Shown here: positions 1 to 64,000 of the stretch, in pieces | Layout: the number at the start of each line of letters is the position of its first letter | Numbering within the stretch: the first letter of the stretch is position 1 | Sequence record: NZ_CP118109.1 | DNA from: a plasmid | Direction: 5' to 3' (one strand) | Length of the DNA stretch: 64,000 nt | The notes under the pieces: generated by a model | Databases searched by the model: none | What the model saw: the letters and a program-made list of their open reading frames with translations, nothing else | What the model was told of the DNA's origin: nothing | Made by a program: the position numbers and the translations under genes

Positions 1-119
1 ATGCAATATAAGGCAAAACCGAAAGCCCACATCGGATCGATGAAGTGGTAAACGGCAATAAATATGCCAACCATGATTAAAATTCGAATGCGATTGATCA
101 ACGTTTTGCTAATCTCCAT
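1..119 (-). CDS. partial CDS (N-terminal 39 aa; hydrophobic, membrane-protein-like), runs off window start
   Basis: Minus-strand ATG at 119-117 preceded by AAGGAG RBS (revcomp of 120-135). Translation MEISKTLINRIRILIMVGIFIAVYHFIDPMWAFGFALYC is strongly hydrophobic and the reading frame stays open to base 1. Confidence 0.3.
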   Translation of the reverse strand, partial: MEISKTLINRIRILIMVGIFIAVYHFIDPMWAFGFALYC

Positions 120-173
120 ACTGATAACTCCTTCTTCAGCGGCTGGGCAGATGACAGCAACCTCTCTCAGAGG

Positions 174-449
174 TTACTTTCTATTTTTCTTTCTTGATGC
201 TTTAGCATGAGCAGACTGCTTCTTGCTCTTATCTTTTTTCTTCTTCTCAGCTGCACGACGATTCTCAACATCTTCAATGCCATTAAACTTGCGCCATGCT
301 TTTGCAATTGATCGCCTTTCTTCCCTGGTCTCGGCAACCAACATTTCATCGATTTCCTTTGGATAGCCCCATTCGTTATATTCGTCCTGAGTATTTTCCG
401 GCTCACCAAAGGCAAAACGTGTAAGCTCCCTTGAATCGCGTGTATCCAT
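174..449 (-). CDS. hypothetical small charged protein (K/R-rich C-terminus)
   Basis: 91-aa ORF in co-oriented gene string; no recognised motif. Confidence 0.45.
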   Translation of the reverse strand: MDTRDSRELTRFAFGEPENTQDEYNEWGYPKEIDEMLVAETREERRSIAKAWRKFNGIEDVENRRAAEKKKKDKSKKQSAHAKASRKKNRK

Positions 450-469
450 CCCCTGTATCTCCCCCTGTG

Positions 470-769
470 CTAATTTGGCCTATGGAATCGAAGAATCTTC
501 TCCGTGCTCCAGTCTTCAAACAGATCCACCCCTGCTTCACCAAGGGTCAATGAAAGGTCGATCAATGCATCGAGGTCATCCTCCGATCGGTGATGTTTAA
601 TCTGGTTCCAAGAGAAGCTATCAGATATTCCATCATCAAATCGGACGAGATATCTCATCTTCTCATTTGAAGCTTCATAGATCGTACCGATCATCCCTTC
701 AAGTGGATGCAATGGACAAACGACAGCAACAATGTCCCTAGGCTCGTAATGAACAAAGTCCTTCTTCAT
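470..769 (-). CDS. hypothetical protein
   Basis: ORF 470..778. GAGGTG RBS sits 6 nt upstream of the ATG at 769 (MKKDF...), so the start was trimmed to 769. Confidence 0.5.
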   Translation of the reverse strand: MKKDFVHYEPRDIVAVVCPLHPLEGMIGTIYEASNEKMRYLVRFDDGISDSFSWNQIKHHRSEDDLDALIDLSLTLGEAGVDLFEDWSTEKILRFHRPN

Positions 770-862
770 CAGGCTCACCTCACAGTGTCCTGCTACTTTC
801 TTTTTAGGCTGCCTTTCTTCTTCCCTGGAATAAGGATAGCCGTGCCAGTGGTCATAGCCATG

Positions 863-1858
863 CTATTCACCAAAAACAAATTTAACTTGTGATATAGATT
901 GGCTCCACTGAGCAATCATGCCGATCGCAGCTGCAACATCTCTGGAAGGCGCATAAGCCACACCATTTTCAACAATCGTATTATCAAGTACGACTTCGTT
1001 TATTGATGCTTTCTTTGTTTTGTTATCAAATCCAACAGACTTACCGGCAACAATAGATACAGCTTTCACCGGAACATATGAAGTGCCTTTGTTAATAAAT
1101 CCAGGTGTTGAGAGAGGTCGAAGAGACCCATTTTCTTTTTCTACTACAACAGTTGCTGGTGGGTATTTAGATGCCTCTTCTTCTTTCTTAGAAGTAGAGA
1201 TACCACCTACTGCCGTATTCTCAATAAATGTAACACCAAGATATTCGCATATAGCTTGGGCTACTTCTTTACCGGTTTCGCGTCGGTAGTTATCATCAAT
1301 GAGCAACTTTGCTTCTTCGAGGTTATCCATGAAGCCGCATTCGATTAGGACGGAAGCCATATGCTCGTGAGTCTCACGAAGAACTTGATAGCTGTTCGAT
1401 TTAACGCCACGACTGGATTGTTTCGTTCCCATCAACAGATGCTTTTGCATGATATTTGCAAGCTTGATGCTGTCAGATCCAGCGCCTGTTTGATAATAAG
1501 TCTCTACCCCTTTAGCGCTATTCCATTTGCCATTATTAGCATTAGCATGAACGCTTACGAATACATCTGCTTTAGCATTGCGTGCAATCCAAGAACGTGT
1601 AGCCAGCGGAACATCGCCATCACCTGCAGCTGACTCAATAACTTTGATACCACAGCGCTCCAGATGATCCTTTGCATACTTCACAACAGCGCGATTAAAT
1701 TCGTTCTCATGCATGAAGTTGCCCGTTTCGCTCTTCATCCCGCTTCCTGCAGGGAAGATCGGTGTGCGCTTGCCAATTGTCTGCATACCGTGGCCATCAT
1801 CTAGGACAACCACATATTGTTTCAAGGCAGCTGCAATAAATTCGCTTTTGCTCAACAT
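863..1858 (-). CDS. endolysin, N-acetylmuramoyl-L-alanine amidase (Amidase_3/CwlC-like catalytic domain plus C-terminal putative wall-binding region)
   Basis: N-terminal VVLDDGHG...FVSVHANA...GVETYY pattern typical of MurNAc-LAA amidase_3. 331 aa. Preceded by the TATAAT plus palindrome promoter element at 1883-1911. Confidence 0.85.
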   Translation of the reverse strand: MLSKSEFIAAALKQYVVVLDDGHGMQTIGKRTPIFPAGSGMKSETGNFMHENEFNRAVVKYAKDHLERCGIKVIESAAGDGDVPLATRSWIARNAKADVFVSVHANANNGKWNSAKGVETYYQTGAGSDSIKLANIMQKHLLMGTKQSSRGVKSNSYQVLRETHEHMASVLIECGFMDNLEEAKLLIDDNYRRETGKEVAQAICEYLGVTFIENTAVGGISTSKKEEEASKYPPATVVVEKENGSLRPLSTPGFINKGTSYVPVKAVSIVAGKSVGFDNKTKKASINEVVLDNTIVENGVAYAPSRDVAAAIGMIAQWSQSISQVKFVFGE

Positions 1859-1882
1859 TGAGCCTCACTCCTTTTTAGTTAT

Positions 1883-1911
1883 AATGTAATGCATTACATT
1901 TTTGATTATAC
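1883..1911 (-). promoter_or_regulatory. TATAAT -10 box followed by perfect dyad AATGTAATGCATTACATT upstream of endolysin
   Basis: On the minus strand, TATAAT (+1906-1911) then CAAAA then the palindrome (1883-1900), about 25 nt upstream of the start codon at 1858. Confidence 0.6.
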
Positions 1912-1940
1912 TACTTATTTATCATAAATTCGACATGTCA

Positions 1941-2393
1941 TTATACTTTTGTCTCAATATGAACTGCCTCAAGGTCGGTATAAATGGATCCATCAAAGAC
2001 GAGCGTGCCAACAATGATTCCTCTTATGAAATGCTGCTTAGTAAGTATTTCAATGGAGGTTCTATCTTGCCACTCTATAAATTTTCTCATATCTTTTAAA
2101 TTGCTAAATGTAAAAGGTATGCTTGCGATTACTCTTGAAGTTGTGAATGCACTCGAAGGACGCAAGTGCATATCAAACGAGCCAGTCGTATTTGAATATA
2201 TGTGATCATTAAGTTTCTCGATCTTTACAGAAGTAGCATAGCCTTTAATAATTTCATCCGTCATTGGATTATAAATAAGCGCCATGTTTTCTTCATGCCA
2301 ATGCTTTTCACTTTCAGGAACATTCAGCTTCATAGAGAATAGCCATTTATATACATCCAGATCTCTTTTTAGATAAGTGCTCATCAATTCCAT
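1941..2393 (-). CDS. hypothetical protein, MELM-N-terminus family member (MELMSTY)
   Basis: 150-aa ORF. AAGGAA RBS 8 nt upstream. Start codon overlaps stop of upstream gene (TAATG). Confidence 0.55.
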   Translation of the reverse strand: MELMSTYLKRDLDVYKWLFSMKLNVPESEKHWHEENMALIYNPMTDEIIKGYATSVKIEKLNDHIYSNTTGSFDMHLRPSSAFTTSRVIASIPFTFSNLKDMRKFIEWQDRTSIEILTKQHFIRGIIVGTLVFDGSIYTDLEAVHIETKV

Positions 2394-2737
2394 TATTCGT
2401 ATTCCTTACAATTGAATGTGAGCAGCCAGCTACCGTCCATTTGCCGGCCAAGCCTATGATAGACAATTTGATATGCCCGCTCTCCCCCGCCTATGAATTT
2501 CATCATCAAAACACGCATGCGATCTTCCCATCCATCCATAGATGGATCGTCTTTAAGTTCTTCCATGACCCACTCTTCAATAATGACTTTGCCCTGTGTT
2601 ACATCTGAATAGTCCGGATGGGGCCTAAACTCCTCTAATCGTGACACCGTCAGAGATACGGTTTGCTTCCTTTTATTTACTATCCAGAGCATAAAGCTCT
2701 CGACAGTTTGATCTAAATAGACTTCCATGAGATTCAC
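2393..2737 (-). CDS. hypothetical protein, MELM-family N-terminus (GTG start; M-N-L-M-E-V-Y)
   Basis: 114-aa ORF. GGAGGAG RBS 6 nt upstream of GTG at 2737. Confidence 0.5.
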   Translation of the reverse strand: MNLMEVYLDQTVESFMLWIVNKRKQTVSLTVSRLEEFRPHPDYSDVTQGKVIIEEWVMEELKDDPSMDGWEDRMRVLMMKFIGGGERAYQIVYHRLGRQMDGSWLLTFNCKEYE

Positions 2738-2755
2738 AGATGACTCCTCCTCTTA

Positions 2756-5700
2756 TTAGCTAAATTCCACCTGGAACTGATTCATTATTTCCTCTTCCGA
2801 TTGTTCGGCATGATCCATGTACGTAATTTTATCTACGATGAGATCTGAACCGCTTCGTTTGCCGACGACTTTAATCTTGCGTCCGATAATGAAGTCATCT
2901 GCATTCTTGCTCCATATCTTATTGAAGATGACTAGACTCAATTCATCCTCTGCCGTCTCTATCTTCGCCTTACCTGTTACCTTGCCGCTACTCTTGGCTG
3001 TGAAAGGCTTAGACTCTATAATGTAGCCGGTGAACGTGATATTCTCTCTGCCATCTTCAATGCTATCCCACCGAGAACGAATGCTTACATTTGTGCCGAG
3101 CATTTCACGCTCATAGGCGATAATGTCCTTCTTCGTTGTTTTGGATGGCATATGTTCAAACTCTTCGCCGCGGTATTCGAAATATCTGCGCAATAAGAGA
3201 TTGCGGTTGTCGGATATTGTATCGAAACTTCCGGACTTAATGAGATTGGATGTTTTTGTTTTATTGAGTTTCATTGTTCTATTGGCCAATAAGAAATCAT
3301 CAAATTCTTTGAATGGTCGGCATTCCGTAATGACATCAAGATCTTTGCTGCTGACTCCTGCGATACTTGCAAGGCCATACAAAATCTTACCAAGACCTTC
3401 TTCGCCCTCTTGAGCATTGATTGGTGTCCAGCTGTCGTTAGAGTAGTTGATATCTGGTGGCAGGATGCTGATTCCCATTTCTTCGCATTCTTTCATGTAT
3501 GCAACGTTACGGGGAACACCATCTTTCAGCTTGCCCTCTGAGATTGTCATGAGCGCAGCCATAAACTCTGTTGGATAGTAAGCCTTCAGATAAGCTGTCA
3601 TAACAGAGAGTACTGCGTAGCAAGCGCTATGCGCATAGTTGAAGCAGTAGTCACCGAACTTGATCCAGTCTTCTTTGATTTTAAGAAGTGTTGCCTCGTC
3701 ATATCCAAGGGAAATAGCTCCTGGAATGTTAAGTGGCTCTTTGCCTTTAGCGATTAGCTCAGCATCTTTTTCAGCGCTGCCATAGATCATGTAGTTGATC
3801 CATTCTTCCATTAGTGCGTGATTCTTTTTCGAGATGGCTTTACGCAGGATATCAGATTGACCGGTAGTGAATCCTCCAAGAATCATGGAAGCTTTCATGA
3901 TCTGCTCTTGGTAGACCCAAATACCATAGGTCTTTCCAAGAACCGGCTCTAAGCTATCGAACGGATAAGTAACTCTCTCTTGTCCTTTCTTTCTTCGGAT
4001 ATAAGAGGGAATAAGGTCGAGTGGTCCTGGTCTGCCTAACGCTACGATAACGGAAATATCCTCTACATTTGAAGGCTCCATGTCTTTGATGATTCCGCGG
4101 AATAGATCAGACTCGCACTGGAAGATTCCTGAGAGATTCAGCTTATTATAAATTTCTTCATAAATCTTCGGATCATTAAAGTTAATTGTATTCAGATCAA
4201 GCTCCATAATCCCTGCATTCTGCTTCGTCTTCTTGATCAGGTCGAGGGTAGACAGCTTAAGAATGTCGAATTTAACTAGGAACTTTTCGATCCACTCCAT
4301 ATCGTATTGAGTTGTCGTAAGTCCTTCCTTATCCAGTCGAAGAGGTACGGTGTTCGTAAGCGGCTTAGGTGAAAGAACGATGCCTCCAGCATGCACTCCT
4401 GCACTTCTGACGTGCCCCTCAAGTGCTTTGGCAGCTTGCCACCATTCAGGATATCTATCTGCATACATCCGAGTTTCAGGTGATATCTGATAAGCACCAT
4501 CCACTTCTTTTCCGTTTTTATTAATATACTTGTCTAATGTAATGCCTGGCGTTTCGGGAATAGACTTCGCAAACCGGTCTTGATCCTGCGCACCGTATCC
4601 AAGTGCCTTACCAACTGCACGAATAACCGATCTACCTGCAAGAGTTCCATAGGTGCCAATCTGAGCTACGTTAAGATCACCGTATTTCTGCTTCATGTAT
4701 TCCTGTACAGCTCTAGCGCCTTCATAGGAGAAGTCTACGTCGATATCTGGATAGCCTGCGCGTTCTGGATTCAGGAAGCGCTCAAACATTAGATCCCATT
4801 TAATCGGATCGATCGTTGTAATGCCAATAACGAAAGCAACGAGTGAACCGGCAGCGGATCCCCTTCCAGGTCCTACTTCGAATCCATTTTCCTTCGCCCA
4901 GTTAATATAGTCAGATACAATCAGAAAGTAATCAGCAAATCCAAGTGGATTAATAACACTCAGCTCATATTGAAGCTGTTGACTGTATTGCTCCAGATCA
5001 ATCGGCGTCTTTAATGCGTAGGTGAACAGCCGGTTCCATGCCAGCTTCTCTAGCTGCTCTTCCGCTGTATCATTCTCATCAACAATGTATTTAGGGAACA
5101 AAGGATCTTTGGGCAAGTCTACATCGACCAACTCTGCAATTCTGAGCGTATTTTCAATGGCTTCATCATCGTTAATAATCTCACGAATCTCATCCTCTGA
5201 TTTCATCCAGAACTCATGAGCGTATACCAAGCGATCATTATCATGAATACATTTATTCATACTGGATGCAACTAGAATATCGTGGATGTCACGGTCGTCT
5301 TTATTGGCATAGTGAACATCTGTTGTTACGATTTTCGGCGTGTTTGTTTCCAGAGCCAGCTGGTCAATGATTTCATTAAGCCTGATTTGCTCTGGGATGC
5401 GCGTTGCCTGCTTCTCCAAATAAAATGAGTGAAACGTCTCTTTGCACTCCTGTATGAATGAGCGACACTCTGCCAGATCACCAGCAAGGGCAAAGCGAGC
5501 AAGGTAACTACCAAGACAAGCAGAGGTAGCAATAATGTGCTTGCCAAGACCACGATCACGAATAAAGGCAAGATCGGTACGAGGATTACTATAAAAACCG
5601 CTGATATGAGCATCTGAAATAATTTCATATAAGTCCTCCAATCCTTGTTGGTTAGTGGCCATCAGGACAATATGAAAGTTATCATGCTTGATTAGTTCAT

Positions 5701-6211
5701 AGAACTCTTTCCGGAAGTCTTCAAGCGCATCGTCTGGCGAAAACCCTACAACGAGTGGTTTCTCTTCTTCCATCATGCCGAAACCAAACAAGTCTAATTC
5801 TTCTTCTGATCCACTAGCCATAGACTTAAGATCTTCACGCATGATGTAGTCCTTTAGCAGCTCCCGAGCTTCAAGCATAAAGTTATCAGGATTGTTTCTC
5901 ACTGCTTTCCGAAATGCCTTCCAAGCCTTGTCCTTGATGCCGTATTTCTCTAAAAAAATAGCTTTTGAAGCTTTATGGAAATCACTTTTAAGGTGGCGAT
6001 TCTTCGTCATATAAGCTTCGCAGCCTGGGATCGGTTTGATCCCTTCCTCTTTGCATGCCGTTATAAAATCGGGAATAGCCCCGCAAACGCCGTGATCCGT
6101 AATGGCGAGCGCGGAGCTACCGATTTCCTTTGCACGCTTGACGAGGTCTTTTACGGTAGAAAGACCATCAAGCTCTGAGTATTCACAGTGTACATGTAAA
6201 TGATTGATCAT
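2756..6211 (-). CDS. dnaE: DNA polymerase III alpha subunit, DnaE-type (PHP domain N-terminus)
   Basis: 1151 aa. N-terminal HVHCEYSELDG...ITDHG PHP motif. Length and overall pattern typical of DnaE. Confidence 0.9.
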   Translation of the reverse strand: MINHLHVHCEYSELDGLSTVKDLVKRAKEIGSSALAITDHGVCGAIPDFITACKEEGIKPIPGCEAYMTKNRHLKSDFHKASKAIFLEKYGIKDKAWKAFRKAVRNNPDNFMLEARELLKDYIMREDLKSMASGSEEELDLFGFGMMEEEKPLVVGFSPDDALEDFRKEFYELIKHDNFHIVLMATNQQGLEDLYEIISDAHISGFYSNPRTDLAFIRDRGLGKHIIATSACLGSYLARFALAGDLAECRSFIQECKETFHSFYLEKQATRIPEQIRLNEIIDQLALETNTPKIVTTDVHYANKDDRDIHDILVASSMNKCIHDNDRLVYAHEFWMKSEDEIREIINDDEAIENTLRIAELVDVDLPKDPLFPKYIVDENDTAEEQLEKLAWNRLFTYALKTPIDLEQYSQQLQYELSVINPLGFADYFLIVSDYINWAKENGFEVGPGRGSAAGSLVAFVIGITTIDPIKWDLMFERFLNPERAGYPDIDVDFSYEGARAVQEYMKQKYGDLNVAQIGTYGTLAGRSVIRAVGKALGYGAQDQDRFAKSIPETPGITLDKYINKNGKEVDGAYQISPETRMYADRYPEWWQAAKALEGHVRSAGVHAGGIVLSPKPLTNTVPLRLDKEGLTTTQYDMEWIEKFLVKFDILKLSTLDLIKKTKQNAGIMELDLNTINFNDPKIYEEIYNKLNLSGIFQCESDLFRGIIKDMEPSNVEDISVIVALGRPGPLDLIPSYIRRKKGQERVTYPFDSLEPVLGKTYGIWVYQEQIMKASMILGGFTTGQSDILRKAISKKNHALMEEWINYMIYGSAEKDAELIAKGKEPLNIPGAISLGYDEATLLKIKEDWIKFGDYCFNYAHSACYAVLSVMTAYLKAYYPTEFMAALMTISEGKLKDGVPRNVAYMKECEEMGISILPPDINYSNDSWTPINAQEGEEGLGKILYGLASIAGVSSKDLDVITECRPFKEFDDFLLANRTMKLNKTKTSNLIKSGSFDTISDNRNLLLRRYFEYRGEEFEHMPSKTTKKDIIAYEREMLGTNVSIRSRWDSIEDGRENITFTGYIIESKPFTAKSSGKVTGKAKIETAEDELSLVIFNKIWSKNADDFIIGRKIKVVGKRSGSDLIVDKITYMDHAEQSEEEIMNQFQVEFS

Positions 6212-6233
6212 AGATGACTCGCTCTCCTTGCGA

Positions 6234-6530
6234 TTAATCTTTCGACTGGCCTTCCCCGATCACGTCGAGCGATGAAATAATTGGCCCAAATCTTCCATCT
6301 GCGCGCTTTACAACAGTAGTTGGAGCTACAGGCGATCCAATAACAACCATGCCTCCTACGCCGCTAGTTAGAATGATGGAGCGTGTTTTTCTTCCTTGTG
6401 TCATGTCCACATAGCGCCCATCGTCTTTAGCTTGAGTCATCATGCGACGTATTGGTGAGCTGTCTGGACGACTGATTGAAATGATCTTGCTTTCTTCAAT
6501 GAAATTTCCAAAACCGATATCGATGTACAT
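6234..6530 (-). CDS. RemA/DUF370-family DNA-binding protein homolog
   Basis: YIDIGFGNFI...ISRPDSSPIRRMM..AKDDGRYVDMTQGRKTRSIIL...VIGSPVAPTTVVKR matches the RemA (B. subtilis YlzA) consensus IGfGN...SaPiKR...lIDaTyGRrTR..I..d..vilS.vqPeT..R. Confidence 0.7.
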   Translation of the reverse strand: MYIDIGFGNFIEESKIISISRPDSSPIRRMMTQAKDDGRYVDMTQGRKTRSIILTSGVGGMVVIGSPVAPTTVVKRADGRFGPIISSLDVIGEGQSKD

Positions 6531-6533
6531 AAG

Positions 6534-7397
6534 TTAATCCACCTTTGAGAAAGTTATATTTTTCTCAGCTACTTCGCGCACAAGATCTCCATTTGTGTCG
6601 CCGGTGATTACGTCGGGGATAGGTCTGCCTTCTTTTATAGCAGCTCTGATATTTTCGACATCCTTATAAGCTTCGCTGCCGAAGTTAAACGGATTAGGAT
6701 TACGGATACTACCATCATTCTTGGCACTATCTGAGTGGCAGTAGATATTAAAAGGGCAATCTTTGCACTTATAATTGCTCGGCGTATATCCTTTTTCAAG
6801 CGGAGGGAGCATTCTGTCTTTGGCCAGCTGTATACATTCGTTTGCTTTTTGCTCTAGCTTCTTGCCGTATACAGGGTCGTAATTCATGTGGTATTCCCAA
6901 ACGTCTTGTGTATCCTTCTCTTCAACGAAAATGATTCCTTTGTGGATGCCAGATAAATGCATGTAAAACGTAAGCTGCGCTTTATGTTCAGCCTTTGGTT
7001 TATTGTTTTCTTTCATCCACTTAAAGCTATGACTGAATGCGCTCTTTAGTTCCACCAAGAACTTTTCCCCAAAGGGATTTAGAAAGCTTGGAATACTGAT
7101 AAGCGCATCCGTATGTCCGCTGATATCGTCCCGCTCTAACTTCATTTCTGCCTGAACGAGGACTCCCATATCAGCGAACAATTTCTCGTAACGGTGATGC
7201 ATGCTATGACCATTTTCGAAGATTCGGATGAGCTGCGGATCAGTTTCTGGCTTCGGAACCATAAGCATATCGAATACGATTTTCCGCTTACACATGCCGA
7301 TCGTAGAAGGATGAAGCTTTCTCATCGGCCTTGTTTCATTGGCTAGTTTCTTTTTTTGATGTCGTTCGATATAGGTTTGAAGCAATCCCGCCATCAT
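6534..7397 (-). CDS. Cas4/RecB-like PD-(D/E)XK nuclease with Cys cluster
   Basis: N-terminal Cys (STIGMCKRK). D...E-L-K core (GHTDALI...LVELKS). C-terminal C-x2-C-x5-C (YKCKDCPFNIYC). 287 aa. Strong GGAGGGGG RBS. Confidence 0.6.
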   Translation of the reverse strand: MMAGLLQTYIERHQKKKLANETRPMRKLHPSTIGMCKRKIVFDMLMVPKPETDPQLIRIFENGHSMHHRYEKLFADMGVLVQAEMKLERDDISGHTDALISIPSFLNPFGEKFLVELKSAFSHSFKWMKENNKPKAEHKAQLTFYMHLSGIHKGIIFVEEKDTQDVWEYHMNYDPVYGKKLEQKANECIQLAKDRMLPPLEKGYTPSNYKCKDCPFNIYCHSDSAKNDGSIRNPNPFNFGSEAYKDVENIRAAIKEGRPIPDVITGDTNGDLVREVAEKNITFSKVD

Positions 7398-7412
7398 CCG
7401 ACCCCCTCCATG

Positions 7413-7463
7413 AAATGTAATGCGTTACATTTCAATTATAAACGAGATAATAGAAGGAATCAA
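7413..7463 (-). promoter_or_regulatory. sigma-A-type promoter TTGATT-N17-TATAAT with dyad AAATGTAACGCATTACATTT at +1
   Basis: On the minus strand, TTGATT (+7458-7463), 17-nt spacer, TATAAT (+7435-7440), palindrome 7413-7432, then GGAGGGGG RBS and ATG at 7397. Lies downstream of terminator 7465-7495. Confidence 0.7.
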
Positions 7464-7464
7464 G

Positions 7465-7495
7465 AGAAAAACGGAGATAAACTTAATTATCTCCG
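7465..7495 (-). terminator. rho-independent terminator (minus strand)
   Basis: 8-bp stem CGGAGATA/TATCTCCG with 8-nt loop, followed on the minus strand by UUUUUU (A-run 7466-7471 on +). Confidence 0.6.
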
Positions 7496-7731
7496 CTTAC
7501 TGCCTCTTCATCTTCGGTTGTGAGATCTGAATACATTTCTCGGTTGCATAAGACAATTTGATTAAAGAACTTACTGGGTACAATTAGATTTCCTGCAACA
7601 ACATAGTTATCTCGTTCAGTGATTTCTTTCAGTCTTAGTTCCAATGGAAAATGATTTAAGTTGTTCGAACAATCCAAGGTGGCAACTCCAGCAATCATAG
7701 TGTTCTCGTTAAAGTTCATCATCGTAGACAT
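7483..7731 (-). CDS. hypothetical protein
   Basis: 82-aa ORF; stop lies inside the terminator hairpin 7472-7495. Confidence 0.45.
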   Translation of the reverse strand: MSTMMNFNENTMIAGVATLDCSNNLNHFPLELRLKEITERDNYVVAGNLIVPSKFFNQIVLCNREMYSDLTTEDEEAVSGDN

Positions 7732-8498
7732 TTTATTTCTCCCTTTACACGTTTTTCGCGGAAGCTATCAGCGATTCGTTTTCGAATGCGATAAACAGAT
7801 CGATGATGGAGCCCGTTAATTCGAGCAATCTCTCTATCTGTCATGCCTTCATCGTAAGCCTTAAGAAGAATAAATCTTTCGCTATAACTCAGTTCTTTGA
7901 ACAAATCGCTACCTACTATGCCGTTCAACCACAGAATATTGTCCAGTTCAGTATACTCATCAACCTCCATATTTAGAGGCTCATAATAATACTTGTTTTC
8001 TATGATGCTGTCTATGGCTCGATCGTCATTTATGTAGCGGTCATCTTTGTAAGAGTACTGTTCTTCTTCCATACTCTCGAACATCTTATTATCCACAAAC
8101 CGCTTTACTCGGTATCTAAACACACTGTATACATATCGGCTAAAGCCGAATCCCATTTCTTTATAGGAGTGCGCACATTCTAACAATACGATTAGCAGCT
8201 CATGCTCAATCTCCGCTATATCATAGACGGAGAAAGTGTCTCGAATGTTCTTGATGACATCATAAACCTTCTCGATCGTTTCGCTTTTGCATCCTCCAGC
8301 TTTACAAAGATCATTGATGATTTCAGCTTCCCGAATGAAGCAGGATAAAAATCGCTTAGAATCATAGCTTTTAAAATCCATTTCTCCGTAGACGAGAAGC
8401 CTGCTGTATCTTCGTATCATCTTGTGATATCTTCTCATCAGAGGATTGGCATCGCCTTCTTCAAGATAACTATGAAGCGGATCGTGTTGCTTCTTCAT
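7719..8498 (-). CDS. sigma-70-family sigma factor-like protein (region 4 HTH at C-terminus)
   Basis: C-terminal SERFILLKAYDEGMTDREIARINGLHHRSVYRIRKRI resembles sigma region 4.2. Upstream F..Y....R block resembles region 2. 259 aa. Confidence 0.5.
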   Translation of the reverse strand: MKKQHDPLHSYLEEGDANPLMRRYHKMIRRYSRLLVYGEMDFKSYDSKRFLSCFIREAEIINDLCKAGGCKSETIEKVYDVIKNIRDTFSVYDIAEIEHELLIVLLECAHSYKEMGFGFSRYVYSVFRYRVKRFVDNKMFESMEEEQYSYKDDRYINDDRAIDSIIENKYYYEPLNMEVDEYTELDNILWLNGIVGSDLFKELSYSERFILLKAYDEGMTDREIARINGLHHRSVYRIRKRIADSFREKRVKGEIKCLR

Positions 8499-9054
8499 AT
8501 TCCTTCCTCACGTCCTCCAGATCAATCTCGTCAGCTTTCCGAAAGATCCGAAGCTCGAAGTAAGGCTGAATGCCGGAATCTTTTTCTAAATAGTGAAAAT
8601 CTTTTACTCTTGGCAGGGCATAGTGGTCGTTCTTGTAAATGACGCCTTCTAAAGCATCCATCATTAGCTTGAAGACATTATGAGTATCACGTTTCTTCTC
8701 ATCTGGAAAGTAGGCTGTAAGTTCAAGCACGACTTTATCTTTTGTCGTCATTTTCCAATCATTTTTTAAGCTCCAGGCGTAAGCCAAAGCGTGCCATTTT
8801 TCAAATAGATCTTCTGCCGGCTTCGTCAGCTTCTTGCCGCCTCTGCCCGTATTTTCATAGATATGGTTAACGGAAGGGTAGAAACCAGGGTCTCCAAGTG
8901 CCTCTACATGGGTGTAAACTTTCTTCACTGGCTTTAGCTTGCCCTTGCCGTTTAACTCCTTTTTAATCTTCCATCTTCCAGTGACGGGGTCCTTTTCTTT
9001 CTCATAAGACTTATAGCTCCCGAACATCATCATCGGCAGGATAAGTGTTTCCAT
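8470..9054 (-). CDS. rusA: RusA-family Holliday junction resolvase (with N-terminal extension)
   Basis: YPSVNHIY.ENTGRGG...KVVLELTAYFPDEKKRDTHNVFKLMMDALEGVIYKNDHYAL...YFELRI parallels E. coli RusA PPSNNRYY..NRGR...[40 protein letters not shown]...RLELTI. Confidence 0.7.
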   Translation of the reverse strand: METLILPMMMFGSYKSYEKEKDPVTGRWKIKKELNGKGKLKPVKKVYTHVEALGDPGFYPSVNHIYENTGRGGKKLTKPAEDLFEKWHALAYAWSLKNDWKMTTKDKVVLELTAYFPDEKKRDTHNVFKLMMDALEGVIYKNDHYALPRVKDFHYLEKDSGIQPYFELRIFRKADEIDLEDVRKEYEEATRSAS

Positions 9055-9067
9055 GATCGGTATCTCC

Positions 9068-9322
9068 TTAGTAGTAAATAATGCGAATATCGAAGTCGTC
9101 GTGGATCAATACTAATGGCTTGATAATCTGAAGCACCTTTATATGACCCTCGGACTCCCTCATTGATAAAGGAAGTAACACTTTGTCGTATTGCTTACCC
9201 CTCATTGCTTCTTTCGTGAGACTATCGAATCCGATCACATCTATATGACTTAGCTTGGTTACTGTTTTAACACAGGAGGTTTCGCCCTCTATGATCATTA
9301 AGATGTCTGTATTTTTAGCCAT
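9068..9322 (-). CDS. hypothetical protein
   Basis: 84-aa ORF in operon context. Confidence 0.45.
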   Translation of the reverse strand: MAKNTDILMIIEGETSCVKTVTKLSHIDVIGFDSLTKEAMRGKQYDKVLLPLSMRESEGHIKVLQIIKPLVLIHDDFDIRIIYY

Positions 9323-9786
9323 TATTTATTCACCTTTATTGCCATCGTGGGAATGTGCATACATGTGATAATTAATGCTTCACCAATGAAGCGTCCTTCA
9401 CTATCGTATCGCTTGTTGTAATTAAGATCACGGCCAGTAAATTTTTCTGGATCAAGTCCGTATTCTTGCTTTACATACTTCAAGACTGTCGCCTCTAAGA
9501 TAGCGTCACGAGTAATATTCACCTGATCTTTCATTCGGAGCTCGTCCCATTCAGCTTCTTCCTCGTCAGCGATCTTATTCATAACAGCGCAGAACTCATC
9601 GAAGGTTAGTCTGCAGGTGCGGCCAAGTTCATCAAACTGCTCCGGCTCCAAGATAAAGTCAATGTTCGTGACTCCTTGTTCGGACTTTTTTGACATCTTT
9701 ACAAGTTTCTCATCTTCCTTGCTCTCCGTCTGCTGGCTTTCCACTGCCCAATTCCTTTTCGGACCGATCCTCATTCTCTTTGACAT
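9322..9786 (-). CDS. hypothetical acidic protein
   Basis: 154-aa ORF. AAAGGAG RBS. About 100-nt leader downstream of the promoter/palindrome at 9908-9936. Confidence 0.5.
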   Translation of the reverse strand: MSKRMRIGPKRNWAVESQQTESKEDEKLVKMSKKSEQGVTNIDFILEPEQFDELGRTCRLTFDEFCAVMNKIADEEEAEWDELRMKDQVNITRDAILEATVLKYVKQEYGLDPEKFTGRDLNYNKRYDSEGRFIGEALIITCMHIPTMAIKVNK

Positions 9787-9907
9787 CTCCTTTCTTAGGT
9801 GCTAAATCTTCCGTGAATACACCACGACCTAGGTCTTCAATAATACGATATCCTCCCATGTTTTCACCACCATTCTCCATTATAGTCTCTATATCTCTTG
9901 TTTACTT

Positions 9908-9936
9908 AAAATGTAATGCGTTACGTTTTACATTAT
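9908..9936 (-). promoter_or_regulatory. extended -10 (TGTTATAAT) promoter with dyad AAAACGTAACGCATTACATTTT
   Basis: On the minus strand, TGTTATAAT directly followed by the palindrome (9908-9929). Lies immediately downstream of terminator 9953-9977 and upstream of gene 9322..9786. Confidence 0.6.
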
Positions 9937-9952
9937 AACACAATTTCTGCAT

Positions 9953-9977
9953 AAAAAAAGAGGGGATTTCACCCCTC
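9953..9977 (-). terminator. rho-independent terminator after protease gene
   Basis: GAGGGG-attTca-CCCCTC hairpin followed by a 7-U run on the minus strand. Confidence 0.7.
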
Positions 9978-9980
9978 CTA

Positions 9981-10874
9981 TTAGCCGATTAATTTTTCGA
10001 GATCGATAAGCCCATCGCCAGTATAAATGTCTCTGCCTGGAATACTTAAATCCTCACAGGATTCTTCTAGCTTTGCATGAACTTCTTCTAGCGTGGGCTC
10101 TACTCCTTGCCCTCTGCAGAAGCTAATATACAGTGCAATACATCCAGAGATAATAGGCGCTGCCATGCTGGTGCCGGATAGCTTCGCATAACCTCCATCT
10201 TTATACGTAGAGAAGATGTCTACACCAGGAGCCATGACTTCATTCTTGATGCCATAGTTACTGAATGGAGCTCTCTCTTTCCCTGGAGACATTGCAGATA
10301 CAGCGATTACTTCGTCATACATGGCTGGCCAACATACACCTGTATTTTCATTGCCTGTAGCAGCAACAACTATAATACCTGCGGCAGCCGCTTCTTTAAT
10401 GGCTTTGTGTAATTCCAGAGGCGGCTCGCTTGCACAGCCGAGACTCATGTTGATGATATCTACATTTTGCTCAATTGCCCACCGCAAGCCATTGATAATG
10501 GATTGAAAGTTGCCTCCTCCATTGTCTCCAAGGACTTTTGCGACATACAGCTCTGCATCAGGTGCGATCCCCACAACTCCTATTCCGTTGTCTGCCGCTC
10601 CAATGATGCCAGCAACATGTGTTCCATGCCCTTGTTTGTCTTCAGGTCCATACGGAGAGCGAGTGAAGTCTGCATAGACTTTCAAGTTCGGCTGCAGGTC
10701 TGGATGATCACGATCCACGCCCGTATCAAGGACAGCCACTTTGACTCCTTTACCGGTTGTGGTATTCCATACATCGGGTGCATTTACGGCTTCAATACCC
10801 CAATCAATAATGTCATCGCGCATCTCTGCGCCATGGGTTTGGACGATTTTATAGTCCGCCTGGGTGTCACTCAT
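9981..10874 (-). CDS. subtilisin-like serine protease (peptidase S8)
   Basis: Catalytic triad motifs VAVLDTGVD (Asp), HGTHVAGII (His), GTSMAAPIISG (Ser). 297 aa. AGGAGG RBS. Rho-independent terminator immediately downstream. Confidence 0.9.
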   Translation of the reverse strand: MSDTQADYKIVQTHGAEMRDDIIDWGIEAVNAPDVWNTTTGKGVKVAVLDTGVDRDHPDLQPNLKVYADFTRSPYGPEDKQGHGTHVAGIIGAADNGIGVVGIAPDAELYVAKVLGDNGGGNFQSIINGLRWAIEQNVDIINMSLGCASEPPLELHKAIKEAAAAGIIVVAATGNENTGVCWPAMYDEVIAVSAMSPGKERAPFSNYGIKNEVMAPGVDIFSTYKDGGYAKLSGTSMAAPIISGCIALYISFCRGQGVEPTLEEVHAKLEESCEDLSIPGRDIYTGDGLIDLEKLIG

Positions 10875-10914
10875 AGTTTCCTCCTATGTTTTCACCCTGT
10901 ATCCTATCTTCTAT

Positions 10915-10935
10915 AATTGTAACACGTTACATTTT
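10915..10935 (-). promoter_or_regulatory. dyad ATTGTAACACGTTACATTTT upstream of protease gene
   Basis: Palindrome overlaps the stop of 10934..11302 and lies 40-60 nt upstream of the protease start at 10874. No clear -35/-10 assigned. Confidence 0.4.
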
Positions 10936-11302
10936 ACTTTTCAGTAGTTTGTGAAAAATCTATAAAGAGGTCTTGTTCTTTGATTTGATCCATATAAGCC
11001 TGGAGTTCTTCATCGGTAACAGCTATATATACTCCACATGATCGGTCGGTGATACTGCATTTTCTTCTTTCTTCAACTCTTACTCTTCCGGACATTGTCA
11101 TTTCTGTTAGTCTCGGATGAACCAGATTGCGATCCCATCCTTTTAAGAGGTCGGCCTCGTACATTTTAGCTGCAATTTCGTTAGCTGTTAAGCCATCTTC
11201 ATATTGAAGAAGAAAGCTATGTATGATGTTCTGACGAGTTGCTACATCCTGTTTAACCAGATCGAAAGACTCTTTGCGGGTGCTGCTTGTTATTGTTGAC
11301 AT
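10934..11302 (-). CDS. putative winged-helix DNA-binding protein
   Basis: LTANEIAAKMY....G.....V.PRLTEMTMSGRV pattern resembles a wHTH. 122 aa. Weak. Confidence 0.35.
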   Translation of the reverse strand: MSTITSSTRKESFDLVKQDVATRQNIIHSFLLQYEDGLTANEIAAKMYEADLLKGWDRNLVHPRLTEMTMSGRVRVEERRKCSITDRSCGVYIAVTDEELQAYMDQIKEQDLFIDFSQTTEK

Positions 11303-11317
11303 GTTAATTCGCTCCTT

Positions 11318-11812
11318 TTATGAGTTTAGAAATGCATTTATGACTGACGATAATATCAATAAAGATCCTGTAACTATTGCCATTCGCCATAATCGGTCTT
11401 CTTTCTTTTTTGTGGCTTCCCTTGTCTTTGCAGCTTTTTCTAAGTCAGCAAGTGCCTTGGCTGCTAATTCTTCTCTTTCTTGCGCCCGTCGCATGGTATC
11501 TTCGAGCCTTCTATCTTCGAGTATTCTCTCAGCTTCTCGATTATAATCTACAATGTCGGAACCTCCGGAACGACGCTGCTCTTCTTCCAGTAGATCTTGC
11601 CAGTTGCGTATTTCTTCCGGTATATACGTAACACTTCCAGGATCCTGAAGAATAGTCGCAGGCCGTATGGATATTCGCTCCATCTCTTCTCTCGCATCAA
11701 CCGGCACTGGTATATTCCAACCTATAATCTGCCCAGTGCCTTTGTGTCCTCTTAAATATATATCTTTAATTTCATCCCTTACCTTTTGCTGGTAGTTTGA
11801 CAATAGCTCCAT
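11318..11812 (-). CDS. hypothetical protein with C-terminal transmembrane helix; MELM-family N-terminus (MELLSNYQQK)
   Basis: ORF 11318..11839. GGGGGAG RBS 8 nt upstream of the internal ATG at 11812, so the start was trimmed. C-terminal IVTGSLLILSSVINAFL is hydrophobic. Confidence 0.5.
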   Translation of the reverse strand: MELLSNYQQKVRDEIKDIYLRGHKGTGQIIGWNIPVPVDAREEMERISIRPATILQDPGSVTYIPEEIRNWQDLLEEEQRRSGGSDIVDYNREAERILEDRRLEDTMRRAQEREELAAKALADLEKAAKTREATKKKEDRLWRMAIVTGSLLILSSVINAFLNS

Positions 11813-11816
11813 ATGA

Positions 11817-12083
11817 TTACTCCCCCAAATTCTGAACAATAAACGAAATGATAACGAGTATGCCGATCCCTACCATTGTCCATCCAAATCTCCGAAACGC
11901 CTTATCCACTTCTGGCCACCCGCATGTATTTACTTTCTTCGTTCCTCTGCCTCGCGGACGTACTCCTTCATGCACAATAGTACCCTTTGGCCGATCCATG
12001 CCTAGCGTTCTTGGTGTAGACGCAGGAACCTTTATCACATTCCTATGACGATCTTGATATCTTTTCATCATCTCCATGGGCAT
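11817..12083 (-). CDS. small membrane protein; N-terminus M(P)MEMMKRY resembles the MELM family
   Basis: 88 aa. C-terminal hydrophobic stretch WTMVGIGILVIISFIV. Confidence 0.45.
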   Translation of the reverse strand: MPMEMMKRYQDRHRNVIKVPASTPRTLGMDRPKGTIVHEGVRPRGRGTKKVNTCGWPEVDKAFRRFGWTMVGIGILVIISFIVQNLGE

Positions 12084-12452
12084 TTACCATTGAACCGCAT
12101 ATCTTGGAGTAACGCCTTTTTTGTTATAGTGATTAAGTGCATTACTGCTCATGACTCCTGTTAAATCCCCTTTCGTCTTGGAAGATACATAACGAACAGA
12201 GTGAGTGATTTCTGGCGATGAAGTATCTATTATTACTTGGATATGATCGATAAGCGCTGCTTTTTTCAGTTCACCATGAAGTTCTTCTAACATATTTGTA
12301 ATCCTATATACTCTTTTTTTACCATGCTCATTAATTTCCACAAATTGATTCAAAATGTTATCGACTATAGTCTTTGCCAAGTTTAATTTTACTTCGTTGC
12401 TAGTTAATTCAGCTTCAAAGCCATTTATATAATATTTTTTCATCAATTCCAT
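12084..12452 (-). CDS. hypothetical protein, tandem paralog A (MELMKKYY N-terminus)
   Basis: 122 aa. Shares N-terminal and C-terminal blocks (KKGDLTGVM...Y...G..P...W) with the adjacent 12459..12821 gene. AGGTGG RBS. Confidence 0.55.
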   Translation of the reverse strand: MELMKKYYINGFEAELTSNEVKLNLAKTIVDNILNQFVEINEHGKKRVYRITNMLEELHGELKKAALIDHIQVIIDTSSPEITHSVRYVSSKTKGDLTGVMSSNALNHYNKKGVTPRYAVQW

Positions 12453-12458
12453 GAGGCT

Positions 12459-12821
12459 CTACCACCTAATCCCATGAATTGGAATTATCCCTTCTTCTTT
12501 GTAACGCTCAATATCATGCTCATTCATCACGCCTGTTAAATCTCCCGCTTTTTTGGAACGCATATATCGTAATTGACAGTTAGTACAAGTCTTATTTATT
12601 ACGACGCGGACATGATAGGCAAGATCAGCAACAAGCAGCTTATCATATATTTCTTTTTCCATAGCCCTTGGGTCACTTACAGAGGGAGTTCTGTAGCGAT
12701 CCATTACGAGATGACTTTTCAATACATCTGAAACGATGTTTCCGGCTAACCTCATTATCTGGTCGTTTGTTTTTTCTTCTGCCTCGCTAATATTTAGCCT
12801 ATATCTTCTCATTAATTCCAT
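12459..12821 (-). CDS. hypothetical protein, tandem paralog B (MELMRRY N-terminus)
   Basis: The ORF-track start at 12839 is an extension. GGAGTGG RBS 5 nt upstream of the ATG at 12821, which overlaps the stop of the upstream nuclease gene (TAATG). Confidence 0.55.
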   Translation of the reverse strand: MELMRRYRLNISEAEEKTNDQIMRLAGNIVSDVLKSHLVMDRYRTPSVSDPRAMEKEIYDKLLVADLAYHVRVVINKTCTNCQLRYMRSKKAGDLTGVMNEHDIERYKEEGIIPIHGIRW

Positions 12822-13564
12822 TAGCGCCACTCCATGCAATATTTTTGAGTCGGGCAGCTATCACAGTGGAAGCCTTCCCGAGGGTAGTACCAGCCTTCGT
12901 CCATCGACTTCTTAAGCATTCGAGCTGACTTATACAGTCTTTGATAGTCTGCACGCTTCCGATCTACATAGATGGACTGAGAAGTCTTTAAATGGTGTAA
13001 TACATACGTATCTACTTCTTTTCTATACATTGAATGAAAAGCTAACGCCTGCAGCGTAATACCCATATCTGTTCGCTGATAAAACTCAGTTGGACGCTGT
13101 GCTCTGGTTTGAAAGTTTACAATCTCATGCTTACCTCCTGGTGTCTCTCTGATCACAGGAATACGGCCGACAATATGAAAGTCTGGATCAATCTTTAGTC
13201 GGAAGTCTACATTAACGCCCACAGTCTTATCCGGATTGTACTGTTGCTGTCGATGGAATAGTGCGAGCATACTGAAAGCCTCCAGTTCTTTCTTGCGCTG
13301 ACTCTGCTTCTGATCGAACTTGATCTTATAGATTTTATCCTTGTCATACCAAAGGCCGGTAAACTTATCCTTCAGCTGACTCAGTGTAAGAAATTTACCT
13401 TCATGAAGATTCACATAATAATAGCTGATCGTGGCTAGCATAACCTCACGAAGCCCTTTGCTCTCCTCTGTCTTCAAGCGAGGTAGCTTATCGATATTCG
13501 TAAACTTATATTGCAAAGGGCAGGTTTTGAAATCGTAGAGCTGTTCTATTGTAATTTCTGTCAT
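12821..13564 (-). CDS. Cas4/RecB-like PD-(D/E)XK nuclease with Cys cluster (second copy)
   Basis: N-terminal Cys (FKTCPLQYKF). C-terminal FHCDSCPTQKYC (C-x2-C-x5-C). 247 aa. Same architecture as 6534..7397. Confidence 0.55.
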   Translation of the reverse strand: MTEITIEQLYDFKTCPLQYKFTNIDKLPRLKTEESKGLREVMLATISYYYVNLHEGKFLTLSQLKDKFTGLWYDKDKIYKIKFDQKQSQRKKELEAFSMLALFHRQQQYNPDKTVGVNVDFRLKIDPDFHIVGRIPVIRETPGGKHEIVNFQTRAQRPTEFYQRTDMGITLQALAFHSMYRKEVDTYVLHHLKTSQSIYVDRKRADYQRLYKSARMLKKSMDEGWYYPREGFHCDSCPTQKYCMEWR

Positions 13565-13866
13565 AGTATCAACCTTTCTACCTCTACTACATTACCTTCC
13601 CAATCCCTGACGTCCCAAATTATATTTGCGCTATTGTTCTGTCCTAATACGACCATGACGTCAAAGTAAAGCTTATCATCCATAAGACCATACAGTCTTT
13701 CTCTTGCTCTCTTTGATATCTCTTTACCCATGATCTGCAAGTTTTCGGGAGTCAACATAAGATATTGCATGTCTATAAACGTTTCATTGGCGATTTCAAA
13801 AACCATATTTCTGATCCCCATATAGTCATAGACGTGACTCTTTAAATACGGGCGGAATAGCTCCAC
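13561..13866 (-). CDS. hypothetical protein (GTG start; MELFRPY N-terminus)
   Basis: GAGGGGG RBS 8 nt upstream of GTG at 13866. 101 aa. Overlaps the 3' end of the upstream gene by about 40 nt. Confidence 0.5.
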   Translation of the reverse strand: MELFRPYLKSHVYDYMGIRNMVFEIANETFIDMQYLMLTPENLQIMGKEISKRARERLYGLMDDKLYFDVMVVLGQNNSANIIWDVRDWEGNVVEVERLIL

Positions 13867-14155
13867 GCAGGTTTCCCCCTCTTAATTCTTCAAGTGTTCT
13901 TTGCACTTCGCCCGTTAATCTTGCTCTATTTAGTTCATTGTTCGGCATGCCTACATAAGGAAGCTCAATAGCGTCACTCACTCTTCTGGTCAGACTTCTT
14001 TCAAGTTCAGCTCGAATCTCCTCTTCAAACATACTTTTTCCATATTCATAACTTCTTTTCATTCTTCCTTCGATGACACCGCTCGATCTAATTCTCTCCA
14101 ATATTTCCGAAGCAGTTGACTGCCTGAAACGTTTCCTGTATTCCTGCATTAACTC
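13826..14155 (-). CDS. hypothetical protein (MELMQEY N-terminus)
   Basis: GGAGGG RBS 6 nt upstream of the ATG at 14155. The ORF-track extension to 14269 is rejected because an independent small gene occupies 14175..14363. Confidence 0.5.
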   Translation of the reverse strand, partial: ELMQEYRKRFRQSTASEILERIRSSGVIEGRMKRSYEYGKSMFEEEIRAELERSLTRRVSDAIELPYVGMPNNELNRARLTGEVQRTLEELRGGNLRGAIPPVFKESRL

Positions 14156-14174
14156 CATAAGTAGCCCTCCTACG

Positions 14175-14363
14175 TTATTGATTCTGGCTTGCCTTCTCAA
14201 ATTTTTCTTGTCTGCTCTGAGCTGCTTTAAGGACGCAAACGGAAGATTCCATTTCTCTAATCCTTGCATTGATGTTATAGCTTGTTCTCATATGTCGATC
14301 TCTCATGCGGCGATATACGCTGATTCGCTCCTCAAGGCAGCGGATTGCATTTTCGTGAGCCAT
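14175..14363 (-). CDS. hypothetical small protein (62 aa)
   Basis: AGGAGG RBS upstream. Its stop codon is immediately followed by the RBS of the 13826..14155 gene, giving tight operon spacing. Confidence 0.5.
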   Translation of the reverse strand: MAHENAIRCLEERISVYRRMRDRHMRTSYNINARIREMESSVCVLKAAQSRQEKFEKASQNQ

Positions 14364-14389
14364 GCGGCCTCCTATGTACCAAGAGGAGC

Positions 14390-14839
14390 CTAAGCTCCCA
14401 CAAGGTTCTTTCTTGCTGTGTCATATTGACGGGCAATCGCTGCTGCGAGTTTATCATAAGGATCTTCCCATCCTTCTGGCTTCATTACTTTGCCGTCTTC
14501 TTTGTAATGAGGCTTGCCGTCTGGCCACAATTTGCTCATGTTTGCATGCTGAACGACATCCATGAGTTCTTGAGGTTTTACACCCAGCTCTACCAGTGTA
14601 CCGATAGCAAAGTAGATCACGTCAATCATAGCGTCAGCTTGATCGACAACAGTTTTAGCATCCAAAAATTCTTGTACTTCTTCATTAACCCAATTCATGC
14701 GCTTTGCCGCGCGTTCCGCATTCATGAGTGTTGGCAGCTCACTTACCGGATGATTAAATGCTTCCTGGAAAGCTTTCACCTGATCGTAAGCGTAGTCTAG
14801 CCCCTTGCCTTCATATTGATATGGTTGCATTAATTCCAT
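14390..14839 (-). CDS. MazG-like all-alpha nucleoside triphosphate pyrophosphohydrolase (MELMQPY N-terminus)
   Basis: E-E-x-x-E ... D acidic motif (NEEVQEFLDA...DQADAMIDVIYFA) typical of the MazG/HisE-like fold. 149 aa. AAGAGG RBS. Confidence 0.55.
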   Translation of the reverse strand: MELMQPYQYEGKGLDYAYDQVKAFQEAFNHPVSELPTLMNAERAAKRMNWVNEEVQEFLDAKTVVDQADAMIDVIYFAIGTLVELGVKPQELMDVVQHANMSKLWPDGKPHYKEDGKVMKPEGWEDPYDKLAAAIARQYDTARKNLVGA

Positions 14840-14866
14840 GCTGTATATCCTCTTTTCTATATATTT

Positions 14867-15907
14867 TTATAGATCATCGAAGCCGTTATCGTCACTGGTT
14901 TTTCCGTAGTTACGAGACTTGGTTTCGAAGAAGTCAGATTTAGTAGCGTTCAATGCTTCATCAGAGAATGGCTTGATCCAAGGCATGCAGTTTACATCAA
15001 CGCCTTCGTAAGCTTTCTCCAGACCGAGCATCTTCAGACGGCGGTTGGCCATGTATTTGATATAGTCAGACAGCTCTTCAAGATCGATGCCGCGGACTTC
15101 TTTTAGTGTGTAGTAGGCCCAGTTAGTTTCCAGCTGTACAGCACGATCAATAGTGTCGTAGGCATACTGAATGTTCTCAGGCGTGTTCAGCTCAGGGAAG
15201 TCTGCAAGCAGCTGCTTGAATACCTCTGCGAAGAAGTAGCAGTGCTGATTTTCATCCCGTTGGATATATGAGATCATCTGGCTAGTGCCGATCATCTTTT
15301 GGTCTCGAGCCAGGTTATAGAAGAATGCAAATGTACTGTAGAAGAAGATACCTTCAAGGATCAGGTCAGCCACCATGGCCTTGAAGAAGGTTTGTGGCGT
15401 CTGCTCATCACGGAACTCTTGGTAGATTTCTGAGATAAATGTATTGCGCTCCAACAGAACCGGATCATGCTTCCAATATTCAAAGATTTCTCGCTGCTCC
15501 TGCTCAGAAACCAAGGACGACAGTACATAGGAGTAGGACTGATTATGAACAACTTCCTGCTGTCCGATAATGGCCGAGATTGCTTCTAGTGAAGAGTCCG
15601 TAAAGTAACGCTTTACATCGCCGACAAACATGGTCTGCATGGAATCCAAGACTGCCAAGAGGCCGATATTGATCTTGAATGTACGCTGCTCTTCTGCATC
15701 CAGAAGCGGGAATTGCTGAGCATCCTTACTCATTGGGATTTCATCAGCGATCCAATGATTCAATAGCAGAACCTTGTAGAGCTTGTACATATGCGGCATG
15801 CGGATATCGTTCCAGTTGAGAATCCCTGAGTTCTCGCCTTCGATAATCCGAGTTGATTTATTTGGTGCTTCTGTATTGAAGATTTTTTGCATTTTCATCT
15901 TATTCAC
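14867..15907 (-). CDS. nrdF: ribonucleotide reductase class Ib beta subunit (NrdF)
   Basis: 346 aa. Ferritin-like RNR small-subunit pattern (...EGIFFYSTFAFFY...ISYIQRDENQHCYFF). Gene order nrdI-nrdE-nrdF. Confidence 0.9.
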   Translation of the reverse strand: MNKMKMQKIFNTEAPNKSTRIIEGENSGILNWNDIRMPHMYKLYKVLLLNHWIADEIPMSKDAQQFPLLDAEEQRTFKINIGLLAVLDSMQTMFVGDVKRYFTDSSLEAISAIIGQQEVVHNQSYSYVLSSLVSEQEQREIFEYWKHDPVLLERNTFISEIYQEFRDEQTPQTFFKAMVADLILEGIFFYSTFAFFYNLARDQKMIGTSQMISYIQRDENQHCYFFAEVFKQLLADFPELNTPENIQYAYDTIDRAVQLETNWAYYTLKEVRGIDLEELSDYIKYMANRRLKMLGLEKAYEGVDVNCMPWIKPFSDEALNATKSDFFETKSRNYGKTSDDNGFDDL

Positions 15908-16133
15908 TCTTCTTTCTCATTTTCTTTTCCCTGTAATAATCCGTTATAAATTGAACGAATAGCTTTTTGACTTTAAACATGATTAATATTGCACTAAACG
16001 TGTGGTCCCAAGCCCAAATCATGAACCATATCAGCAGACCCAAGGTTGTAAGGCCACCAAGGATAAAGGTGGCCCATACATACCAGATCAAGATTTCGCT
16101 TGATGGATCTATCATGAAGCGCAGTTCTCGCAT
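15900..16133 (-). CDS. small membrane protein (77 aa)
   Basis: Hydrophobic helix (WATFILGGLTTLGLLIWFMIWAW). Overlaps both neighbours slightly. Could be spurious. Confidence 0.3.
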   Translation of the reverse strand: MRELRFMIDPSSEILIWYVWATFILGGLTTLGLLIWFMIWAWDHTFSAILIMFKVKKLFVQFITDYYREKKMRKKSE

Positions 16134-18445
16134 TCTTCAATTGTCAATGCGCGGCTGCGGAGATAGTAGCTCGTCTTGATTCCGTTCTCCCAAACAGCCA
16201 TATGCAAATCCAAAAGATCACTTGCTTTGATGTCTGGAGTTACATAAAGGTTGAAGCTTTGAGCCTGGTCAATATGTCTCGATCGAGCACCGGCCATCTT
16301 AATGCTAGCGTGTTGATCAATCAAGAACGCAGTCTTGTAATACCAAAGTGTATCGTTATTCAGATCCGGAGCAGGATTGGCCACTTTATACGTTGTCTTT
16401 TCTTCATAAGAAACAAGTTCGTAAATCGGATCAATGGTTGCTGTAGAGCCGGCAATAATGGATGTGGTACCATTTGGCGCTATTGCTATCAGGTTCGCAT
16501 TGCGGATACCGTATTTACGGATCTCACCGGCAAGCTCCGCCCACTCAGTGCTGTTGTATCCTCGATCGGTAAAGTAGTTCCCGTTTTGCCATTCGCTGCC
16601 TTCAAACTTCGGATAGGCTCCTTTTTCTTTGGCCAAATCCATACTTGTCTTAATCGCAAGGAAGTTGATTTTCTCATAGAGCTTGTCGTTATAATCAACA
16701 GCAGCATCGGATTCCCATCGAATCTTCAGCAGGGCAAGTAAGTGATGAAGACCAAATGTTCCTAGACCAACGGCACGATACTGGTTGTTTGTGTGCTGTG
16801 CCTGAAGCACTTCGATGTTGTTGATGTCGATAACGTTATCTAGCATCCGAATTTGGATTGGAACAAGGCGTTCTAGCACATTGTCCGGAACCGCTCTGGA
16901 TAGATTAATTGAGTTCAGGTTACATACAACAAAGTCACCTGGAATTTTAGTAATGATGATCCGTGTTTCTCCATCCTTAGTTACAAGCTCTTCGGACTCA
17001 ACTACTGTTGGAGATTGGTTTTGCATGATCTCTGTACAGAGGTTTGAAGAATATATCATGCCGTGAGCTTTATTCGGATTCGTCCGGTTTACTGTATCAC
17101 GGTAGAACATGAACGGCGTGCCTGTCTCAAGCTGGGACTTCATAATGCGCTTCATAACATCAATAGCTTGAACAGTAATACGTGGCAGCAGTGGGTTTGC
17201 TACAGCTTCAGCATATTTCTCACGGAACGCTCCGCTTCCAAGCTTCTCATCATAGAAGTCTTCTAAGCCCAATTTGCGCCCCTTCTCATCTGTCCAACCC
17301 ATAATACTCTTCACTTCGTGAGGGCAGAACAGGTGCCATTCTTCGCGCTCACGAACAGCTTCCATGAATAGATCCGGCAGACATACGGCGTGGAAGATGT
17401 CATGCGCTCTCATACGCTCGTCACCGTTGTTCAATTTAAGATCCAAGAAGGACAGAATATCTTTATGGAAAACATCCAGATAGACAGCTACAGCGCCTTT
17501 ACGAGTGCCAAGCTGGTCAACGCTGACTGCCGTATTGTTCAGCTGGCGGATCCAAGGGATAACGCCGGAACTTGTATTCTTGTGCCCGCGGATATCGGAG
17601 CCTCTGGAACGTACTTTTCCAAGGTATACACCGATACCGCCACCCATTTTGCTGAGACGTGCTACATCGGTATTGGAATCAAAGATACCTTCAAGAGAGT
17701 CGTCAACCGTATCAATGAAGCAGCTGGACAGCTGTCCGCCAGAAGCTTTACCTGCATTAGATAAAGTCGGTGTAGCCACTGTCATGTATAGGTTGCTCAT
17801 AGCCCAGTAAGATTCTTTAACTAGCTCGATTCGCTTCTCTGCAGGCTCCTGGTGCATCAAGAACATAGAAATAATCATATAGCGCTCTTGCGGCAGCTCC
17901 ATTACCTTACCGTCATAATCGCTAGTCAAGTAGCGTTCATTGAGTGTCATGAGGCCAATGTAGTCGAACAGCAGATCTCTTTCTGGAGCGATAGTAGCTT
18001 CAAGCTCTTCGATTTCTTCTTTGGTGTAAGCTTCTAATAGTTCTTTTCTGAATAGCTTCTTCTCGACCAATGTCGTGATCAAGCTGTAGAAGGATCCATA
18101 AGGCTTATCTGTATATGATTTATAATTACGATTGAAAGCTGCCTTTTTATATAAGGATGTTAAAAAGGAACGAGCAGCCGCAAACTTCCAATTCGGTTCT
18201 TCTTTCGAAATCAATTCCAATGCAGACATAGTAAATGCATTTGTAATCTCATCGGCGGTTACTTCTTTGTATCTAAGCTTAGATAATACGCCACGAATTA
18301 AGCGTTGAATATTCAGGGGTTCTCCCTGCGAATCTTTTAAGTCTGCCATGATGCGTTCTGCGAATGCTTGGATTCGGTTAACGTCAAATGCCAGTTCTCT
18401 ATTATTGGGCTTTGTAACCTTTAGCGGTGTTGCGCTCAATTTCAT
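16112..18445 (-). CDS. nrdE: ribonucleotide reductase class Ib alpha subunit (NrdE)
   Basis: 777 aa. Active-site NLCTEI motif (SSNLCTEIMQ). C-terminal Cys pair. Typical RNR large-subunit length. Confidence 0.9.
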   Translation of the reverse strand: MKLSATPLKVTKPNNRELAFDVNRIQAFAERIMADLKDSQGEPLNIQRLIRGVLSKLRYKEVTADEITNAFTMSALELISKEEPNWKFAAARSFLTSLYKKAAFNRNYKSYTDKPYGSFYSLITTLVEKKLFRKELLEAYTKEEIEELEATIAPERDLLFDYIGLMTLNERYLTSDYDGKVMELPQERYMIISMFLMHQEPAEKRIELVKESYWAMSNLYMTVATPTLSNAGKASGGQLSSCFIDTVDDSLEGIFDSNTDVARLSKMGGGIGVYLGKVRSRGSDIRGHKNTSSGVIPWIRQLNNTAVSVDQLGTRKGAVAVYLDVFHKDILSFLDLKLNNGDERMRAHDIFHAVCLPDLFMEAVREREEWHLFCPHEVKSIMGWTDEKGRKLGLEDFYDEKLGSGAFREKYAEAVANPLLPRITVQAIDVMKRIMKSQLETGTPFMFYRDTVNRTNPNKAHGMIYSSNLCTEIMQNQSPTVVESEELVTKDGETRIIITKIPGDFVVCNLNSINLSRAVPDNVLERLVPIQIRMLDNVIDINNIEVLQAQHTNNQYRAVGLGTFGLHHLLALLKIRWESDAAVDYNDKLYEKINFLAIKTSMDLAKEKGAYPKFEGSEWQNGNYFTDRGYNSTEWAELAGEIRKYGIRNANLIAIAPNGTTSIIAGSTATIDPIYELVSYEEKTTYKVANPAPDLNNDTLWYYKTAFLIDQHASIKMAGARSRHIDQAQSFNLYVTPDIKASDLLDLHMAVWENGIKTSYYLRSRALTIEECENCAS

Positions 18446-18743
18446 TCACCTCTTTTATAAATTTCTCAACAGAATCTGATGAGATATATGGAACAGCCTG
18501 GCTCAATTCATGAAGTTCTTCCCTGCTGTATCGGCCGATAATGCTGCACCCAACCATAAGATTATGGTTATGTATAAGAAAGTCAGATACTTCTTCGGGC
18601 ATTTTACCTGTTTCTTCGGTGCTTGTAATCAGCACATAGGGCTGCTGCATTCGAAGCGCAGGGCCGATCCTTACGGCATGCATTCCCGTTTTCTTAACGA
18701 AACTCTCTGCTTTGCCAGATAAAGAATAATAACTCAATAACAT
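18402..18743 (-). CDS. nrdI: NrdI flavodoxin-like protein
   Basis: MLLSYYSLSGKAESFVKKTG...PYVLITSTEETGKMPEEVSDFL parallels B. subtilis NrdI (IIFDSKTGNVQRFVNKTG...PFVLVTYTTNFGQVP). The ORF-track start at 18785 reads through the promoter palindrome. AAGGAAGG RBS upstream of the ATG at 18743. Confidence 0.8.
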   Translation of the reverse strand: MLLSYYSLSGKAESFVKKTGMHAVRIGPALRMQQPYVLITSTEETGKMPEEVSDFLIHNHNLMVGCSIIGRYSREELHELSQAVPYISSDSVEKFIKEVNEIERNTAKGYKAQ

Positions 18744-18756
18744 GTGAAACCTTCCT

Positions 18757-18776
18757 TTTTGTAACGCATTACATTT
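18757..18776 (-). promoter_or_regulatory. dyad TTTGTAACGCATTACATTTA immediately upstream of nrdI RBS
   Basis: Core TGTAACGCATTACA at 18760-18773, 17 nt upstream of the nrdI ATG at 18743. The -10 is less clear (GATAAA). Confidence 0.45.
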
Positions 18777-18880
18777 ATCGTGCAATAGTTATTGTATTCT
18801 ATATTTCTCTTCATTTAAAGTCTTGACATTCGAAAAACCCCAACATGTAGTGCTGAGGTCTTCCGAAATATACAAGGTTT

Positions 18881-19258
18881 CTACTTTTTCACAAGCTGTT
18901 CAAGGTATTCTCCTTCAGCATCACAAACTTCTCTGATTTGTTCCATTGCTACGGTTGATCCAATCGACCGCAGCTTCTTAAACACAAATAGATCACGTTC
19001 CTCTTCATTATAGACAGGATCGCCTTCTCCATCCTCGGGAGCATTTCTGACAAGTCCTTCAGTCAACTGAATCATTTCAATCTTAAGTACTTTTCCATCC
19101 ACGGAATGGTTGAATACCTCCAAGGCGCGAGTCAGGTACCCACCATAAAAATGATTGCTGAAAGTTTCTTCAGTAAGGGCGCCGATCTCATCGTACATTT
19201 CATCCATGTTCTTGATTTTCTTTAGATTACCCAAGTATTCTTCTAACACTGATTTCAT
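18881..19258 (-). CDS. hypothetical acidic protein
   Basis: 125-aa ORF. Confidence 0.5.
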   Translation of the reverse strand: MKSVLEEYLGNLKKIKNMDEMYDEIGALTEETFSNHFYGGYLTRALEVFNHSVDGKVLKIEMIQLTEGLVRNAPEDGEGDPVYNEEERDLFVFKKLRSIGSTVAMEQIREVCDAEGEYLEQLVKK

Positions 19259-19279
19259 CTAAACAACCTCGCTCTCTAC

Positions 19280-19759
19280 TTATTGGTATAGGTTTGCTAC
19301 AAAGATTCCGTCTTCATCAGTCGGACGAATGACATATCGCTTTGCTTCTGCCCCTTTTTCATTTATCCATTTCACAAGTCCAGCACTGAAGCATTTAAAA
19401 CCGCTACCTTTGTTGTTACCTTTTATAGCTCTAAGACGCATGCCGTCTTCTGATTTTCTTAGTACGATTTGACGAGGGCTGCCTCTGAATCCAATCTGAA
19501 CCTTGTCACCTTCTTTAATCCCTAGAAGTGCGCCAGCCTCTTTATTAATATGGATTCCTCCAGATTTTTGAAAACCAATGCTTGGATCTTTGACATTGAT
19601 ACTATTGGAATACCACTCAACTTCTTTGCTCGGAATATCGCTCATCTTGATACCATACCTTTCCGCTTCTTCGGGCGTCACTTGCCTAGTCTGCAATCCT
19701 TGCTGAAAAGGGAGTTTACCTGGATCGCTCGGATTTTTCCGCGGCCTGCCTCTTGTCAT
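19280..19759 (-). CDS. AbrB/MazE/SpoVT-family swapped-hairpin DNA-binding protein with N-terminal AT-hook-like GRPRK
   Basis: IHINKEAGALLGIKEGDKVQIGF resembles the AbrB/SpoVT core (IPKEIR..LGIKEGD.LEI). N-terminus MTRGRPRKNP. 159 aa. Confidence 0.5.
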   Translation of the reverse strand: MTRGRPRKNPSDPGKLPFQQGLQTRQVTPEEAERYGIKMSDIPSKEVEWYSNSINVKDPSIGFQKSGGIHINKEAGALLGIKEGDKVQIGFRGSPRQIVLRKSEDGMRLRAIKGNNKGSGFKCFSAGLVKWINEKGAEAKRYVIRPTDEDGIFVANLYQ

Positions 19760-19764
19760 AGTGA

Positions 19765-19887
19765 TTATTCCTCCTCTTCTTCCTCTTCAATATCCTCTTC
19801 ACGCTTCTGACAGTCTGGACAGAAGCTCTCATTGCAGCAGGGACAGCTAACAAAAAAAGACATGCAATCTTTGCAATACATATTCAT
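19765..19887 (-). CDS. small Cys-rich zinc-ribbon protein (40 aa), not in ORF track
   Basis: Translation MNMYCKDCMSFFVSCPCCNESFCPDCQKREEDIEEEEEEE. AAAGG RBS upstream. Stop is 5 nt before the start of the downstream 19280..19759 gene. Preceded by degenerate palindrome 19899-19914. Confidence 0.4.
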   Translation of the reverse strand: MNMYCKDCMSFFVSCPCCNESFCPDCQKREEDIEEEEEEE

Positions 19888-19898
19888 TCACCTTTCTT

Positions 19899-19914
19899 AA
19901 AATGTAATACATTT
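19899..19914 (-). promoter_or_regulatory. degenerate/short dyad AAAATGTAATACATTT upstream of the zinc-ribbon/AbrB-like unit
   Basis: Shares AAATGTAAT / ACATTT arms but lacks the central GCG. Immediately upstream of the RBS of small gene 19765..19887. Confidence 0.3.
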
Positions 19915-19927
19915 CATTTAGGTAATA

Positions 19928-20095
19928 TTATGAAGGAAGGTGGTCTTCCAGTATGTTGAGTATTTGTTCGGCGTACTTACTACTCCATCTTTTTGGATAA
20001 AAATAGTCATACATCTCTTTAATTTCTCTATTGGAAAGAGTTAGCTGATAAAAGGGTTTATCAAGCCCTTCTTTCTGAACGATTTTTACGTCCAA
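19928..20095 (-). CDS. possible small ORF (55 aa, TTG start)
   Basis: GAGGAGG RBS 7 nt upstream of TTG at 20095. No known motif. Confidence 0.2.
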   Translation of the reverse strand: MDVKIVQKEGLDKPFYQLTLSNREIKEMYDYFYPKRWSSKYAEQILNILEDHLPS

Positions 20096-20129
20096 CTGCC
20101 CGCCTCCTCAGAAAAAAATCGCTTAAAAC

Positions 20130-20165
20130 TAAAACTGCGTAAAATCTTAATTATACGCAGTTTTT
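20130..20165. terminator. bidirectional terminator hairpin
   Basis: 11-bp stem AAAACTGCGTA/TACGCAGTTTT flanked by A-run and T-run; immediately downstream of gene 20164..20455. Confidence 0.55.
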
Positions 20166-20455
20166 ATAGTTCGCTAAACGGCGTGACGTTCGTTATATGA
20201 ATTTTTCCATCTGAATCTATACGCTGTTCCAATGATATGTTTTCCAATCGACTACCTGGATAGACTATTGGAAACCTCTCATCTTTGGTCTTCACAGCGA
20301 ACCCGATGCAATCTGCATAGTATAAGCTTTCTGCGTGGCTTACTTGGACCTGCACACCCAACTTCTCACTTAAGATGTGAGATAGCAATTCGCGAGAGAT
20401 GGGGATTACCCCGCCTCGTGTTATCGGCAGGCTCTCTTTTCTCTTCTTTTCTCCC
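20164..20455 (-). CDS. hypothetical protein
   Basis: ORF 20164..20544 trimmed to the ATG at 20455 (MGEKKRK), which has a GGAAGAGG RBS 6 nt upstream. The upstream part is instead occupied by a small TM ORF in another frame. Confidence 0.45.
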
Positions 20456-20471
20456 ATATATACCTCTTCCT

Positions 20472-20636
20472 TTACCCCCAGATTTCTTTGAGACGAGCCG
20501 CAACTAATAGCAAATAAACAATCGTGAAAGCTAAAAAGACCCATTGAATTTTTAAATTGCGCTTACGGCTATCCCCATAAAAATGTGCACTAAGACTTAA
20601 AATTAAAATATTGACTGCAAGCATAATGTGATCCAT
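20472..20636 (-). CDS. possible small transmembrane protein (54 aa), not in ORF track
   Basis: AAGGAG RBS. Translation MDHIMLAVNILILSLSAHFYGDSRKRNLKIQWVFLAFTIVYLLLVAARLKEIWG. Its stop abuts the RBS of the 20455 gene. Confidence 0.35.
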   Translation of the reverse strand: MDHIMLAVNILILSLSAHFYGDSRKRNLKIQWVFLAFTIVYLLLVAARLKEIWG

Positions 20637-20651
20637 TTAATTAATTGCTCC

Positions 20652-20957
20652 TTAATATGGCGTTTGCTTGGTTGCATACCAGTCTGAGGCAAACAAATCC
20701 GCCTGAGCAGGAAGCCAGCCTGGCTGCCATTCATCCGTTTCGCCATTAAAAAATGCGATATACGGCTGCGAATTAAGAGGCGTATTTACACCAATATGTT
20801 TTGCTGTGCGATCGTTAACCTTCAAAAATGTACTAGCTGTACTAAAAGGCGGCAGATAAAGAGAAGGCATCATTACAATGAAGCTGCCAGGTGCCCAAGA
20901 ATCGCGTCTTAACTTTTCTTCTTTCTCTAAGAGCTCAAGTGCATGTCCGAATTTCAT
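20652..20957 (-). CDS. DUF2829-family protein (Thoeris anti-defense Tad2-like fold candidate)
   Basis: MKFGHALELLEKEEKLRRDSW...YIAFFNGETDEWQPGWLPAQADLFASDWY matches DUF2829 hallmarks (F..A...L..G....R..W near N-terminus; W.P...DL.A.DW at C-terminus). Start trimmed to the second ATG, which has a GGGGAAG RBS. Confidence 0.55.
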   Translation of the reverse strand: MKFGHALELLEKEEKLRRDSWAPGSFIVMMPSLYLPPFSTASTFLKVNDRTAKHIGVNTPLNSQPYIAFFNGETDEWQPGWLPAQADLFASDWYATKQTPY

Positions 20958-20982
20958 TTCTTCCCCTGCTTTCATTTAAACT

Positions 20983-21312
20983 TTACTTGATTTCTTTTTC
21001 GTATTGCGGATGACTGCTTCTGTAATGATCTATGAAGATGCTATCTGCAATTTGTATTGCATCCTTGACTGAATCCATCATTCGTCTCGTATCATGATCC
21101 TGCGGCATCTTTTTTAAGATGATTAAAGCATTCGCTAATTGATCAACCACGTTTTTATGAGCAATCGTAAAGTCAAAAGTATATTTTTCTATCAGCCCTT
21201 TTATTTCTTCGCTATTGTCATCAGCATCAACTTCCAAGATGACTTTGCCAGTTTCCACTTCGATTAGAGAGATGCGATCAACTACTTTTTTTGCTACAAC
21301 ATTTTTGTCCAT
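20983..21312 (-). CDS. hypothetical protein
   Basis: 109-aa ORF. Confidence 0.45.
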   Translation of the reverse strand: MDKNVVAKKVVDRISLIEVETGKVILEVDADDNSEEIKGLIEKYTFDFTIAHKNVVDQLANALIILKKMPQDHDTRRMMDSVKDAIQIADSIFIDHYRSSHPQYEKEIK

Positions 21313-21326
21313 TTAAATACAGCTCC

Positions 21327-21812
21327 TCAGTCTTTAAATTCAATGAAATTGAAGCGTGCAACCTTGTTGGCCATTGCCAATAAAAAAGCGGAATTTGTTG
21401 GCTTTGGTTCCAGCAACGGGGACGGAGATTGATCGGCCTCATGGCTTTCGACCATGCCAAGAATGGCATCAAAGATATTAGTCTGAAGATCTTTTTTCAG
21501 AGGTGCAAGGAAGGTGCGGACCATAACCGGATGAATACGACGATACGCATCGCCAGTTTCATTGAAGCACAGATCCTGAAGTAAAGCTCCTGCACGGAAT
21601 GCATCGGCTAGGCCTCGAATCTTGGACTCTTCCCCCAAGAAACCCATAAGTATGCGGTATACGTTCTTTGTATAAGTAACGAGCTCCTCATCATTGTAGA
21701 AGCTTTCTGGCGCCATAGATAATGCATTCTGAGTAAAACTTTGAATCTCAGGATCGTTAAATTGCTCCAATTCCTCTTTAAAAATAAGTACGGCTGGCTT
21801 TACTTCTGACAT
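21327..21812 (-). CDS. hypothetical protein
   Basis: ORF trimmed to the ATG at 21812 (MSEVKP...), which has an AAGGAGG RBS 8 nt upstream. Confidence 0.5.
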   Translation of the reverse strand: MSEVKPAVLIFKEELEQFNDPEIQSFTQNALSMAPESFYNDEELVTYTKNVYRILMGFLGEESKIRGLADAFRAGALLQDLCFNETGDAYRRIHPVMVRTFLAPLKKDLQTNIFDAILGMVESHEADQSPSPLLEPKPTNSAFLLAMANKVARFNFIEFKD

Positions 21813-21813
21813 G

Positions 21814-22035
21814 TTAGCGTCCTCCTTGATTTTCGCTTGCACATTTTACATGGCAATGATTTTTAATTTCCCAATCCAAATTTCTTCTCCAAGCTCCATT
21901 ATTTCCTCCTGGAGAATTGCTGCTTGGGGTTTTTACATTCATTCCGCAAAAGCGACAGTACACAGGTTGCTCAACGCTTTGATAAGATTGCTGGATCATA
22001 ATCTGCTCAAAGCTCATAGGGCTATTCTTTTTCAC
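21814..22035 (-). CDS. small zinc-ribbon protein (GTG start)
   Basis: CRFCGMNVK...HCHVKC Cys/His pairs. 73 aa. Confidence 0.4.
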   Translation of the reverse strand: MKKNSPMSFEQIMIQQSYQSVEQPVYCRFCGMNVKTPSSNSPGGNNGAWRRNLDWEIKNHCHVKCASENQGGR

Positions 22036-22195
22036 TAGGTCTTACCTCTGGCTCTTCAAGTTTCGGTGGCCTGATATATCTGCGATCGAATAGAATAATC
22101 GCGTTCCTAAGAGGACCCTCAGCATCATGAAGCCCCGAAATTGCGAGCATCTATGAGCAGTTGAATATAATCCATGTGTTCTTTTACTGTTAGAT

Positions 22196-22789
22196 TCATT
22201 TTGCGTTAACCTCCTTTAAAGAGAAGACGCCTAAATGGTCAGCATCTTTCAGGATGAATTTGCCTTGGGATTCGTTATTAACGAAGTACTCAAGCTTCTG
22301 CCCGATGAATGGGATCATCGTTGATGTATCAGCATCCGACTCTTCTTCGCTGCGTAAAATAACTTTGCCACCAGGCAAGATAATCTTGTGCACCCCGCTG
22401 TGGCCATCCTCGCAATGCACATCAAATAATTTGAAGTCAGTTCCATCCAAATCAACACGCTGCCTGCGGATCATCATGTTCAGAATCTTCTCGTTATGCT
22501 TTTCTGTATTGCAAATGGAGCCCTCTTCAAAGAGGATACAGCTGCGGCATTCGGAGTCAGAAGAATTGAAGTTTCTGCATTTAAAGCACAGCGGGCATTC
22601 GTGGAAACGAATGCACTCGCCGTACACTTGATGTCTTGGCATATTCAGCGGATCTTCTTTGGATAGTACCTTCCCTTTCGGTGCCTTAAAGCTTTCCTGC
22701 TTCATCATGCCAGCTTTGTATTGTTCCAGCATCTCTCTGCGATCGCTCTCTGTAAGGCCGCCTTGATAGGCTTTCTCCATAAAATCCAT
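22196..22789 (-). CDS. Cys-rich metal-binding protein (unknown function)
   Basis: Dense Cys cluster (CIRFHECPLCFKCRNFNSSDSECRSCILFEEGSIC). 197 aa. Confidence 0.5.
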   Translation of the reverse strand: MDFMEKAYQGGLTESDRREMLEQYKAGMMKQESFKAPKGKVLSKEDPLNMPRHQVYGECIRFHECPLCFKCRNFNSSDSECRSCILFEEGSICNTEKHNEKILNMMIRRQRVDLDGTDFKLFDVHCEDGHSGVHKIILPGGKVILRSEEESDADTSTMIPFIGQKLEYFVNNESQGKFILKDADHLGVFSLKEVNAK

Positions 22790-22804
22790 GAACTTAAATC
22801 CCCT

Positions 22805-23170
22805 TTATTCTTCGTTTTCTACAACAGGCTCTTCCGGATCTTCAACACCTAGGCGGAGCATGTCGTTTAGAGACAACATTGTTTTTTGGCTGGCTACATT
22901 AGGATCTTTTTCGATGGCTTTTTCAGCTTCATCGACTTTTTGCTCTAGCCAAACTCCTTCATTCATTTTGTCTTCAATGATCTCCCTAAGCTGCTTCAGC
23001 TTCATAGGGCGTTCGTCATCTTTATTCTTCTGAGGTGGATTAGAAGCCATATCTTTGTTTAAATCGTTGTACTCTTTTTGCAGCTTACGAGTCTCCATAT
23101 CCAGATCCGTAATCTTGTCTTTCATGATTGTCATAAGCTCTTCGGTTGTAAAATGTTTACCAATTAACAT
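22805..23170 (-). CDS. hypothetical coiled-coil protein
   Basis: 121 aa; charged, heptad-like composition. Confidence 0.5.
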   Translation of the reverse strand: MLIGKHFTTEELMTIMKDKITDLDMETRKLQKEYNDLNKDMASNPPQKNKDDERPMKLKQLREIIEDKMNEGVWLEQKVDEAEKAIEKDPNVASQKTMLSLNDMLRLGVEDPEEPVVENEE

Positions 23171-23181
23171 TGTGATTCTCC

Positions 23182-24933
23182 TTATTTGTAGAATTTAATG
23201 ACCAGGTTATCGAGGTAAACCGGAATACGATTTCCCCATTCAATTTGGGGATCATCCAATGTAAAAGTAACAGGCTCACTGGATGGAGATACGATAGATC
23301 CTGATTTTGCTGTAACCTGAATGCTGTATTCTTTGTCCTCAATCAGATTAGAAAGAATCGCCTCATTAACTCCTTCCACTTCTATCCCAAGGAATACTCC
23401 ACGGTTATAAATACGGAAGGTAGCATCTGGACCATCATAAGTCCATGTGAGCTTGACGGTGTTATCCTCTTGGATAATTGCCTGCAGGTCGCTTGGAGCC
23501 GGAAGTGACTCTTCTAGCGCCTGATACATTTCAACTTCATGAATGATCCAGGATTGATCCACCATGCGCGCTTCCCAAGCTTCCCCGGTATCAGGGAAGC
23601 TGACGATCGGTGAGGCAGCTACTAAGCGCCAGTATCTTGCTATGGCATTGACGCTTAGATCGATAGATACAAGTGGCTGACTGTGGGTGCTGACAGATTC
23701 AACATAAGTCCATGTGTTGCCATCTTCAGATGTTTCGATATCTATAAGGTCTACCCCACAATCCTCTGACTGCTTAAATGTAATGTTCCGCAGTCCGGTT
23801 GGCACCTTTAGATCAAAACCAATCCATGCCAGACCGTCTACGTTACCGGCTTGCACTGATCCCCAAGCTGTAGTTTCATTGTTATCAATTGCATTCTTGG
23901 CATCCCATTCACCAGCAATGCCAAGTCGATCCCCGCCGCTGAACACTTCAGATCCTTCAGTTAGATCGATATCTGTCGCAGCTGCCATCGTTTTAAATGC
24001 CATAGCGTTAATTTCGGCTTCCTGTGCAATCAGGTTGACGAACTGAATTGTTTGGCCGGCATTGTAATCCACGATAAATTGCTTGTTAAAATAAGTGATC
24101 GTGAGCTTGCCAGTGCCGTTGCCGGAGATTGTAAGCTTCGATGCAGGAACAAATGCATTATTATAATAGAACAAATCTGGAGTAAGTCTTGTTTCCAGAG
24201 GGATCTTAATAGCATTGTTGTAATCATCCCCTTCGTTCACATACACCATGTTCTCTTTTTGGAAGTCAAAGCGACCGACGCCATCAATATTTATCCAGAA
24301 GATTGAATTTCCTTTAGGAACTACATTGCGCGGAGCAATGTTCATCTCAACAGAGAAAGCAGTATAAGCATCGATTTCCTGCGGGAGGATCTGTTCGAAT
24401 CCTTTCAACTGATACATTAAGCGCTGACTATTATATTCAGCCGTTTCGGAGCTAAAGCCAATCGGGTACTCAGGTGTAGCAAACGTTGTATACACAAGCG
24501 TTTGTGTGAGCACTGGCGGCTGATACTCCTGTTCAAGGACGGCCAAGTTGTTTGCTTTCAGCTCTGCCTTATAGCTTGGAGTATCATGGTAAATGTCTTC
24601 TCCTAATGGGTTGGCAGCAGCCGTCTTACTAATTAGCCCTACAATCACATCTTGAGAGGCATTCTTATTGTTTTTCACATGGAAGACCCATTTGTTTTGC
24701 TCAGCAATTCGGATGCGCTGCAGATCAACGTCATGACTTGAATTACCGGCAGGAAATACGAAAGTGCCTGTCTTTGATTCTGTTCGAGCTTGTGTGTTAT
24801 CAATGAACTCAGTTACACGAGCAATAAAGACTAATTCAATGTCTCCATTATTTCTAGCTCGATAGCTTTGGACTTCGAATGAGTAATCAATGCGGTGTGA
24901 CTTTTCTTCATTAAAGAAGTAAGAGTATCTCAA
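23182..24933 (-). CDS. structural-type protein with discoidin-like (F5/8 type C) domain and C-terminal FN3-like region
   Basis: NAIDNNETTAWGS motif. Paralogous signature also in the 30698, 33875, 40935 and 42763 genes. 583 aa. Confidence 0.55.
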   Translation of the reverse strand: MRYSYFFNEEKSHRIDYSFEVQSYRARNNGDIELVFIARVTEFIDNTQARTESKTGTFVFPAGNSSHDVDLQRIRIAEQNKWVFHVKNNKNASQDVIVGLISKTAAANPLGEDIYHDTPSYKAELKANNLAVLEQEYQPPVLTQTLVYTTFATPEYPIGFSSETAEYNSQRLMYQLKGFEQILPQEIDAYTAFSVEMNIAPRNVVPKGNSIFWINIDGVGRFDFQKENMVYVNEGDDYNNAIKIPLETRLTPDLFYYNNAFVPASKLTISGNGTGKLTITYFNKQFIVDYNAGQTIQFVNLIAQEAEINAMAFKTMAAATDIDLTEGSEVFSGGDRLGIAGEWDAKNAIDNNETTAWGSVQAGNVDGLAWIGFDLKVPTGLRNITFKQSEDCGVDLIDIETSEDGNTWTYVESVSTHSQPLVSIDLSVNAIARYWRLVAASPIVSFPDTGEAWEARMVDQSWIIHEVEMYQALEESLPAPSDLQAIIQEDNTVKLTWTYDGPDATFRIYNRGVFLGIEVEGVNEAILSNLIEDKEYSIQVTAKSGSIVSPSSEPVTFTLDDPQIEWGNRIPVYLDNLVIKFYK

Positions 24934-25452
24934 TTAGTTCCCCTCCCGTATTAGGGTTATTTTTAGCTGAGAGCTGTCCTTCCAAGAGGTTAGGGATGTA
25001 CCGATAATAGATTCAACGCTGCCCCCTGGCTCGAATGTGAGCCCTTGTGATACTGGCTCAAATTCTACATTGTCTCGAAGGCCAAACAGGAGTGCAACAA
25101 AGCCTCCTTGTTCTATTTCGATTTCAGATAAAGCAACCATGTGAGCCTGGCTATCTTCTACCATTTCATGATTCCGCTCTTTCAAATGCTGCAAATACTT
25201 TTGAACGGTGAATTTCATGAGCTCCATACGGCTCAATCGGCTTGACGCTTTATCAGCCATCTCATCATTCTTCATAGCCCGCATGGTTTCCGCCTGATCA
25301 ACGACTTCCTCAGTTAGCTCGTCCAACTGCACCTCATAAAGCTTAATGGTTTCTTCTAGCCGAATCTTTTGGGAGATTTCTTCCTGTAGGTAAGTCCGGA
25401 GATAGTTCCGGTTCTGGTCTGGCGTGTTGGCCATGATCTTAATTTGATCCAA
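24934..25452 (-). CDS. hypothetical coiled-coil protein
   Basis: 172-aa ORF. Confidence 0.5.
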   Translation of the reverse strand: MDQIKIMANTPDQNRNYLRTYLQEEISQKIRLEETIKLYEVQLDELTEEVVDQAETMRAMKNDEMADKASSRLSRMELMKFTVQKYLQHLKERNHEMVEDSQAHMVALSEIEIEQGGFVALLFGLRDNVEFEPVSQGLTFEPGGSVESIIGTSLTSWKDSSQLKITLIREGN

Positions 25453-25464
25453 ATCAATTCCTCC

Positions 25465-26568
25465 TTAGTTTTGATAAATCTTAGAGGCGAATCGGCGCTG
25501 AGCTTCATCTTCCGCTTGGATAAACAGAGAGTAATCGGGAATAAAATTAAAGAACTTAGTACTCTTCATGGATGCGTGCTTATTCTTAGCGAACTTCACT
25601 TCCACGACAGGCATCTTCAAGTCTTCATCTTCATCGACCCAATAGATTTCAGCATTCTCTTCCTTGATGCCGACTTCGTTGTACATAAGGCAGACCATTG
25701 TTGCTTCATAACGAAGAGTGATTGTATCCTTCAGATCATCCTCTATCGGACGCTTGCCGTTCGTTTTACGCAAGTGAGCTGTACACATAACGACAACATC
25801 AAATCTTGTAGCCCAGCCTTTGATCGTTTTAGATACGTGAGCCGTCTTATCATCATTGTTGCTGAAGGTCTTGCTCTCTACTGTCAAGTCATTGAAGGAG
25901 TCAATTGCAATTACGATTCGAGTGCCTTCAGGCATCGTCATCTTAATATCCTTGATGTGCTCTTCAATGGCTTCAACGCTGGTCATATCATTGGAATCGA
26001 ACATGCCGAAGCGGTCTACTCTGCGATACAGGTTCTTGATTCCTTCATTACGCTTATTGATAATCTCTTCATCGTCTTCATACTTAGCTGGCGACTTTGC
26101 TTGGCCGATCGTGATTTGTTGATCGTTGGCAATATAGCGCGGCATAAGATCGTTATTGGCATCATCAAGCGAATGATACGAAACATAGACCTTTTCATTT
26201 CTCTCTGATATTCCTTTACATACTTGAAGCATGTAGGCGGATTTACCGACGTTTGGTGCAGCGGCAAATAAGATAAGCCCAGGCTGAGCCCCGCCTTCAA
26301 AGGCGTCATCGAATGATTGCAACCCTGAAATTAATCCCCCGTTTTTCCCTCTGGCCCATGAGTGAGCATCCATATTCATGATATTGCGGAGCATCTTTTC
26401 TTCGATTCTGTTTAACGGACGACCAAGTATTCCCTCGACATTTGTAACAATAACCTTTTTTCTCATTTCGGGCTCAAAGCCGAATGCATTTGGATCTTGC
26501 TGCATTTGTCTTTCAACTTGATGCATGATGTCCGTAAAACTAAATTGTCCTGGCTGTGTATTGCTCAT
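25465..26568 (-). CDS. replicative DNA helicase, DnaB-like RecA-fold ATPase
   Basis: Walker A AAPNVGKS. SLDDA (DnaB SLEM-like). Walker B IVIAIDSFNDL. The ORF-track start at 26727 is rejected because GGAAGGAG RBS lies 6 nt upstream of the ATG at 26568 (MSNTQPG...). Confidence 0.75.
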   Translation of the reverse strand: MSNTQPGQFSFTDIMHQVERQMQQDPNAFGFEPEMRKKVIVTNVEGILGRPLNRIEEKMLRNIMNMDAHSWARGKNGGLISGLQSFDDAFEGGAQPGLILFAAAPNVGKSAYMLQVCKGISERNEKVYVSYHSLDDANNDLMPRYIANDQQITIGQAKSPAKYEDDEEIINKRNEGIKNLYRRVDRFGMFDSNDMTSVEAIEEHIKDIKMTMPEGTRIVIAIDSFNDLTVESKTFSNNDDKTAHVSKTIKGWATRFDVVVMCTAHLRKTNGKRPIEDDLKDTITLRYEATMVCLMYNEVGIKEENAEIYWVDEDEDLKMPVVEVKFAKNKHASMKSTKFFNFIPDYSLFIQAEDEAQRRFASKIYQN

Positions 26569-26585
26569 AGCTGCTCCTTCCATAC

Positions 26586-26742
26586 GGCTTATCTCTCTCC
26601 CGTGTAATACCTGCGAGTGTTCGTAAGCATTACACAGGGAGAGATCCCTGTGTGTTGTGTGTTGGGTGAAGTTGAGGTTCGAGCAGGGTCCTAAGCTGCC
26701 CCTTACAAGGTGCGTATAAAAACACAACCCTCTAAGGGACGC
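26586..26742 (-). other. GC-rich, highly structured non-coding element between primase and helicase genes (candidate RNase III processing site, ncRNA or replication-origin-like element)
   Basis: About 52% GC versus about 40% for flanking sequence. On the minus strand an about 17-bp imperfect stem (AUCUCUCCCUGUGUAAU...AUUACACGGGAGAGAGAU) ends 10 nt before the helicase RBS. A second enclosed helix pairs GGCCUAAGC with GCUUAGGACC. CA-repeat ACACACAACACACA. The ORF-track frame through it lacks an RBS, whereas the helicase has a strong one at 26569-26580. Confidence 0.45.
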
Positions 26743-27840
26743 TTAGGCCTTTTTCTCTTCCTCTGCTTTTTTATTCAACTCTTTATTAAAGAGAGGACAT
26801 TTATCTTTATCGCATACGCCGCTCAGTCTAGCAAAAGCTTCACAGCCGTATCGGTATTGTCCGTTATAAACTGAGTTCACAATAGTTTCGATATCTCTTC
26901 TGTTCAATCGAGGCATGCAGTTCTCTTCGCCCCATATGAGCATCCGCGCCATTGCTTCATCTCGTTCCATTCCTTGCTGCATATAGAAGCTGGTAAGTGC
27001 AGTCCCAGAGTTATTACGCTCGTCCACAGTTTCTTTAAATGTACGCTCAAGCATGGTCTGAATGCATGGCGGCAGAGTTTCTAGCTTGCGAATCTTCCCT
27101 TGGTATTCCTTTGCTTTTATATTCCGTTCGGTCCATTTTTGGATGTACCGATCAAGGGATAACTTAGCTCTATTTGATGTTACCAGTGGAGCAGGTTGAA
27201 GGAATCTCGGTTCTTTTGCCAGTTCCTTAATTTGTTCTAGTGTACAAGTGCGAAGCTCCTGCTGCGTTATGGGTATCTTATAATGACCACCCTTCTTATT
27301 GAAGGAGTTGACCATTCGAAACATGCGCTTATCATCGTATATTGCTGTATCCATTGTTCCAAACAGTGTGTACTTCGCGATATCAAGTGCAATCTCACGG
27401 TAGATTTGATTCAGGGATACGTGCGGATTTAGCCCAAGCACATGTCCGCTGACAGTCAAGTGAATCCCTTTGTGTCCCGAATAAAATACATTGATCTGAT
27501 CAGGCTCGATTGAAAGAATATGCTTAAGATAACGAAAGGCAATATGCACGTCATACTTTAATTTGGTGTAATCCTCTTCTGTCTCTAATGGCTTATCAAA
27601 GTCCAGATAAAGATCGCCCCATTTCAGAGCATCCCTTGCATTCAATACCCATTTCCCTTTTTCATTTTGAAAGAACTCAGGGTTAATGTATTGCATTACA
27701 GTCTCATAGACGCCTATGTTGTTGTAGTAATTCCGAAACTTGATGGTCTCGGAAGGATGCATATAATGCTTTCGTGTAAATGGAAACTTTTCCGAATTGG
27801 TGTCCGCTCCGCATTCCACAAAAAGCTGGAACTCATTCAC
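26743..27840 (-). CDS. DNA primase, archaeo-eukaryotic primase (AEP/Prim-Pol) superfamily with C-terminal Cys4 zinc element
   Basis: Motif I YLDFD, motif II SGHKGIHLTV, motif III RMVNSFNKK. C-terminal C...C...C..C (YGCEAFARLSGVCDKDKCPLF). 365 aa. Confidence 0.7.
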   Translation of the reverse strand: MNEFQLFVECGADTNSEKFPFTRKHYMHPSETIKFRNYYNNIGVYETVMQYINPEFFQNEKGKWVLNARDALKWGDLYLDFDKPLETEEDYTKLKYDVHIAFRYLKHILSIEPDQINVFYSGHKGIHLTVSGHVLGLNPHVSLNQIYREIALDIAKYTLFGTMDTAIYDDKRMFRMVNSFNKKGGHYKIPITQQELRTCTLEQIKELAKEPRFLQPAPLVTSNRAKLSLDRYIQKWTERNIKAKEYQGKIRKLETLPPCIQTMLERTFKETVDERNNSGTALTSFYMQQGMERDEAMARMLIWGEENCMPRLNRRDIETIVNSVYNGQYRYGCEAFARLSGVCDKDKCPLFNKELNKKAEEEKKA

Positions 27841-28523
27841 TGTGCGATCACCTGTTTTCGAATCACTCGGTTAATCCCATGTATCTGATGAATATTCTTC
27901 TTTTGTGATATCGTCTCTCTAGCTTCATCTACATATTTCTCAATATCAAAAGCGTTTCGAAGAAGGCTCCGTTGCCAGCTTAAGCGAATGCGCTTTGCTT
28001 CATCGATGGCAAACAGGATTTCGTCCAGATCATAGATGCCGAGTAAGTAATTAAATTTTCCTTCATCCTGCTTAATCATATGAGGATTGCTCTGAATGTT
28101 CATCTTTTCATACCAGTACTCAAGCAGTTCTTCCATCGTAAAGCGTTTCTTCATCTCCAAGAAGAACGGCTCCACTTCTTGAATATATTTGCCGTCCGGT
28201 CCTTTACGCATCTTAGGCGCAGGAGAAGTTTCCCTCAGCCGGTTGTGATAGTAGAAGATATCCGGATTCATGATATTCTTCGGTGGTTTCTTTGTGGCGA
28301 AAATCTCTTCAAGCATATAAATTCGTTTGACCATATCCGGGTAATCTTGGGCAAACTTCTCGATCTCTGCTTGAATCTCTTCCAGCTCCCATCCATCCTT
28401 AACTAATTTCTGAATAGATGATATGTTAGTCCGGATACGAGAGTCGGCATTCTGTATCGGAATACCGACTATCGTGCATACGAACCATCCTGAGAGCTGA
28501 TAAATCAACCCATCTCGATTCAT
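27837..28523 (-). CDS. hypothetical protein in replication module
   Basis: 228 aa, sits between primase and SSAP; no motif recognised. Confidence 0.45.
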   Translation of the reverse strand: MNRDGLIYQLSGWFVCTIVGIPIQNADSRIRTNISSIQKLVKDGWELEEIQAEIEKFAQDYPDMVKRIYMLEEIFATKKPPKNIMNPDIFYYHNRLRETSPAPKMRKGPDGKYIQEVEPFFLEMKKRFTMEELLEYWYEKMNIQSNPHMIKQDEGKFNYLLGIYDLDEILFAIDEAKRIRLSWQRSLLRNAFDIEKYVDEARETISQKKNIHQIHGINRVIRKQVIAQ

Positions 28524-29725
28524 TAGGCGGCAAACTTCTCCAAGAAGATATTAAATTCAGCTAAATTCCCCGGAGTTAAATCGCCTGGAACTGCATCCTC
28601 TTTCTTCAAGAACTCTCTGAGTAAAGGAAGCATGTCGTTATCGGTTTGTATATTGAGCCTTGCCTTGTGCTGATGTATCTTTTGTATCTCAACCTGATCC
28701 CATTGCGGCGGAATAGCACTTTGCTGCGGAGCACTCTGTGCCTCAGTTTGAACCGGCGCGCCAACTGGTTTAGCTTCAGCCTTGAATGCTTGCGGCGTTG
28801 CTTCCGCTTGAGGGGTCGCTTGGAACGACTGCTCTTTAGCAGCTTCTGGTTGCTTGTTCGGCAGATTGCGCTGATCCCAAGCAATGGCTTCTGGTGTGTT
28901 TGGCTCATGAGGATTAAATGGATATTGATCTTCATGAAGCTCTGGCGCTACATTAAAATTTCCGTTAGCCTCGTTATTTACATCTACAGCCCAGTTCGTT
29001 TGCTGTTGTGGTGCGCCCCACTGTCCGTTAAAGCCACCTTGCTGTTGTTGTGAAAACTGCTGCTGCTGTTCAGGCGTAGGTTGGAAATAAGCTTGCTGTT
29101 GCTGTTGTTGATACGGATCAGTATAAGGCTGTCCGAAGCTTTGCTGAGGCTGAGCATAAGTTTCTTGCGGCTGCTGGAACCCACCTTGCGGTTGGTGTTG
29201 GAATTGATACTGTCCGCTTTGCTGCATTTGATCATAAGCGTTTTGTTCCTCATCAGCATCCGTTTCGACTTTAATTTTGGAATAGATAGACTCGCCTACG
29301 CCAAAGAGTGATGCCGCTTTTACTAAGACATTAGAAGCAGCTGCCTTATAAGCACTGTCTTGATTATCCTTGCCGCCGACAGCAATTTTGCAACCATATT
29401 GCTCACGCTGGCCAAGTCCGGGAATGAACAGGAAGCCGCGAGCGTGATAAACATATCCATCAAAGGACCATGTCTTGGAATCCTTATCATACTTGTAGAC
29501 TTCTTCTCTCCAATTATCAATCAAGCCGAAGTCCCAATACGTATATCCTGACACAGCGTTATCTAAAATTTGGCGAACGGTGTTTACGCCCATATACTTA
29601 CTTGCAGGTTTCTTTCCGCTCCCCGGTTTGGTTTCTAGCCATTCGTCCTTACATTCCTTCAAAGACTCACGGATCTTTTTGATCTGATCCATGTCCGGAA
29701 GGTATTTCTCAATTGTAGGTCTCAT
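28523..29725 (-). CDS. single-strand annealing protein, Rad52/Sak family, with Q/P-rich low-complexity C-terminal tail
   Basis: GYTYWDF...GYVYHARGFLFIPGLGQREQYGCKIAVGG...AYKAAASNVLVKAASLFGVGESIY parallels the Rad52 N-terminal domain (GW...G.G.....K.A.TDALKRAL..FGN.LG). The ORF-track start at 29821 reads through the promoter palindrome. AGGAGG RBS upstream of the ATG at 29725. Confidence 0.65.
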   Translation of the reverse strand: MRPTIEKYLPDMDQIKKIRESLKECKDEWLETKPGSGKKPASKYMGVNTVRQILDNAVSGYTYWDFGLIDNWREEVYKYDKDSKTWSFDGYVYHARGFLFIPGLGQREQYGCKIAVGGKDNQDSAYKAAASNVLVKAASLFGVGESIYSKIKVETDADEEQNAYDQMQQSGQYQFQHQPQGGFQQPQETYAQPQQSFGQPYTDPYQQQQQQAYFQPTPEQQQQFSQQQQGGFNGQWGAPQQQTNWAVDVNNEANGNFNVAPELHEDQYPFNPHEPNTPEAIAWDQRNLPNKQPEAAKEQSFQATPQAEATPQAFKAEAKPVGAPVQTEAQSAPQQSAIPPQWDQVEIQKIHQHKARLNIQTDNDMLPLLREFLKKEDAVPGDLTPGNLAEFNIFLEKFAA

Positions 29726-29789
29726 AGACGCCTCCTGTATACTGACTGCTTTCTTATTATATTCTTCAACAGATGCCGAAGCAACACCT

Positions 29790-29840
29790 AAATGTAATGC
29801 GTTACATTTGTATGATAGCACGCTGAATTTTAGGAATCAA
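29790..29840 (-). promoter_or_regulatory. sigma-A-type promoter TTGATT-N17-TATCAT with dyad AAATGTAACGCATTACATTT at +1 (near-duplicate of the 7413-7463 promoter)
   Basis: On the minus strand, TTTTTCTCTTGATTCCT block (shared 17-mer with 7452-7468), 17-nt spacer, TATCAT (+29812-29817), palindrome 29790-29809. Lies downstream of terminator 29852-29883 and upstream of the SSAP gene. Confidence 0.7.
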
Positions 29841-29851
29841 GAGAAAAATTG

Positions 29852-29883
29852 AAAAAACGCAAGATATCGAGAGATATCTTGCG
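29852..29883 (-). terminator. rho-independent terminator (minus strand) downstream of 29903..30181
   Basis: 11-bp stem CGCAAGATATC/GATATCTTGCG, GAGA loop, preceded on + by AAAAAA (U-run on the minus strand). Confidence 0.7.
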
Positions 29884-29902
29884 CTAGAAAGAGATAGAAG
29901 TA

Positions 29903-30181
29903 TTAAGCTTCTTTCTTTTTAAACGTGCCAACGAGATTATGGAAGCTGACAACAATATCGACAGTGCTTCCTGCAACTCTCAGAACGAACGACTCAGAGA
30001 CTTTAAGTGCGAACACTCCATTAACCTCTGCGTAGACTACTCTGACAGTATCAAGAACAGCCTGTTTCTTCTCTGCACCGTTGCCCTCTGTTTCGAAAAG
30101 AGCAACCAAGGTGAAGACCAATTGAACGACAGCCGGCGTAATTGCTAGATATTCAAGAGCTTTGCGAACGCTTGTTAACAT
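29903..30181 (-). CDS. small membrane protein adjacent to holin (possible holin partner)
   Basis: 92 aa. TM segment LAITPAVVQLVFTLVALF. GGGGGA RBS. Confidence 0.45.
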   Translation of the reverse strand: MLTSVRKALEYLAITPAVVQLVFTLVALFETEGNGAEKKQAVLDTVRVVYAEVNGVFALKVSESFVLRVAGSTVDIVVSFHNLVGTFKKKEA

Positions 30182-30192
30182 TTCGTTTCCCC

Positions 30193-30681
30193 CTATTTCT
30201 CTTCCGTATTTTTGGAAGATCGATTAGATTTATTTTCAATCTCAGATTGAACAAAGTTAATGATGCTGTTTGGAATCCACTTCTCCCATCCAGCTCGTAC
30301 AGAGTTAGCCGTTAAGCTGTTGAAGGTGTGGAAGATCAAGCCCGTCGTTACAAAATAGAAGATAACGCCTGGCGTGTTTAATACATAGTCAAGCATGTTG
30401 GCTGCTGCCGGAAAACAAAGTATGAATAAAGTCCTCAGTACGCCATTGATACCATATTCGGAAGAATAACTTCCATCTTTCTTGGAAGCGGCGATCCCAC
30501 TGATCCAGTCCATAAAGATAAAGAATGCATAGATGGCAATCATAAATTTCCGCTCTTCTCCGCCGCCGTATACGGTTTCTACGATCGACCCGAAAACTCC
30601 ACCTATTGTTGCCCATACTGCAGTAGATGAAGAAGCTATATTATCTAAGCTAAGTGTTTTTCCGAGCTCAAAGCGACTCAT
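30193..30681 (-). CDS. holin (phage_holin_4_1 / Hol44-like family)
   Basis: FMIAIYAFFIFMDWISGIAASKK...GINGVLRTLFIL...YFVTTGLIFHTFNSLTANSVRAGW resembles the family consensus (DyitGv.aA..k..sS...Gi.kK...yi.nE.lSIlEN). Multiple TM segments. Start trimmed to the ATG at 30681 (AAGAGGTG RBS). Confidence 0.6.
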   Translation of the reverse strand: MSRFELGKTLSLDNIASSSTAVWATIGGVFGSIVETVYGGGEERKFMIAIYAFFIFMDWISGIAASKKDGSYSSEYGINGVLRTLFILCFPAAANMLDYVLNTPGVIFYFVTTGLIFHTFNSLTANSVRAGWEKWIPNSIINFVQSEIENKSNRSSKNTEEK

Positions 30682-30697
30682 CGGTTTCACCTCTTTC

Positions 30698-31936
30698 TCA
30701 TCGAGAATAATTAAGCCTTACCGCATGCAGGCATGGATTCACGCCGTTGTACATCAGCAGCTTTGTACGAACCCATATCCGCTCCGAAAACTGACCTGAC
30801 CATTCAGTATTCTTGAGGGGAGTAAGGAAGCCATCTGCTTCCTCTCTCAGTAATTCGTACTCAAAAACTCGTCCTTCCATAAGCTGATCCAAGTTGCGAT
30901 CAATACCAAATGCATCACGATTGAGAAAGACGTGTTCTACAGATTCAATGTTATAGATGCCTTCCATATCGAATGGTGTTAATATTGTGCCGCCGCCTGG
31001 TTCAAACATCGTCAAGTAAACGCCGATCTCTTGCGCTCCGAGAACGAATACCTTCTTACCGCCAATATCAAGGGGATTTTTTTGAACCAGCGTAATGCGA
31101 ATCTTCTGAACGGGAACGCCAGGGAAAAACCATTTCTTGCGAGGTGTATATTCGTTGCTGTTTACAGCGGCCATATCTGGTTGAATAAATCCCTGAATGG
31201 TATTCCAAGCGCTATTATAATGAATCTCCACATTCTTGACCTGAACGCCTCTTTCCGGATGTGGATGGATTTGCACCGTGTTGATGTTGAGATTGTTTAC
31301 TAGATGGCTAGGAAGTTCAATCTCAAGGATGACATCTTCTTGATCCGGACATTCAGCAATATTATATGTTACTGTTCTGTGCCAGTAAGACTCATTATCT
31401 CCGTTGAAGGCATTAAGCAGGTTATTGTCGATGACTTCACCCTTGGTATTTGTGCGACCTACTTGAACCTTCAGCTCCGTAGGAACCACCACAGTACCGG
31501 TCTTTTCATTGACCGTGTGTGTCTTTGGTATCTGATGAATCAGAGGAACAGTCGCATAGCGATAATTCAGGTCTACATCACAACGTAGGCTCGTCTCTCC
31601 GTTCTCTTGGGAGATGTTTGGGTAAACTGTCGTCATGTCTTGTACGAAGCCGGTCTTAAAGAAGATCGGATCGTAAGGCCCTGCTGATTCAATTCGATTC
31701 ATCTGTGCTTCTAACTCTACGGTCTTACGCTCAAGCATCATCGCATAGTTGTGTAGGGCTGTATTCGCTGCAAGGATGATCTGATGGGCTTCCGAAAGAT
31801 TCTGGATATTCAGATTGCTTTGACGATACAGCTCTACAAGCTCTAGGTATTTATTATCTTCGTTGTTATTGTAATCCGAGGAAGAAGTAGCTCCCCTAAA
31901 CTGGGCGCCTCCTGGTTTACTTGTAGGCATTCTCAT
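30698..31936 (-). CDS. virion structural protein with discoidin-like motif
   Basis: NAFNGDNESYWH motif. 412 aa. First gene of the long structural operon. Confidence 0.5.
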   Translation of the reverse strand: MRMPTSKPGGAQFRGATSSSDYNNNEDNKYLELVELYRQSNLNIQNLSEAHQIILAANTALHNYAMMLERKTVELEAQMNRIESAGPYDPIFFKTGFVQDMTTVYPNISQENGETSLRCDVDLNYRYATVPLIHQIPKTHTVNEKTGTVVVPTELKVQVGRTNTKGEVIDNNLLNAFNGDNESYWHRTVTYNIAECPDQEDVILEIELPSHLVNNLNINTVQIHPHPERGVQVKNVEIHYNSAWNTIQGFIQPDMAAVNSNEYTPRKKWFFPGVPVQKIRITLVQKNPLDIGGKKVFVLGAQEIGVYLTMFEPGGGTILTPFDMEGIYNIESVEHVFLNRDAFGIDRNLDQLMEGRVFEYELLREEADGFLTPLKNTEWSGQFSERIWVRTKLLMYNGVNPCLHAVRLNYSR

Positions 31937-33866
31937 AGCTCTGAAGTCTCCTCTCTAATTCAGACAGATGCTCATTCATCTGATTCATCCTTTTTGCCAC
32001 AGGATAAAGGCCGTTCATCTTCTGTTCGGCCACCGCAACCGTTACAGTGTACTCGACTTTCATATCTCCATTTTGTAACGCGTTACTTTTTAGTTTTATA
32101 TATCCATTTTCGAACACAAAATCCCCAGGACTATTGAGTTCTGCTCCATCTAAGGATATCACAAGCCTTGAAAAAGAGCTTTCTTCAACTCCCGGCATGA
32201 GCAGATAGCTGGTCTGTTCCATATTTATATTGAACGTTTTTACTGCAGAATACGTAATATTTTCCACTCCAGCTTCGTTTTCCCCCTGAAACCACGATTT
32301 TACGGCATCATCTTGATTTTTTGTATGATTTTCTATCATCATGTGATTCAGTCGGATGTCCAAAATCTGTTCTTGGTGATCAGATAATACTTTCTCTGAT
32401 TCACGTTGCCCCCGATATCTTGCATTACGCTTCATGATATTTGGGTAGTGGTAATTATCATCCCTGCGCTCCACGATCACTAGATCGTACCCGTCATCAG
32501 CCGTGGCAATCCATCTTAATTCATAGAATCTCGTGAGCGTTTGCCCTTGATCATCATTCATGACAGCTTTAAGGATAATCGTATACCTCTTGCGAGCAAC
32601 GTAATCACGCAGTGCTGCACGGATTCGGTATTCTCCACCAGCGGCAATCGTTACCGATTCTTGTATCTGAGTACGCCCATCCATGTAGATGAATGATTCT
32701 GCGCCGACCTCTACCTTAAATTCGACAAATTTCCAAGCCGAATCTCCGCTATTTTTGTAGGATAGAAAAATATCATCCTTATTGATCGGCAGCTCATTCA
32801 TCATAATCGAAGGATTAACTTGCACTTGGCCATCATTAGTACCAATCCATAATTCTATTCCTGGCTTTTTCTTTGGTGGCTCCAATACGGAAACGACAAC
32901 TGAATCTTCGCCTTGCGATCCCTCTACATTCTCAGCATAGAACTTGATCGTATACGTTCCAAGGCGATTAAAGCTGAGTATAGCCTGCCCTCCATTCTGG
33001 TTAAGAATATCTACTCCGGTCGGAATGTCCCACCTTCTGAGGCTGATTTCGGCTTCTGATTCGGCAATAGCATCCAGGGTCAGGCTCTCACCTTGTGACA
33101 AAGAGTGTGTACTTGGTTGAAGGATATCAACGAGTATAGGCGCAGGATCAGCGACATATATGGGCGCACTTATTGTGAAATTTTCACCTATTGTATTATT
33201 CACATTGTACTTTACGTGATATGCCCCTGCTTTGCTAAATCGAGCACTATTGGTTAAATCCGTGAACGAGATTGGTCTTACAATGGTTGAGTCTGCATCA
33301 TAGAACCAATCACAATCTCTAATGGCTGTATTGCTACCGGTTAAAGTGATCTTGAAGCTGGCCGTTTCTCCAATCCGGATGCGTGCTTCGGGAGGGTCAA
33401 TTGTTCCCGATAGCGGTATATGTGGTGGCGGCGGATCCTGATACGCTTCAATTCTGTACTCTACATAATCCTGTGCTTCAACATATCCGATGTATGGCTT
33501 TCGGTACCGGGCATCGCTTCGAACTTGGCTGATTGTTTTTCCATCAACCCAATTCCCTATTGCTACTTCCAGATTACTTGAATTAGGTCCGTACCGAACA
33601 ACTTCTTCTATCCAACTCTTTACCCCATTATCGTAAACATAAGCAATCCCTAAGAGACTACCAAATTTATTTGATGGCGAGGACAGCGGTGGAGCAAAGT
33701 TTACGATGCGGATCGTCAGGTTGTCTGCACTCTGAATCTCAGGCACAATGCTATAGCCTTCCGATGTGCTGATACCGGTATTGCCAAGCACATCAGCGAA
33801 GTCCATTTCGTAAGGAAATACATTATCATCATCAAAATAAAATAATACTTTTTCTATTGTTGGCAT
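31917..33866 (-). CDS. virion structural protein (Ig-like/beta-rich repeats)
   Basis: 649 aa; beta-rich, T/S/N-rich composition typical of tail or baseplate proteins. Confidence 0.5.
   Translation of the reverse strand: MPTIEKVLFYFDDDNVFPYEMDFADVLGNTGISTSEGYSIVPEIQSADNLTIRIVNFAPPLSSPSNKFGSLLGIAYVYDNGVKSWIEEVVRYGPNSSNLEVAIGNWVDGKTISQVRSDARYRKPYIGYVEAQDYVEYRIEAYQDPPPPHIPLSGTIDPPEARIRIGETASFKITLTGSNTAIRDCDWFYDADSTIVRPISFTDLTNSARFSKAGAYHVKYNVNNTIGENFTISAPIYVADPAPILVDILQPSTHSLSQGESLTLDAIAESEAEISLRRWDIPTGVDILNQNGGQAILSFNRLGTYTIKFYAENVEGSQGEDSVVVSVLEPPKKKPGIELWIGTNDGQVQVNPSIMMNELPINKDDIFLSYKNSGDSAWKFVEFKVEVGAESFIYMDGRTQIQESVTIAAGGEYRIRAALRDYVARKRYTIILKAVMNDDQGQTLTRFYELRWIATADDGYDLVIVERRDDNYHYPNIMKRNARYRGQRESEKVLSDHQEQILDIRLNHMMIENHTKNQDDAVKSWFQGENEAGVENITYSAVKTFNINMEQTSYLLMPGVEESSFSRLVISLDGAELNSPGDFVFENGYIKLKSNALQNGDMKVEYTVTVAVAEQKMNGLYPVAKRMNQMNEHLSELERRLQSYENAYK
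32074..32087 (-). promoter_or_regulatory. intragenic perfect dyad TGTAACGCGTTAC inside structural gene 31917..33866
   Basis: Palindrome core is the same as at the intergenic sites but the flanks are T-rich. About 140 nt upstream of the 30698..31936 start. Function uncertain. Confidence 0.25.
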
Positions 33867-33874
33867 AAGCTACC

Positions 33875-35941
33875 TCACTTCGCTTGCAGCTGCAGACGCA
33901 TTATTTTCGGTGTGATGTGTGGAATGCTTTCTTCCCGCCTCATCGAAGCTCTCACCACGACTTGATTATTCTGAATAGAACTATCAATGACTTCATAGAC
34001 CAATTGAAAAATGCAGTTTGATGGCAGGTAGTTCAGAACTACTTGGTTTTCATAAATCGCAAAGTAGTCTCTGTTATTCGGGGAGATATTGTAATACAGC
34101 GAATGCTCGTCCACGATTTTAAGACTATCCTTATCTGCCCTTACCCGTTTCTCCAAGAGGAAGTTGAATTTGCCTAGTAGGGTTTCATTAGGCAGATTGC
34201 CATCTGTAAAATCCTGCCGAAGCTGCATATCTCCCCAATGGAATAGGATTTGAATCTCACTCCATCCTGCCGCCAGCGTCAAAGTTACTTCTTCATTGGA
34301 CGGTACCATGCGTTTACCATCTACATATACTGCATATGTTCCAATGCGTTTTCTTACGCCGGATACAGTCTGAATGACAGCCAGGGATAATGGTTCTACT
34401 CTGGCTTCTTCGCTATACACGCAAGTGGTGAAGCGGTAGAAGTTATCGGACTTGCCGCCATTCTCACGGCGCAAATTTAATTGGTTTCCGATGGCTTGAT
34501 AGTTAGTACGGATAGAATCTGGCCGGTTATCATATTGCGACTTCCATGTGCTGTTCAGCGGGATGGTGCCGTCAAACTTAATATAAGACCGCTCTCTTCT
34601 CCACTGATTAATCCCGCGAAGCAGGATAGGATTCTGGATATCGTCAAAGCTTTCCGGCAGGGTGCCGTCTTTGTCATCTTTAAGGAGCCTAAATACCCTC
34701 ATGCCATTCTTTACTTCCTGCGTAGCTTCTGCTTGTCCAAACTCTATATTCTTCGATGCGCGAGCGTTAAACTCTACCGTCTTCGAATATTTAGGAGTTG
34801 TGTCTTCAGAGGGGCTGATCGGATACCAGATTAGGCTATCCAGTGCAGTCGTTTCATTCGTTAGCGCAACTTCGTAATCAATCGCTGTCCCGAACGGGAT
34901 ATCCTGTGAGGCGTTAAGTGAAACCATGTTGATATTATCAGAACTAAATACAAATGGCTGCGTAATTAAGGTGCCTTCGCTGAGATAGCTTTTCTTTGAA
35001 ATCGAAATGCTCTTTGCGCCGAAGTAATAGTTATACATGCCGGCAGAATTATCATCATGATCCTTCTTCTCATAAGTGAACTTAATTGCCTTTACCTTTA
35101 GCTGAGAGAAGTTCCATACCGCTCGATTACTTACAGATTGCTTATTATTCTTTTCAGGCAACGGAGTGAATGTCGATCCATCAAGAGAGTATTCTACTTG
35201 GATCAAAACGGGCTTGCCGTGGTGAGCAATATACTCTACTTCATTAATCTCTTCTACACTGGCCAGCCTGATCGTCAGCTCTGCTTTTACGGTGCCTGGT
35301 CCTGTTGTTTTAATTACATGCCACCAAGCTGTATTGATGTTGTCATCGAACGCATTGTTGATCGTTTCGATAGCAGACTGTTTTACGTTAGGCGTAAGTG
35401 CATTAAAGGTTGCTTGAGAGCCTGATAATAAGACTTTATTGCTCTGCCTTTGATTTTCTTTCAATGTGATCTGACCGTTATTCAGATCAATGGCTGCCGT
35501 GCTATTACCGGTGTTCATCCGGCTTGTGTCAATGAAGTCTTCAATAACCGTATCTAAGTAGCTGCTTCCTGCCCCCGACACAAGGAGAAGCTGATCAATC
35601 TTCTTAGATAGCATAGATAGTTCATGGCTGATCTTGGCTCGCTCTGTTTCAACAAAATTGAAGTCATTCATAATTCGAATGGTTTGACTAATTGTGGCGT
35701 CATACAAATCGCCAATGTCCTGTCTAATCATCGTCACATTATCATTGTAGCTTTCGCTGTCCGACTTCTCTTTGCGGAGAACCTTACGAGGCGAAAAGGA
35801 CGGAGCTCCAGGAGTATGTTCCCGGAGCCATTGCCCTAGATGATAAGTGATGGTTTGAATACTGGGATATCTTCCGCGCTGCAGATAGGACCTTACGATC
35901 TTCTCTACTGTGCGTGAGAGCTGTGTCTGCCGGATGCCCAT
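33875..35941 (-). CDS. virion structural protein with discoidin-like motif
   Basis: NAFDDNINTAWWH motif. 688 aa. Confidence 0.5.
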   Translation of the reverse strand: MGIRQTQLSRTVEKIVRSYLQRGRYPSIQTITYHLGQWLREHTPGAPSFSPRKVLRKEKSDSESYNDNVTMIRQDIGDLYDATISQTIRIMNDFNFVETERAKISHELSMLSKKIDQLLLVSGAGSSYLDTVIEDFIDTSRMNTGNSTAAIDLNNGQITLKENQRQSNKVLLSGSQATFNALTPNVKQSAIETINNAFDDNINTAWWHVIKTTGPGTVKAELTIRLASVEEINEVEYIAHHGKPVLIQVEYSLDGSTFTPLPEKNNKQSVSNRAVWNFSQLKVKAIKFTYEKKDHDDNSAGMYNYYFGAKSISISKKSYLSEGTLITQPFVFSSDNINMVSLNASQDIPFGTAIDYEVALTNETTALDSLIWYPISPSEDTTPKYSKTVEFNARASKNIEFGQAEATQEVKNGMRVFRLLKDDKDGTLPESFDDIQNPILLRGINQWRRERSYIKFDGTIPLNSTWKSQYDNRPDSIRTNYQAIGNQLNLRRENGGKSDNFYRFTTCVYSEEARVEPLSLAVIQTVSGVRKRIGTYAVYVDGKRMVPSNEEVTLTLAAGWSEIQILFHWGDMQLRQDFTDGNLPNETLLGKFNFLLEKRVRADKDSLKIVDEHSLYYNISPNNRDYFAIYENQVVLNYLPSNCIFQLVYEVIDSSIQNNQVVVRASMRREESIPHITPKIMRLQLQAK

Positions 35942-35955
35942 AATCTCATCACCTC

Positions 35956-38900
35956 TTAATTTGGAGTTGGATAATCTCTTGGTTCTTTTCTTATTGTAAT
36001 ATCAGATATTTTAGTTTGACCAGGATTTTTTAGAGCAATATCACATACGATGATGGAACGCTTCGAATTGAAGTCAGAAGGATTCAACACAATCGTTTGA
36101 AGTATAGAGCCCGTACCTGCATCTACAATTTCAACTTGCGGTGCTCGATCAAGATCAGAAACATCAACGCCGTAATATTTATCAACTGCTAACGTAAGTG
36201 TTCTGTTTACAAAACCATCCACCGTAATGATTTCCACTTCATTGTTCCAGTGGTCGATTCCACTATTTCGTATATGATCAGCGTAATCGAAGTTGAGATA
36301 AATTTTATTCGCTCCTTCAATATATGATCGATAACTTGGGTAATCAGCATCCACACGGGAACCGTAGAATATATGCTTAGCTTCATCTCTATCAAGGTAT
36401 CCGTGTAGATCCATATCTGATCTCGCATCAGGAGCAGTGCTTGATGGGATGCCCCATCTTAATCTAAAGAGTAAGTCATAGCTGTTTTCGATGCTTCCTT
36501 CATCAGGCGTTGATCCGGGCGGTGGAACTGAGCAATCCACCACATTGATTTTAATTCTCCGCGTTACTATCTTGCCATCTGTACCGGTGGCTGTAATAAC
36601 AACGTATCCAGATAAGAGCTCTCCTGCGTCTTCTGATATCTGGCCAGAAATACTGTTAAGCTGGTTCCCGTAGTCCCCTCTGATATCAAGGTACTGACCA
36701 CCGGTTCCATCGCTAAGCTGCTTTAACGAGAACATTCCTTCTTCCATCGGACCAATGATATTCAAGATCACACCTTTTGCCTTCATAGCACTTATGGTTT
36801 GAGCTGCGGTATAGGCCGACATTTCATCCACTTCTTTATCATGGAAATGTGCATCGGTCACTAAGACAAAGTGCTTCGCGGCATTGTCTCTAAAATCATA
36901 AGTGAGTGCTCCATTTACAGGATCCATAATGGATTCCAGAGCCGATTCTCTTATGTCTCCTCCGCTGGCTAACACAATGGATCTCAGCATGGATTCAAAC
37001 TCTGAAGTGCTTGTAGTCATTGCTGTCTTCGTAGTCGGCTCACCATAGTTTATGTCGCTGTATCGCACACAGCCAAGTCGATAGTTTACGCTGTCATCAT
37101 TCAGCCTTCTGATGAAGTTGTTTACATTGTCTGCTACTGAGGCAATATGTGCTCCCATACTTCCGGAGTAGTCAATCAAGAAGACGATATCTGCAATACC
37201 ACCTTCACTGGTTTCACCCGTTCCGCCTTCTCCGAATGCTCTTGAAGGAATCGTGAAACTAAAGTCTTCGTGAAACGCATTGCCATTTCGTTGATAGAAC
37301 TCTTCTCCATTGAATGTCGCCCTAATCTCAGCAACTTTAGGCGCAATCTCTGCATATCCCCCAATGGTTAATGGGTCTGTATTACAGTGTGTGATCTCTT
37401 CTGGATTAAGTGATGGCACCGTGACTTCAAGAATTGGATCAGCTCCTACCCCTGTTTCCGGGTCAGAGTTATGCTCTGGATCAATGGAGCAGACCTGAGA
37501 AGTAAATAAATCCATGTGCTTGCTTACAATGAAGTCTCCTGTCTTACCGATCACAGGGGCATTGCCGTAGTTTCCTGCATCTACTTCTGCCACCCATGGC
37601 AGCTCATCTAAGTTCTTCGGCCCGCCAGTCATCCAGCCGGTGTTCTTTGCTCCTGCTGTCTTGAAGTTAATATCCGAAGCCCATGCGGTTTTCGAATCAT
37701 CATAGAAGTCTTTGAAGATGATGCCGACTCCCGTTAGGAAGATGTTGTTTGCGCCGGTTGCATTCCGGATCATAAGCGATACGCCTTTATAATAATCCGA
37801 CCATCCTGCAACCAGTGTAACAGGCCCCGCCTTCGTCTCGATCGTCAACTCCTGAGTTACAAGCCATTCCAAAGGCACAATATTCGTCTGCATTTCTTTG
37901 GTCACGTCACTGTAATACTGGAAGATGATCTTATCTAGCATCAAGCAGTCGCGGACTGGATTCTTCTCCGGATCATAATCTGGAACGTTCGGGTTCGTTG
38001 GATCTTCTTCTGGCGAGTCATCATCTTCTGGACGGATAATATCTTTATTGATCGGACATTGATTCGAACTCCAAGCAGAAGGGAATTTGAATTTAACATA
38101 GTCACCTTTCGATCCGATCGATGGGCTTTCCGTATAGCTGCCGCTTGTGAGGATTTGATTCATCCATGAAGTATCTTTACCTGTAGGATCACCAAGCATC
38201 TTCCTGCTGTTCTTTACACCTGCGGTTTCGTAATAGATGTTGGATGCCCAGGCTGTTTTTGCATTATTGTGTTCATCCAAATAATTGACGCCAATCGAGC
38301 TGAGCTGGAATCCGTAGCCACTGCTGTTTCCTCCATCTTTAAACCATGCAGTAATCGTGTCGTCTTCTCCCCATCCGAACATGGCCGTTGCCCCGTCACC
38401 ATTGTTAATTTCATACGGGAGCCAGTCGGCAGGAATATCAAACTTTTTAATGTCTTGAAGATTGGCATCGTAGTATTCCACATGCAGTGTATCGAACATT
38501 AAGCAGTCTCTCACCTTCGGTCCTTCCGGATCAATTGAGCAATCCTTCACTGTGACCGTCATGCTGTCGGATGCCTCGTTACCTTCGCTATCATAAGCCT
38601 TCACTTCAACCACAAAGCTGTCACCTACTTCATGACCAAGCGTTGGGTATCGGAAGTTGAAGGTTTGTTCATAAGGCGAAGCAGCCATCCAGAAAGGACT
38701 ATGGTAGCCATCGATCACAACCGTCTCACTCATTCTTCTGAAGCTTGCCGTGCTCATTACATCAATGGATTCCATGTTCTTAACGTACTTCTCCATGAAT
38801 GCGTATTGCTTAGGGAAGTTGTCTCTCAGGAAACTTGGATTGATAATGTACAATCTGTAAGCTTCAGCGAATCCTTCTGCGGGCTGCGTACATCCATAAG

Positions 38901-40938
38901 CAGTGACAGGTGCTTCTTTTCCGTTGTCTAGCTTCGTTCCCGGATTCGATTTATTTAGCTTGTAGTATTGTCTCATACCCGACCAGTTGATGGAGTCCCA
39001 CCCGCTAATCTCTTGCCATTCTCTGTAGTCGTGCAGGCTCTTACCTATGTCGCTTGCATATTTATGGCCAGCATCAAACTTATAATAGTCCGCCCCGTAG
39101 AATCCAACAGCATGTCCAATCTCATGGATTGCAATCTCTCCTGCAATGTATGGTCGGCATGCGGGCTGATTGTTGTTGAGTGTCTGCAGGTCTGCTGTTC
39201 CTAGCGATCCTACTGGGAGCCAGTAGCTCTTGTATTTGTCCAGCGGCGTCAGCGTGTCGCTCTCATCCCTTGAAGAGTTAGACGTATAATCTGTTGGCCG
39301 GTATGCCATAAGATTGATGACACTGGCATTCAAGGCATCAGGTTCAAAATTAATAAAGGAATAAAATTGCGGCAGCTCCCCATCCTTCGCCCAAGCCGCG
39401 ACACTCGGATTACCTTGAATATCATTGAAGTCGATCCAGTGATAGGTGTACGTATTCGTCTTGGCCACAAGGTCAGACAACGTATCAATAATATCTCCTG
39501 AAAGATATGAGCTTGCACTTGGGAAGAAGAAGCTGATGGCCTTGATCTTATAGGTTGCATAGATGCTGCCCAGCTGAAGCTCCGTCAATCCCGGTAAATT
39601 ACTTACCGCCCACGACTTAAACGTCGACCACGGCTGAGGTAATGTGACTAGTCCTCTTAAGTTGTCTTGATGGAACTTCCATAGATAGGCATGAAAATTC
39701 TGAATACTGATATTGCTTTTGGTATAGATCGTATCTTCTTCAGGAGCAAGCGCTCGTCTAACCTTCTCCATGAAATCAAGCCATTGGTTTCTTCCGGTAA
39801 AGAAGTTAGGCTGTATATTCAGTGGCACGATATTACCTGCAGTAATTTGGACATTCCCGCTAAAGGCTTTATTTCCTGTCCAGTAATCTTGGTTAATACT
39901 TGATGGTGAGATTGAGCCGTCTACAAAATAGCTGATGCTGTTCGGCGTGTTCGGCTCAGTCGGCGTCTCCGGCTCTGTAGGCTCCTCTGTGACGATATCT
40001 TCAAGAGGTGTTCCGTTGACAAGCATAACGACTTTCGTAATTGGATACGGGCCGTCAGCCACTCCAGACACGATTAAATCATCACCATAGCATATCTCTG
40101 TTGTCTTAGGTGTGATGGTGACTTGCAGCTCATCTGGCTGCTCAGGATTAGGATCATCTTTATCTGGAATCCCATCCCCGTCTGTATCTTTATCTGGATC
40201 ATCCTCCTCTTCCCCACAGTTTTCGAATCTCACATAGTCTGTGGTGTGTGTATCTCTTCCTTGGTCCGTATAAACGACAGCAATCAATTGCAGATAAGTT
40301 CTTTCTTTAACTCCCCATTCATCCAATGTTGCCTTTGGTATGACGAGTTCAATGCTCTCTTCAACACTTCCAGGATAGGTGTATTCTTTATAAACAAACT
40401 CTGTTAGCTTGCCACCTTTGTGCCGCATTTTGAATTTGAGAACAATTTTTATAATCTTCTCTTCTTCACTCGCTGTCCAAGCACGCACCTTAACAGGATA
40501 ATCTATTCCTAAGCAGTACTTATCCGGATTGTCTTTTCTTTCAAGGATTCTAATATAGATGCGCCCATTACTCGAGACACCATCACTAGGGTCGTCAGGA
40601 AGATCATCTTCTGGGTCGTCCGTTCCGCCGCCTCCGCCCGGATTGTCAGGATTGCTTCCGCCTCCTGGGTTATCTTCGTCACCCGATCCTCCGCCGCCTC
40701 CTGGATTCTCTGGGTCAGTTGGATTGGTTGGATTCGTCCCACCGCCCCCAGGGTTATCTGGCGCAGACGGATCCGCAGGCTCTGGCGGATAATACGGCGG
40801 ATCAACAACGTCAGAACCGCTGCCGGATTCGCTTGTACTTGCCCTGCGCAGGGAAGCTTCGCTATCGGAAGCCTCCGCGCCAGTGTATGCTTTAATCGTG
40901 AAGCCTTTTAAGAGAGGCGTTTTATTCTTCTGGGTCAT
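35956..40938 (-). CDS. giant virion/tail protein (1660 aa): G/P-rich N-terminal low-complexity region, HExxH zincin metallopeptidase motif, duplicated about 150-aa modules, vWA domain
   Basis: AIHEIGHAVGF at about nt 39112-39126. MIDAS DxSGS (IVFLIDYSGSMG) from about nt 37194. NPGGGG repeats at N-terminus. Internal repeat CSIDPEGPKVRDCLMFD... / ...RDCLMLDKI.... Confidence 0.7.
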   Translation of the reverse strand: MTQKNKTPLLKGFTIKAYTGAEASDSEASLRRASTSESGSGSDVVDPPYYPPEPADPSAPDNPGGGGTNPTNPTDPENPGGGGGSGDEDNPGGGSNPDNPGGGGGTDDPEDDLPDDPSDGVSSNGRIYIRILERKDNPDKYCLGIDYPVKVRAWTASEEEKIIKIVLKFKMRHKGGKLTEFVYKEYTYPGSVEESIELVIPKATLDEWGVKERTYLQLIAVVYTDQGRDTHTTDYVRFENCGEEEDDPDKDTDGDGIPDKDDPNPEQPDELQVTITPKTTEICYGDDLIVSGVADGPYPITKVVMLVNGTPLEDIVTEEPTEPETPTEPNTPNSISYFVDGSISPSSINQDYWTGNKAFSGNVQITAGNIVPLNIQPNFFTGRNQWLDFMEKVRRALAPEEDTIYTKSNISIQNFHAYLWKFHQDNLRGLVTLPQPWSTFKSWAVSNLPGLTELQLGSIYATYKIKAISFFFPSASSYLSGDIIDTLSDLVAKTNTYTYHWIDFNDIQGNPSVAAWAKDGELPQFYSFINFEPDALNASVINLMAYRPTDYTSNSSRDESDTLTPLDKYKSYWLPVGSLGTADLQTLNNNQPACRPYIAGEIAIHEIGHAVGFYGADYYKFDAGHKYASDIGKSLHDYREWQEISGWDSINWSGMRQYYKLNKSNPGTKLDNGKEAPVTAYGCTQPAEGFAEAYRLYIINPSFLRDNFPKQYAFMEKYVKNMESIDVMSTASFRRMSETVVIDGYHSPFWMAASPYEQTFNFRYPTLGHEVGDSFVVEVKAYDSEGNEASDSMTVTVKDCSIDPEGPKVRDCLMFDTLHVEYYDANLQDIKKFDIPADWLPYEINNGDGATAMFGWGEDDTITAWFKDGGNSSGYGFQLSSIGVNYLDEHNNAKTAWASNIYYETAGVKNSRKMLGDPTGKDTSWMNQILTSGSYTESPSIGSKGDYVKFKFPSAWSSNQCPINKDIIRPEDDDSPEEDPTNPNVPDYDPEKNPVRDCLMLDKIIFQYYSDVTKEMQTNIVPLEWLVTQELTIETKAGPVTLVAGWSDYYKGVSLMIRNATGANNIFLTGVGIIFKDFYDDSKTAWASDINFKTAGAKNTGWMTGGPKNLDELPWVAEVDAGNYGNAPVIGKTGDFIVSKHMDLFTSQVCSIDPEHNSDPETGVGADPILEVTVPSLNPEEITHCNTDPLTIGGYAEIAPKVAEIRATFNGEEFYQRNGNAFHEDFSFTIPSRAFGEGGTGETSEGGIADIVFLIDYSGSMGAHIASVADNVNNFIRRLNDDSVNYRLGCVRYSDINYGEPTTKTAMTTSTSEFESMLRSIVLASGGDIRESALESIMDPVNGALTYDFRDNAAKHFVLVTDAHFHDKEVDEMSAYTAAQTISAMKAKGVILNIIGPMEEGMFSLKQLSDGTGGQYLDIRGDYGNQLNSISGQISEDAGELLSGYVVITATGTDGKIVTRRIKINVVDCSVPPPGSTPDEGSIENSYDLLFRLRWGIPSSTAPDARSDMDLHGYLDRDEAKHIFYGSRVDADYPSYRSYIEGANKIYLNFDYADHIRNSGIDHWNNEVEIITVDGFVNRTLTLAVDKYYGVDVSDLDRAPQVEIVDAGTGSILQTIVLNPSDFNSKRSIIVCDIALKNPGQTKISDITIRKEPRDYPTPN

Positions 40939-42770
40939 TCTTCATCCTCCGGTCTTTCGAATAGCATTCTTAATCTGAGACTATATACTGGATATTCTGA
41001 TTCAATATAGCCGGTCTTTGTCGTAAGTGCTTGGCTCGACTTCTCTACCTGCTGCACCGTATATATTTTAGGCGGCGCCTCTTCCCCACCACTGTTATAC
41101 TCTTGATGCTCAAGCGGTGAAATCGGATACCACGTTGCACCATCGTCGATGGAGATAAAGTATTTAATCCATTTATACTCCGTTCCTGGCTGTGCATTTT
41201 CAATCATGAGGGGATTGTCTTCATTTACAGACAGCGTAATCTTCTCAAGCGGCTGTTCAAAGAAATAGGGCTCTGTGACGATCTCTCCGCTTTGTTCATA
41301 CTCATAGGAATAAACGTTAATGTTTCGGATGCCGATAGCGTAGCGCCAGCCCTCGAAGCGCTCTGTGCCGATATCAATCGTCTGCTGTGTGATGCCTCTT
41401 GATAAAGAAGTTATGGCATCATCGAGCACTGGACTTGAAGCGTCTTCGCCTTGAAGCGGATAGTAGGCGCTAACAGACGAATCCTTTACGCTAACTTCAA
41501 CACCGATATCTTGCAGTGCCATGAGCGGGCCTTCCACTCGGGGAAGATAGCCTGGCTTAACCTGCTTGGTTGCGGTATTCATCGCATAGTCGATATCGCT
41601 TCCGGTTTGCTGATTCTGTTCATAGTACTCATGGCCAATATCGGTGTAGTACTTTGTCCGCTGCTCAAACAATACGGAAATGACTTTAGCTGTTCGCGGA
41701 GCAAAATGAAATACATAATCATCATCTTTTTTATTTGACCCGATTACGGATTCTGGCATCCCGCTGCCGTCTGAAATAAGAATGTCTTTTACGATTGCTG
41801 TTCTTGCACCTTGGTTCGGCGGCGTATACATCTCAACATCAATCGCATTTACGGTTGTCGCTTCATTTAGGATGATCTGCATATGAAGCTTCAACACACC
41901 ATTCTCCGGATCTCTTGCCCAATTCAATCTTTGATTTCCATGCACCTGATAAGCGAAGCCTAGATTCTTGGCCACGTTCTGCTTATCATGATCTCGGATA
42001 TTTACCAGCTCGTATTCGAACCATGTATCCGGGTTTCCATCAAGCACGGATCCGTATGCGGCATGGTTGTTCTTACCGCCAACATACTGGTAGGTGTAGT
42101 CATTCTGAGTGTTTCCTCCGCTCACTGTTACCTCATGATTATTGCCAGGGAATCCGTTGGACTCCGTGCCAAGGATGAAGCTGTCGTAAGTCTTGTTTCC
42201 TGGAATGATTGTAACCTGCGCTACCTGACTTAAGTTGATACTATCCGTCTGCGGTAACGTCACAATGCCGTTCTCAATGCTGGCTGCTGTTCCGGTTGTG
42301 CGATCATAATCAATCTTATCGTTATTCAGAAAGTCATTGCGGTGGAACGTGATCTTTCCGTTCGACTGCATATTAGAAGATAGAAGCTGCAGGTCTTTTA
42401 GCTTATCCTGTATCACCCCGAACTGGCTTTGCAGGATGCTGTGCTGTACCATGTTATGATTGAAATCCGTATACAGCGCTCTGCCGATCAGATCAATCTC
42501 CTGATACATAATCTCCATATCTTTTTTAATCTCATCCATCATGCTGTTGTAGTCTTCTGACCATGGCGGCCCGCCTTCGGGAGCAAGACGCAAGACCATC
42601 TGCGGTTGCCCTATCGAAGTGAAGAAACTCTCGAACGCTTGGAAGACGGTCTGTATCAGCTTCGTATTTGTCTTAATGCTTCCATCATCGAATGCGGCTT
42701 TAGCTGCATCGAATTGTGCTTTCGCCTGCTCATACAGGAGCTGCGAATTATTCTTAATAGGTTCACTCAT
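40935..42770 (-). CDS. virion structural protein with discoidin-like motif
   Basis: LDGNPDTWFEY motif. Start trimmed to the ATG at 42770 (MSEPIKNN), which has an AAGAGGTG RBS 5 nt upstream and sits adjacent to the stop of the upstream gene. Confidence 0.5.
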   Translation of the reverse strand: MSEPIKNNSQLLYEQAKAQFDAAKAAFDDGSIKTNTKLIQTVFQAFESFFTSIGQPQMVLRLAPEGGPPWSEDYNSMMDEIKKDMEIMYQEIDLIGRALYTDFNHNMVQHSILQSQFGVIQDKLKDLQLLSSNMQSNGKITFHRNDFLNNDKIDYDRTTGTAASIENGIVTLPQTDSINLSQVAQVTIIPGNKTYDSFILGTESNGFPGNNHEVTVSGGNTQNDYTYQYVGGKNNHAAYGSVLDGNPDTWFEYELVNIRDHDKQNVAKNLGFAYQVHGNQRLNWARDPENGVLKLHMQIILNEATTVNAIDVEMYTPPNQGARTAIVKDILISDGSGMPESVIGSNKKDDDYVFHFAPRTAKVISVLFEQRTKYYTDIGHEYYEQNQQTGSDIDYAMNTATKQVKPGYLPRVEGPLMALQDIGVEVSVKDSSVSAYYPLQGEDASSPVLDDAITSLSRGITQQTIDIGTERFEGWRYAIGIRNINVYSYEYEQSGEIVTEPYFFEQPLEKITLSVNEDNPLMIENAQPGTEYKWIKYFISIDDGATWYPISPLEHQEYNSGGEEAPPKIYTVQQVEKSSQALTTKTGYIESEYPVYSLRLRMLFERPEDEE

Positions 42771-45234
42771 CTCGCACCTCTTGATCATAAGTCTGACAAC
42801 GAATGGACCAGCTATATACGGAAGGTGTAACGCTCTCGTAACCGGCACTATTTCTACGCAGGATCGCTTTTAATCGAACGTCTGTTGTGAGGTAGTAATA
42901 GTCCACCACAATATCTTTCAGCTCTCCATCAAATGTGGAAATAGGGAAGTAAAGGGTGTTGCCAATTTGAGCAAAGTTCCTGCCGTCGTTCTCGTTTTGG
43001 AGCCGGTTCTTATCATAAGTGCCACTAGCATAGTCTGTGATATTCTTGTACTCTGCTCCGCCAACCCGGACGATAACCGGATAATAAAGCTTATCCATGC
43101 TGAGCTGACTGCTGTCTTGTGTGTAGCGGTCATTCTGTGAGTCATAATTGAAGATTTCACTCCGGTAAACGTAAGGGGTATGCTGCAACGTGATCGTGTT
43201 GTTTGCATTCACGCCGTTGAAGTATTCACCTGTTTCCCCTTGTAGGTTGATGTATTGCATTGGCTGCACAGTCTCTGCATCCACGTCAACGTAATAAGCC
43301 TCGCTTACTGGCTTGTAATCTACAGTGTAGATACTGGAAGCAGAATAGAATGATTGTCTGATCCCTATTCTCTTTCCATCATCCGTAATGACATATTGAT
43401 CACCACCGATTGGCACGCCATCCCTCCGGACAGCAACCGTATCTTTGGAGATAACGGGGAAACGGAAGCTGAAGTTAATGGTGTTCTGCAGGAGATAATC
43501 ATCGCCCCCAACTGAGCTGCCTAGTAGGAGTTCACCTCTCACATAATCCTTGTCAGCCGGCATAATAGGATGCCATGCAGTTGGTTCCGGATTCTTTTTG
43601 TAGCTGATGTAGTACTCAACATCCGTGATCCGTGCCTTATCCCCATTCTCTAAATCCATATCATGATGCTTCTCCTCTGTAACAAGGGACATGCGTTTCA
43701 CATTTCCGGACACGGGCAGTCCCTGAGACACGTAGATTGATCTTTGTAAATACTTCCGCCCGGTAATACTGACATTGTATAAGCCATAAAGATAGGATAG
43801 CTTGTTGGCTGCAATATATTGCTGACTCAGTGTGCCTTCATCCACTGTAGCTTGATTCGTATTTGCACTGATCGAACGCAGAGCAAGCATCATAGGGTTT
43901 TGATAGTTACCCATTCTGACCTGCTCCATGGCTGACTTGGCAGCACTTAGAACAGACTTCGCTTTGTCGCCCTGCTTTTCAGCCCACTCTTGAAGCGCTG
44001 TGAGATATTGGCTCCAGCCTGTAAGCTGATTCTTCTTATCGAACTCAGCAATGGTTTCCCCTGGCTCCCGTTGATCGGCAATAGCATCGGTGCCGAGCTG
44101 CATAAGTTCTGCGGAACCTGCAATTTTATTCCACAGCTCCATGTTGTTCTGCTCATCTACATTCACCAGATAGTTTTCTTTTACGTAATTCTCTTGGCGA
44201 AGCAGGATACGAATCTTGGCCACATCGACCGATGGGAATTGGAATGTCATCTGTCCTACAGACTTCTTGCTTCGCTGATGCGGATTCTCATGATTAGGCG
44301 TAACGAGTTTGTAAGTCTTCCCTGCGTAATCGGAAGATTCATATCCATGAATGGCCACAATCTCAAGAGGATAAGAAGCATACGGATCAAGGCTAATCTC
44401 AGATACGGTCGTAATACCGTTCAGCCTAATTTCAAGCTCACACATTGCCCCATCCATCTCATAGCCTTCATAGTCATGTGTCCACAGATCACTGATATTT
44501 TGCGTAATCACATCATCGGCCAGAATGACTTCTGCCCAGAAGGTTTCTTGCGAACCATCTATGGCATTAGATATTGGATGATTATTATTTGTGGCCACTG
44601 TTCCGATCCGGTTCAACACCTGAATCGATGCCAGCTTTCTTCCATAGGGATTCTTAAGCTGGTCTATCGTTTCGAATGAAGCAAGCTGTAGTGAGTCACT
44701 GACAATCTCAGCACTGTATTTGTTATTTAGATATTGGCCATAGCGATCTTTTCTGAGAATTGCAAGCGATGATTCGCTAGTTTCAGTATACTGGGGAGCT
44801 TTGAATTGCTCATGAACCCCTTCCACAAATCCATCGGTATTCTTCATAATCAGTGCTTGCTTTTCAACCTCTGCATTAAGTGCATATATCTTCTTCCGAA
44901 TATCGGAAAGCATTGATCGTGACAACCGTTGATTATCATCCATTAAGCTATCGATCTGATTAGAAGCTTCAAATAATGTGGATAGATCAAAGGCGATCTC
45001 TTCAAGGTTGCTGTTATAACTTTTGGAATCTGTTTTGCCGGTTTGGTGCCGGCCTTGGAAAGTCGGCGTTGCATTTACTGAATCTAATACCTTAAGCAAT
45101 CGTTCAAGCTCAGCTTGAAACTCGGTATCACTCTTGATATATCCCTCTCTTTGCTTTAGCTCCAGAAGCTCCATAAGCTTTTGCTTTTGAGTCTGCGGCA
45201 GTGTAGAAAGGAATTGATCTAAATAGTTACTCAT
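42763..45234 (-). CDS. virion structural protein with discoidin-like motif
   Basis: SNAIDGSQETFWAE motif. 823 aa. Confidence 0.5.
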   Translation of the reverse strand: MSNYLDQFLSTLPQTQKQKLMELLELKQREGYIKSDTEFQAELERLLKVLDSVNATPTFQGRHQTGKTDSKSYNSNLEEIAFDLSTLFEASNQIDSLMDDNQRLSRSMLSDIRKKIYALNAEVEKQALIMKNTDGFVEGVHEQFKAPQYTETSESSLAILRKDRYGQYLNNKYSAEIVSDSLQLASFETIDQLKNPYGRKLASIQVLNRIGTVATNNNHPISNAIDGSQETFWAEVILADDVITQNISDLWTHDYEGYEMDGAMCELEIRLNGITTVSEISLDPYASYPLEIVAIHGYESSDYAGKTYKLVTPNHENPHQRSKKSVGQMTFQFPSVDVAKIRILLRQENYVKENYLVNVDEQNNMELWNKIAGSAELMQLGTDAIADQREPGETIAEFDKKNQLTGWSQYLTALQEWAEKQGDKAKSVLSAAKSAMEQVRMGNYQNPMMLALRSISANTNQATVDEGTLSQQYIAANKLSYLYGLYNVSITGRKYLQRSIYVSQGLPVSGNVKRMSLVTEEKHHDMDLENGDKARITDVEYYISYKKNPEPTAWHPIMPADKDYVRGELLLGSSVGGDDYLLQNTINFSFRFPVISKDTVAVRRDGVPIGGDQYVITDDGKRIGIRQSFYSASSIYTVDYKPVSEAYYVDVDAETVQPMQYINLQGETGEYFNGVNANNTITLQHTPYVYRSEIFNYDSQNDRYTQDSSQLSMDKLYYPVIVRVGGAEYKNITDYASGTYDKNRLQNENDGRNFAQIGNTLYFPISTFDGELKDIVVDYYYLTTDVRLKAILRRNSAGYESVTPSVYSWSIRCQTYDQEVRDE

Positions 45235-45236
45235 CT

Positions 45237-45572
45237 TTATTGTCCGCTCCTTGGTTTAGATGGTCGCCATCCAGGTGGTGGCGGTTTAATAGTGCGACTA
45301 TCCAAATAATCTATATAGCAATTTTCACAGAACGGACCTGACACGAATCCTCTACTACTTTCGTGGTTCCAAGACAATGTATTTGCCCAATGTGATTTTT
45401 TGCAAGTTTTGCACTTCCAGAAGCCAAGCATCCAAAAGAGTAGTTTATAAATAATGACACCAGCCAAAACTACCACTCCTATATTCCAAGAGAACAATAG
45501 CCAAAACAGTGGGACCCTAGTCAAAGCGTTTAACATGCCTCTCCTCCTTTCGTATGTAAAGACAGCCTGCAA
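45237..45572 (-). CDS. small membrane protein with C-terminal zinc-ribbon (CKTCKK...CENCY)
   Basis: 111 aa. Two hydrophobic helices followed by Cys pairs. Embedded in structural operon. Confidence 0.45.
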   Translation of the reverse strand: MQAVFTYERRRGMLNALTRVPLFWLLFSWNIGVVVLAGVIIYKLLFWMLGFWKCKTCKKSHWANTLSWNHESSRGFVSGPFCENCYIDYLDSRTIKPPPPGWRPSKPRSGQ

Positions 45573-45579
45573 GCTGCCT

Positions 45580-46023
45580 TCAATAAATCTCTATAATGAT
45601 GTGCGCGTATTTTCCAGCATACGTTTTCAGGATCGATTCAATATCGTGGTTGCCGATAGTAAAGTTTTCAACTGAATACCCTTCGATCGTATATTCCGAA
45701 TACCCATACCATTCCGTATAGATATCAAGCTCACCGATCGACATCATAATCTGTTTTTCTTCTGCTTCTTCGAGTGAGACTTCTTTGTCACTCAGATGAA
45801 ATCGAAGGAAAACGTTGGGTAGAGAAACGGACATATCCGTATGGTAATCATTTGTTTGGTGTTTGGATTCGTCGTTTCCGGATATCTGAGAAGCAATCGC
45901 TCGGCCGATACTTTCATAAGTGCCATCAAATTTCATCCCGTCTTCGTGATTGTTTAAATATCCTCGCAGGTGTATTCGCTTCTGAATTGTATCTTTCTGG
46001 TATCGGCTCATCAACTCGGTCAT
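45580..46023 (-). CDS. hypothetical protein with MELM-family N-terminus (MTELMSRYQ)
   Basis: 147 aa. AGGGGA RBS. Confidence 0.5.
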   Translation of the reverse strand: MTELMSRYQKDTIQKRIHLRGYLNNHEDGMKFDGTYESIGRAIASQISGNDESKHQTNDYHTDMSVSLPNVFLRFHLSDKEVSLEEAEEKQIMMSIGELDIYTEWYGYSEYTIEGYSVENFTIGNHDIESILKTYAGKYAHIIIEIY

Positions 46024-47078
46024 TTAGAAATAATCCCCTCAGCTCCATCATACGGTTCGAACTCATTGGTTTCTGGATTTAACTTTTCCAGAACAAAGTG
46101 CTTCAAGTTCGGATGATCATTGTAGCTGAACATAGCATGAACATTGCCGTTTTGAACATCTACCTGCAAACCTTTAGGTGTGATGCTCTCCAACAAGATA
46201 TCCTTGCGGTTACGCATAATGCTGTGGTCTACTGTCCAGTTCGTCCCCTTCATGTAGCGGACGTCTGTAAGGATTTCGGTTACGATCGATTCCACTTTCT
46301 GAACGAATGTCAGGGTCGGACTAGACTTCGATAGCATCATCTGCAGCGTATAATACAGGAAGTCTTCTGGTACATCATTGAAATTTAAGCGTGCTGGATA
46401 GATCAGCGTGACCGGCACTTTAGGAGATTCGGAAAGAATAATCAGCCCACTCTCATAGACGGTTCCAGTGATGGCTTCCTGATTTGTCCCAAGCACAACT
46501 CGATCTCCACTGGCATCAAGTACTGTCAAATCCCCTCTGACATACTCCACGCCTTCTTGCGGCTCAAGCTGAACCTCATAATGATTTAATGGGTTGATTG
46601 TCTTATGACTGAAAGGAAGGATGATTTCTTTTTGAGCAAACTCTACTCCTTCTTGAGCCATATCCTGAACTTGCCTAATGCGGTAGTCCAGTTTTAATCC
46701 ATCATGAATTGCACTGTCCACGCCGGCTATCGCATTGTTGATTTCATCTTGAATGTAAGAGTCAATCTCAACGCCTTTGCCTGGCGCATTCTCGGCAATC
46801 TCAATGACTTGTGCTTTCAGATCATCCAGCAGTTTTTTAAGGCGCTGCCCTTTAGCCGCAACGACACCGTAAGTTGCCGTATTAAGCTCTGCTAGTGCAT
46901 CCTCTGCTTTAACGATTGCAGTGATAGCATTCGTGCGGTTGAGGTTGATCTGAGGCAGGGCATTTAGAATTTGGGTTTTATTATTCTCCCAATCTAAAAG
47001 GTCCTGATCTAAGTTATTAATCCTCGATTCAAGATCATTCACAAACTGCACGATATTCCTTGTATCTGTGATTGGCAT
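46020..47078 (-). CDS. structural protein (N-terminal coiled coil; baseplate/tail-fibre-associated?)
   Basis: 352 aa. AGGAGG RBS. Preceded by hairpin 47101-47126 and palindrome 47142-47155. Confidence 0.5.
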   Translation of the reverse strand: MPITDTRNIVQFVNDLESRINNLDQDLLDWENNKTQILNALPQINLNRTNAITAIVKAEDALAELNTATYGVVAAKGQRLKKLLDDLKAQVIEIAENAPGKGVEIDSYIQDEINNAIAGVDSAIHDGLKLDYRIRQVQDMAQEGVEFAQKEIILPFSHKTINPLNHYEVQLEPQEGVEYVRGDLTVLDASGDRVVLGTNQEAITGTVYESGLIILSESPKVPVTLIYPARLNFNDVPEDFLYYTLQMMLSKSSPTLTFVQKVESIVTEILTDVRYMKGTNWTVDHSIMRNRKDILLESITPKGLQVDVQNGNVHAMFSYNDHPNLKHFVLEKLNPETNEFEPYDGAEGIISK

Positions 47079-47094
47079 ACCTTTTCCTCCTTAT

Positions 47095-47126
47095 AAAAAA
47101 CAGCCCGCAGTATATGCGAGCTGCTG
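47095..47126 (-). terminator. hairpin plus U-run (possible attenuating terminator) between giant tail gene and 46020..47078
   Basis: Stem CAGC-C-CGCA / TGCG-A-GCTG with GTATA loop, A6 on + strand. Only 16 nt upstream of the next RBS, so it is probably leaky or regulatory. Confidence 0.35.
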
Positions 47127-47141
47127 TGTATTATCATATCA

Positions 47142-47155
47142 TGTAACGCATTACA
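47142..47155 (-). promoter_or_regulatory. dyad TGTAACGCATTACA overlapping the stop codon of the 1723-aa gene, upstream of gene 46020..47078
   Basis: Core palindrome about 64 nt upstream of the start codon at 47078. A hairpin plus U-run (47095-47126) lies between the palindrome and the RBS. Confidence 0.4.
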
Positions 47156-50100
47156 ATTCTATAAATTCCACTCCATCTATTTCCGTAAATTTCGGGAACA
47201 TCTTAACATAGTCTACAAGAATGCCACCTTTAGCCTCCTTGCTGTTCACCTGAATAATAATGGAATCAACATTGCCGTCATTCATAATGTCAGCCGTATA
47301 GATCATCCAATCTTCGCTGTTGATTGTGGCCATCGGCACTTCTGCCGTTTCTCCGTTTCGATATGCATACCGAATGACAGCTGCTGAACGATCCTCCGCC
47401 TTAGACATCTTCTTCGCTTTGATATCCAAAGTGTAGTCGCTGTATTCCAGATTGGCTGTGGAGAGCAGGATGCCGTATACGCCTCCCTCTGCAATTTGAA
47501 GGATAGAGTTATCGCCAGTACCGAGATCTTGCTGATTAATGAAGTATAATCCGCTTGATAGATTCGCATTATATTCATTCAGGTGCTTGCCGTAAAGGAA
47601 CTCCGGATTGCCAAGCACGTTAAGATCGGTTGGTTGCGGATCGTAATACTCAATGATCGGCAGGATTCCGTATCCTTTATGCTTCGCTACAGCTGCTTGC
47701 ACTTCAGCTTCACTAAATCCGTTTGGATTATTTGGAGTGGCTAGGATACTGCGTGGGAGCCGAACAATAATGACTCCATTTTCCTGATATGCTTCTCCAT
47801 CAAAGTATCCGATATCCCAATGGTAAAGTGATTCTTTATTTACCTTGGCAATGACCGCTTTAGATAATGCTTCATCCAGACCGCCGCCTCTTGTCCGGGT
47901 GTCCATAATGACCACATCTTTCTTAAGGCTGGAGTTGGCTTGGACTGTTACCTTCCCTAGTCGAAGCATGGATGGGTCATAGTTATAATCATCTGGCTCA
48001 AACCAGTAGCCGTCATCCGTATGGAAGATCGCTTGATTACGAGTTGTACCACTAATGAGCTGAGGTCCTGATTCCTCTTGTATCCAGATGGATGTGGGTC
48101 TTAGATAGACGTGCATTTGTCTAACTAATAACTCATTGCTTTGCTTCTCGGTCGTTGTGTACGATTCGCGCAGCGTCACATCTCCTGGAACCCATTCATG
48201 GAATCCATCTTGTGCCATCGTAAATCGGTGTCCTGGACTTGGGTTTAAATCCAGATGGAAGAACTCTCCGCTTCGATTGTATCCGCGGTACGTGTACCAA
48301 TCTTCTACATAAGCATATCTCACAATCACTTCGTCCTGATCTCGAATCCTATCGTGAAGATAAATGATACCTTTTTTCGCATCGATGTCGGAAACTCTTA
48401 GCTTACGAGACTGATTCATTCGGATCGCTTCGACTTCGAGATAGCTTACGCCAGCTTCGGATGCCATCGCAATTGGCGTGAATCCAACTTGAATCGCTTT
48501 ATCATTAAGAATAACAGGATGCTCTCGATCAATCAGAATGACCGGCTCATTGTAGAACTCTTGGTTCGTATATTCCGGTACCGTATAATCCATGATGATT
48601 TCTTTTCGTTCTTCCGGATTCATCGGAGCGTAGGGAATCAGTTCTGGATAGTATACATAGAGCTGCGGCACTTTTTCACCAGCCTCATAATAAGGAAGGA
48701 CGTATCGCTTCTTCACTCTGCCGTTCTTCACCCGTACATACCAGTTGTCGATCTCCGTGTTATCTCGCTCAACCTTTGGCTTCTCCATTTCGATCTTTTT
48801 ATCATCATCAATCTTGATGGCCAGCACCGGTACTGACTCCAGCTCTTCGAAAGTTGTCCACGCTACAAGGTCAGCTGTAAGCCCTTCGATCACATTTTTT
48901 GTTCCCGGCTGCAGGATGTTTTTCATACGCATCCGGTTAACGCCTCGGTTTGCCTGATCCACCTCGAAGTATTCTCGGTTCTGCCAGTTGTAATGCCAGC
49001 GATAGTTCACTCGGTTCTCCCGATTGTTGCCTGCTGCATCCCCTCGCTCGATACGCAGAAGCAATTCATTTGCAGGAACGCTGGATGGAATGTTTAATTT
49101 CTCGAGGATGTTTCCTGTCCCGAAAAGAAGGCCCATTGATTTCATGCCTTCCTGCTTATAAATCTTATCTGTCCCTTCGAGTGGCAAGGTGAGTGGTGCT
49201 CCAATCGCAATGATCGGCGGCACATCAACCTCAGCAGAAACAGAGTTGTCACCGTTAATTCGAATACTTACGCCTTCACCGCTTGTTGCCCATATTCGAT
49301 TCCAAGAGAAGTTCTGAATCTCAATCGGTATATTATCCTTTGTTAGCATTGGCGGGGTGAGTGTTACATTCATGACGCCGTCAGCCCTCATGACCGCCTT
49401 ACCTGTGCCGGTAATATTCTTACGATTATCACTGGTTAGCCAAGGGGTGCTTAATGTCCCTCCTGCCTGGCTGCTGTTCGTAACTGCCCAAATGTAGCCA
49501 TCGTTTCGAACCTCAGCCCGAAGGTCTACCGGATCACCGACAACACTTGGAGTCGTAACAGTATAAGGCATACCATCACCATAGGTGTCTTTCATATATT
49601 GCTCAATGAGTGGTGTTAAGATATCGGCCGGCTTCTTGTCGGACACCTTAACCCAATCGTTACTAGTCAGCGTCACGTTCTCCCAATCTGTACAGAGTTC
49701 GTGAACATCCAGCTCTGTGAATTTCAACTTAGACCATAGTGCATTCTCTTGAGAGATATTACAGATTCCATAAGAGCCTTTACTATAGGTGCTGTCTTCA
49801 GCTTCACATACCAATGTTCCTAATGCATCATCGGAAGTATCGTTACCGATGTAGACCTGAAACTTACTACCGGCAACCACGACGCGAATCTTATATGTCT
49901 CCCCCGGCACCCATCCCTTTGCATTGTAGTTTACGTTGCTCGTAATGTTCTCAAAGGATGTTTCTGTTCGATCTGATTTGTACTGGCAGTTTGGATGTAA
50001 AGCATCAGAGTAAGGCGGCAATGTTGTTGGACTGGCTTTGAATATCCCCTTCTTGCGGTTTTTAAATCCGTAGTCTGACATGTACTTTGTCATATTCGTT

Positions 50101-52322
50101 TCAGCTTCATAAGCGCTGTTAAATTTATTAGGGTCTGGATTCTTGTAATAGAGTACCGCTGACACCCCTCGCTCACCAACGAGTACACGACCTACACCGT
50201 TTCCGTTGGCTCCCGGCTCACGCATGAGCTGGTCTTTTTCCCAAAGGAAGCAGTAATATTCTTTATCGTTGTTAACTCGGAACTGAATCCCAATGACATC
50301 ATCATCGTTGTGATCGTTAACCGTAACGCATGCAGAGAAGATGTAGTTGTCTTTATCTTTGTGAGCACCATTATAATATCCGCTGACTTCAATCTTATTT
50401 ACAGTTAAAAGAAGCACGTCCCTAGCTCGGTTGTATTCCCATTTGCCACGAGTCTCATTGGAGCCAATAAAGTCCCATCCTGTAAATACATCAATAGGCT
50501 TTGCTGCAAACGCCTTCTCAATCGTTACGTTTTGACATACTTTCCATCGTCCTTCGTAGCTCTGTGAAGTAATGATCTCACCTGATCCACTGGCTTCCCA
50601 CGTGAAGTCTACTTCTGACTTCTGCTGCTCAGGATAGATCGTAACCTGATGTTCGATCGGATTGTTCTTCAGTTTGACGTTGCTTCCGCTGACTCCCGTC
50701 CACTTAGCGGTTGTCGTATTTGATTTTGCCTGTGCCGGTGAACTGCCGCTTTCTGCTACAATGCTTTCTACTAGTCCATTATCCGAAGCGGCTTGAGTTG
50801 TATAGAGCAGGTTCCCGCTGGCATCTTCAATCCTGAATACGGCATCCATCGGAAGTGAAGGCATGTCTACTGGCATAATCGATTGAATGAGGCTCCGTGC
50901 GTCTACATATCCGCCGCCAATATTTACGCCCAAGGTTTTATACTCTCCGGTAAACTCAAGCTTCTCATGGGCGAGGAGTGCATCTGCATTCATTGTCCAA
51001 TCGCTTACGTATCCAAAGGTTAATGTGCGTTGGTTGTTCTTGTCATCCAAATAGGTAGCAGATAATTTATAGTTGAATGCGTTACGCGCTCTTGGGTCAT
51101 TCATGGAACGTTGCGGTACCGTAATTTTATATCCATCCTTATCTGGATATTCCTCAATCGAATACACCTCTTGAATGTCCTCGGCTGCCCGCAGGTCTTC
51201 TGCTGTCACCTGCTCGTATGCACCGATCCCATTGATTACTCGGAGCTTGCCGCCCTCAATCAATCCAATATTCCCTTGATTAGAATAAAGCTCCACCGTT
51301 TTTGTGGTGCTCTTAAGTTCTGCATCTGGAGCAGGAGTTTCTACATGATTGTAGCGAACCTTAAAGGTCTGCTCTTCATCCGTATTGCTTTGAATATAAA
51401 TCTTCACCCAATAGATCTTAGGATTCTGCTCAGTCGTTTGAGCATAGATAAGACGCTTGAACTCAGGTCCTAGCAGGTTCCCATTTTCATCGGTTAGCTG
51501 AATTTGGCTGCCTGTGTAACGTATTACCTTCCCTGCTTCTCCTGGATCACTATCGTAATGATACTTCAGCTCAAACTTATAAAACAGCGCACTGGATATT
51601 GTAGTTTCGTTCTGCGTAAATCGTCTAGTGATGTTGATATTCTTGGATGGAAACCTGCTGTATGGCGGACGCATAATGATCGGCTGATCATCGGAAACCA
51701 CATCAGCATAGGAGAGGACGCCGTTTGCATCCGGAACAACTAAGGACTCAATCTGATCAATAGGGATTACATTTTCATTGACCGAAGAGGTGTCGATCAA
51801 TGAAACGTTCTCTTCTACGTTGATCCGCGGACTATGGATATAAGCCAGATTGACATCGCCAGCTGGTACCTGTTCACCCACTCTGAGTGAAAGCTTGCCG
51901 TTAGGCAGCGCCTTATTGAACTCAAATAATTCAAGCCCATAATCTAATCGCTGATCTTTATGATAATAAGCTACTGCTTTCATGGCTCCGTCAGCTGTTT
52001 GAACTTTCTGCTCTACTCCATCTTTATAGAAAACGACTGAAATATCTTTGTGACCTGATTTAGTCTGATAGCCGACAACCACGACTTTGTCGGATTGAAT
52101 CCCATATTCCTGAATGTAATCATCAATCTGCTTCTGGAATGTTTCCTGCATACTCATTCCATCGCAAAGCGTCTGTCCGATTTCAGCTTGATTCATGGTT
52201 TCGTTAATCGTGAAGTAATCATCATATACAAATACCTTATCAAGCTCGGTCTGATCCTTTACTGAGATAATACATGCGATGCGATAAAAGTCTTTAATCA
52301 CTTTTAATCTCCCTTCTTTCAC
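47151..52322 (-). CDS. giant tail fibre/structural protein (1723 aa)
   Basis: Long beta-rich ORF. The palindrome motif overlaps its stop codon. Confidence 0.6.
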   Translation of the reverse strand: MKEGRLKVIKDFYRIACIISVKDQTELDKVFVYDDYFTINETMNQAEIGQTLCDGMSMQETFQKQIDDYIQEYGIQSDKVVVVGYQTKSGHKDISVVFYKDGVEQKVQTADGAMKAVAYYHKDQRLDYGLELFEFNKALPNGKLSLRVGEQVPAGDVNLAYIHSPRINVEENVSLIDTSSVNENVIPIDQIESLVVPDANGVLSYADVVSDDQPIIMRPPYSRFPSKNINITRRFTQNETTISSALFYKFELKYHYDSDPGEAGKVIRYTGSQIQLTDENGNLLGPEFKRLIYAQTTEQNPKIYWVKIYIQSNTDEEQTFKVRYNHVETPAPDAELKSTTKTVELYSNQGNIGLIEGGKLRVINGIGAYEQVTAEDLRAAEDIQEVYSIEEYPDKDGYKITVPQRSMNDPRARNAFNYKLSATYLDDKNNQRTLTFGYVSDWTMNADALLAHEKLEFTGEYKTLGVNIGGGYVDARSLIQSIMPVDMPSLPMDAVFRIEDASGNLLYTTQAASDNGLVESIVAESGSSPAQAKSNTTTAKWTGVSGSNVKLKNNPIEHQVTIYPEQQKSEVDFTWEASGSGEIITSQSYEGRWKVCQNVTIEKAFAAKPIDVFTGWDFIGSNETRGKWEYNRARDVLLLTVNKIEVSGYYNGAHKDKDNYIFSACVTVNDHNDDDVIGIQFRVNNDKEYYCFLWEKDQLMREPGANGNGVGRVLVGERGVSAVLYYKNPDPNKFNSAYEAETNMTKYMSDYGFKNRKKGIFKASPTTLPPYSDALHPNCQYKSDRTETSFENITSNVNYNAKGWVPGETYKIRVVVAGSKFQVYIGNDTSDDALGTLVCEAEDSTYSKGSYGICNISQENALWSKLKFTELDVHELCTDWENVTLTSNDWVKVSDKKPADILTPLIEQYMKDTYGDGMPYTVTTPSVVGDPVDLRAEVRNDGYIWAVTNSSQAGGTLSTPWLTSDNRKNITGTGKAVMRADGVMNVTLTPPMLTKDNIPIEIQNFSWNRIWATSGEGVSIRINGDNSVSAEVDVPPIIAIGAPLTLPLEGTDKIYKQEGMKSMGLLFGTGNILEKLNIPSSVPANELLLRIERGDAAGNNRENRVNYRWHYNWQNREYFEVDQANRGVNRMRMKNILQPGTKNVIEGLTADLVAWTTFEELESVPVLAIKIDDDKKIEMEKPKVERDNTEIDNWYVRVKNGRVKKRYVLPYYEAGEKVPQLYVYYPELIPYAPMNPEERKEIIMDYTVPEYTNQEFYNEPVILIDREHPVILNDKAIQVGFTPIAMASEAGVSYLEVEAIRMNQSRKLRVSDIDAKKGIIYLHDRIRDQDEVIVRYAYVEDWYTYRGYNRSGEFFHLDLNPSPGHRFTMAQDGFHEWVPGDVTLRESYTTTEKQSNELLVRQMHVYLRPTSIWIQEESGPQLISGTTRNQAIFHTDDGYWFEPDDYNYDPSMLRLGKVTVQANSSLKKDVVIMDTRTRGGGLDEALSKAVIAKVNKESLYHWDIGYFDGEAYQENGVIIVRLPRSILATPNNPNGFSEAEVQAAVAKHKGYGILPIIEYYDPQPTDLNVLGNPEFLYGKHLNEYNANLSSGLYFINQQDLGTGDNSILQIAEGGVYGILLSTANLEYSDYTLDIKAKKMSKAEDRSAAVIRYAYRNGETAEVPMATINSEDWMIYTADIMNDGNVDSIIIQVNSKEAKGGILVDYVKMFPKFTEIDGVEFIEL

Positions 52323-52345
52323 CTATGTAAAAAGCAATAGGGGTT

Positions 52346-55300
52346 TTATGCCCCTATTACCTTCAGGTAGATGAAGTTGCTTGCTGTTTCACCTTCCATA
52401 CTGTAAGAAGCTGTTACAGTAATATTGCCTTGCTGTTCATTCAAAGCGGATATTGTCCACTCTGCTTGGCCATACACATTTGTCGTCATTTCAGAAGTAG
52501 TGATATCACCTTTCGTATCACGACAAACAATCTTAATTCTCTCCCCCGCCACGTTCTCCCAGTTCTCATTTCGAAGCGTAATGTAGACGGTTGCCTTATC
52601 ATCCTGCCCCGCTTGAATCGCAGCCTTACTGGTTTTCACTTCAAGGAAGTAGCGATCCTTCATATTAGGAACATAGAAGTTTAGGAGTGTTTGGTTATTT
52701 AAGTCTTCGCAGATAATCTGATATGCGCTAATCATTTCAGCTCTAGGTACTGGCTTATCATAAACGTAAATTTCACCTGCACGGTTTGTTGGACCGCTGT
52801 AGATCAATTCTCCATCACGATATACATCCACGTTCTTGTTCTGAATAGGATTGTTGTATTTGTCCAGTACCTTCCCTGTCACAAGGACCTTTCCTAATCC
52901 ATCGGAAGATAATGTCTTTGGTGATACATTGATCTCTACAGATTTTGGTGTGTCCAATATCTTGTTGGTCAAGTAAAGGAAGCCCTTGTGATTATGAGTA
53001 AGCAGCGGATTCAGTGCGATTTCTTTTGCACGATAGAACGGACTAAACGCATCGCCTTCATAAATTATCTCCATATCCTTCATCTTGTCTGGATCATAGT
53101 TCGAATGAAGAACAATCTTAGCGACATCATTATTCGGATCGTGGTTATAGTCTACAAAATAGCTGTACATTAAGCTATATTCGAAGTTCATTATATCACG
53201 GTTTCCTATATTGTTCATGAACTGAATCGACGATCTCTCTGCATCAAATACATATTTGTCTGCTGAAATTGTAACGCCATTCAATTTAACAACAAGGCTG
53301 TCCGGGTCAATGCCTTTATAGGTGAGATAGTACTTACCATATCCGTTTCCAGTCAGCTCTTCTTTATAGGTTAATGTCTGCTGAATATCAATGAGCAAGC
53401 CATCCTCGTTAAAGACTTCTTCATAGAATGCCGTTTTGCGAAGGATATTCCCTTCATTATCCCTTATGATCATCGGAGCTCCCTGTTGTGGCCGAGGTTG
53501 AATGAGAAGCTGGTGATCAACCGGAGTCATTACATGGCGGGTCTTCTTCGCATATAGGTAGTGCTCTTTATCTTTGAAGTAGTAATAGCCATTATGAATC
53601 ATTGGACTCCATGGCATCGGAGTGGCTTCTTTTACTCTGGCATTTACCGCATAGCCTAATCGAGGTGTAAAGAAATCAGGCGAGATCATAGTTCGATCTG
53701 TTGCCGGGTGTGACCATTCCAGCTTCACACTGGCCGTGCCTTCATTTTCGAAATAGTTAGCGTTGAAGTCGTACCATTTGCCTCCTTGCAGATCAATGCT
53801 GCCCACATGAGTCATTGCAGATTGCAATACCCATTTATCAATGATGAGCTTCTTATCAATCCAGAGTCTGAATCCATCGTCTGAGGTGGAGTAGAAAGTA
53901 TAGGTACCCGATACCGGCGCATAGATGCTTCCTTTCCAGTTGATTGCAAATCCATCGTTTGGTGTCCCCTCATCGGTCGGCTGAATCGGATCAATGTAAG
54001 GCTCTGGCTGATCCGGACTGTAAACGTCCACTGATGTATCCGGTGGTAAGTGCCCTCGGTTTATTTCACGGTAATCAAGCCAAGCAGGTTGCTCAGGCGT
54101 GGATGCCGGACGCGTAATAACGGTAGCCGATACCTTAGCATCATCACTAGATGTAACGATACCTCCTGTTGTAAAGTGCGTCTTGTAATCACTCGTATCG
54201 TTCTTGATAAAGTATTGAAGCGACACATCACTGCGTGAGAATCCATGAGCACTTAGGAAGCTATTTAATTCGCTACTGAAGAACTCAATCATTCGCTGGT
54301 CGTTAACCACCATCTCTTCGGTTCGCAGACTGTCGGTCAGCGATTTTGTCTTCTCTGCACTCATCGGTTTCCGGATCGTTTCTTTTAGAATTTTCGAGGT
54401 GCTGAAATTCCAGAAATACGTATTAGGCTGTGATCTTGTTACTGGCCCCCATGCCCCTGCAATTAATGCATCCGGTGCGTTGTCCACAATATCAAATTTT
54501 AATACGTCATTGGTATAGACTTGGATCGACTGTCCGACGACTCTCACACGGATCTTGTTCGTTTGATTTCCTCCATAAGCCCAGGGTTCGGGAAGGTGAG
54601 CAAGCTTCACTTTGTTATAAGTGAGCTGTGCTGTTCCGTACTGAGATGGGTTTGTACAGATGTTTCGATATATAGCCATCCCTCTTACATCCATGCCATC
54701 TGCATCCCACTCAAACGAATAGAAGTTTTTAGTGGCAGGGCTGAAGCGGAAGATTGCACCATACATATCATTATCACCTGAATTGATCTCTTGCACCAAG
54801 AACTCGAAATCATAATCCGTCATGTCTACATGTTCGGGATTGTACCATCCAGAGCGGTAGCTTTGATTAGCAAGATTCGTTACTTTGTCATAACCAGCTT
54901 CGGGCGGGCCGTGCCAGTTTCCTACATCTGATCCAATGTTTTCATCGAACTTATTCCATACGCCAGTGAAGTTACTGGTGTCGATGACTTCGGATGAAGG
55001 ATAGCTGATCTCCATCTCGACATTCAGATTAAATTTAATCTGATCAGGAATCACGGCCATCATGCGGAAACCGGCAGGTTCCAGGCTTTCCGTGAATGGC
55101 GACTGCGTACCCCAGTTGAAGTTAATGAAAGGATCGATGCGGGACATCTTTACATTACCAAGGTAATTTTCTTTCTGCGGATCGAAGCGCTTGGCCACCC
55201 TGTAGGACTGCAAGTGAACCCAGTCTTTAGGCATGAGTAATTCTTTATCCACCGTAAGAATACGACCGCTGATGCTATATTTCGTTTCATCCAGCTTAGC

Positions 55301-58300
55301 CCCATTTAAGTATACTTCTGGAGATAGCTGCGGCTCATTGGATAAATCAAACGTATTATCAATCTCACCTACACCGTACCTGATTCGAATGACACCTGGC
55401 GTCACATAACTTCCTCTAATCTTAAATGTCTGACCATCAATGTAGTACCCGTTTGTCGTGCTTTCTGGAATCTCCACATCATTTTTTCTAACCGAAAGAA
55501 CCTTGTAAGGCGGTACATCATACATCGGGAAGTCTGTTTGCATTGGCAGCTCTTTGATCTTGATTCCGCCTGCAGAGTAATTCACCTCAATGACATCTTC
55601 ATTTACAATTGGTGCCGTTATAATGACATCCTTACGATCCATAGCGAAAGCCGTAATCGAAGTGCCGTTCACTTTGACCGAAACAGAATCGGGGTCTGGC
55701 ACATAGCTCAGACTAAGCACCTTACGCACCTCAGTGCCAATGTTGGTTGTCACCATATAAGTGGTCTGTGCATTGCCTTGGTTGAATACGCTGATGATCC
55801 ATGTTCCCTCAATCGGCAGCGTGAAGGTCATTACTTCTGCATGTCCGTTGTCTCCAGAGTGCGTATACTGTCTGCAGCTTAAGAAATCGGATGCAGTTGT
55901 TCCCGTAGCAGACCAAGTTCCGTTCATATATTTAACACCAAACTGTTCACCGTTCGGTGCAGTCACAAGCAGGTCAGGATATTTATTTCCTGTATCAATC
56001 ATGAAGTTGGATGCGATTTTAAGAATTGGCTTTCCTGCAGGAACATATACTGTCGCCACCTCGGACTCCGTAGCTCCTTGAATGGTTCCTCTCACCGGCG
56101 CACTGCCGGGAATGAACGTTTCGGTTGCAGGTAGTCCCGGTGTATTTACTGGAGCCACGGCTTCTTCAATGACAAACACCTGCTCTTTGATTTGAAAGCT
56201 GCCGCCGACAACAAACTTCTCAAGCACGTTCTCAATCTCTTGAGGGTAGCGATAGTACGTTCCCAGGAGCCCTGAAGAACTCCCCTCTGCTTGAGTTGGC
56301 CAGACAGAAACAAACGGATTGTTACTGATGACTTCAACGCCTTCAATAGAAACATTATCATCATAGTCTTCCTGATCATCTGGATTGATGGAGATCGGAT
56401 CGCTTATGGTTGTTGTCGTATTCAGATCTGCATGAAATCCTCTCTCATCTTCATGCCAGCTTGTGTACCAATCGGTATACCAAACGTAGGCATCTTTGAA
56501 ATCAGAGCTGAACGTAACCGTTTTTCCCCCGGCATCGATGTTGTAACTTACACGCTCGTCGCTGACCTCGATATACGGGCCTGTAATGTTGACCATATTC
56601 TCAGGGATGAACACTGTATTCGTTGGAACGCCGACCATGTTTGCTCGACCAGCTGAGTCTCCGAAGAATGGGCGCTTTCCATTAACCTTTCCATATCCAA
56701 TTTCTTTCCCTGTTGTATAAGGGATATATCTTGGATCTTCATCACACTTCACCACAACACGATCATTCTGCCGATCCGTCTTGATGATGGGCTTGCCAGT
56801 CAACTGGTTAATAGGCAGTCCGCTGTTGCGGGTTGTGATTCCCGGCTGGCTTTCCCAATACATCCAAGTGAATGTCTGCTTGCCGATAGGCTCCTTGTAC
56901 AGAAGATAATGAACGTTGTCATAGATGCCTGGCATCGGCGTGTTTAGATACGGCTCGATGTAATGTTCATGGTTTGGCGGGATATCAACAAAGCTATCTT
57001 CTTCACTATTAACGATTCCTTCATTCAGGATATCGGCAGGAAATATGCCCTTGTACCACTCTGTTGTTTTGAGCATGAGTACATCGGACGGATCGTGATG
57101 AATGTCTACTGCTCCGCTATTCTGCCATTTCCAAGCGTCATACTGCTCGTTTACGGTTCCTGAGTTATCGTGGAAGGTTAATGTGTAGGTTGCCCAGTTG
57201 CCGCCCACAAAGTCCGTCAGAGGCCGTCCTGCGACCCATCCTTCATAAGCAAATACATTATGCTCATAATCAATCTCGGTCGTTACAATCTCGGGCTCAG
57301 TCTCCCACATCAATAGTCGCTCTTGCGTGAAGTCCTTCTCCGCATCATCAGCAGCTGGCTTCACTAGTGTAAAGGTTGGCACGACACTGCTTGCAGACAT
57401 TTCTGGATGATCACTCTTGAATTTAGCTAGCTCTGCTTTAAAGAACTCCTGAGCATTCGTATAGACTTCGGCAGCCGTATTCAAATCAATATTGTCGGGT
57501 GTAATTCGAATCTGGCCACTCTTCGTAAACTTCTGCGTGATTGGCTCTCCTGCATTAGGTGGATTGTTAGACTTCACCACGATGGCTCCCGTGACAGATG
57601 CTGTAATACTGCCGGCAGAGCTATCCGTTAATTCGCCAGCTACTTCTGTGACTTCATATTTCTGTGATGGCGAGCTGAGCTTGGATACGACTTGATTCTT
57701 CACGTATTCTCTACCAGAAGAAGAAATCGTTTTACTTCCGATACCCGTATATTTATCATAGCCGGTTTCCGGAATACGCCCCTCGATCTGATTCCACTCA
57801 CGTACACGGATACCATGAAACTGAACAGCCTGAGAGATATTGCACATCCCAAAGCTTCCTTCTTCCCAATCAGTATTGAACTCGAAGATTTTCGCATAGT
57901 CACCGCTTAAACTGTGGCGGATATGAAGCTCTACTTTCTTGCCCATGGAGCGAACCATCATACTTTGCATGACATTGAAATCCCATCCATTGCCGCCACC
58001 TAGATCATTTACATTAACCCTACTCATTACTCCATCGGTTACTTTATAGATGCGTCTATGCTGTGTCTTCCACCCCATGCTCTGTGTATACAGCCGCCAT
58101 TCCGATTCGGTCTGATAGCTGGCTCCTCTTACGGATCGCGCGTTCCATTGTTCTGGTGTCCCAGTGTAGATATTGAACCCTTCCAAGTTGTCACCTGTAC
58201 GGTTTGAGTTTCTTGCACGCTCATGGCTTTCAATCAGCAGCATGTAGAAGTTCCGTTTATCTCTTGCTTTGAAGATTAGTCCGATAAGGTCATCGTCTGC

Positions 58301-60709
58301 AATACCTGATGAGTCGCCCGCAATTGGCTTGTAATCAAACTCAGCTTCGTAACTGGTATAGTCATAGTATTTCTTTGCCACAACGCCACTGAACCGGCTG
58401 AGGTTGTATGTGTCATAGACGTATCCGCTGCCGAGTCGCCAAGACAGCTCGGTACCGCTACCGATGAAGTCTCCTTTGTCTCCTCCAGAAACGAACAATC
58501 CTTTTACGTCACCTTCATCATTCACTTCCACATTCGCTTTCCAGTTGACGGCGTACTCCAAATCCTTTTTCGTGACTTGTCCTTCCACGGACATTTCAAC
58601 TTCATAGTCCTTGATTGTTTCAAGCTTGCGGTCTTCTTTGATCGTGAACTCAAACTTCTTCGCTGGATAGGCATCAACACTCACCTTAAACGAAGACTCG
58701 TTATAGGTCACATAGAGATCGCCTTTATACTGAACGCTGTATTGGAATGCGATTTCTGGATAGATCATAATGGAATGGCGCTTCTTTCCGCGAAGACGTG
58801 CTGCATATTGGAATGGTTGGATGCTGTTTTCTAGCTGAGGCTTTTTCACCAACAGGTCGTCTTGATCTCCGATCCCTGAGTGGAAAGCATAATTTGGATC
58901 TTCTTCCCCACTTGTCCGAGTATACATACTCGTCAGCATTCCTGGGTTCTCAATATAGTTCGGTTCTTTTTCTACATCCGTCCATTGTTCTGGAGAATCT
59001 TCTGTCGGAATATAAATCGATCCATCTACAGCCTCGGTACTGAACGCCTGAATCCGGTTCTCGGATACATCGACATAAATCTGTTGCTTCAGCTCCCCTG
59101 CTTTGCAGATGATTGTGGCTTTGCCATTCGTGATAGCTTCAAACACAAGTCTGTTTGCATCTTCGTCTACGATATTAAGGCAACTGTTTTGCTGAATGTC
59201 CCATGTAATCGACCGGCTGCGACCATCATCATTTACGATAGCGGGATAGATCGACTTTCGCTCTCCTGGTGCCATGAGTATATTAGTTTCGGCAAAGTGC
59301 AGGATCGGTTGCGTCTGCCCTACGATATGGATCGTGGCTTCAGCTTCGTTATCATAAACACTTGCTTTTAGTCGGACGACTCCCGAGCCATAACCACCAA
59401 GTACGATATCTTTTCCCTTGTTGTTCTCCAATTGAACAAATTCAGCGCCTTCTACAATGTTCCACTCAATTAAGTAGTCATTGTGATCCATGCCAGCCAG
59501 TGTATTTTGATATTGGGCAGAAAGAGATATCTTGTCCCCTTGCACGATCGTTGCCTCTTCAGGCTGAACATGGAAGCGATACAAATGTTTATCTCGTATC
59601 GGCAGCTTTATGGTTGCCTCCACCACTTCGCTTGTCTTGCTAACAAGACGAACTTCCATCGTTAAAATACCTGAAGTACTAGGGATGATCATAAAAGTTC
59701 TCGTATCTAATTGGAGACTTACTTCACCGCCTTGCACATCATACTCACAGGTGGAAGTCTCGAAGATATCTCCATTCGTATACTCTGGCATCAAGTGGAT
59801 TTGAAAAGGCTGACCTACATAAAAGTTTTTACTATCCAAGGAAGTATGGATCACTGCTTTTGGCTTCTCTACACGGATCGGTGTTTCAGCGATGAATGTT
59901 CCTGCATAGTTAAAACGAATGTTGGTTTCACCAATACTCATGCCTTCAATCCAAATCTTATCTGATTCAACAGCAGAAACTCTTGCGATATTTCGGTTAT
60001 CAATGATGCCCTCAATAAGATCTGCCCTAACACCTAGAACACCTTCAACATCAAGAAAAATCGGAACAGGAATAGCCTCCCGATGAGTTACAACGATCTC
60101 ATTTACATTCACGCTTCCTATGACATTCTCAATCAGAGAAACATCAAAACCAAAGACTTCAATACCTTCCTCAGCAAGTTCCATAATTACATTCTCTTTA
60201 TTGCTGATAATTTCAAGGGATCGAATATCATAGCGAAGAGGGAACTCTATTTCACTATTGCGCTCAAGCAGCTGCTTAAGCTCAGTGCGGTTTAAAATCT
60301 TTGCTGTCTCTTTGGTGCCGTGGATGCTTGTGTCGATCTGCTCTGCTGTTATCCATTTTGTTTCGGTTGTTATCGGTACAGCTGCTCTGGATTCGATCCA
60401 AGCATAAACGGAATCAATGCCATCCTCATTTATTACGATTGATACATTAGGGTCTAGTGAGATCGCCGTATATCCTTGGATGACACTTCCCTCTTCGAGG
60501 TCAATAACTACGCTATCTAATTCGATATGAGCTTTGCTATCATAGCTTGTGTGCTGTTCATTAAGCACTCCGCGCCCCTCATATAACTTATCGTTATACC
60601 TCTCTCCATTTGGCTTCTCTACGTCAGCATAGACGGCGAATTGAAATGGGTGCTCCCACGTTGGGATAATCTCTGCTTTGATTTTATAATCGAAATTGAT
60701 TATGGCCAT
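52346..60709 (-). CDS. giant virion protein (2787 aa) with PA14 domain and N-terminal Ig-like repeats; candidate adhesin/receptor-binding fibre
   Basis: PA14 core GFAINWKGSIYAPVSGTYTFYSTSDDGFRLWIDKKLIIDKWV at about nt 53830-53990 (minus). AAGGAG RBS. Start codon overlaps stop of upstream gene (TAATG). Confidence 0.7.
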   Translation of the reverse strand: MAIINFDYKIKAEIIPTWEHPFQFAVYADVEKPNGERYNDKLYEGRGVLNEQHTSYDSKAHIELDSVVIDLEEGSVIQGYTAISLDPNVSIVINEDGIDSVYAWIESRAAVPITTETKWITAEQIDTSIHGTKETAKILNRTELKQLLERNSEIEFPLRYDIRSLEIISNKENVIMELAEEGIEVFGFDVSLIENVIGSVNVNEIVVTHREAIPVPIFLDVEGVLGVRADLIEGIIDNRNIARVSAVESDKIWIEGMSIGETNIRFNYAGTFIAETPIRVEKPKAVIHTSLDSKNFYVGQPFQIHLMPEYTNGDIFETSTCEYDVQGGEVSLQLDTRTFMIIPSTSGILTMEVRLVSKTSEVVEATIKLPIRDKHLYRFHVQPEEATIVQGDKISLSAQYQNTLAGMDHNDYLIEWNIVEGAEFVQLENNKGKDIVLGGYGSGVVRLKASVYDNEAEATIHIVGQTQPILHFAETNILMAPGERKSIYPAIVNDDGRSRSITWDIQQNSCLNIVDEDANRLVFEAITNGKATIICKAGELKQQIYVDVSENRIQAFSTEAVDGSIYIPTEDSPEQWTDVEKEPNYIENPGMLTSMYTRTSGEEDPNYAFHSGIGDQDDLLVKKPQLENSIQPFQYAARLRGKKRHSIMIYPEIAFQYSVQYKGDLYVTYNESSFKVSVDAYPAKKFEFTIKEDRKLETIKDYEVEMSVEGQVTKKDLEYAVNWKANVEVNDEGDVKGLFVSGGDKGDFIGSGTELSWRLGSGYVYDTYNLSRFSGVVAKKYYDYTSYEAEFDYKPIAGDSSGIADDDLIGLIFKARDKRNFYMLLIESHERARNSNRTGDNLEGFNIYTGTPEQWNARSVRGASYQTESEWRLYTQSMGWKTQHRRIYKVTDGVMSRVNVNDLGGGNGWDFNVMQSMMVRSMGKKVELHIRHSLSGDYAKIFEFNTDWEEGSFGMCNISQAVQFHGIRVREWNQIEGRIPETGYDKYTGIGSKTISSSGREYVKNQVVSKLSSPSQKYEVTEVAGELTDSSAGSITASVTGAIVVKSNNPPNAGEPITQKFTKSGQIRITPDNIDLNTAAEVYTNAQEFFKAELAKFKSDHPEMSASSVVPTFTLVKPAADDAEKDFTQERLLMWETEPEIVTTEIDYEHNVFAYEGWVAGRPLTDFVGGNWATYTLTFHDNSGTVNEQYDAWKWQNSGAVDIHHDPSDVLMLKTTEWYKGIFPADILNEGIVNSEEDSFVDIPPNHEHYIEPYLNTPMPGIYDNVHYLLYKEPIGKQTFTWMYWESQPGITTRNSGLPINQLTGKPIIKTDRQNDRVVVKCDEDPRYIPYTTGKEIGYGKVNGKRPFFGDSAGRANMVGVPTNTVFIPENMVNITGPYIEVSDERVSYNIDAGGKTVTFSSDFKDAYVWYTDWYTSWHEDERGFHADLNTTTTISDPISINPDDQEDYDDNVSIEGVEVISNNPFVSVWPTQAEGSSSGLLGTYYRYPQEIENVLEKFVVGGSFQIKEQVFVIEEAVAPVNTPGLPATETFIPGSAPVRGTIQGATESEVATVYVPAGKPILKIASNFMIDTGNKYPDLLVTAPNGEQFGVKYMNGTWSATGTTASDFLSCRQYTHSGDNGHAEVMTFTLPIEGTWIISVFNQGNAQTTYMVTTNIGTEVRKVLSLSYVPDPDSVSVKVNGTSITAFAMDRKDVIITAPIVNEDVIEVNYSAGGIKIKELPMQTDFPMYDVPPYKVLSVRKNDVEIPESTTNGYYIDGQTFKIRGSYVTPGVIRIRYGVGEIDNTFDLSNEPQLSPEVYLNGAKLDETKYSISGRILTVDKELLMPKDWVHLQSYRVAKRFDPQKENYLGNVKMSRIDPFINFNWGTQSPFTESLEPAGFRMMAVIPDQIKFNLNVEMEISYPSSEVIDTSNFTGVWNKFDENIGSDVGNWHGPPEAGYDKVTNLANQSYRSGWYNPEHVDMTDYDFEFLVQEINSGDNDMYGAIFRFSPATKNFYSFEWDADGMDVRGMAIYRNICTNPSQYGTAQLTYNKVKLAHLPEPWAYGGNQTNKIRVRVVGQSIQVYTNDVLKFDIVDNAPDALIAGAWGPVTRSQPNTYFWNFSTSKILKETIRKPMSAEKTKSLTDSLRTEEMVVNDQRMIEFFSSELNSFLSAHGFSRSDVSLQYFIKNDTSDYKTHFTTGGIVTSSDDAKVSATVITRPASTPEQPAWLDYREINRGHLPPDTSVDVYSPDQPEPYIDPIQPTDEGTPNDGFAINWKGSIYAPVSGTYTFYSTSDDGFRLWIDKKLIIDKWVLQSAMTHVGSIDLQGGKWYDFNANYFENEGTASVKLEWSHPATDRTMISPDFFTPRLGYAVNARVKEATPMPWSPMIHNGYYYFKDKEHYLYAKKTRHVMTPVDHQLLIQPRPQQGAPMIIRDNEGNILRKTAFYEEVFNEDGLLIDIQQTLTYKEELTGNGYGKYYLTYKGIDPDSLVVKLNGVTISADKYVFDAERSSIQFMNNIGNRDIMNFEYSLMYSYFVDYNHDPNNDVAKIVLHSNYDPDKMKDMEIIYEGDAFSPFYRAKEIALNPLLTHNHKGFLYLTNKILDTPKSVEINVSPKTLSSDGLGKVLVTGKVLDKYNNPIQNKNVDVYRDGELIYSGPTNRAGEIYVYDKPVPRAEMISAYQIICEDLNNQTLLNFYVPNMKDRYFLEVKTSKAAIQAGQDDKATVYITLRNENWENVAGERIKIVCRDTKGDITTSEMTTNVYGQAEWTISALNEQQGNITVTASYSMEGETASNFIYLKVIGA

Positions 60710-62151
60710 TAAAACTTCTCCTTCGCTAGGTCTAGTCTGAATGTGTAATCATCCCAGACTTTGATATCTGAATCCCAAATGTTTGGAAGATACCCGATCC
60801 CCGTCAGGTCTCTGCTGATCGTATCCCAGTATCCTTCATCCCAATTGAATTTCCCCCACATCACAGGCGCTACTTCATTGATGTAATTCACCCAATTGAT
60901 TAGCTTATCTGTTGCTTGCCCATCCTCACCGAACATCATTTTGTACAGCTCTTCGTCTTGTTTATCGTACAACTGATGCTTGAAGACATCTTTGATGATG
61001 GAAACGGTATGCTCTTTTCCTTCACGAAACGCCTGAACCATGATGTTTCCGAAACGATCTACTGCGTACATGTTGGACTCTATCTTCTGGCCATCCACAC
61101 GGATCGTGCGGTGGTCTAGCCCGCTGCCCTTGATGTACAAGTTCTTCGTATCGTTTTTCCACACGAATCTCCGGATTAAGCCAAGCTCGCGACCGAGTGC
61201 ATGGGTTAATCCCAACTCGCTGTTGTTTGCCGGGTAACGGAAAGCATCTTTGATGCGTTCACGATACTCTGCATTCCGCTCAAGTGTCAGACGTTTCACG
61301 CCGACTAAAAGCCCGAACTCATCAAAGGCATTCCAGATTAAATGAGGTGCCGGTGTTGATCGGAAGCCCTGCCGGTTATCAATATTCTCGACTACGCCTA
61401 GAATGGTTTCATATCGACGAATCGAGTACATGACTCGAGACTCGTAATCAATAATGACGCCCTTCTGCTCCATGTTATAAAAGAACTCTTTTAGTGAGCT
61501 TAAGATGGGAACCGGTTTACGAAGGTCAGCATCTTCTTGATCATAAATCGTTAGACTGTCTATAGATGAAATCTTAGGGATTGGATAGACATAAACCCAG
61601 TCCATCATATTCGGATCAAGCGTGTCGATGAATCGCTGGCGGCGAATATCTTTAAGATCACCCAAGCCTCTTTCAAATTGCATCCCGAAGTAGTTTAAAA
61701 ATCTCTGGCCAAGACTGAACTTCTTCCCGCGTAGCGTTGTCCATGTAGGAAATTCATCTGCCATGTACTGCGTATATTCTGAATAGAAATATTCGTTTAT
61801 GAATAGTCCAATAATAAGATTCCGTCCGCTGAGTGTCGCCTGGATGATTCGCTTGTCTTGATCGCATGTCGTTTCGACTAAGCGCCAATTGCTGATCTGG
61901 TCGTGAAAGCAGATAACTGAATGTGCTGCATCTGTATCACTCATTCGCTTTGAATAAGGAATCGTGATTCGAACCTGCTGATCGGCATTGGTGACCATTT
62001 TAAATTGCAGGGGAGTCTTCTCATAATCTGCATAGGCAATTTCTTCAGCAAACACATCGTGACTTTGAATGCCTTCTACCTGTTGCAGCTCTCCCGTAAT
62101 GGGCTGATCGCTTTCGAAAACTATATCATTGATCTCAAACCTATATTCCAT
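60709..62151 (-). CDS. structural protein (baseplate-like), first gene after promoter 62166-62192
   Basis: 480 aa. AGGAGG RBS immediately downstream of palindrome. Confidence 0.5.
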   Translation of the reverse strand: MEYRFEINDIVFESDQPITGELQQVEGIQSHDVFAEEIAYADYEKTPLQFKMVTNADQQVRITIPYSKRMSDTDAAHSVICFHDQISNWRLVETTCDQDKRIIQATLSGRNLIIGLFINEYFYSEYTQYMADEFPTWTTLRGKKFSLGQRFLNYFGMQFERGLGDLKDIRRQRFIDTLDPNMMDWVYVYPIPKISSIDSLTIYDQEDADLRKPVPILSSLKEFFYNMEQKGVIIDYESRVMYSIRRYETILGVVENIDNRQGFRSTPAPHLIWNAFDEFGLLVGVKRLTLERNAEYRERIKDAFRYPANNSELGLTHALGRELGLIRRFVWKNDTKNLYIKGSGLDHRTIRVDGQKIESNMYAVDRFGNIMVQAFREGKEHTVSIIKDVFKHQLYDKQDEELYKMMFGEDGQATDKLINWVNYINEVAPVMWGKFNWDEGYWDTISRDLTGIGYLPNIWDSDIKVWDDYTFRLDLAKEKF

Positions 62152-62165
62152 ACCGACCCTCCTTT

Positions 62166-62192
62166 CAATGTAATGCGTTACATTATACCATT
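62166..62192 (-). promoter_or_regulatory. TATAAT -10 box overlapping dyad CAATGTAACGCATTACATTG upstream of structural operon
   Basis: On the minus strand, GGTATAATGTAACGCATTACATTG then GAAAGGAGG RBS and ATG at 62151. Lies downstream of terminator hairpin 62217-62247. Confidence 0.6.
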
Positions 62193-62210
62193 ATAAAGCC
62201 TGCTTATGTA

Positions 62211-62256
62211 TAAAGAAAGGGTGTTCAGCGAAATGCTAAACACCCTTTTGTTTGTT
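62211..62256. terminator. bidirectional terminator hairpin downstream of 62260..62709
   Basis: 9-bp stem AAGGGTGTT/AACACCCTT flanked by A-rich run (minus-strand U-run) and TTTTGTTTG on +. Confidence 0.55.
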
Positions 62257-62259
62257 CGT

Positions 62260-62709
62260 TTATTCTTCTGTGGAACCGATTGTGTTCTTCTTCCGGTTGA
62301 TATGCTCTTGTCTATTCTGCAGGAACTTAGCGGATTTGTCATGAGCATATTCCAAATAGTTAATGAGCCAGTCTGCTTTTGCAGTTGTCCCATCTGTGAT
62401 TTGATGCATGCCTAGGATTCTATCCAGCTCAGTTTTCACTTCCATATCCTCAGCTGTAAGACTCATTCCGATCAGCTGCTTGTTTGCGATTCTCATGAAA
62501 GAGAATAAGATGAACTCCAAAGCGGCCGTGCCTTGATTAGGCTGAATCTTCTCAGAAGACATTTCAAACAATACTTTAGTTACCATAGCTTGTTCTGCTT
62601 CAGAAAGAGTAGCGTATACTTGCGGATTCATTTCACCGGATTCGATTTGACTGCGAAGGTCGGCTTCTTGTTTTACCTCTTCAGCTACTAATGCGATTCT
62701 TTCTCTCAT
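62260..62709 (-). CDS. hypothetical protein
   Basis: 149 aa. Followed by a bidirectional terminator hairpin. Confidence 0.5.
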   Translation of the reverse strand: MRERIALVAEEVKQEADLRSQIESGEMNPQVYATLSEAEQAMVTKVLFEMSSEKIQPNQGTAALEFILFSFMRIANKQLIGMSLTAEDMEVKTELDRILGMHQITDGTTAKADWLINYLEYAHDKSAKFLQNRQEHINRKKNTIGSTEE

Positions 62710-62722
62710 CGTAATCTCTCCT

Positions 62723-63871
62723 TTAGGACCAGGTTAGCCCGTAGTTATATAATTTTGAATTTAACGGCAGCTCTATTTTGATACAGATCTTATTGTCCTT
62801 TGGACTAATCGAATCGCTGAAATAGAATAACGTATCAGGAGTGATACTTTCCCACGTCACTCCGTTATCCCGTGAGATATGGTATAGAGCCCCCTCTGCT
62901 TCAGCAGATACGATCGCTTTGCTTGGGATGGCTTCGGCAATCTCTGGCGTGGTGATAACTACTCCAGCTGGATTATCGACTGGGTTTAAGCCTGCAGCTA
63001 CATAGAAATAATCGTAAGTGTTATTATAGTATCTCGACTGAATTGTAATATATGGAGTAGCGCCGCCATACCCCTGGTTAAGATTTCTGTTGCTTACAAT
63101 TTGCAGGCCGTTTATCCATATGTTCGCTACGCCTAACTCATTGGAAGCAATCAATTCAAACTCTTTCGTCGCATCAAATGTTCCGGCAGGGGCTAGTATT
63201 GTATTAGCTCCGAGGGTAATAGATCCATTTGGATTCGCTCTAATCCTATAGAAACTCCCTACATTAGCCCTTTCTGCAGAACAAATTGTTAGCTCCAAGA
63301 AGCCCTCTGGCTGGCCTTTTGTTCTGAGTTTTACTGTTATTGCACGAGAAGCAGTAAGGTTTCTTCTTAACGTGGCATTCCCGGATATCCAACTTGTGGT
63401 GGTAACTACTGTCGTTGTACCATCGGGATTCACTTCGAATCTTGCATTGGATGCTGTGAATCCAAGGGTAGTAGGAGAAACATCACCTTCCCATTTAGCT
63501 GTCCATGGTACGACTGATCCAAGTTGTGGAGTTACTTCCCCGAGTGCTGCATCCAGTTTATAGCTTGAGCTTCTGCTAGCATCAATACCTGAAGCATCCA
63601 GAAAGTCTTCGAAGACCATGTTGGTCAGCTTATATCGTTTGCTTTGAGCAATGACATTGAGCTTAGCATTTGCCTTCATAATGTTGACGGCATCTTGAAT
63701 GATAAGCTTGTCTGCCATGTACACTACATTCTGAATATAGTCTTCCAGCATATCAACACGCTCTTTTACACTCTCGTAGTCGCCTTGGACTCCTACCCCG
63801 AGTGTGGTGTTCCTCATCTTCTTCTCATCTGAGGCTGCCTTATTGGCCGTTCCATAACTAATTACATCCAT
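62723..63871 (-). CDS. structural protein (tail fibre/baseplate paralog family)
   Basis: 382 aa. C-terminus KLYNYGLTWS resembles the C-terminus of the next upstream partial gene (LELYGLSYSWT). AAGGAGG RBS. Confidence 0.5.
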   Translation of the reverse strand: MDVISYGTANKAASDEKKMRNTTLGVGVQGDYESVKERVDMLEDYIQNVVYMADKLIIQDAVNIMKANAKLNVIAQSKRYKLTNMVFEDFLDASGIDASRSSSYKLDAALGEVTPQLGSVVPWTAKWEGDVSPTTLGFTASNARFEVNPDGTTTVVTTTSWISGNATLRRNLTASRAITVKLRTKGQPEGFLELTICSAERANVGSFYRIRANPNGSITLGANTILAPAGTFDATKEFELIASNELGVANIWINGLQIVSNRNLNQGYGGATPYITIQSRYYNNTYDYFYVAAGLNPVDNPAGVVITTPEIAEAIPSKAIVSAEAEGALYHISRDNGVTWESITPDTLFYFSDSISPKDNKICIKIELPLNSKLYNYGLTWS

Positions 63872-63884
63872 CGTTTAATGCCTC

Positions 63885-64000
63885 CTTAAGTCCAAGAATA
63901 AGATAAGCCGTATAATTCAAGTCCGTTTTCAAGAATCGTTTTTATTTTTAATTCGTTACCTTCCGGTAGATCAGAAAGATTCGTCAGCTCATCTGGAGTT
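63885..64000 (-). CDS. partial CDS (C-terminal 38 aa) of structural paralog, runs off window end
   Basis: Open frame ending ...ELYGLSYSWT. Stop TAA at 63885-63887 overlaps the AAGGAGG RBS of the next gene. Confidence 0.4.

Follow-up and report, generated by a model that had tools for sequence, protein, structure and literature searches.

Phage P1 is a plasmid-prophage in which one C1 operator sequence is found at many separate promoters. With such an arrangement a single repressor silences scattered operons, in P1 and, on our reading, in the element described here. Both are large plasmid-borne prophages in which a recurrent operator is kept among related phage-plasmids. The P1 operators are asymmetric 17-mers whereas the site studied here is a palindrome, and P1 late genes are controlled indirectly via Lpa, whereas here structural and lysis promoters carry the site themselves. 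None of the proteins seen here is related to C1, and homology is not expected.

A second precedent is SPBRE, a ~15-bp element found in silico at many intergenic promoter regions of the large B. subtilis prophage SPbeta; ChAP-seq and EMSA subsequently identified it as the binding site of MrpR (YopR), the master repressor (PMC10516654). The present dyad is now at the in silico stage of SPBRE, and the likeness is one of analogy, not of homology. MrpR has a tyrosine-recombinase fold, whereas the candidate binders here are of the wHTH or MerR type; SPBRE serves ~10 promoters of early and regulatory genes in an integrated prophage, whereas the dyad occurs at least 20 times per genome in a plasmid-prophage, virion and lysis operons included.

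The third case, phage 0305phi8-36, comes from a related lineage (~30% identity in virion proteins). A phage-specific 21-bp motif is repeated there in short intergenic spaces ahead of genes, and a phage RNA polymerase was suggested to recognise it (Hardies et al. 2007; PMC2147016). It comprises a variable 4-5-bp stem, a conserved GTTCGCAC loop, a T-rich tract and TGTA, and is not palindromic in sequence. This hairpin motif was recovered in our analysis, with covarying stems, and was not found in the window, i.e. the whole 64,000-nucleotide stretch of plasmid DNA analysed (NZ_CP118109.1). The two are regarded as different elements; the dyad regulon was in turn not found in 119 kb of 0305phi8-36 (one 2-mismatch dyad only, adjoining ORF230). 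The kind of control discussed below is already known, and the phage family is unstudied; the 14-mer was not found in any paper of the literature searched.

Recurrence of the dyad at promoters

The window is part of a ~215-kb (214,846-bp) plasmid of Paenibacillus urinalis that carries phage structural genes, and one protein encoded in the window matches a protein of this plasmid at 100% identity. A weight matrix for the dyad TGTAAYGCRTTACA gave 11 sites at ≥18 bits in the 64 kb and none in shuffles. With up to 2 mismatches allowed, 14 matches were obtained against 0.63 expected, a number reached by 0 of 100 shuffles; the 2-mismatch matches at 15604, 51515 and 55504 are probably due to chance. 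Nine of the 11 sites are non-coding, in a window whose non-coding share is 3.4% (manual gene list) to 8% (automatic). The P. rhizovicinus plasmid contains 20 sites (16 non-coding) and B. licheniformis pBL141-2 contains 24 (18 non-coding), one of these genomes being complete and the other ~93% read, and in both the sites lie on both genome arms. The comparison of intergenic and coding sequence proposed in an earlier note on this DNA comes out at 75-82% non-coding sites in the window and two relatives, and the recurrence is of the kind seen with the dispersed operators of P1 C1, SPbeta MrpR/SPBRE and L5 gp71.

The ten cores listed in that note are all present, the degenerate one being better placed at 19903-19916; a 1-mismatch intragenic copy (27687-27700) had been overlooked. 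So had the fact that all window genes are on the minus strand, which means that promoters must be read on that strand. The sites are as follows (L numbers designate other sequences compared):

62169-62182, minus strand: dyad TGTAACGCATTACA (coding strand), 7 nt past TATAAT (62190-62195), hairpin upstream, RBS 4 nt on; the unit behind it encodes a 480-aa virion protein (60709-62151), then 2787-aa and 1723-aa proteins; orthologous sites in L013, L018 and pBL141-2, degenerate in L014-L016.
47142-47155, minus strand: dyad TGTAATGCGTTACA, sharing bases with the stop codon of the 1723-aa gene; TAGAAT upstream (47156-47161), TGATATGATAAT downstream, then a hairpin resembling a terminator (47125-47099) and, after it, the RBS of 46020-47078; at the orthologous sites (L071, L063, pBL141-2) an extended -10 closely follows the dyad.
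32074-32087, minus strand: intragenic 1-mismatch dyad AGTAACGCGTTACA, inside gene 31917-33866.
29793-29806, minus strand: dyad TGTAACGCATTACA, 5 nt past TATCAT (29812-29817), with -35 TTGATT (29835-29840), a terminator upstream (29885-29856) and a ~75-nt leader to the gene starting near 29716; orthologous site in L012.
27687-27700, minus strand: intragenic 1-mismatch dyad TGTAATGCAATACA, inside gene 26743-27840.
19903-19916, minus strand: degenerate dyad TGAAATGTATTACA (23.8 bits), 10 nt past CATAAT; small ORFs and a 159-aa ORF (19280-19759) downstream.
18760-18773, minus strand: dyad TGTAATGCGTTACA, immediately 5' of the RBS of nrdI-nrdE-nrdF (18402-18737, 16112-18445 and 14867-15907, minus strand); no good -10 found at the usual distance; orthologous sites before RNR in L082 and P. 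rhizovicinus.
10918-10931, minus strand: dyad TGTAACGTGTTACA, its right arm forming an extended -10 (TGTTACAAT, hexamer 10921-10916) of the promoter of the S8 protease gene 9981-10874, so that the dyad is upstream of the start site; the arrangement GTGTTACAAT recurs in L217, L218, L219, L221 and L224.
9912-9925, minus strand: dyad CGTAACGCATTACA, 6 nt past an extended -10 TGTTATAAT (hexamer 9932-9937), terminator upstream (9979-9958); operon of 9322-9786, 9068-9322, RusA, sigma factor 7719-8498 and 7483-7731.
7416-7429, minus strand: dyad TGTAACGCATTACA, 5 nt past TATAAT (7435-7440), with -35 TTGATT (7458-7463) and a terminator (7498-7469); operon of Cas4-like exonuclease, RemA-like protein, Pol III alpha and two small ORFs; orthologous in 8/8 relatives (L217-L224).
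1885-1898, minus strand: perfectly symmetric dyad TGTAATGCATTACA, 6 nt past TATAAT (1905-1910), endolysin gene (863-1858) next; orthologous site L219:15518.

Perfect symmetry had also been ascribed to the intragenic copy at 32074, but the coding strand reads AGTAACGCGTTACA, with one mismatch. At the other intragenic site, 27687, a perfect dyad stands at the same place in the L082 orthologue; it is either an internal promoter/operator or conserved by coding constraint.

Most window dyads lie 5-7 nt past a TATAAT-type -10, with an RBS shortly after. The good -10 hexamers described earlier at 1885, 7416, 9912, 29793 and 62169 were found again, TATAAT or TATCAT ending 5-7 nt upstream of the dyad, and at 7416 and 29793 the promoter has the form TTGATT-17-TATAAT/TATCAT. 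Among 52 unique sites, 38 have a -10-like hexamer 0-12 nt upstream (mode 5-7 nt), and when a hexamer on either side of the dyad is allowed, a less strict test, 8 of the 11 window sites pass, against a baseline of 0.20. A generic sigma-70 promoter scan gave match counts equal to those of shuffles, so only the fixed -10-to-dyad geometry is informative. Terminators, previously placed upstream of eight sites, are clear at four or five: at 7416, 9912 and 29793 by scan and at 62169 by eye, the one at 47142 being downstream of the dyad. The units served do cover all functional classes (endolysin, exonuclease/RemA-like/Pol III, sigma-factor operon, S8 protease, NrdIEF and structural operons); the gene after dyad 7416, formerly taken as SSAP, encodes a Cas4-like exonuclease, and the element's own sigma factor gene (7719..8498) had gone unnoticed.

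The best reading of this geometry, as the earlier note also held, is an operator for a dimeric DNA-binding protein overlapping the transcription start, and probably the dyad is the operator of one self-encoded repressor that silences the dormant phage-plasmid. A dimeric sequence-specific protein, most likely encoded by the element, would bind the two TGTAAY half-sites and block RNA polymerase, because the dyad overlaps the core of host sigma-A-type promoters. It would cover mostly ~+1 to +20, the -10 at the protease promoter and the -35/spacer at some promoters. With nearly every transcription unit under the same operator, one protein could silence the whole lytic programme (replication, nucleotide metabolism, phage sigma factor, protease, virion genes and lysis) while the ~215-kb genome rides as a plasmid, and loss of binding would release all units together. 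It is from the geometry only that we infer repression rather than activation.

The same promoters could instead be switched on by a phage activator, possibly with sigma factor 7719..8498, the dyad being a positive-control or promoter-class element for middle/late transcription or a mark of temporal handover. The sigma factor is conserved in all relatives, the -35 is poor or absent at many dyad promoters, the deep conservation would be easier to explain for an essential transcription factor than for an immunity repressor, and a promoter motif specific to the phage is found in the relative 0305phi8-36 (PMC2147016). We nevertheless consider activation unlikely. Several dyad promoters are near-consensus for sigma-A (TTGATT-17-TATAAT or TGnTATAAT) and should fire unaided, a site at +1 to +20 or over the -10 is in the position of a repressor, the distance between dyad and -10 is not fixed, and the sigma gene is itself behind a dyad promoter.

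DNA operator versus RNA hairpin

The earlier note had offered as an alternative that every transcript begins with a hairpin. According to this explanation the dyad would act in RNA as an A/U-rich 8-bp hairpin at the 5' end, either stabilising the mRNA against 5' exonuclease or serving as target of a translational regulator or antiterminator. Bacillus mRNAs are stabilised by 5'-terminal hairpins, and at the TATAAT-N5-7 promoters the predicted start is the AAA just 5' of the dyad, with the RBS within 4-30 nt. The substitution pattern points the other way: all 15 arm substitutions in the 52 sites are one-sided and none is compensatory, and at positions 6/9, the closing pair, C..A is as frequent as T..G. 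Predicted folding is weak, at -0.6 to -3.9 kcal/mol, and no better than that of shuffles (z-scores between +0.5 and -2.0), and an Rfam search with the dyad gave no family match. The asymmetric centre, which would be the loop, occurs in both orientations.

Position argues in the same direction. The gap between the -10 and the dyad can be anything from 0 to 11 nt, which would leave the left arm untranscribed at some promoters. At the protease promoter of the window and five relatives the right arm is itself the extended -10, and at other promoters the dyad is in the -35/spacer: in L225, which is the same DNA running past window coordinate 1, it covers the -35/spacer of a TTGTAA-17-TATACT promoter. 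The identical sequence is moreover a promoter-spacer element in host genomes (see below). Neither compensatory pairing nor stability above background was thus found, and a role in RNA appears extremely improbable; judged by its sequence, the dyad behaves as a DNA operator. Its extended consensus is aATGTAAYGCRTTACATt, with the flanking A/T in ~60% of 104 half-sites.

Relatives and candidate binding proteins

The element is a phage-plasmid, i.e. a plasmid-borne prophage, which the earlier note did not recognise; its idea of a global lysogeny switch gains weight for this reason. An origin-like region with DnaA boxes and iterons adjoins the window, relatives are annotated plasmids with ParM, and pBtic235, a distant relative, is a jumbo plasmid-prophage that mitomycin induces (PMC9700832). 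In phage and plasmid collections megablast found no match to the window, a 30-mer dyad query in BLAST against phages returned noise only, and the dyad was not found in the 50 kb of MTATph1. The composite TATAAT-N1-8-dyad has 35 matches in all of IMG/VR, ~30 of them in this Bacillus/Paenibacillus phage-plasmid clade. The dyad is kept at orthologous promoters of relatives that have 40-78% protein identity and 35-51% GC, the flanking intergenic DNA having diverged.

Phage-plasmids of 140-260 kb are common in sequenced Bacillus and Paenibacillus isolates, with carriers among P. urinalis, P. rhizovicinus, B. licheniformis, B. paralicheniformis, B. halotolerans, B. thuringiensis and B. cereus. Because nearly all promoters carry one operator, the master switch of this family should be directly open to experiment, with two candidate proteins, and the site list predicts its regulon and transcription units. 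Immunity operators usually diverge fast, and conservation across genera is unusual for immunity systems; it predicts cross-immunity or cross-regulation between distant members, yet a conserved host factor or an essential activator would be expected to show the same conservation, which weighs against the self-encoded repressor.

None of the candidate binders that we favour is encoded in the window. The first-choice candidate is a conserved wHTH plus coiled-coil protein whose gene is outside the window; its presence in the P. urinalis plasmid is presumed from the nearest relative, L269, only. The second candidate is a MerR-like protein of 70-90 aa encoded immediately upstream. Plasmids of Paenibacillus, B. 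licheniformis and B. cereus, as well as IMG/VR relatives, share the syntenic order MerR-like gene, dyad(s), wHTH plus coiled-coil gene, the promoter of the wHTH plus coiled-coil gene itself carrying one or two dyads. Its recognition helix is conserved as SEATVHRA/STATVSRA; SEATVHRA is identical in seven of eight aligned clade sequences (two of them the same protein), with overall identity down to 29%. TGTAAC makes up 0.72 of the half-sites in the STATVSRA lineage (that of the window's nearest relative), 0.45 in the window and 0-0.30 in nine of ten other genome groups, the tenth having two sites only. Against a self-encoded repressor of this type, the dyads before the P. rhizovicinus wHTH plus coiled-coil gene are degenerate, and in 0305phi8-36 a homologue (ORF230, helix SNATVHRA) is present where the dyad regulon is not. 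Proteins downstream of the new dyad promoters, judged by eye, included no obvious regulator.

None of the three regulators proposed earlier was supported. The presence of the RemA-like protein correlates with the dyad, but this family binds long, poorly conserved, repetitive and non-palindromic DNA (PMC8481266). The putative wHTH 10934..11302 has no detectable HTH family match in Pfam or PDB profiles, a single-sequence AlphaFold model of pLDDT 40 and a homologue search that returned only itself, and it is present in only 3 related genomes. The AbrB-like ORF (19280..19759) has no family match and is not conserved.

A function in replication or chromosome handling, for example as a Ter-like site for the homologue of RTP (PadR clan) that several relatives encode beside their initiator, seems very unlikely. 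RTP-family proteins (PF02334, E ~1e-44 to 1e-48; also PF03551 PadR) are present in P. rhizovicinus, pBL141-2, L221, L222 and a 197-kb contig, and the extended dyad at most sites, ATGTAAYGCRTTACAT, has the ATGT-N8-ACAT form of the canonical PadR-family operator, an inverted ATGT/ACAT 8-10 nt apart (PMC3506622). This is a match of pattern only. The flank of the P. rhizovicinus RTP-like gene has TGAACAT/ATGTTCA repeats and no dyad; these repeats resemble B. subtilis RTP sites. The RTP gene was not seen in the window, L225, 7.7 kb beyond the window or L219. With different repeats at its own gene and no universal presence, the RTP homologue is not favoured as a PadR-type binder. Placement in promoter cores beside RBSs would be unexpected for fork barriers, and a symmetric site would not yield the polar arrest typical of Ter.

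The same site in host sugar promoters

Operator-like dyads in host sugar operons were a further observation absent from the earlier note. In a genome scan the exact dyad was found in host promoters as TTGACA-TGTAATGCATTACA-N5-(-10), with GH4 and GH1 6-phospho-beta-glucosidase genes downstream and a gene for a BglG-family antiterminator alongside. Because ~555 chance matches are expected in such a scan, only conserved promoter architecture counts as evidence. Carriers among the matches listed include at least 7 Paenibacillus hits, at least 6 Listeria species, Carnobacterium and others, and LacI-family genes are adjacent to the dyad in L105, L131, L143, L118, L175, L187 and L178.

A host transcription factor, LacI-family or CcpA-like, might therefore bind the dyad, silence the phage-plasmid and tie induction to sugar availability, given that the identical 14-mer is operator-like in beta-glucoside/sugar promoters, often beside a LacI-family gene, and that phage-plasmids keep the motif unaltered although the GC content of their hosts runs from 35 to 51%. 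This too strikes us as unlikely: a local sugar regulator of low copy number would be titrated by the 20 or more operators on each plasmid copy, no other IMG/VR phage group is enriched for the motif, and the presence of dyads on the flanks of a conserved pair of phage regulators points to a self-encoded system. No LacI-family gene gave a tblastn match in the clade DNA examined, and a pattern search, with a very narrow pattern, found no LacI-family protein in the IMG/VR clade contigs.

The centre of the dyad bears on the same question. Like LacI/GalR operators, including the CcpA cre (TGTAAGCGCTTACA-like), the dyad is a 14-16-bp palindrome with TGTAA/TTACA arms, of the form TGNAA/TTNCA. The cre consensus is WTGNAANCGNWNNCW, and its central CG step is characteristic of the LacI/GalR family. 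The dyad has G-C at its centre in 40 of 52 sites and C-G in none, and a cre/CcpA box was rejected on this ground. The helix of the phage wHTH candidate, S-x-ATV-S/H-R-A, has what we take to be a resemblance to the LacI-family helix S-x-ATVSRV; the Pfam matches of this protein are to RpiR/TrmB-type wHTH models, not to the LacI model.

That the phage-plasmid operator is deliberately identical to the beta-glucoside/sugar operator of Paenibacillus, Listeria and Carnobacterium is a doubtful proposition, and would take one of two forms. A host LacI-type sugar repressor may silence the prophage, with carbohydrate as the trigger of induction, or the phage regulator may cross-bind host sugar promoters and rewire carbon metabolism during carriage. 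If so, a shared 14-bp site would connect a 200-kb phage-plasmid family to a conserved sugar regulon of the host; the identity of the two operators offers a testable link to host physiology. A LexA (Cheo) box, whose core is GAAC-N4-GTTC, was likewise rejected: it has the 5-4-5 geometry of the dyad, but the TGTAA/TTACA arms differ from it in their bases.

Distribution and conservation of the dyad

The 14-bp dyad, a palindrome with TGTAA/TTACA arms, was searched for in the window as TGTAAYGCRTTACA with up to two mismatches. This gave 14 matches against 0.63 expected, and none of 100 shuffles reached that number. A weight matrix derived from 52 unique sites of the window and its relatives was then applied with a cut-off of 18 bits, and 11 sites were found in the window and none in the shuffles. 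Pattern search recovered all ten cores listed in the earlier note, together with an intragenic copy at 27687 (one mismatch) that was absent from that list; the two-mismatch matches at 15604, 51515 and 55504 look like chance occurrences. Nine of the 11 sites are intergenic, although the non-coding share of the window is only 3.4% (manual gene list) to 8% (automatic).

Since every gene of the window is carried by the minus strand, the dyad element is read on that strand. The usual order on the coding strand is a -10 hexamer, 5–7 nt ending in AAA, the dyad, TTT and the RBS. The proximity of a -10 hexamer to the dyad was confirmed, with TATAAT or TATCAT placed 5–7 nt before the sites at 62169, 29793, 9912, 7416 and 1885, and TTGATT-17-TATAAT/TATCAT was found at sites 7416 and 29793. 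A terminator hairpin had also been described upstream of eight sites; it is clear at four or five only, and at site 47142 the hairpin sits downstream of the dyad.

The dyad is kept at orthologous promoters in IMG/VR relatives with 45–78% protein identity and 35–51% GC, in which the intergenic DNA flanking it has diverged. An orthologous dyad precedes the Cas4-like exonuclease/RemA-like/Pol III operon at all eight loci, and others were observed at the promoters of the sigma-factor operon, the S8 protease, endolysin and RNR and, among structural genes, of the 480-aa virion protein and a baseplate-region gene. The orthologous structural promoters of the B. licheniformis plasmid pBL141-2 (~40% identity) also carry it. 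With the 18-bit cut-off, 20 sites (16 non-coding) were counted on the complete P. rhizovicinus plasmid and 24 (18 non-coding) in the ~191 kb read of pBL141-2, in both cases spread over the two divergently transcribed genome arms. The composite TATAAT-N1-8-dyad matched 35 times in all IMG/VR, about 30 of these on contigs of the dyad-bearing clade of Bacillus and Paenibacillus phage-plasmids. As for the distant phages, no dyad was detected in the 50 kb of MTATph1 searched, and 0305phi8-36 showed a single copy with two mismatches in 119 kb searched.

A separate conserved element was observed between the protease promoter and its RBS:

10875-10917 (-), 5' leader GGATACAGGGTGAAAAC..AGGAGG, with orthologues in the IMG/VR loci L217-L224

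This leader is kept in relatives whose remaining intergenic DNA has diverged, and it is possibly a regulatory leader.

DNA operator or RNA hairpin

One important question is whether the dyad acts as DNA or, as the earlier note offered as an alternative, as a hairpin at the 5' end of the transcripts. Fifteen departures from TGTAA/TTACA were counted in the arms of the 52 sites, all of them one-sided and none compensatory. The inner Y/R pair was T..A in 27 sites, C..A (a mismatch in RNA) in 10, C..G in 8 and T..G in 7, which matches the expectation for two independently varying half-sites. With respect to the direction of transcription, the asymmetric centre of the dyad is found either way round. 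The hairpins predicted at the 5' ends had energies of -0.6 to -3.9 kcal/mol, no better than shuffles, and an Rfam search with the dyad gave no family match.

The position of the dyad relative to the promoter core also varies. The gap between the -10 and the dyad ranges from 0 to 11 nt; where it is 0–1 nt, the left arm would therefore stay untranscribed. At the S8 protease promoter of the window and five relatives, the right arm with its conserved GT centre forms an extended -10 (GTGTTACAAT), so that the dyad there lies upstream of the start. An extended -10 directly follows the dyad at 47142 and its orthologues, and in L225, an assembly of the same DNA extending past window coordinate 1, a perfect dyad extends over the -35/spacer region of a promoter with TTGTAA-17-TATACT. 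The hairpin reading is thus very unlikely, given the lack of compensatory changes, folding no better than that of shuffles and the variable position relative to the -10. An operator to which a protein binds behaves in this way, its sequence being fixed and its position on the promoter core variable. What is directly observed is the motif with its geometry and conservation, together with this DNA-level signature.

The dyad promoter of L225 also drives a short predicted transcript:

L225:11880-11990 (~1.5 kb past window coordinate 1), TTGTAA-17-TATACT promoter, ~100-nt transcript and bidirectional terminator
L219:18925-19020, counterpart in an IMG/VR relative

The transcript contains a conserved ACCUUUUUUCCUGCUCC stretch resembling an anti-Shine-Dalgarno sequence. 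It maps to the convergence zone of the two genome arms and may be a small regulatory RNA.

Candidate binding proteins

Three regulators had been put forward in the earlier note. The RemA-like ORF is a true family member, conserved in every dyad-bearing relative; it was discarded as the binder because RemA forms a ring that binds long repetitive stretches of poorly conserved DNA (PMC8481266). ORF 10934-11302, described as a wHTH protein, was dropped since it is present in three genomes only and matches neither an HTH family nor a PDB profile; its one match is to PHROG 1123, a group of unknown function, and its structure model was unusable. The 'AbrB-like' ORF had no family match and was likewise set aside. 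Two further proteins were considered:

7719-8498 (-), sigma factor with C-terminal Pfam HTH_23, PHROG 351
L257:29893-30600 (P. rhizovicinus plasmid 179893-180600), RTP homologue (PF02334) beside the initiator

The sigma factor is annotated as sigma-70 family in pBL141-2, is conserved in all relatives (weakly in MTATph1), and its gene belongs to the operon behind the 9912 dyad. A monomeric sigma leaves a palindrome downstream of the -10 unexplained. The RTP/PadR-clan protein adjoins the initiator in several relatives and was attractive because ATGT-N8-ACAT is a PadR-family pattern (PMC3506622). It was judged unlikely because the flank of the P. rhizovicinus gene carries TGAACAT/ATGTTCA repeats and not the dyad, and because the P. 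urinalis element showed no RTP gene in the vicinity of its initiator. RTP homologues are present also on Paenibacillus and Brevibacillus chromosomes. In the region between the RTP homologue and a divergent YolD-like gene, the TGAACAT/ATGTTCA repeats are accompanied by a LexA-box-like AGAACATATGTTTG.

Comparison of the P. rhizovicinus plasmid with ~191 kb of pBL141-2 revealed, on the other arm of the genome, a conserved pair of regulatory genes. The first of them encodes a 70–90-aa MerR-type protein (PF00376; 52–65% identity), for which all seven matches of a pattern-based IMG/VR search fell on clade contigs. The second, directly downstream, encodes a protein of 172–218 aa in which an N-terminal wHTH is followed by a coiled coil and a small C-terminal domain. 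In pBL141-2 the wHTH protein is WP_157665556.1 and the MerR-like protein WP_080623747.1. The two genes are separated by one or two dyads or variants of it in pBL141-2, the IMG/VR loci L266-L268, L269 and B. cereus pG9842_140; the one in L269 overlaps an extended -10. Degenerate copies occupy this position in P. rhizovicinus and L264.

The recognition helix of the wHTH protein is SEATVHRA in seven of eight aligned clade sequences (L268 and pBL141-2 being the same protein), with overall identity down to 29%. The helix is STATVSRA in L269, which shares its sample of origin with the closest relative of the window and whose lineage is far richer in TGTAAC half-sites: the C fraction is 0.72 there and 0.45 in the window, as compared with 0–0.30 in nine of ten other genome groups, higher-GC ones included, the exception being one contig with two sites only, all TGTAAC. 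The B. cereus plasmid has SEATAHRA and local dyads TGTAGTAC(A/G)TTACA. These correlations between helix and half-site, each from a single lineage, are suggestive of a tie between the wHTH protein and the dyad, not proof of it. The homologue in 0305phi8-36 is ORF230 (helix SNATVHRA), and the only dyad-like site of that phage's searched DNA abuts ORF230, which is compatible with a local autoregulatory site having grown into a genome-wide regulon in the plasmid clade. The MerR-like and the wHTH protein are both candidate binders.

A genome scan for ATGTAAYGCRTTACAT, for which ~555 chance matches are expected, contained among the matches listed a conserved host promoter, TTGACA-TGTAATGCATTACA-N5-TA(c/t)A(g/a)T, with a 19-bp spacer. 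Among these matches the architecture occurs in at least seven from Paenibacillus, at least six Listeria species, Carnobacterium and others.

Host-chromosome loci with a dyad promoter: L105, L117, L127, L131, L143, L145, L164, L204

The host sites lie upstream of GH4/GH1 6-phospho-beta-glucosidase and related sugar genes, or beside a BglG-type antiterminator gene. A LacI-family gene often adjoins them. The dyad thus falls within LacI-type operator sequence space, apart from its GC centre; LacI-family and CcpA sites have a central CG, and a GC centre is atypical. In our own comparison the LacI-family helix S-x-ATVSRV resembles the S-x-ATV-S/H-R-A helix of the candidate wHTH protein, which Pfam places with RpiR/TrmB-type HTH models, not LacI. 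Searches of the available clade DNA, made in IMG/VR with a narrow pattern, detected no LacI-like gene. A host regulator may act on the phage, or a phage regulator may cross-talk with host sugar operons.

The carrier element and a model of regulation

No close DNA match to the window was found in the phage or plasmid collections searched. Its virion and Pol III proteins show a distant relationship (~30–40%) to those of Moorella phage MTATph1 and Bacillus phage 0305phi8-36. ORF 470-778 is 100% identical to an annotated P. urinalis plasmid protein (214,846-bp contig), and ORF 10934-11302 also occurs in Paenibacillus sp. TCA20. The read-archive assembly L225 runs 7.7 kb beyond window coordinate 1 and includes:

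L225:13287-14770 and 16400-17706 (joint coordinates), DnaA-N-domain/HTH initiator gene, then an origin-like region, with a csrA-like gene and a flagellin gene further along

The origin-like region has at least three DnaA boxes (TTATCCACA) and five iterons of the sequence ACGTTAAAAATTTTAACGT. Complete relatives were found in PLSDB; they are annotated as plasmids and encode ParM together with capsid, terminase and tail proteins of phage type:

P. rhizovicinus, 228.8 kb
B. licheniformis, B. paralicheniformis and B. halotolerans, 200-212 kb
B. thuringiensis and B. cereus, 140-260 kb

Further removed within the group is pBtic235, a jumbo plasmid-prophage that mitomycin induces (PMC9700832). On this evidence we conclude that the window is a piece of a phage-plasmid, silently carried in the sequenced isolate.

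In the following model we infer that a protein binds the dyad, which protein this is, whether it represses or activates, and what triggers its release. A dimeric regulator would occupy the dyads over sigma-A-type promoters and occlude RNA polymerase, so that the genes for replication, nucleotide metabolism, the phage sigma factor, the protease, the virion and lysis would be silenced during plasmid carriage. If the regulator were released, every unit would be switched on; since pBtic235 has a LexA operator in front of an Ant-like gene, an SOS-controlled antirepressor may, by analogy, bring about the release. The dispersed operators of P1 C1, the SPBRE element of SPbeta MrpR (PMC10516654) and the L5 stoperators would be functionally the same kind of system, although the dyad sequence and the candidate proteins differ from these and the coverage of promoters is unusually complete. 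As an observation, the dyad is solid.

The 14-mer was not found in the literature searched, in which the only motif described for the lineage is a hairpin motif of 0305phi8-36 (PMC2147016), unrelated to the dyad. Eighteen copies of it were located in the right arm of that phage (L093-L095, record 144278-212548, minus strand), each with a variable 4–5-bp covarying stem, an invariant GTTCGCAC loop, a T-rich tract and TGTA. The '21-bp promoter motif' reported by Hardies et al. 2007 is evidently the one found here; its covarying-stem/fixed-loop hairpin nature is not stressed in the text consulted (PMC2147016).

Other genes of these elements deserve mention. Those of the P. rhizovicinus phage-plasmid include agrB and agrD, which belong to peptide quorum sensing, and a partition gene of the ParM/StbA type (L256, plasmid 133872-134524; L255:41453-42664). 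On pBL141-2 there are genes for a MazF-type toxin and for an LXG toxin, the latter accompanied by an immunity gene. In the window itself the following were observed:

20652-20975 (-), protein with a Tad2-like (anti-Thoeris) domain (Pfam PF11195, E 8e-17)
Starts at 2393, 2737, 12452, 12839, 14839, 11839 and 12083 (-), ORFs with the N-terminal motif MEL(M/I)xxY

This motif is common to many small, otherwise unrelated-looking proteins, also in relatives (L217, L221, L223, L224, L247, L250), examples being MELMSTYL, MELMKKYY, MELMRRYR, MELMQPYQ, MELLSNYQ and MELIEAYL. It may tag these proteins for targeting or for processing, possibly by the S8 protease, or mark an expanded paralogue family.

Follow-up and report, generated by a model that had tools for sequence, protein, structure and literature searches.

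Why should a set of otherwise unrelated small proteins begin with the same short peptide? The question is raised by a 64,000-nt stretch (the window) of sequence record NZ_CP118109.1, an element of Paenibacillus sp. TCA20; we counted 61 genes in the window. A sequence-only reading had flagged ten of these as sharing an N-terminal M-E-L-[MLF]-x-x-Y peptide, and translation of the window places the motif at the start of all ten, every one on the minus strand (Table 1); its extent is larger than first claimed. Two of the ten tags are imperfect, one with E2 replaced by N (2393..2737) and one with an extra residue (45580..46023). Nine starts stand as originally called, and the gene ending at 13826 begins at 14158, not 14155, a slip of 3 nt. 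The claim of a ribosome-binding site (RBS) 5–10 nt from every start fails at 12083, where there is no clear Shine–Dalgarno sequence, the RBS being weak and the call resting on adjacency to the upstream stop codon (TAAATG), and at 46023, where the RBS lies 13 nt upstream.

The frequency of the motif against expectation, a check set beforehand, is far above chance: eight of the 61 window genes start with the strict tag, compared with 0.006 expected from amino-acid frequencies (P about 2e-23). The three coding-strand frames contain 13 copies of the pattern E[LM][MLF]xxY, nine of them at or no more than two residues from the start codon, and the opposite strand contains one; the degenerate DNA pattern ATGGARYTNNTNNNNNNNTAY gives six matches where dinucleotide shuffles predict 0.11, and none of 100 shuffles reaches six. 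A chance origin of the motif is excluded.

Table 1. Tagged genes of the window, the candidate reader and associated features
Feature	Coordinates	Strand	Remarks
Tagged ORFan MELMSTYL..., 150 aa	1941..2393	-	ATG start (2393), AAGGA 9 nt upstream
Tag-like M-NLMEVYL, 114 aa	2393..2737	-	GTG start, AGGAGG 8 nt upstream
Intracellular subtilisin (S8), candidate tag reader	9981..10874	-	No signal peptide or I9 prodomain; phmmer
Terminator-like hairpin directly 3' of S8 stop	9958..9979	-	8-bp stem, 5 GC pairs, then T-run
Tagged MELLSNYQ..., 164 aa, C-terminal transmembrane anchor	11318..11812	-	Hydrophobic 19-mer, residues 144-162, KD 2.0
Tagged MPMEMMKRYQ (88 aa), or MEMMKRYQ from ATG 12077 (86 aa); C-terminal transmembrane anchor	11817..12083	-	
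Tagged ORFan MELMKKYY..., 122 aa	12084..12452	-	Paralogue of 12459..12821
Tagged ORFan MELMRRYR..., 120 aa	12459..12821	-	Paralogue of 12084..12452
Tagged ORFan MELFRPYL..., 101 aa	13561..13866	-	GTG start; orthologue L003 3576-3881 begins MELLREYL
Tagged ORFan MELMQEYR..., 110 aa	13826..14158	-	AGGAGG 7 nt upstream
MazG-like nucleotide pyrophosphohydrolase: tag MELMQPYQ, short linker, domain	14390..14839	-	PF01503
Tag plus one extra residue, MTELMSRYQ..., 147 aa	45580..46023	-	Only window carrier inside virion-gene block
Small GNAT in tagged arrays	P. rhizovicinus 109156-109554; L022 6001-6375		

The carriers are otherwise unrelated, as had been stated: with the tag trimmed, only the 12084/12459 pair clusters within the window, and for seven of the ten Pfam, PHROGs and NCBIfam give no match that passes a curated or significance cut-off. 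The product of 1941..2393 is 100% identical to TCA2_4620 (Paenibacillus sp. TCA20), its sole match among 5.8e9 proteins. Orthologues of 2393..2737 carry the full tag (MELLQQYT, MELMDAYL, MELIEAYL and MELVQQYL in the related loci L003, L005, L007 and L008, respectively), and that of 13826..14158 (L003 3232-3600) begins MELMQIYQ. The gene 45580..46023, whose neighbours encode virion structural proteins, matches phrog_20281 (E = 1.8e-19) and, weakly, Pfam Tad6 (E = 0.005). A phage sigma-like factor (7719..8498, minus strand; HTH_23, E = 4e-8) has orthologues beginning MS[DE]ELIxxYQ, a likeness to the tag that is possibly coincidental. The tagged proteins may be early, judging by position only.

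Relatives of the window are phage-like 'plasmids' of ~200 kb from Paenibacillus, Bacillus and Alicyclobacillus, and the tag lineage is one group of 0305phi8-36-related phage-plasmids of Bacillales. Each relative has 2–22 genes starting with the clade consensus that we used, M-E-L-[IVML]-x-x-Y-[LIQ], about one gene in ten across the family; homologues in related phages, also a check set beforehand, keep the motif across the whole lineage. Grouped by BLAST, the 56 instances from the window and eight related loci make up 37 families, and further tags occur in B. thuringiensis plasmid pd, in ~204-kb elements of B. halotolerans and B. licheniformis type, and in L022. The complete P. rhizovicinus element has about 20 carriers, including a tandem array of nine, and none in its structural modules (~115 kb). 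These elements persist as plasmid-like replicons in isolates, and the PolIII alpha of those bearing the tag is only 55–78% identical to that of the window. Among their carriers are two enzymes (MazG-like and dUTPase) and dozens of orphan proteins unrelated to one another. Tagged genes often form arrays coupled in translation, the stop codon of one overlapping the start codon of the next. A C-terminal transmembrane anchor is present on 10 of 71 carriers, and on these tail-anchored proteins the tag faces the cytoplasm.

What is conserved is short and strict. The tag is anchored at residue 1 in 48 of 52 cases, and conservation in the tag alignment ends at residue 8. Glu2 and Tyr7 are strictly conserved, Phe never replacing Tyr7 in more than 70 tags; Pro or Gly is rare at x5 and x6 (5 of 104 positions), with Pro at position 6 in some (MELMQPY, MELFRPY, MELTQPY) and three tags reading ΦΦxPY. 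Position 4 is genome-specific (M: window and L003; V: L001/L002; I: L007; L: L006), a pattern consistent with co-evolution of tag and reader, and it differs even between two Paenibacillus elements, the window having M and P. rhizovicinus V. The tag draws on all six Leu codons, on GAA and GAG about equally and on both TAT and TAC; TTY was never seen at codon 3, and nothing is conserved upstream of tagged starts except the RBS. The earlier argument that selection acts on the peptide rather than the DNA is borne out by this free wobble and use of all six Leu codons.

The two enzymes allow the tag to be separated from the protein that bears it. The product of 14390..14839 matches PF01503 over residues 21-100 (E = 1.8e-16), and in its AF2 model residues 1-10 are coil with a pLDDT of 56, the remainder reaching 91-99. 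Between Tyr7 and the start of the domain at GLD lies a linker of 3–9 residues, and the modelled tag shows itself as a predicted disordered add-on with a variable linker. Variant starts of MSELI type are tolerated on MazG. Homologues outside the elements begin directly at the domain; more than 100 distant homologues lack the tag, as do three chromosomal ones with 64–74% identity and conserved neighbourhoods (two between pnp and dpaA). The dUTPase carrier begins MELTQPYL, followed by an extension of about 20 residues. The tag marks phage-borne copies and not chromosomal ones, in keeping with the proposal of a shared label on unrelated proteins.

Our working hypothesis, to which we assign a probability of about 0.5, is that the tag is a real, portable N-terminal linear motif, selected as a peptide on variable, mostly non-structural accessory proteins and read in trans. 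Written out in full, it is fMet/Met1-Glu2-Leu3-[Ile/Val/Met/Leu]4-x-x-Tyr7-[Leu/Ile/Gln]8. With about 20 proteins per genome displaying one epitope, an enzyme-like or transient reader (processing, modifying or sorting) is more likely than a stable docking partner.

The leading specific mechanism, which we put forward tentatively, is that the tag may be a handle or pro-peptide for the clade-universal S8 protease. Residue 4 would sit in the hydrophobic S4 pocket and Tyr7 in the S1 pocket (Φ4...Y7 = P4...P1), and the outcome would be cleavage after Tyr7 or occupancy of the active site; S8 would accordingly cleave or bind the tag peptide MELMQPYQYEGK and tagged MazG. Subtilisins favour a hydrophobic P4 and an aromatic P1, as in suc-AAPF-pNA. 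The window enzyme matches subtilisin BPN'-type chains of the PDB (phmmer, E = 9e-57) with catalytic D/H/S intact, and it is present in 8/8 related IMG/VR loci (57–77% identity) and, in the same module, in every other tag-bearing element examined at this locus. The adjacent hairpin, the only terminator-like one found on the coding strand of the block, appears to close a unit with the tagged cluster, with which S8 would be co-transcribed. The S4-wall residue (BPN' 104) is Phe in 9/9 aligned clade members and Leu or Met in tag-less outgroups.

Recognition by S8, already suggested in the sequence-only reading, draws support from this universality, apparent co-transcription and P4/P1 fit, but other findings weaken it. 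Tyr7 is invariant while the S1 floor (BPN' 166) varies between C, G and D within the clade, and no S4 residue in the S8 alignment tracks tag position 4. Moorella phage MTATph1 and Tsamsa-like phages have S8 homologues of 40–50% identity, and no tag was found in the 40 kb around these genes, so the protease can do without it. Nothing obliges an endoprotease site to be at residue 1, yet the tag nearly always is, which hints that the free N-terminus belongs to the epitope, and there is no evident reason to trim seven residues off MazG or dUTPase. A host protein could just as well be the reader, as could the product of a gene outside the regions fetched.

Two known systems resemble such a reading. 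In intracellular subtilisin (ISP) proteases the active site is known to hold an N-terminal peptide, [LVI][IFLV]P[YFH] (LIPY/F; PMC6220982); like the tag this pro-peptide is short and N-terminal, with two aliphatic residues and then an aromatic one, and it lies in the cleft of an enzyme of the same kind as our candidate. It acts, however, in cis, at residues 6-9 and with one residue (Pro) before the aromatic, whereas the tag belongs to proteins other than the protease, occupies residues 3-7, leaves two residues free and has Pro at position 6 in few cases only; the phage S8 itself has neither the LIPY motif nor the tag. The Plasmodium PEXEL motif (RxLxE/Q/D) is cleaved by plasmepsin V. It is a five-residue N-proximal motif on hundreds of unrelated effectors, licensed for a common fate by one dedicated protease, which is the logic proposed for the tag. 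PEXEL is, however, a eukaryotic motif that follows a signal sequence and works in the ER lumen; it differs in sequence and protease class, and has no evolutionary relation to the tag.

Of the other explanations, a docking peptide survives best, though we regard it as unlikely. The tag would fold on binding into a two-turn amphipathic helix with L3, Φ4, Y7 and Φ8 on one face, entering the hydrophobic groove of a stable hub (a replisome or dNTP-complex component, phage-encoded DnaN, or RNA polymerase/sigma) and recruiting accessory proteins to one place. The i, i+1, i+4, i+5 hydrophobic pattern, the rarity of Pro and Gly at x5/x6, the genome-specific residue 4, the dNTP-sanitising function of MazG and dUTPase, and the replisome parts encoded by the elements themselves (including dnaN in P. 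rhizovicinus) fit this proposal. Against it, a single site would face competition among about 20 proteins per genome, docking by hydrophobic contact alone would not usually exclude Phe from position 7, Pro occupies position 6 of some tags, and the AF2 model shows coil on MazG, not helix. The motif is also unlike the clamp-binding consensus, QL[SD]LF. No hub was identified, the fold of the clade-specific neighbour 9322..9774 giving no informative match.

Less probable again is a degron or stability switch, through which a host AAA+ protease or adaptor (ClpXP, ClpCP, FtsH) would turn the carriers over jointly, for example keeping them low in the plasmid-prophage state. An N-terminal, disordered peptide exposed to the cytoplasm on soluble and membrane-anchored carriers would suit this, as would the maintenance of the elements as plasmid-like replicons. 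The tag is, however, acidic at position 2, unlike the published ClpX N-motifs (Met-basic-Φ-Φ-Φ and others), its residue 4 varies within one host genus, which a phage-encoded reader would explain better than a conserved host protease, and there is no reason to destabilise housekeeping-type enzymes.

The closest precedent is in phage T4, whose internal proteins IPI-III share an N-terminal capsid targeting sequence (CTS), and the carriers might similarly enter the prohead, be trimmed by a head protease and be ejected with the DNA. The T4 peptides (IPI-III MKTYQEFIAE; Alt MELITE|LF) are likewise short, N-terminal and borne by unrelated fast-evolving accessory proteins, serving as address plus protease site; Alt shares M-E-L-I, a 4/8 match, is also hydrophobic at positions 7 and 8, and according to its record (X15811) loses six N-terminal residues by cleavage. 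One window carrier (45580..46023) lies among virion genes, and small orphans, with weak Tad6 and AcrF1 matches, are plausible anti-defence cargo. Yet the tag has an invariant Tyr7 and no conserved Glu-type cleavage site, its carriers include membrane-anchored proteins and two cytoplasmic enzymes, and no carrier is placed in the structural modules of P. rhizovicinus, the one complete genome examined, and only that one gene in those of the window. The tag lineage consists of unrelated Gram-positive jumbo phage-plasmids. Its distant relative, the type phage 0305phi8-36, has a head protease gene nested with that of the scaffold inside the head module (PMC2147016), which makes it unlikely that S8 is the head protease. 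These points disfavour both the capsid-targeting and the prohead-protease ideas of the sequence-only reading, to which we give little credence. Short disordered terminal peptides with variable linkers also bring unrelated enzymes to one shell in encapsulins, whose cargo-loading peptides address an HK97-fold shell, but these are usually C-terminal, follow another consensus and belong to genes adjoining the shell gene, whereas tagged genes are scattered in non-structural modules.

Two further readings are the least probable, and about equally so. In one, the tag would mark substrates for modification of the N-terminus or Tyr7, for example acetylation of Met-Glu by a phage GNAT, or phosphorylation or nucleotidylation of the Tyr; the strict Glu2 and Tyr7, the residue-1 anchoring, the small GNAT gene inside the tagged arrays of two elements (58% identical to each other) and the MD-, MN- and ME- variants, the classes acetylated by eukaryotic NatB, favour it, but the match to GNAT is generic as well as weak (E = 3e-4), Met is likely removed from the MSELI-type variants, and bacterial precedent is lacking. 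In the other, there is no reader in trans and the tag is a translation-start or nascent-chain context, or a 'start cassette' (RBS plus first eight codons) capturing new genes. The coupled arrays favour it, and such capture would account for the tag on MazG and dUTPase; but virion genes, needed in abundance, lack it, initiation efficiency gives no reason for codon 7 always to encode Tyr, the DNA is not similar enough to act as a recombination site, and synonymous sites have diverged across elements while five residues stay fixed. Descent alone cannot keep the tag.

No description of the tag was found in curated family models (Pfam, PHROGs, NCBIfam) or the literature searched, in agreement with the initial impression that it had not been described before. 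It has the look of an address or processing label, hitherto undescribed, of this phage-plasmid family and, were the S8 mechanism to hold, the accessory proteome would thereby be matured or timed as a set.

A common N-terminal peptide had been proposed, in the sequence-only reading, for ten otherwise unrelated small proteins of the window, and translation of 36 nt from each proposed start returned the listed peptides; one form of this tag, with Met at residue 4 and Tyr at residue 7, is the peptide MELMQPYQYEGK. The start coordinates stood with the exception of that of the 13826 gene, which starts at 14158 and not 14155, and the further claim of a ribosome-binding site (RBS) 5-10 nt before every start has to be relaxed, the start at 12083 having no convincing Shine-Dalgarno sequence and that at 46023 an RBS 13 nt upstream. 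The 12083 start abuts the upstream stop codon, and an alternative ATG at 12077 gives MEMMKRYQ directly. Starts of the form M-E-[LM]-[MLIFV]-x-x-Y numbered 8, against 0.006 expected from the amino-acid composition of 61 window genes (P ~2e-23), and the DNA pattern ATGGARYTNNTNNNNNNNTAY was matched 6 times where dinucleotide-preserving shuffles predict 0.11. Scanned in all six frames, E[LM][MLF]xxY gave 13 matches in coding-strand frames, nine of them at a start codon or no more than two residues away, and one match on the opposite strand. The motif cannot be put down to chance. Once the initial residues were removed, the products of 12084 and 12459 were the sole similar pair in the window, as had been claimed, and seven of the ten tagged proteins (carriers) gave no match above the curated or significance thresholds of Pfam, PHROGs and NCBIfam. 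The other three are the MazG-like protein of 14390..14839 (PF01503), that of 45580..46023 (phrog_20281) and that of 11318..11812 (a sub-threshold T4SS match). Below curated cut-offs, 45580..46023 also shows weak similarity to the Pfam Tad6 Thoeris inhibitor family (E = 0.005), and another tagged protein (alignment A3) to AcrF1 (E = 3.7e-4).

All window genes lie on the minus strand. No close isolated phage was found by megablast; the best isolated-phage match of polIII alpha is Moorella phage MTATph1 (39%), and the virion genes reach ~27-33% with the 0305phi8-36 group of jumbo Bacillus phages. The product of 1941..2393 is identical (100%) to TCA2_4620 of Paenibacillus sp. TCA20, its sole match among 5.8 billion proteins. 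Relatives (Table) retain synteny, with polIII alpha at 55-78% identity, across a block that runs from RNR through small genes, a PD-(D/E)XK nuclease, small genes, an S8 protease, a 150-aa unknown protein and RusA to a sigma-like factor, a Cas4-like nuclease, a RemA-like protein, polIII alpha, small genes and a lysin. Because they carry ParM as well as capsid, terminase and tail genes, we read these relatives as jumbo phage-plasmids. A search of genome contigs with one protein as the query gave no match, and a profile search of genome contigs returned only the Alicyclobacillus contig, which is already among the relatives. The 'linear' Paenibacillus rhizovicinus record (NZ_CP048288) repeats ~17 kb at its ends, where the same protein accessions occur twice (6800..9253 equals 218570..221023), and its true unit is therefore ~212 kb, circular or terminally redundant; besides ParM it encodes AgrB/AgrD, DnaN and a GGDEF protein. 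Every tag-bearing element has the RemA/DUF370-like gene (PF04025, E = 9e-22), flanked by the genes for the Cas4-like nuclease and polIII alpha, but the MTATph1 syntenic block has none. The polIII alpha gene is split in three of the IMG/VR contigs (L003, L006 and L008); in L003 an ORF containing a helix-turn-helix (HTH) separates the two pieces, suggestive of an inserted intron or homing endonuclease.

Table. Relatives of the window element and features bearing on the tag
Feature	Element or record	Position or size	Remark
Relatives	IMG/VR		eight contigs, L001-L008
Relative	P. rhizovicinus 'plasmid'	229-kb	NZ_CP048288
Relative	B. thuringiensis plasmid	260-kb	
Relative	B. halotolerans (CP114067)	~204-kb	replicon/contig
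Relative	second replicon/contig	~204-kb	150-aa neighbour protein also on a B. licheniformis plasmid record
Relative	Alicyclobacillus shizuokensis contig	198-kb	
Tagged array	P. rhizovicinus element	106951-110129	nine genes, tandem, translationally coupled
Single tagged genes	P. rhizovicinus element	94044, 153243, 158565	
Seven tagged genes	P. rhizovicinus element		around S8 and polIII
Tagged tail-anchored proteins by S8	window	11318..11812, 11817..12083	
Tagged tail-anchored proteins by S8	L001, L004, L005, L007, L008	5105, 4812, 5074, 4929, 4835	one per contig, respectively
S8 protease	window	9981..10874 (-)	
RemA/DUF370-like gene	window	6234..6530 (-)	
Sigma-like factor	window	7719..8498 (-)	N-terminal equivalent DPLHSYL
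Sigma-like orthologues	L001, L002, L005, L007	7622, 7648, 7684, 7686	
Degenerate look-alike, Cas4-like	window	6534..7397 (-)	MMAGLLQTYI; L005 orthologue MELLEAMI
Degenerate look-alike	window	18881..19258 (-)	MKSVLEEYL
Degenerate look-alike	window	22196..22789 (-)	MDFMEKAYQ
Interrupted polIII alpha	L003	9995..14634	HTH-containing ORF 11551-12387
Small GNAT genes in tagged arrays	NZ_CP048288; locus L022	109156..109554; 6001..6375	
ClpP-like gene in the S8 slot	vB_BceM_WH1 (L018)	17185..17763	
Chromosomal MazG homologue	L025 (P0006)	10001..10429	starts MEVTQPHAETEEKRGLD

The motif is not confined to the window. In each relative, a good RBS is immediately followed by a MEL[IVML]xxY start at several small ORFs, as the earlier proposal would require. 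Filtering left 56 instances in the window and the eight IMG/VR contigs, and with the tag trimmed these fell into 37 BLAST families, an upper bound, since the positional orthologues downstream of polIII may in part belong to a single family too diverged for BLAST to join; hidden paralogy is thereby largely rejected. For the 52 instances that remain when the sigma and nuclease look-alikes are set aside, the residues at positions 1 to 8 were M48, E49 D3, L49 M3, I18 M12 V11 L10 F1, x, x, Y52, and L19 Q8 I7. Residue 4 is thus I, M, V or L in 51 of 52 and Tyr7 is invariant (52/52); the tag starts at residue 1 in 48 of 52, and nothing is conserved beyond position 8. Which residue stands at position 4 depends on the genome (M in the window and L003, V in L001 and L002, I in L007, L in L006). 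Tag-like sequences of the form MS[DE]ELIxxYQ also begin orthologues of the sigma-like factor in several genomes, and may be no more than the usual first helix of a sigma factor, or may make sigma a further substrate, with pro-sigma-like processing.

The tag could in principle be a translation start cassette. All six leucine codons are used at codon 3 (TTA 12, TTG 6, CTT 4, CTC 12, CTA 7, CTG 12) and TTY never, Glu is encoded by GAA 29 and GAG 23 times and Tyr by TAT 37 and TAC 18 times, and conservation upstream of the tagged starts is limited to the GG of the RBS. A DNA or RNA element is ruled out on these grounds, and since codons vary freely while nothing but that GG is kept, selection acts on the amino acids, as the sequence-only reading had argued from the window. 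Its author knew of no such tag in print, and literature searches on shared phage N-terminal motifs and on 0305phi8-36 likewise yielded nothing relevant; no family model for it was found in Pfam, PHROGs or NCBIfam, and scans of the outgroups MTATph1, Tsamsa and vB_BceM_WH1 found neither the tag nor any other common N-terminus. The tag is a robust feature of the whole lineage, for which we found no description in the databases and literature searched.

The carriers themselves point to an add-on. The window MazG-like protein belongs to the MazG/PRA-PH nucleotide pyrophosphohydrolases (PF01503, E = 1.8e-16, 60.8 bits against a cut-off of 21.3), whose fold is a four-helix bundle. In its AF2 model residues 1-10 are coil at pLDDT 56, the remainder lies at 91-99, and the core is helical throughout (pLDDT above 90). 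Among 120 homologues, more than 100 distant ones begin right at the G-L-[ND]...V-K-x-F core, and the tagged extension (MELMQPY, MELMTQY, MELLEKY, MSELIQAY, MSKELVQAY and others, with a linker of 3-9 residues to the core) occurs only in members from ~200-kb elements. Three homologues at 64-74% identity are chromosomal and have no tag, two in an infB-rbfA-truB-rpsO-pnp...dpaA neighbourhood and one beside metH. The dUTPase of the B. thuringiensis element likewise starts MELTQPYL, followed by ~20 extra residues. By these comparisons the tag is an add-on that marks phage copies and is absent from chromosomal ones. One chromosomal MazG homologue starts with a near-miss, MEVTQPHAETEEKRGLD (compare MELTQPYL), a hint that genes pass between element and chromosome and that the tag decays or originates in the process. 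The complete P. rhizovicinus element has ~20 tagged genes and none in its structural modules (~115 kb); members of its nine-gene array align over residues 1-8 only, save for two pairs, one of them clear (E = 1e-8) and the other marginal (E = 0.005). When 45 non-redundant tagged proteins outside the MazG family were scanned, only the dUTPase, phrog_20281 and a few weak matches were recognisable. Ten of 71 carriers have a C-terminal transmembrane segment and are tail-anchored, so that the tag faces the cytoplasm. In most genomes the tagged gene just upstream of S8 encodes such a protein; the window and L003 have a small unannotated protein between the two.

These observations are best explained by a portable, disordered N-terminal linear motif that is read in trans; the rival explanations are docking onto a hub, modification at the N-terminus or Tyr7, virion targeting, a degron and the translation start cassette. 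The tag may dock its carriers onto a hub; the beta-clamp binding motif (QL[SD]LF or QLxLxL) has another spacing, and Gln where the tag has Glu. It may mark its carriers for modification at the N-terminus or at Tyr7, for which small GNAT acetyltransferase genes inside the tagged arrays of two elements, with products 58% identical, are a point in favour, the GNAT as modifier remaining only a lead. A virion targeting signal has its nearest precedent in the capsid targeting sequence of T4, likewise a short N-terminal peptide common to unrelated phage proteins; T4 Alt starts MELITE|LF, and six residues are removed. However, the tag is found on enzymes, including MazG and dUTPase, on membrane-anchored proteins and at non-structural loci, and the L/I-x-E site of T4-type head proteases is missing: no more than 9 of the 52 tags have Glu at position 6, and acidic residues are not conserved beyond Tyr7; these differences argue against a T4-type mechanism. 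The type phage 0305phi8-36, a distant relative, keeps its head-protease gene within the head module, nested with that for the scaffold (PMC2147016). The tag does not resemble a Sec, Tat or lipoprotein signal, in which a basic n-region precedes a hydrophobic h-region (7-15 residues or more): it has an acidic residue 2, spans only 8 residues and runs into polar sequence, and such transmembrane segments as the carriers have are C-terminal. Finally, ClpX N-motifs and bacterial N-degrons take the form Met-basic-Φ-Φ-Φ, polar-T/Φ-Φ-basic-Φ or an N-terminal L/F/Y/W, and the consensus M-E-L-Φ-x-x-Y-Φ fits none of them, which speaks against a degron.

If the tag is read in trans, the only obvious enzyme candidate near the tagged cluster is the S8 protease, a phage intracellular subtilisin. 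It matches subtilisin chains (E = 9e-57) and is BPN'-like, with the Asp/His/Ser triad intact in subtilisin order and aligned DTG, HGTH and GTSMA motifs, and has neither signal peptide nor prodomain. S8 occupies its locus in every tag-bearing genome examined. A terminator-like hairpin lies directly 3' of it, and for this reason the cluster from 14839 to 9981 is probably one transcription unit that includes S8; in a promoter scan, sites were no commoner than in shuffles. The main specificity positions of subtilisins are P4, which is hydrophobic, and P1, which is large hydrophobic or aromatic, within a stretch of substrate that is accessible and unstructured. Tyr7 at P1 of S8 would place residue 4 at P4, and the tag fits this substrate pattern, with a hydrophobic P4 in 51 of 52, an aromatic P1 in 52 of 52 and a predicted coil conformation (pLDDT 56). 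In intracellular subtilisins (ISPs) the active site is occupied by an N-terminal peptide, [LVI][IFLV]P[YFH] (PMC6220982). That LIPY/F motif lies in cis on the protease, whereas the tag sits on other proteins and has two free residues in L-Φ-x-x-Y (Pro6 in 2 of 52), and the N-terminal extension of the phage S8 (...QADYKIVQ... or variants) carries neither. Several observations count against S8 as the reader. MTATph1 and Tsamsa have S8 proteases (50% and 40% identical), with neither the tag nor another shared N-terminus in the 40 kb around the gene. In vB_BceM_WH1, which has no tag, a ClpP-like gene occupies the slot that S8 fills in the tag clade and in the Moorella phage, in what looks like non-orthologous protease replacement. 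The residue at BPN' 166 varies (C/G/D) among clade S8 proteins, and no covariation of the S8 pocket with tag position 4 was seen in a sample confounded by phylogeny. S8 is, tentatively, the leading candidate reader.

A bolder reading, to which we give a probability of about 0.3, is that the tag constitutes a proteome-wide addressing system for phage accessory proteins. A dedicated reader, S8 or another factor, would recognise Met-Glu-Leu-Φ-x-x-Tyr on ~10% of the phage proteins; those so marked as 'phage accessory' would then be matured, modified, localised or timed as one set, and captured genes, including those for the host enzymes MazG and dUTPase, would join the programme by gaining eight codons. 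Such a code would give viruses of bacteria their counterpart of PEXEL/plasmepsin V, which, like encapsulin cargo peptides, resembles the tag in logic only, and would act on non-structural proteins, unlike the T4 signal. The tag predicts real genes among orphan ORFs and fixes their start codons, and offers research on Bacillus and Paenibacillus a ready-made tag for affinity or processing purposes. It also makes the domestication of captured host genes by phages testable, the phage MazG being tagged and its chromosomal 64-74% copies not. If there is one reader, an eight-residue handle would open the accessory proteome, mostly unannotated orphans, of a whole lineage of jumbo phage-plasmids, and the tag may give a first function to the subtilisin genes found repeatedly among large Bacillus phages.

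What the first reader, a model, noticed from the sequence alone, without database searches (positions are those of the whole stretch)
20652..20957. DUF2829 (Tad2-like) candidate anti-Thoeris sponge protein
The 101-aa product has the DUF2829 hallmarks: N-terminal F..A...L.......R..W and C-terminal W.P...DL.A.DW (QPGWLPAQADLFASDWY). DUF2829 proteins include Tad2, which sequesters the gcADPR signal of Thoeris defence. It sits in a cluster of small accessory genes (20164-23170) together with Cys-rich and zinc-ribbon proteins, which is typical of anti-defence islands.
Basis: partly seen in the sequence, partly recalled or inferred. Interest (0 to 1): 0.6.

Follow-up and report, generated by a model that had tools for sequence, protein, structure and literature searches.

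The report
Divergent Tad2-family phage sponge protein
This small phage gene is a real member of the known Tad2 family, whose proteins soak up bacterial immune alarm molecules, but its usual binding pocket for the Thoeris signal is partly altered, so which alarm molecule it captures is uncertain.

Summary
Window 20652-20957 (- strand) encodes a 101-aa protein that matches Pfam PF11195 (Tad2-like/DUF2829) at E=7.6e-17, 62 bits against a cut-off of 25. An AlphaFold2 model (pLDDT 82.7) has 22 significant PDB matches, and all are solved Tad2 structures. The identical protein is already in NCBI/UniRef as a DUF2829 protein of Paenibacillus sp. TCA20.

It lies in a jumbo-phage-like element, between virion genes and the NrdI/NrdE genes.

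It belongs to a large long-insertion subfamily (type member Vibrio phage KVP40.0296). This subfamily is closest to the dinucleotide-binding SptTad2/HgmTad2 and carries a near-invariant KVNDRTAKHIG motif in the insertion.

The specific anti-Thoeris reading is only partly supported:
- Three of the four SPO1 Tad2 gcADPR contacts are kept (W21, W81, D87).
- The Asn-Gly of the W-N-G loop is lost and the loop is one residue shorter.
- The equivalents of HgmTad2 S90 and T92 are Ala, and the beta5-beta6 hairpin differs.
- The syntenic ortholog has even replaced the loop Trp with Met.

The most likely function is a homo-oligomeric sponge for a nucleotide immune signal of unresolved identity. No neighbouring gene matches a known anti-defence family. 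It is a new, divergent member of a known kind, of modest interest.

The parts
20652..20957 (-). CDS of a 101-aa Tad2-like (DUF2829, PF11195) protein, stop codon included. It is identical to NCBI 'hypothetical protein TCA2_4590', Paenibacillus sp. TCA20.
   Evidence: ORF list. Pfam 62 bits, E=7.6e-17. Identical database protein P0001. AF2 model pLDDT 82.7. All 22 significant Foldseek PDB hits are Tad2 structures.
20958..20967 (-). Shine-Dalgarno-like purine run, AGGGGAAGAA, immediately upstream of the ATG at 20957. It favours the 101-aa start over the in-frame ATG at 20975.
   Evidence: Read directly from the sequence. Homolog N-termini start at the equivalent Met.
20881..20901 (-). Codons 19-25 (D-S-W-A-P-G-S), the beta1-beta2 loop L12. 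This corresponds to the K/G-G-W-N-G-K-G ligand loop of characterised Tad2 proteins. Trp is kept, Asn-Gly is lost, and the loop is one residue shorter.
   Evidence: HMMER alignments to SptTad2, HgmTad2, ModTad2 and SPO1 Tad2.
20790..20822 (-). Codons 46-56 (K-V-N-D-R-T-A-K-H-I-G), the near-invariant motif of the insertion domain. It aligns with the alpha2-alpha3 loop (K46/S47) that binds the phosphate of cyclic dinucleotides in HgmTad2.
   Evidence: Invariant in alignment A1. N48, R50 and T51 are conserved in 200-204 of 223 domain sequences before any motif-based selection. The other motif positions are equally conserved in both loop classes. Alignment to HgmTad2. Pocket description.
20679..20729 (-). 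Codons 77-93 (W-Q-P-G-W-L-P-A-Q-A-D-L-F-A-S-D-W), the C-terminal hallmark. W81 and D87 equal SPO1 W73 and D79 (HgmTad2 W87 and D93). A84 and A86 replace HgmTad2 S90 and T92.
   Evidence: Alignments. Residue roles. Column statistics.

Best explanation
The gene encodes a small phage protein of the Tad2 (DUF2829) family. Expressed during infection, it most likely assembles into a homo-oligomer, a tetramer in all solved relatives. This oligomer would bind and sequester a nucleotide-derived second messenger of a host abortive-infection system, so that the effector is never activated.

Shown here: family membership, the Tad2 fold, and membership of a long-insertion subfamily closest to the dual-pocket SptTad2/HgmTad2.

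Inferred: oligomerisation and sequestration.

My committed reading on specificity is that this protein is not a plain SPO1-type 3'cADPR sponge. Its canonical inter-dimer pocket is remodelled: the W-N-G loop is reduced to W-A with a one-residue deletion, S90 and T92 are Ala, and the hairpin is altered. It is either weakened or retuned to another ADPR-type ligand. The near-invariant K46-V-N-D-R-T-A-K53 motif, together with L35 and Y66, lies where HgmTad2 binds cyclic dinucleotides and ModTad2 binds cUMP. This insertion-domain pocket is probably the main ligand site, for a nucleotide signal not yet identified. It is not cGG-type, because the guanine readers R31 and N85 are replaced by Met and Pro.
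For: Family and fold:
- Pfam PF11195 scores 62 bits, E=7.6e-17.
- The AF2 model has pLDDT 82.7, with the core above 90.
- The top 22 Foldseek PDB hits are all Tad2 structures (HgmTad2, SptTad2, ModTad2, SPO1), TM 0.6-0.87, and nothing else is significant.
- The subfamily profile scores SptTad2 at 72.5 bits, HgmTad2 at 71.4, ModTad2 at 55.3 and SPO1 at 46.8.

Known mechanism of relatives: tetrameric sponges with two separate pocket types. The family inhibits Thoeris types I, II and IV, CBASS and Pycsar.

Pocket residues:
- W21, W81 and D87 are kept.
- The N22/G23 equivalents are lost, and S90 and T92 are Ala (with residue roles).
- The query departs from the subfamily consensus mainly in L12 (2 of 6 positions match) and the hairpin (3 of 11). 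It matches 7 of 7 scored positions of the insertion motif.

Subfamily pattern:
- Among 181 unique subfamily sequences, 56 lack the loop Asn. The insertion motif is equally conserved in both classes.
- The loss maps to about 24 parsimony changes on a neighbour-joining tree.
- The syntenic ortholog P0002 (64.5% identical) has Met in place of the loop Trp but an identical motif.

Selection and context:
- The gene is intact and conserved in position in a related phage. dN is 0.37 with synonymous sites saturated.
- The phage context is clear.
- The KVP40 homolog sits in an early region next to asiA.
Against: No binding, oligomer or in vivo data exist for this protein or, as far as I could find, for any member of its subfamily.

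The supplementary tables listing the 18 Tad2 homologs tested in 2025 are not held, so one of them could belong to this subfamily.

The insertion region is modelled with low confidence as a monomer (pLDDT 53-72).

Conservation of the motif could reflect the intradimer interface rather than a ligand site; alpha2/beta2 packing forms that interface in SPO1 Tad2.

Three of four SPO1 contact residues are retained, so 3'cADPR binding may survive.

The Fisher test and the parsimony count are not corrected for phylogeny or for the noise of a tree built from a 95-column alignment.

Whether the host carries Thoeris, CBASS or Pycsar is unknown.
Confidence: 0.6

Rival explanations
1. This is the first reader's reading: a classical Tad2. 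The tetramer binds 1''-3' gcADPR (3'cADPR) in the canonical inter-dimer pocket and thereby blocks type I Thoeris, as SPO1 Tad2 does.
For: The family match is strong and the fold matches Tad2. W21, W81 and D87 correspond to SPO1 W25, W73 and D79, the main van der Waals and polar contacts. Four of five homologs first tested inhibited type I Thoeris. Li et al. judged the gcADPR site conserved in about 99% of Tad2 proteins.
Against: The loop Asn (SPO1 N26 / HgmTad2 N22) and the Gly that bind the diphosphate are missing, and the loop is one residue shorter. The HgmTad2 S90 and T92 equivalents are Ala; the W21A/N22A and S90A/T92A/D93A mutants of HgmTad2 lose binding. The hairpin wall differs from the subfamily consensus. 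The ortholog P0002 has lost even the Trp. All 17 homologs found in bacterial genomes, 10 of them in Paenibacillus, keep W-N-G, so this lineage is an outlier.
Confidence: 0.3
2. The protein acts as an AcrIIA7-like anti-CRISPR or has some other non-sponge role. DUF2829 was first linked to Cas9 inhibition, and weak hits include a 'transcriptional regulator' PHROG.
For: PDB hits include entries named AcrIIA7 (8kbi, 9kzr). phrog_643 'transcriptional regulator' scores E=0.024.
Against: Li et al. could not reproduce any anti-Cas9 activity for AcrIIA7/HgmTad2 or other Tad2 homologs. The PHROG hit is not significant. All biochemically characterised members are sponges.
Confidence: 0.05
3. The protein is a decaying or functionally relaxed relic. 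The pocket changes reflect loss of function in a phage whose hosts lack the cognate defence.
For: The N-terminal 25 residues, including the ligand loop, are only 40% identical to the ortholog, against about 75% for the rest. E13 replaces a Gly conserved in 92% of sequences.
Against: The ORF is intact with a good ribosome-binding site. It is retained at the same position in a relative whose proteins are 40-75% identical. The insertion motif and C-terminal hallmark are fully conserved. The AF2 core is confident.
Confidence: 0.05

Closest known systems
SptTad2 (PDB 8WJD) and HgmTad2/AcrIIA7 (PDB 8KBI-8KBM, 8WJC): long-insertion Tad2 sponges with two pocket types
   Same: They are the best sequence and structure matches and have the same domain length of about 100 aa. 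The long insertion between beta2 and beta5 is of similar size, about 36 residues against 35-41. L35 and Y66 align with the base-stacking L36 and F70, and K46 aligns with the phosphate-loop K46. The C-terminal GWL..Q.D....DW motif is shared.
   Different: Identity is only 22-26%. The guanine-reading R31 and N85 are Met and Pro, and S47 is Val. The insertion carries a different, near-invariant KVNDRTAKHIG motif. The W-N-G-K-G loop is W-A-P-G, one residue shorter, and S90 and T92 are Ala.
SPO1 Tad2 (Gp34.65; PDB 8SME/8SMF/8SMG/8WJE), founding anti-Thoeris type I sponge
   Same: Same fold (TM 0.6-0.8). The W25, W73 and D79 equivalents are present, as is the W-x-P-S/A-Q-x-D arrangement.
   Different: The N26 equivalent is absent. 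SPO1 has a short insertion (residues 36-59) with no second pocket, because F44 stacking occludes it. The subfamily profile scores SPO1 lowest of the solved Tad2s.
ModTad2 (PDB 8V3E, 9EIB), His-ADPR (type II Thoeris) and cUMP/cCMP (Pycsar) sponge
   Same: Same fold. It shows that Tad2 proteins can retune the canonical pocket and use the intradimer pocket for another nucleotide.
   Different: ModTad2 keeps W-N-G and has a short insertion. Identity is about 23% and the KVNDRTAK motif is absent.
KVP40.0296 and homologs in Schizotequatrovirus Vibrio phages (uncharacterised DUF2829 proteins)
   Same: Same subfamily, 58-62% identical, with the same length and the same insertion motif.
   Different: The Vibrio phage proteins keep the canonical G-W-N-G-K/Q-G-M loop and the Ser at the S90 position. 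The host phylum and phage type differ.

Membership tests
Tad2 / DUF2829 (Pfam PF11195) | Profile match above the curated gathering score over the whole domain | tested here: met
   62 bits against a cut-off of 25, E=7.6e-17, profile positions 1-71 of 73.
Tad2 / DUF2829 (Pfam PF11195) | Tad2 fold: an N-terminal helix, an antiparallel five-stranded sheet, an insertion between beta2 and beta5, and a short C-terminal helix before the last strand | tested here: met
   The AF2 model has pLDDT 82.7 and pTM 0.70, with secondary-structure order H-E-E-(E-H-H-E)-E-E-H-E. All 22 Foldseek PDB hits with E<=1e-3 are Tad2 structures.
Tad2 / DUF2829 (Pfam PF11195) | Small stand-alone protein encoded by a phage or prophage | tested here: met
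   101 aa. It is flanked by virion, replication and RNR genes of a jumbo-phage-like element.
Tad2 / DUF2829 (Pfam PF11195) | Homotetramer (dimer of V/X-shaped dimers) with pockets at protomer interfaces | not testable with these tools
   Only monomer prediction is available. It needs AF-multimer/AF3 or SEC-MALS.
gcADPR-binding Tad2 (SPO1/HgmTad2 type, anti-Thoeris type I) | Aromatic and acidic contacts: SPO1 W25, W73, D79 (HgmTad2 W21, W87/L88, D93) | tested here: met
   W21, W81, L82 and D87 align with these residues.
gcADPR-binding Tad2 (SPO1/HgmTad2 type, anti-Thoeris type I) | Asn-Gly of the W-N-G loop that binds the diphosphate and hydroxyls (SPO1 N26; HgmTad2 N22/G23) | tested here: not met
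   The query has S-W-A-P-G with a one-residue deletion. Asn is present in 69% of subfamily sequences and in all 17 bacterial-genome homologs.
gcADPR-binding Tad2 (SPO1/HgmTad2 type, anti-Thoeris type I) | Polar residues at the alpha4 N-terminus (HgmTad2 S90, T92) that contact the adenine and ribose | tested here: not met
   These positions are A84 and A86 in the query. Ser at position 84 is 82% conserved in the subfamily. Position 86 is often Ala in the subfamily.
gcADPR-binding Tad2 (SPO1/HgmTad2 type, anti-Thoeris type I) | Binds 3'cADPR and abolishes Thoeris defence in vivo | not testable with these tools
   This requires biochemistry and phage assays.
Cyclic-dinucleotide-binding Tad2 (HgmTad2/SptTad2 type) | Long insertion (35-41 aa) between beta2 and beta5 forming an intradimer pocket | tested here: met
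   The insertion spans P31-Y66, about 36 aa. The best PDB matches are SptTad2 and HgmTad2. Pocket formation itself was not tested.
Cyclic-dinucleotide-binding Tad2 (HgmTad2/SptTad2 type) | cGG-contact residues R31, S47, F70, N85 (plus L36 and K46) | tested here: not met
   L36 aligns with L35, F70 with Y66 and K46 with K46, so these are kept. R31 is replaced by M30, S47 by V47 and N85 by P79. M30 and P79 are near-invariant in the subfamily (M 205 of 223, P 206 of 223); V47 was used to define the set.
AcrIIA7 anti-CRISPR | Inhibition of Cas9 interference | not testable with these tools
   The protein shares the DUF2829 domain. The activity was not reproducible in Li et al..

The most novel reading that the evidence does not exclude
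The KVP40-type long-insertion Tad2 subfamily has at least 160 loci in IMG/VR, and the query is a divergent member. It may use its near-invariant K-V-N-D-R-T-A-K-x-I-G insertion pocket as the primary binding site for an immune signal that differs from the cGG/cGAMP bound by HgmTad2, possibly one not yet assigned to any sponge. On this reading the canonical gcADPR pocket is dispensable and has been remodelled repeatedly: in about one third of 50%-identity clusters, in this phage, and in its ortholog, which lost even the pocket Trp.
Probability: 0.3. Interest if true: 0.6.

Novelty: new member of a known kind. Interest (0 to 1): 0.35.

Why it matters
Tad2 proteins are among the most widespread phage counter-defence sponges, and recent work shows that single family members differ in which immune signals they capture. 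This protein adds little as another Tad2 homolog, and it is already auto-annotated as DUF2829. It does flag a sizeable, apparently uncharacterised subfamily with two notable features: a near-invariant insertion motif at the position of the second (cyclic-nucleotide) pocket, and a canonical Thoeris-signal pocket that is recurrently remodelled. If the insertion pocket proves to be the main site, the subfamily would be a handle for finding which signal it sequesters, and so which host system that signal serves. It would also give a natural test of how sponge specificity evolves. The protein also marks a Paenibacillus jumbo-phage-like element as carrying at least one candidate counter-defence gene.

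Tried and rejected
DNA-level searches:
- A megablast of the 5-kb neighbourhood against GenBank phages found nothing.
- A tblastn of a putative head-region protein found nothing.

Neighbouring genes:
- Pfam, PHROGs and PADLOC scans of the neighbours gave no hit to any anti-defence or defence family.
- The only match was phrog_5889, of unknown function, for the 171-aa protein.
- tblastn of the 109-aa and 171-aa neighbours found nothing.

Other checks:
- A promoter and terminator scan gave counts at or below the shuffle expectation, so no operon boundaries can be claimed.
- dN/dS against the syntenic ortholog could not be computed because synonymous sites are saturated.
- I looked for a tested member of the subfamily in the literature by motif string and in the supplements of the 2025 sponge-diversity preprint. 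No text hit was found and no supplements are held.
- The genome-collection scan did not contain the source genome, so host defence systems could not be examined.

Considered and rejected:
- The 107-aa start, because it has no ribosome-binding site and homologs start at the second Met.
- Pro at position 83 (GWLP) as a marker of lost gcADPR binding. It correlates with loss of the loop Asn, but SPO1 Tad2 itself has W-V-P-S.
- The N-terminal extension seen in longer homologs has no Pfam match, including Acb4 and Sequestin. It is absent from the query.

Full report
**1. Observation**

The - strand carries an ORF ending at 20652, with in-frame ATGs at 20975 (107 aa) and 20957 (101 aa). Several things favour the second ATG:
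- It is preceded by AGGGGAAGAA (read), while the first ATG has no comparable purine run.
- Homologs begin M-[KN]-F-G.
- The database protein and independent gene calls use the 101-aa form.

The protein matches Pfam PF11195 (Tad2-like, formerly DUF2829) at E=7.6e-17, 62 bits against a gathering score of 25, over profile positions 1-71 of 73. It also matches PHROGs 1048 and 872, both of unknown function. Among solved structures, its significant sequence hits are all Tad2 proteins: SptTad2, HgmTad2/AcrIIA7, ModTad2 and SPO1 Gp34.65.

**2. Fold**

I predicted the structure with AlphaFold2 using a 15-sequence alignment. Mean pLDDT was 82.7 and pTM 0.70. The core scored above 90, and the insertion (residues 31-60) scored 53-72. 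Foldseek against the PDB returned 22 hits with E<=1e-3. Every one is a Tad2 structure (HgmTad2, SptTad2, ModTad2, SPO1 Tad2), with TM 0.6-0.87. The next hit has E=1.8. Fold membership is established.

**3. Genomic setting**

The identical protein is 'hypothetical protein TCA2_4590' of Paenibacillus sp. TCA20, named a DUF2829 protein in UniRef. It lies on a 214,846-bp contig and on Logan contigs of 190 kb and 4.8 kb.

All substantial ORFs of the window are on the - strand. They encode:
- a DnaE-like polymerase, a protease, a DnaB helicase and a primase;
- 'virion structural proteins', including giants of 1660, 1723 and 2787 aa;
- NrdE, NrdI and NrdF;
- a MazG-like hydrolase, RusA, a PD-(D/E)XK nuclease and an amidase.

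The nearest cultured phages are Moorella phage MTATph1 and the Bacillus jumbo phage 0305phi8-36 group, at only 21-29% protein identity. There is no DNA-level match in GenBank phages. The element is therefore a novel jumbo-phage-like genome or prophage.

The Tad2 gene is tightly packed between a 109-aa gene (25-nt gap) and a 54-aa gene (15-nt gap). This block lies between the virion module and nrdI-nrdE. Promoter and terminator scans are uninformative.

**4. The 'anti-defence island' claim**

No neighbour matches any Pfam, PHROG or PADLOC anti-defence or defence family. A syntenic relative exists (Logan contig L084). Its shared proteins, compared with the window, are:

| Protein | Identity |
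|---|---|
| 583-aa F5/8-type-C virion protein | 68% |
| 121-aa protein | 48% |
| 197-aa Cys-rich protein | 67% over 58% of its length |
| 73-aa zinc-ribbon protein | 55% |
| 171-aa protein | 40% |
| Tad2 | 64.5% |
| NrdI | 48% |
| NrdE | 75% |

The 109-aa gene directly upstream of the Tad2 gene, and all genes between it and nrdI, are different in the two phages. The Cys-rich and zinc-ribbon genes therefore behave as lineage core genes. The Tad2 gene sits at the edge of a short variable stretch. This is compatible with an accessory region but is not evidence for an anti-defence island.

**5. Place in the family**

Only 15 close relatives were found by word-indexed search, at 49-65% identity. 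An exhaustive search of 50%-identity representatives found 163 proteins at E<=1e-3, the best only 60% identical. IMG/VR holds at least 160 loci. GenBank phages with a homolog are almost all KVP40-like Vibrio phages, at 58-62% identity. KVP40.0296 lies directly after asiA.

These proteins form a subfamily defined by a long beta2-beta5 insertion carrying L-P-P-x-S/N-T-Q ... K-V-N-D-R-T-A-K-H/W/F-I-G ... P-L-x-S-Q-P-Y, and by W-Q-P-G-W. A profile of the subfamily scores the long-insertion, dual-pocket SptTad2 (72.5 bits) and HgmTad2 (71.4) above ModTad2 (55.3) and SPO1 Tad2 (46.8).

I found no paper mentioning the motif. The supplementary tables of the 2025 study that tested 18 Tad2 homologs are not held. 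To my knowledge the subfamily is uncharacterised, but this is not proven.

**6. Ligand-pocket residues**

In SPO1 Tad2, 1''-3' gcADPR is held by W25, W73, N26 and D79 from two protomers. In HgmTad2 the equivalent residues are:
- W21, N22 and G23, which bind the diphosphate;
- W87, L88 and D93;
- T92, which binds the adenine;
- the hydrophobics M76, A78 and V84.

The W21A/N22A and S90A/T92A/D93A mutants lose binding.

Aligning the query and SPO1 gives these correspondences:
- W21 = SPO1 W25.
- W81 = SPO1 W73.
- D87 = SPO1 D79.
- L82 = HgmTad2 L88.

The loop, however, reads S-W-A-P-G-S instead of G-W-N-G-K-G-M. Asn and Gly are gone and the loop is one residue shorter. S90 is replaced by A84 and T92 by A86. 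The beta5-beta6 hairpin (F-F-N-G-E-T-D-E against the consensus M-W-T-A-Q-x-K/Q) is one residue longer and matches the consensus at only 3 of 11 positions.

Among 181 unique subfamily sequences, 125 keep the loop Asn and 56 do not. Ser at position 84 is 82% conserved, and Gly at position 13 (Glu in the query) is 92% conserved. All 17 homologs found in bacterial genomes, 10 of them in Paenibacillus, keep G-W-N-G. The syntenic ortholog P0002 reads K-E-M-P-E-G-S, so even the Trp is replaced. The N-terminal 25 residues of the two orthologs are 40% identical, against about 75% for the rest.

On a neighbour-joining tree built without the pocket columns, absence of Asn needs about 24 changes, against about 48 when the states are shuffled. 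The state is clustered but apparently recurrent, though a tree from about 80 columns is noisy. Loss of Asn correlates with Pro at position 83 (Fisher p=6e-13, not phylogeny-corrected). SPO1 Tad2 itself has W-V-P-S, so I do not treat that Pro as diagnostic.

**7. The insertion pocket**

HgmTad2 and SptTad2 bind cGG and cGAMP in a second, intradimer pocket built from the insertion. The contributions are:
- L36 and F70 stack on the base.
- R31 and N85 read the guanine.
- K46 and S47, in the alpha2-alpha3 loop, hold the phosphate.

ModTad2 binds cUMP at the same interface.

In the query's subfamily, L35 and Y66 align with L36 and F70 and are near-invariant. K46 aligns with K46. R31, S47 and N85 are replaced by M30, V47 and P79 (M30 and P79 near-invariant; V47 was used to define the set). 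The following N-D-R-T-A-K, predicted as the start of a helix at 49-55, is the most conserved stretch of the protein and is equally conserved in sequences with and without the loop Asn. The seven motif positions not used to define the set have a mean top-residue frequency of 0.82, and the query matches the consensus at all 7.

I infer that this pocket exists and is functionally important, with a specificity different from cGG. The alternative is that the motif is conserved because it forms the dimer interface. That cannot be excluded with a monomer model.

**8. Mechanism and confidence**

Family and fold membership are shown. By homology to every characterised member, the most likely function is a homo-oligomeric sponge for a nucleotide-derived immune signal. 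I put this at about 0.75.

I favour a retuned or weakened canonical pocket with the insertion pocket as the main site, at about 0.6 for the combined statement. The ligand is unidentified.

An anti-CRISPR or other role, or a decaying relic, are each about 0.05. Anti-Cas9 activity of AcrIIA7 was not reproducible. The gene is intact, positionally conserved and retains all subfamily hallmarks.

**9. Novelty and verdict**

The protein is already auto-annotated as DUF2829, and the Tad2 family holds thousands of members (2,783 non-redundant in IMG/VR). It is a new, divergent member of a known kind.

What is worth carrying forward is the subfamily-level pattern: a near-invariant insertion motif alongside a recurrently remodelled canonical pocket. 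This makes a concrete, testable prediction about sponge specificity. Overall interest is 0.35.

Noticed in passing
window 1-64000 (whole window): The window is part of a jumbo-phage-like element with every substantial gene on the - strand. It encodes a DnaE-like polymerase (2756-6211), NrdF/NrdE/NrdI (14867-18785), a DnaB helicase and primase (25465-27840), and giant virion proteins of 1660, 1723 and 2787 aa (35956-60709). It is only 21-29% identical at protein level to Moorella phage MTATph1 and Bacillus phage 0305phi8-36, with no DNA match in GenBank phages. The source contig in Paenibacillus sp. TCA20 is 214,846 bp, about the size of 0305phi8-36.
   Followed up: partly
P0008, P0013-P0015, L098, L101 (homologs, not in the window): Many subfamily members carry an N-terminal extension of about 70 aa (FIGTK..A.PM.R..YN.FRGW.LP..E..D.GYLVEY.DGG...GYAGYVSWSPK..F..Y). 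It has no Pfam match even at E<=1. By the 'fused to a known sponge' logic of PMC12265669, it is a candidate additional sponge domain.
   Followed up: partly
L084 5170-5487 (Logan SRR28201068 contig), ortholog P0002: A syntenic related phage has a Tad2 ortholog (64.5% identical) in which the ligand-loop Trp is Met (K-E-M-P-E-G-S). The genes between Tad2 and nrdI are entirely different from the window's (48 aa plus a DUF3307 protein, against 54, 97, 55, 40, 159 and 125 aa), marking a short hypervariable stretch.
   Followed up: partly
window 20983-21312 (-): The 109-aa gene immediately upstream of the Tad2 gene is absent from the syntenic relative. It has no match in Pfam, PHROGs, PADLOC or GenBank phages. 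It is an orphan accessory gene next to the sponge gene.
   Followed up: partly
window 19280-19759 (-): The 159-aa protein starts with an AT-hook-like MTRGRPRKNP. It is 28-30% identical to proteins annotated 'RNA polymerase sigma factor' in Paenibacillus larvae phages (Dragolir, Vegas, Hayley). This is consistent with a Paenibacillus host.
   Followed up: no
L091 (NZ_CP186007.1, Paenibacillus sp. EC2-1 'plasmid pla', 206,502 bp): A complete 206.5-kb 'plasmid' carries a subfamily Tad2 homolog with a canonical W-N-G loop. It could be a phage-plasmid or an episomal jumbo prophage. The 3-kb flanks share no other protein with the window's Tad2 neighbourhood.
   Followed up: no
P0032 (288 aa, representative library): One homolog combines HNH_3 and AP2 domains, typical of homing endonucleases, with a Tad2 match in two stretches; the best stretch covers only profile positions 24-73. 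This suggests a homing endonuclease inserted in or fused to a Tad2 gene.
   Followed up: no
L083 3693-4297 (Vibrio phage KVP40, NC_005083.2 159768-160372): The KVP40 subfamily member KVP40.0296 lies 8 nt downstream of asiA (anti-sigma factor). It is therefore probably in an early transcription unit, as expected for a counter-defence gene.
   Followed up: no
window 14390-14839 (-) and 6234-6530 (-): The phage encodes a MazG-like NTP pyrophosphohydrolase (PRA-PH domain, E=1.8e-16) and a RemA-like protein (E=9e-22). The latter is a biofilm-matrix regulator family that is unusual in phages.
   Followed up: no
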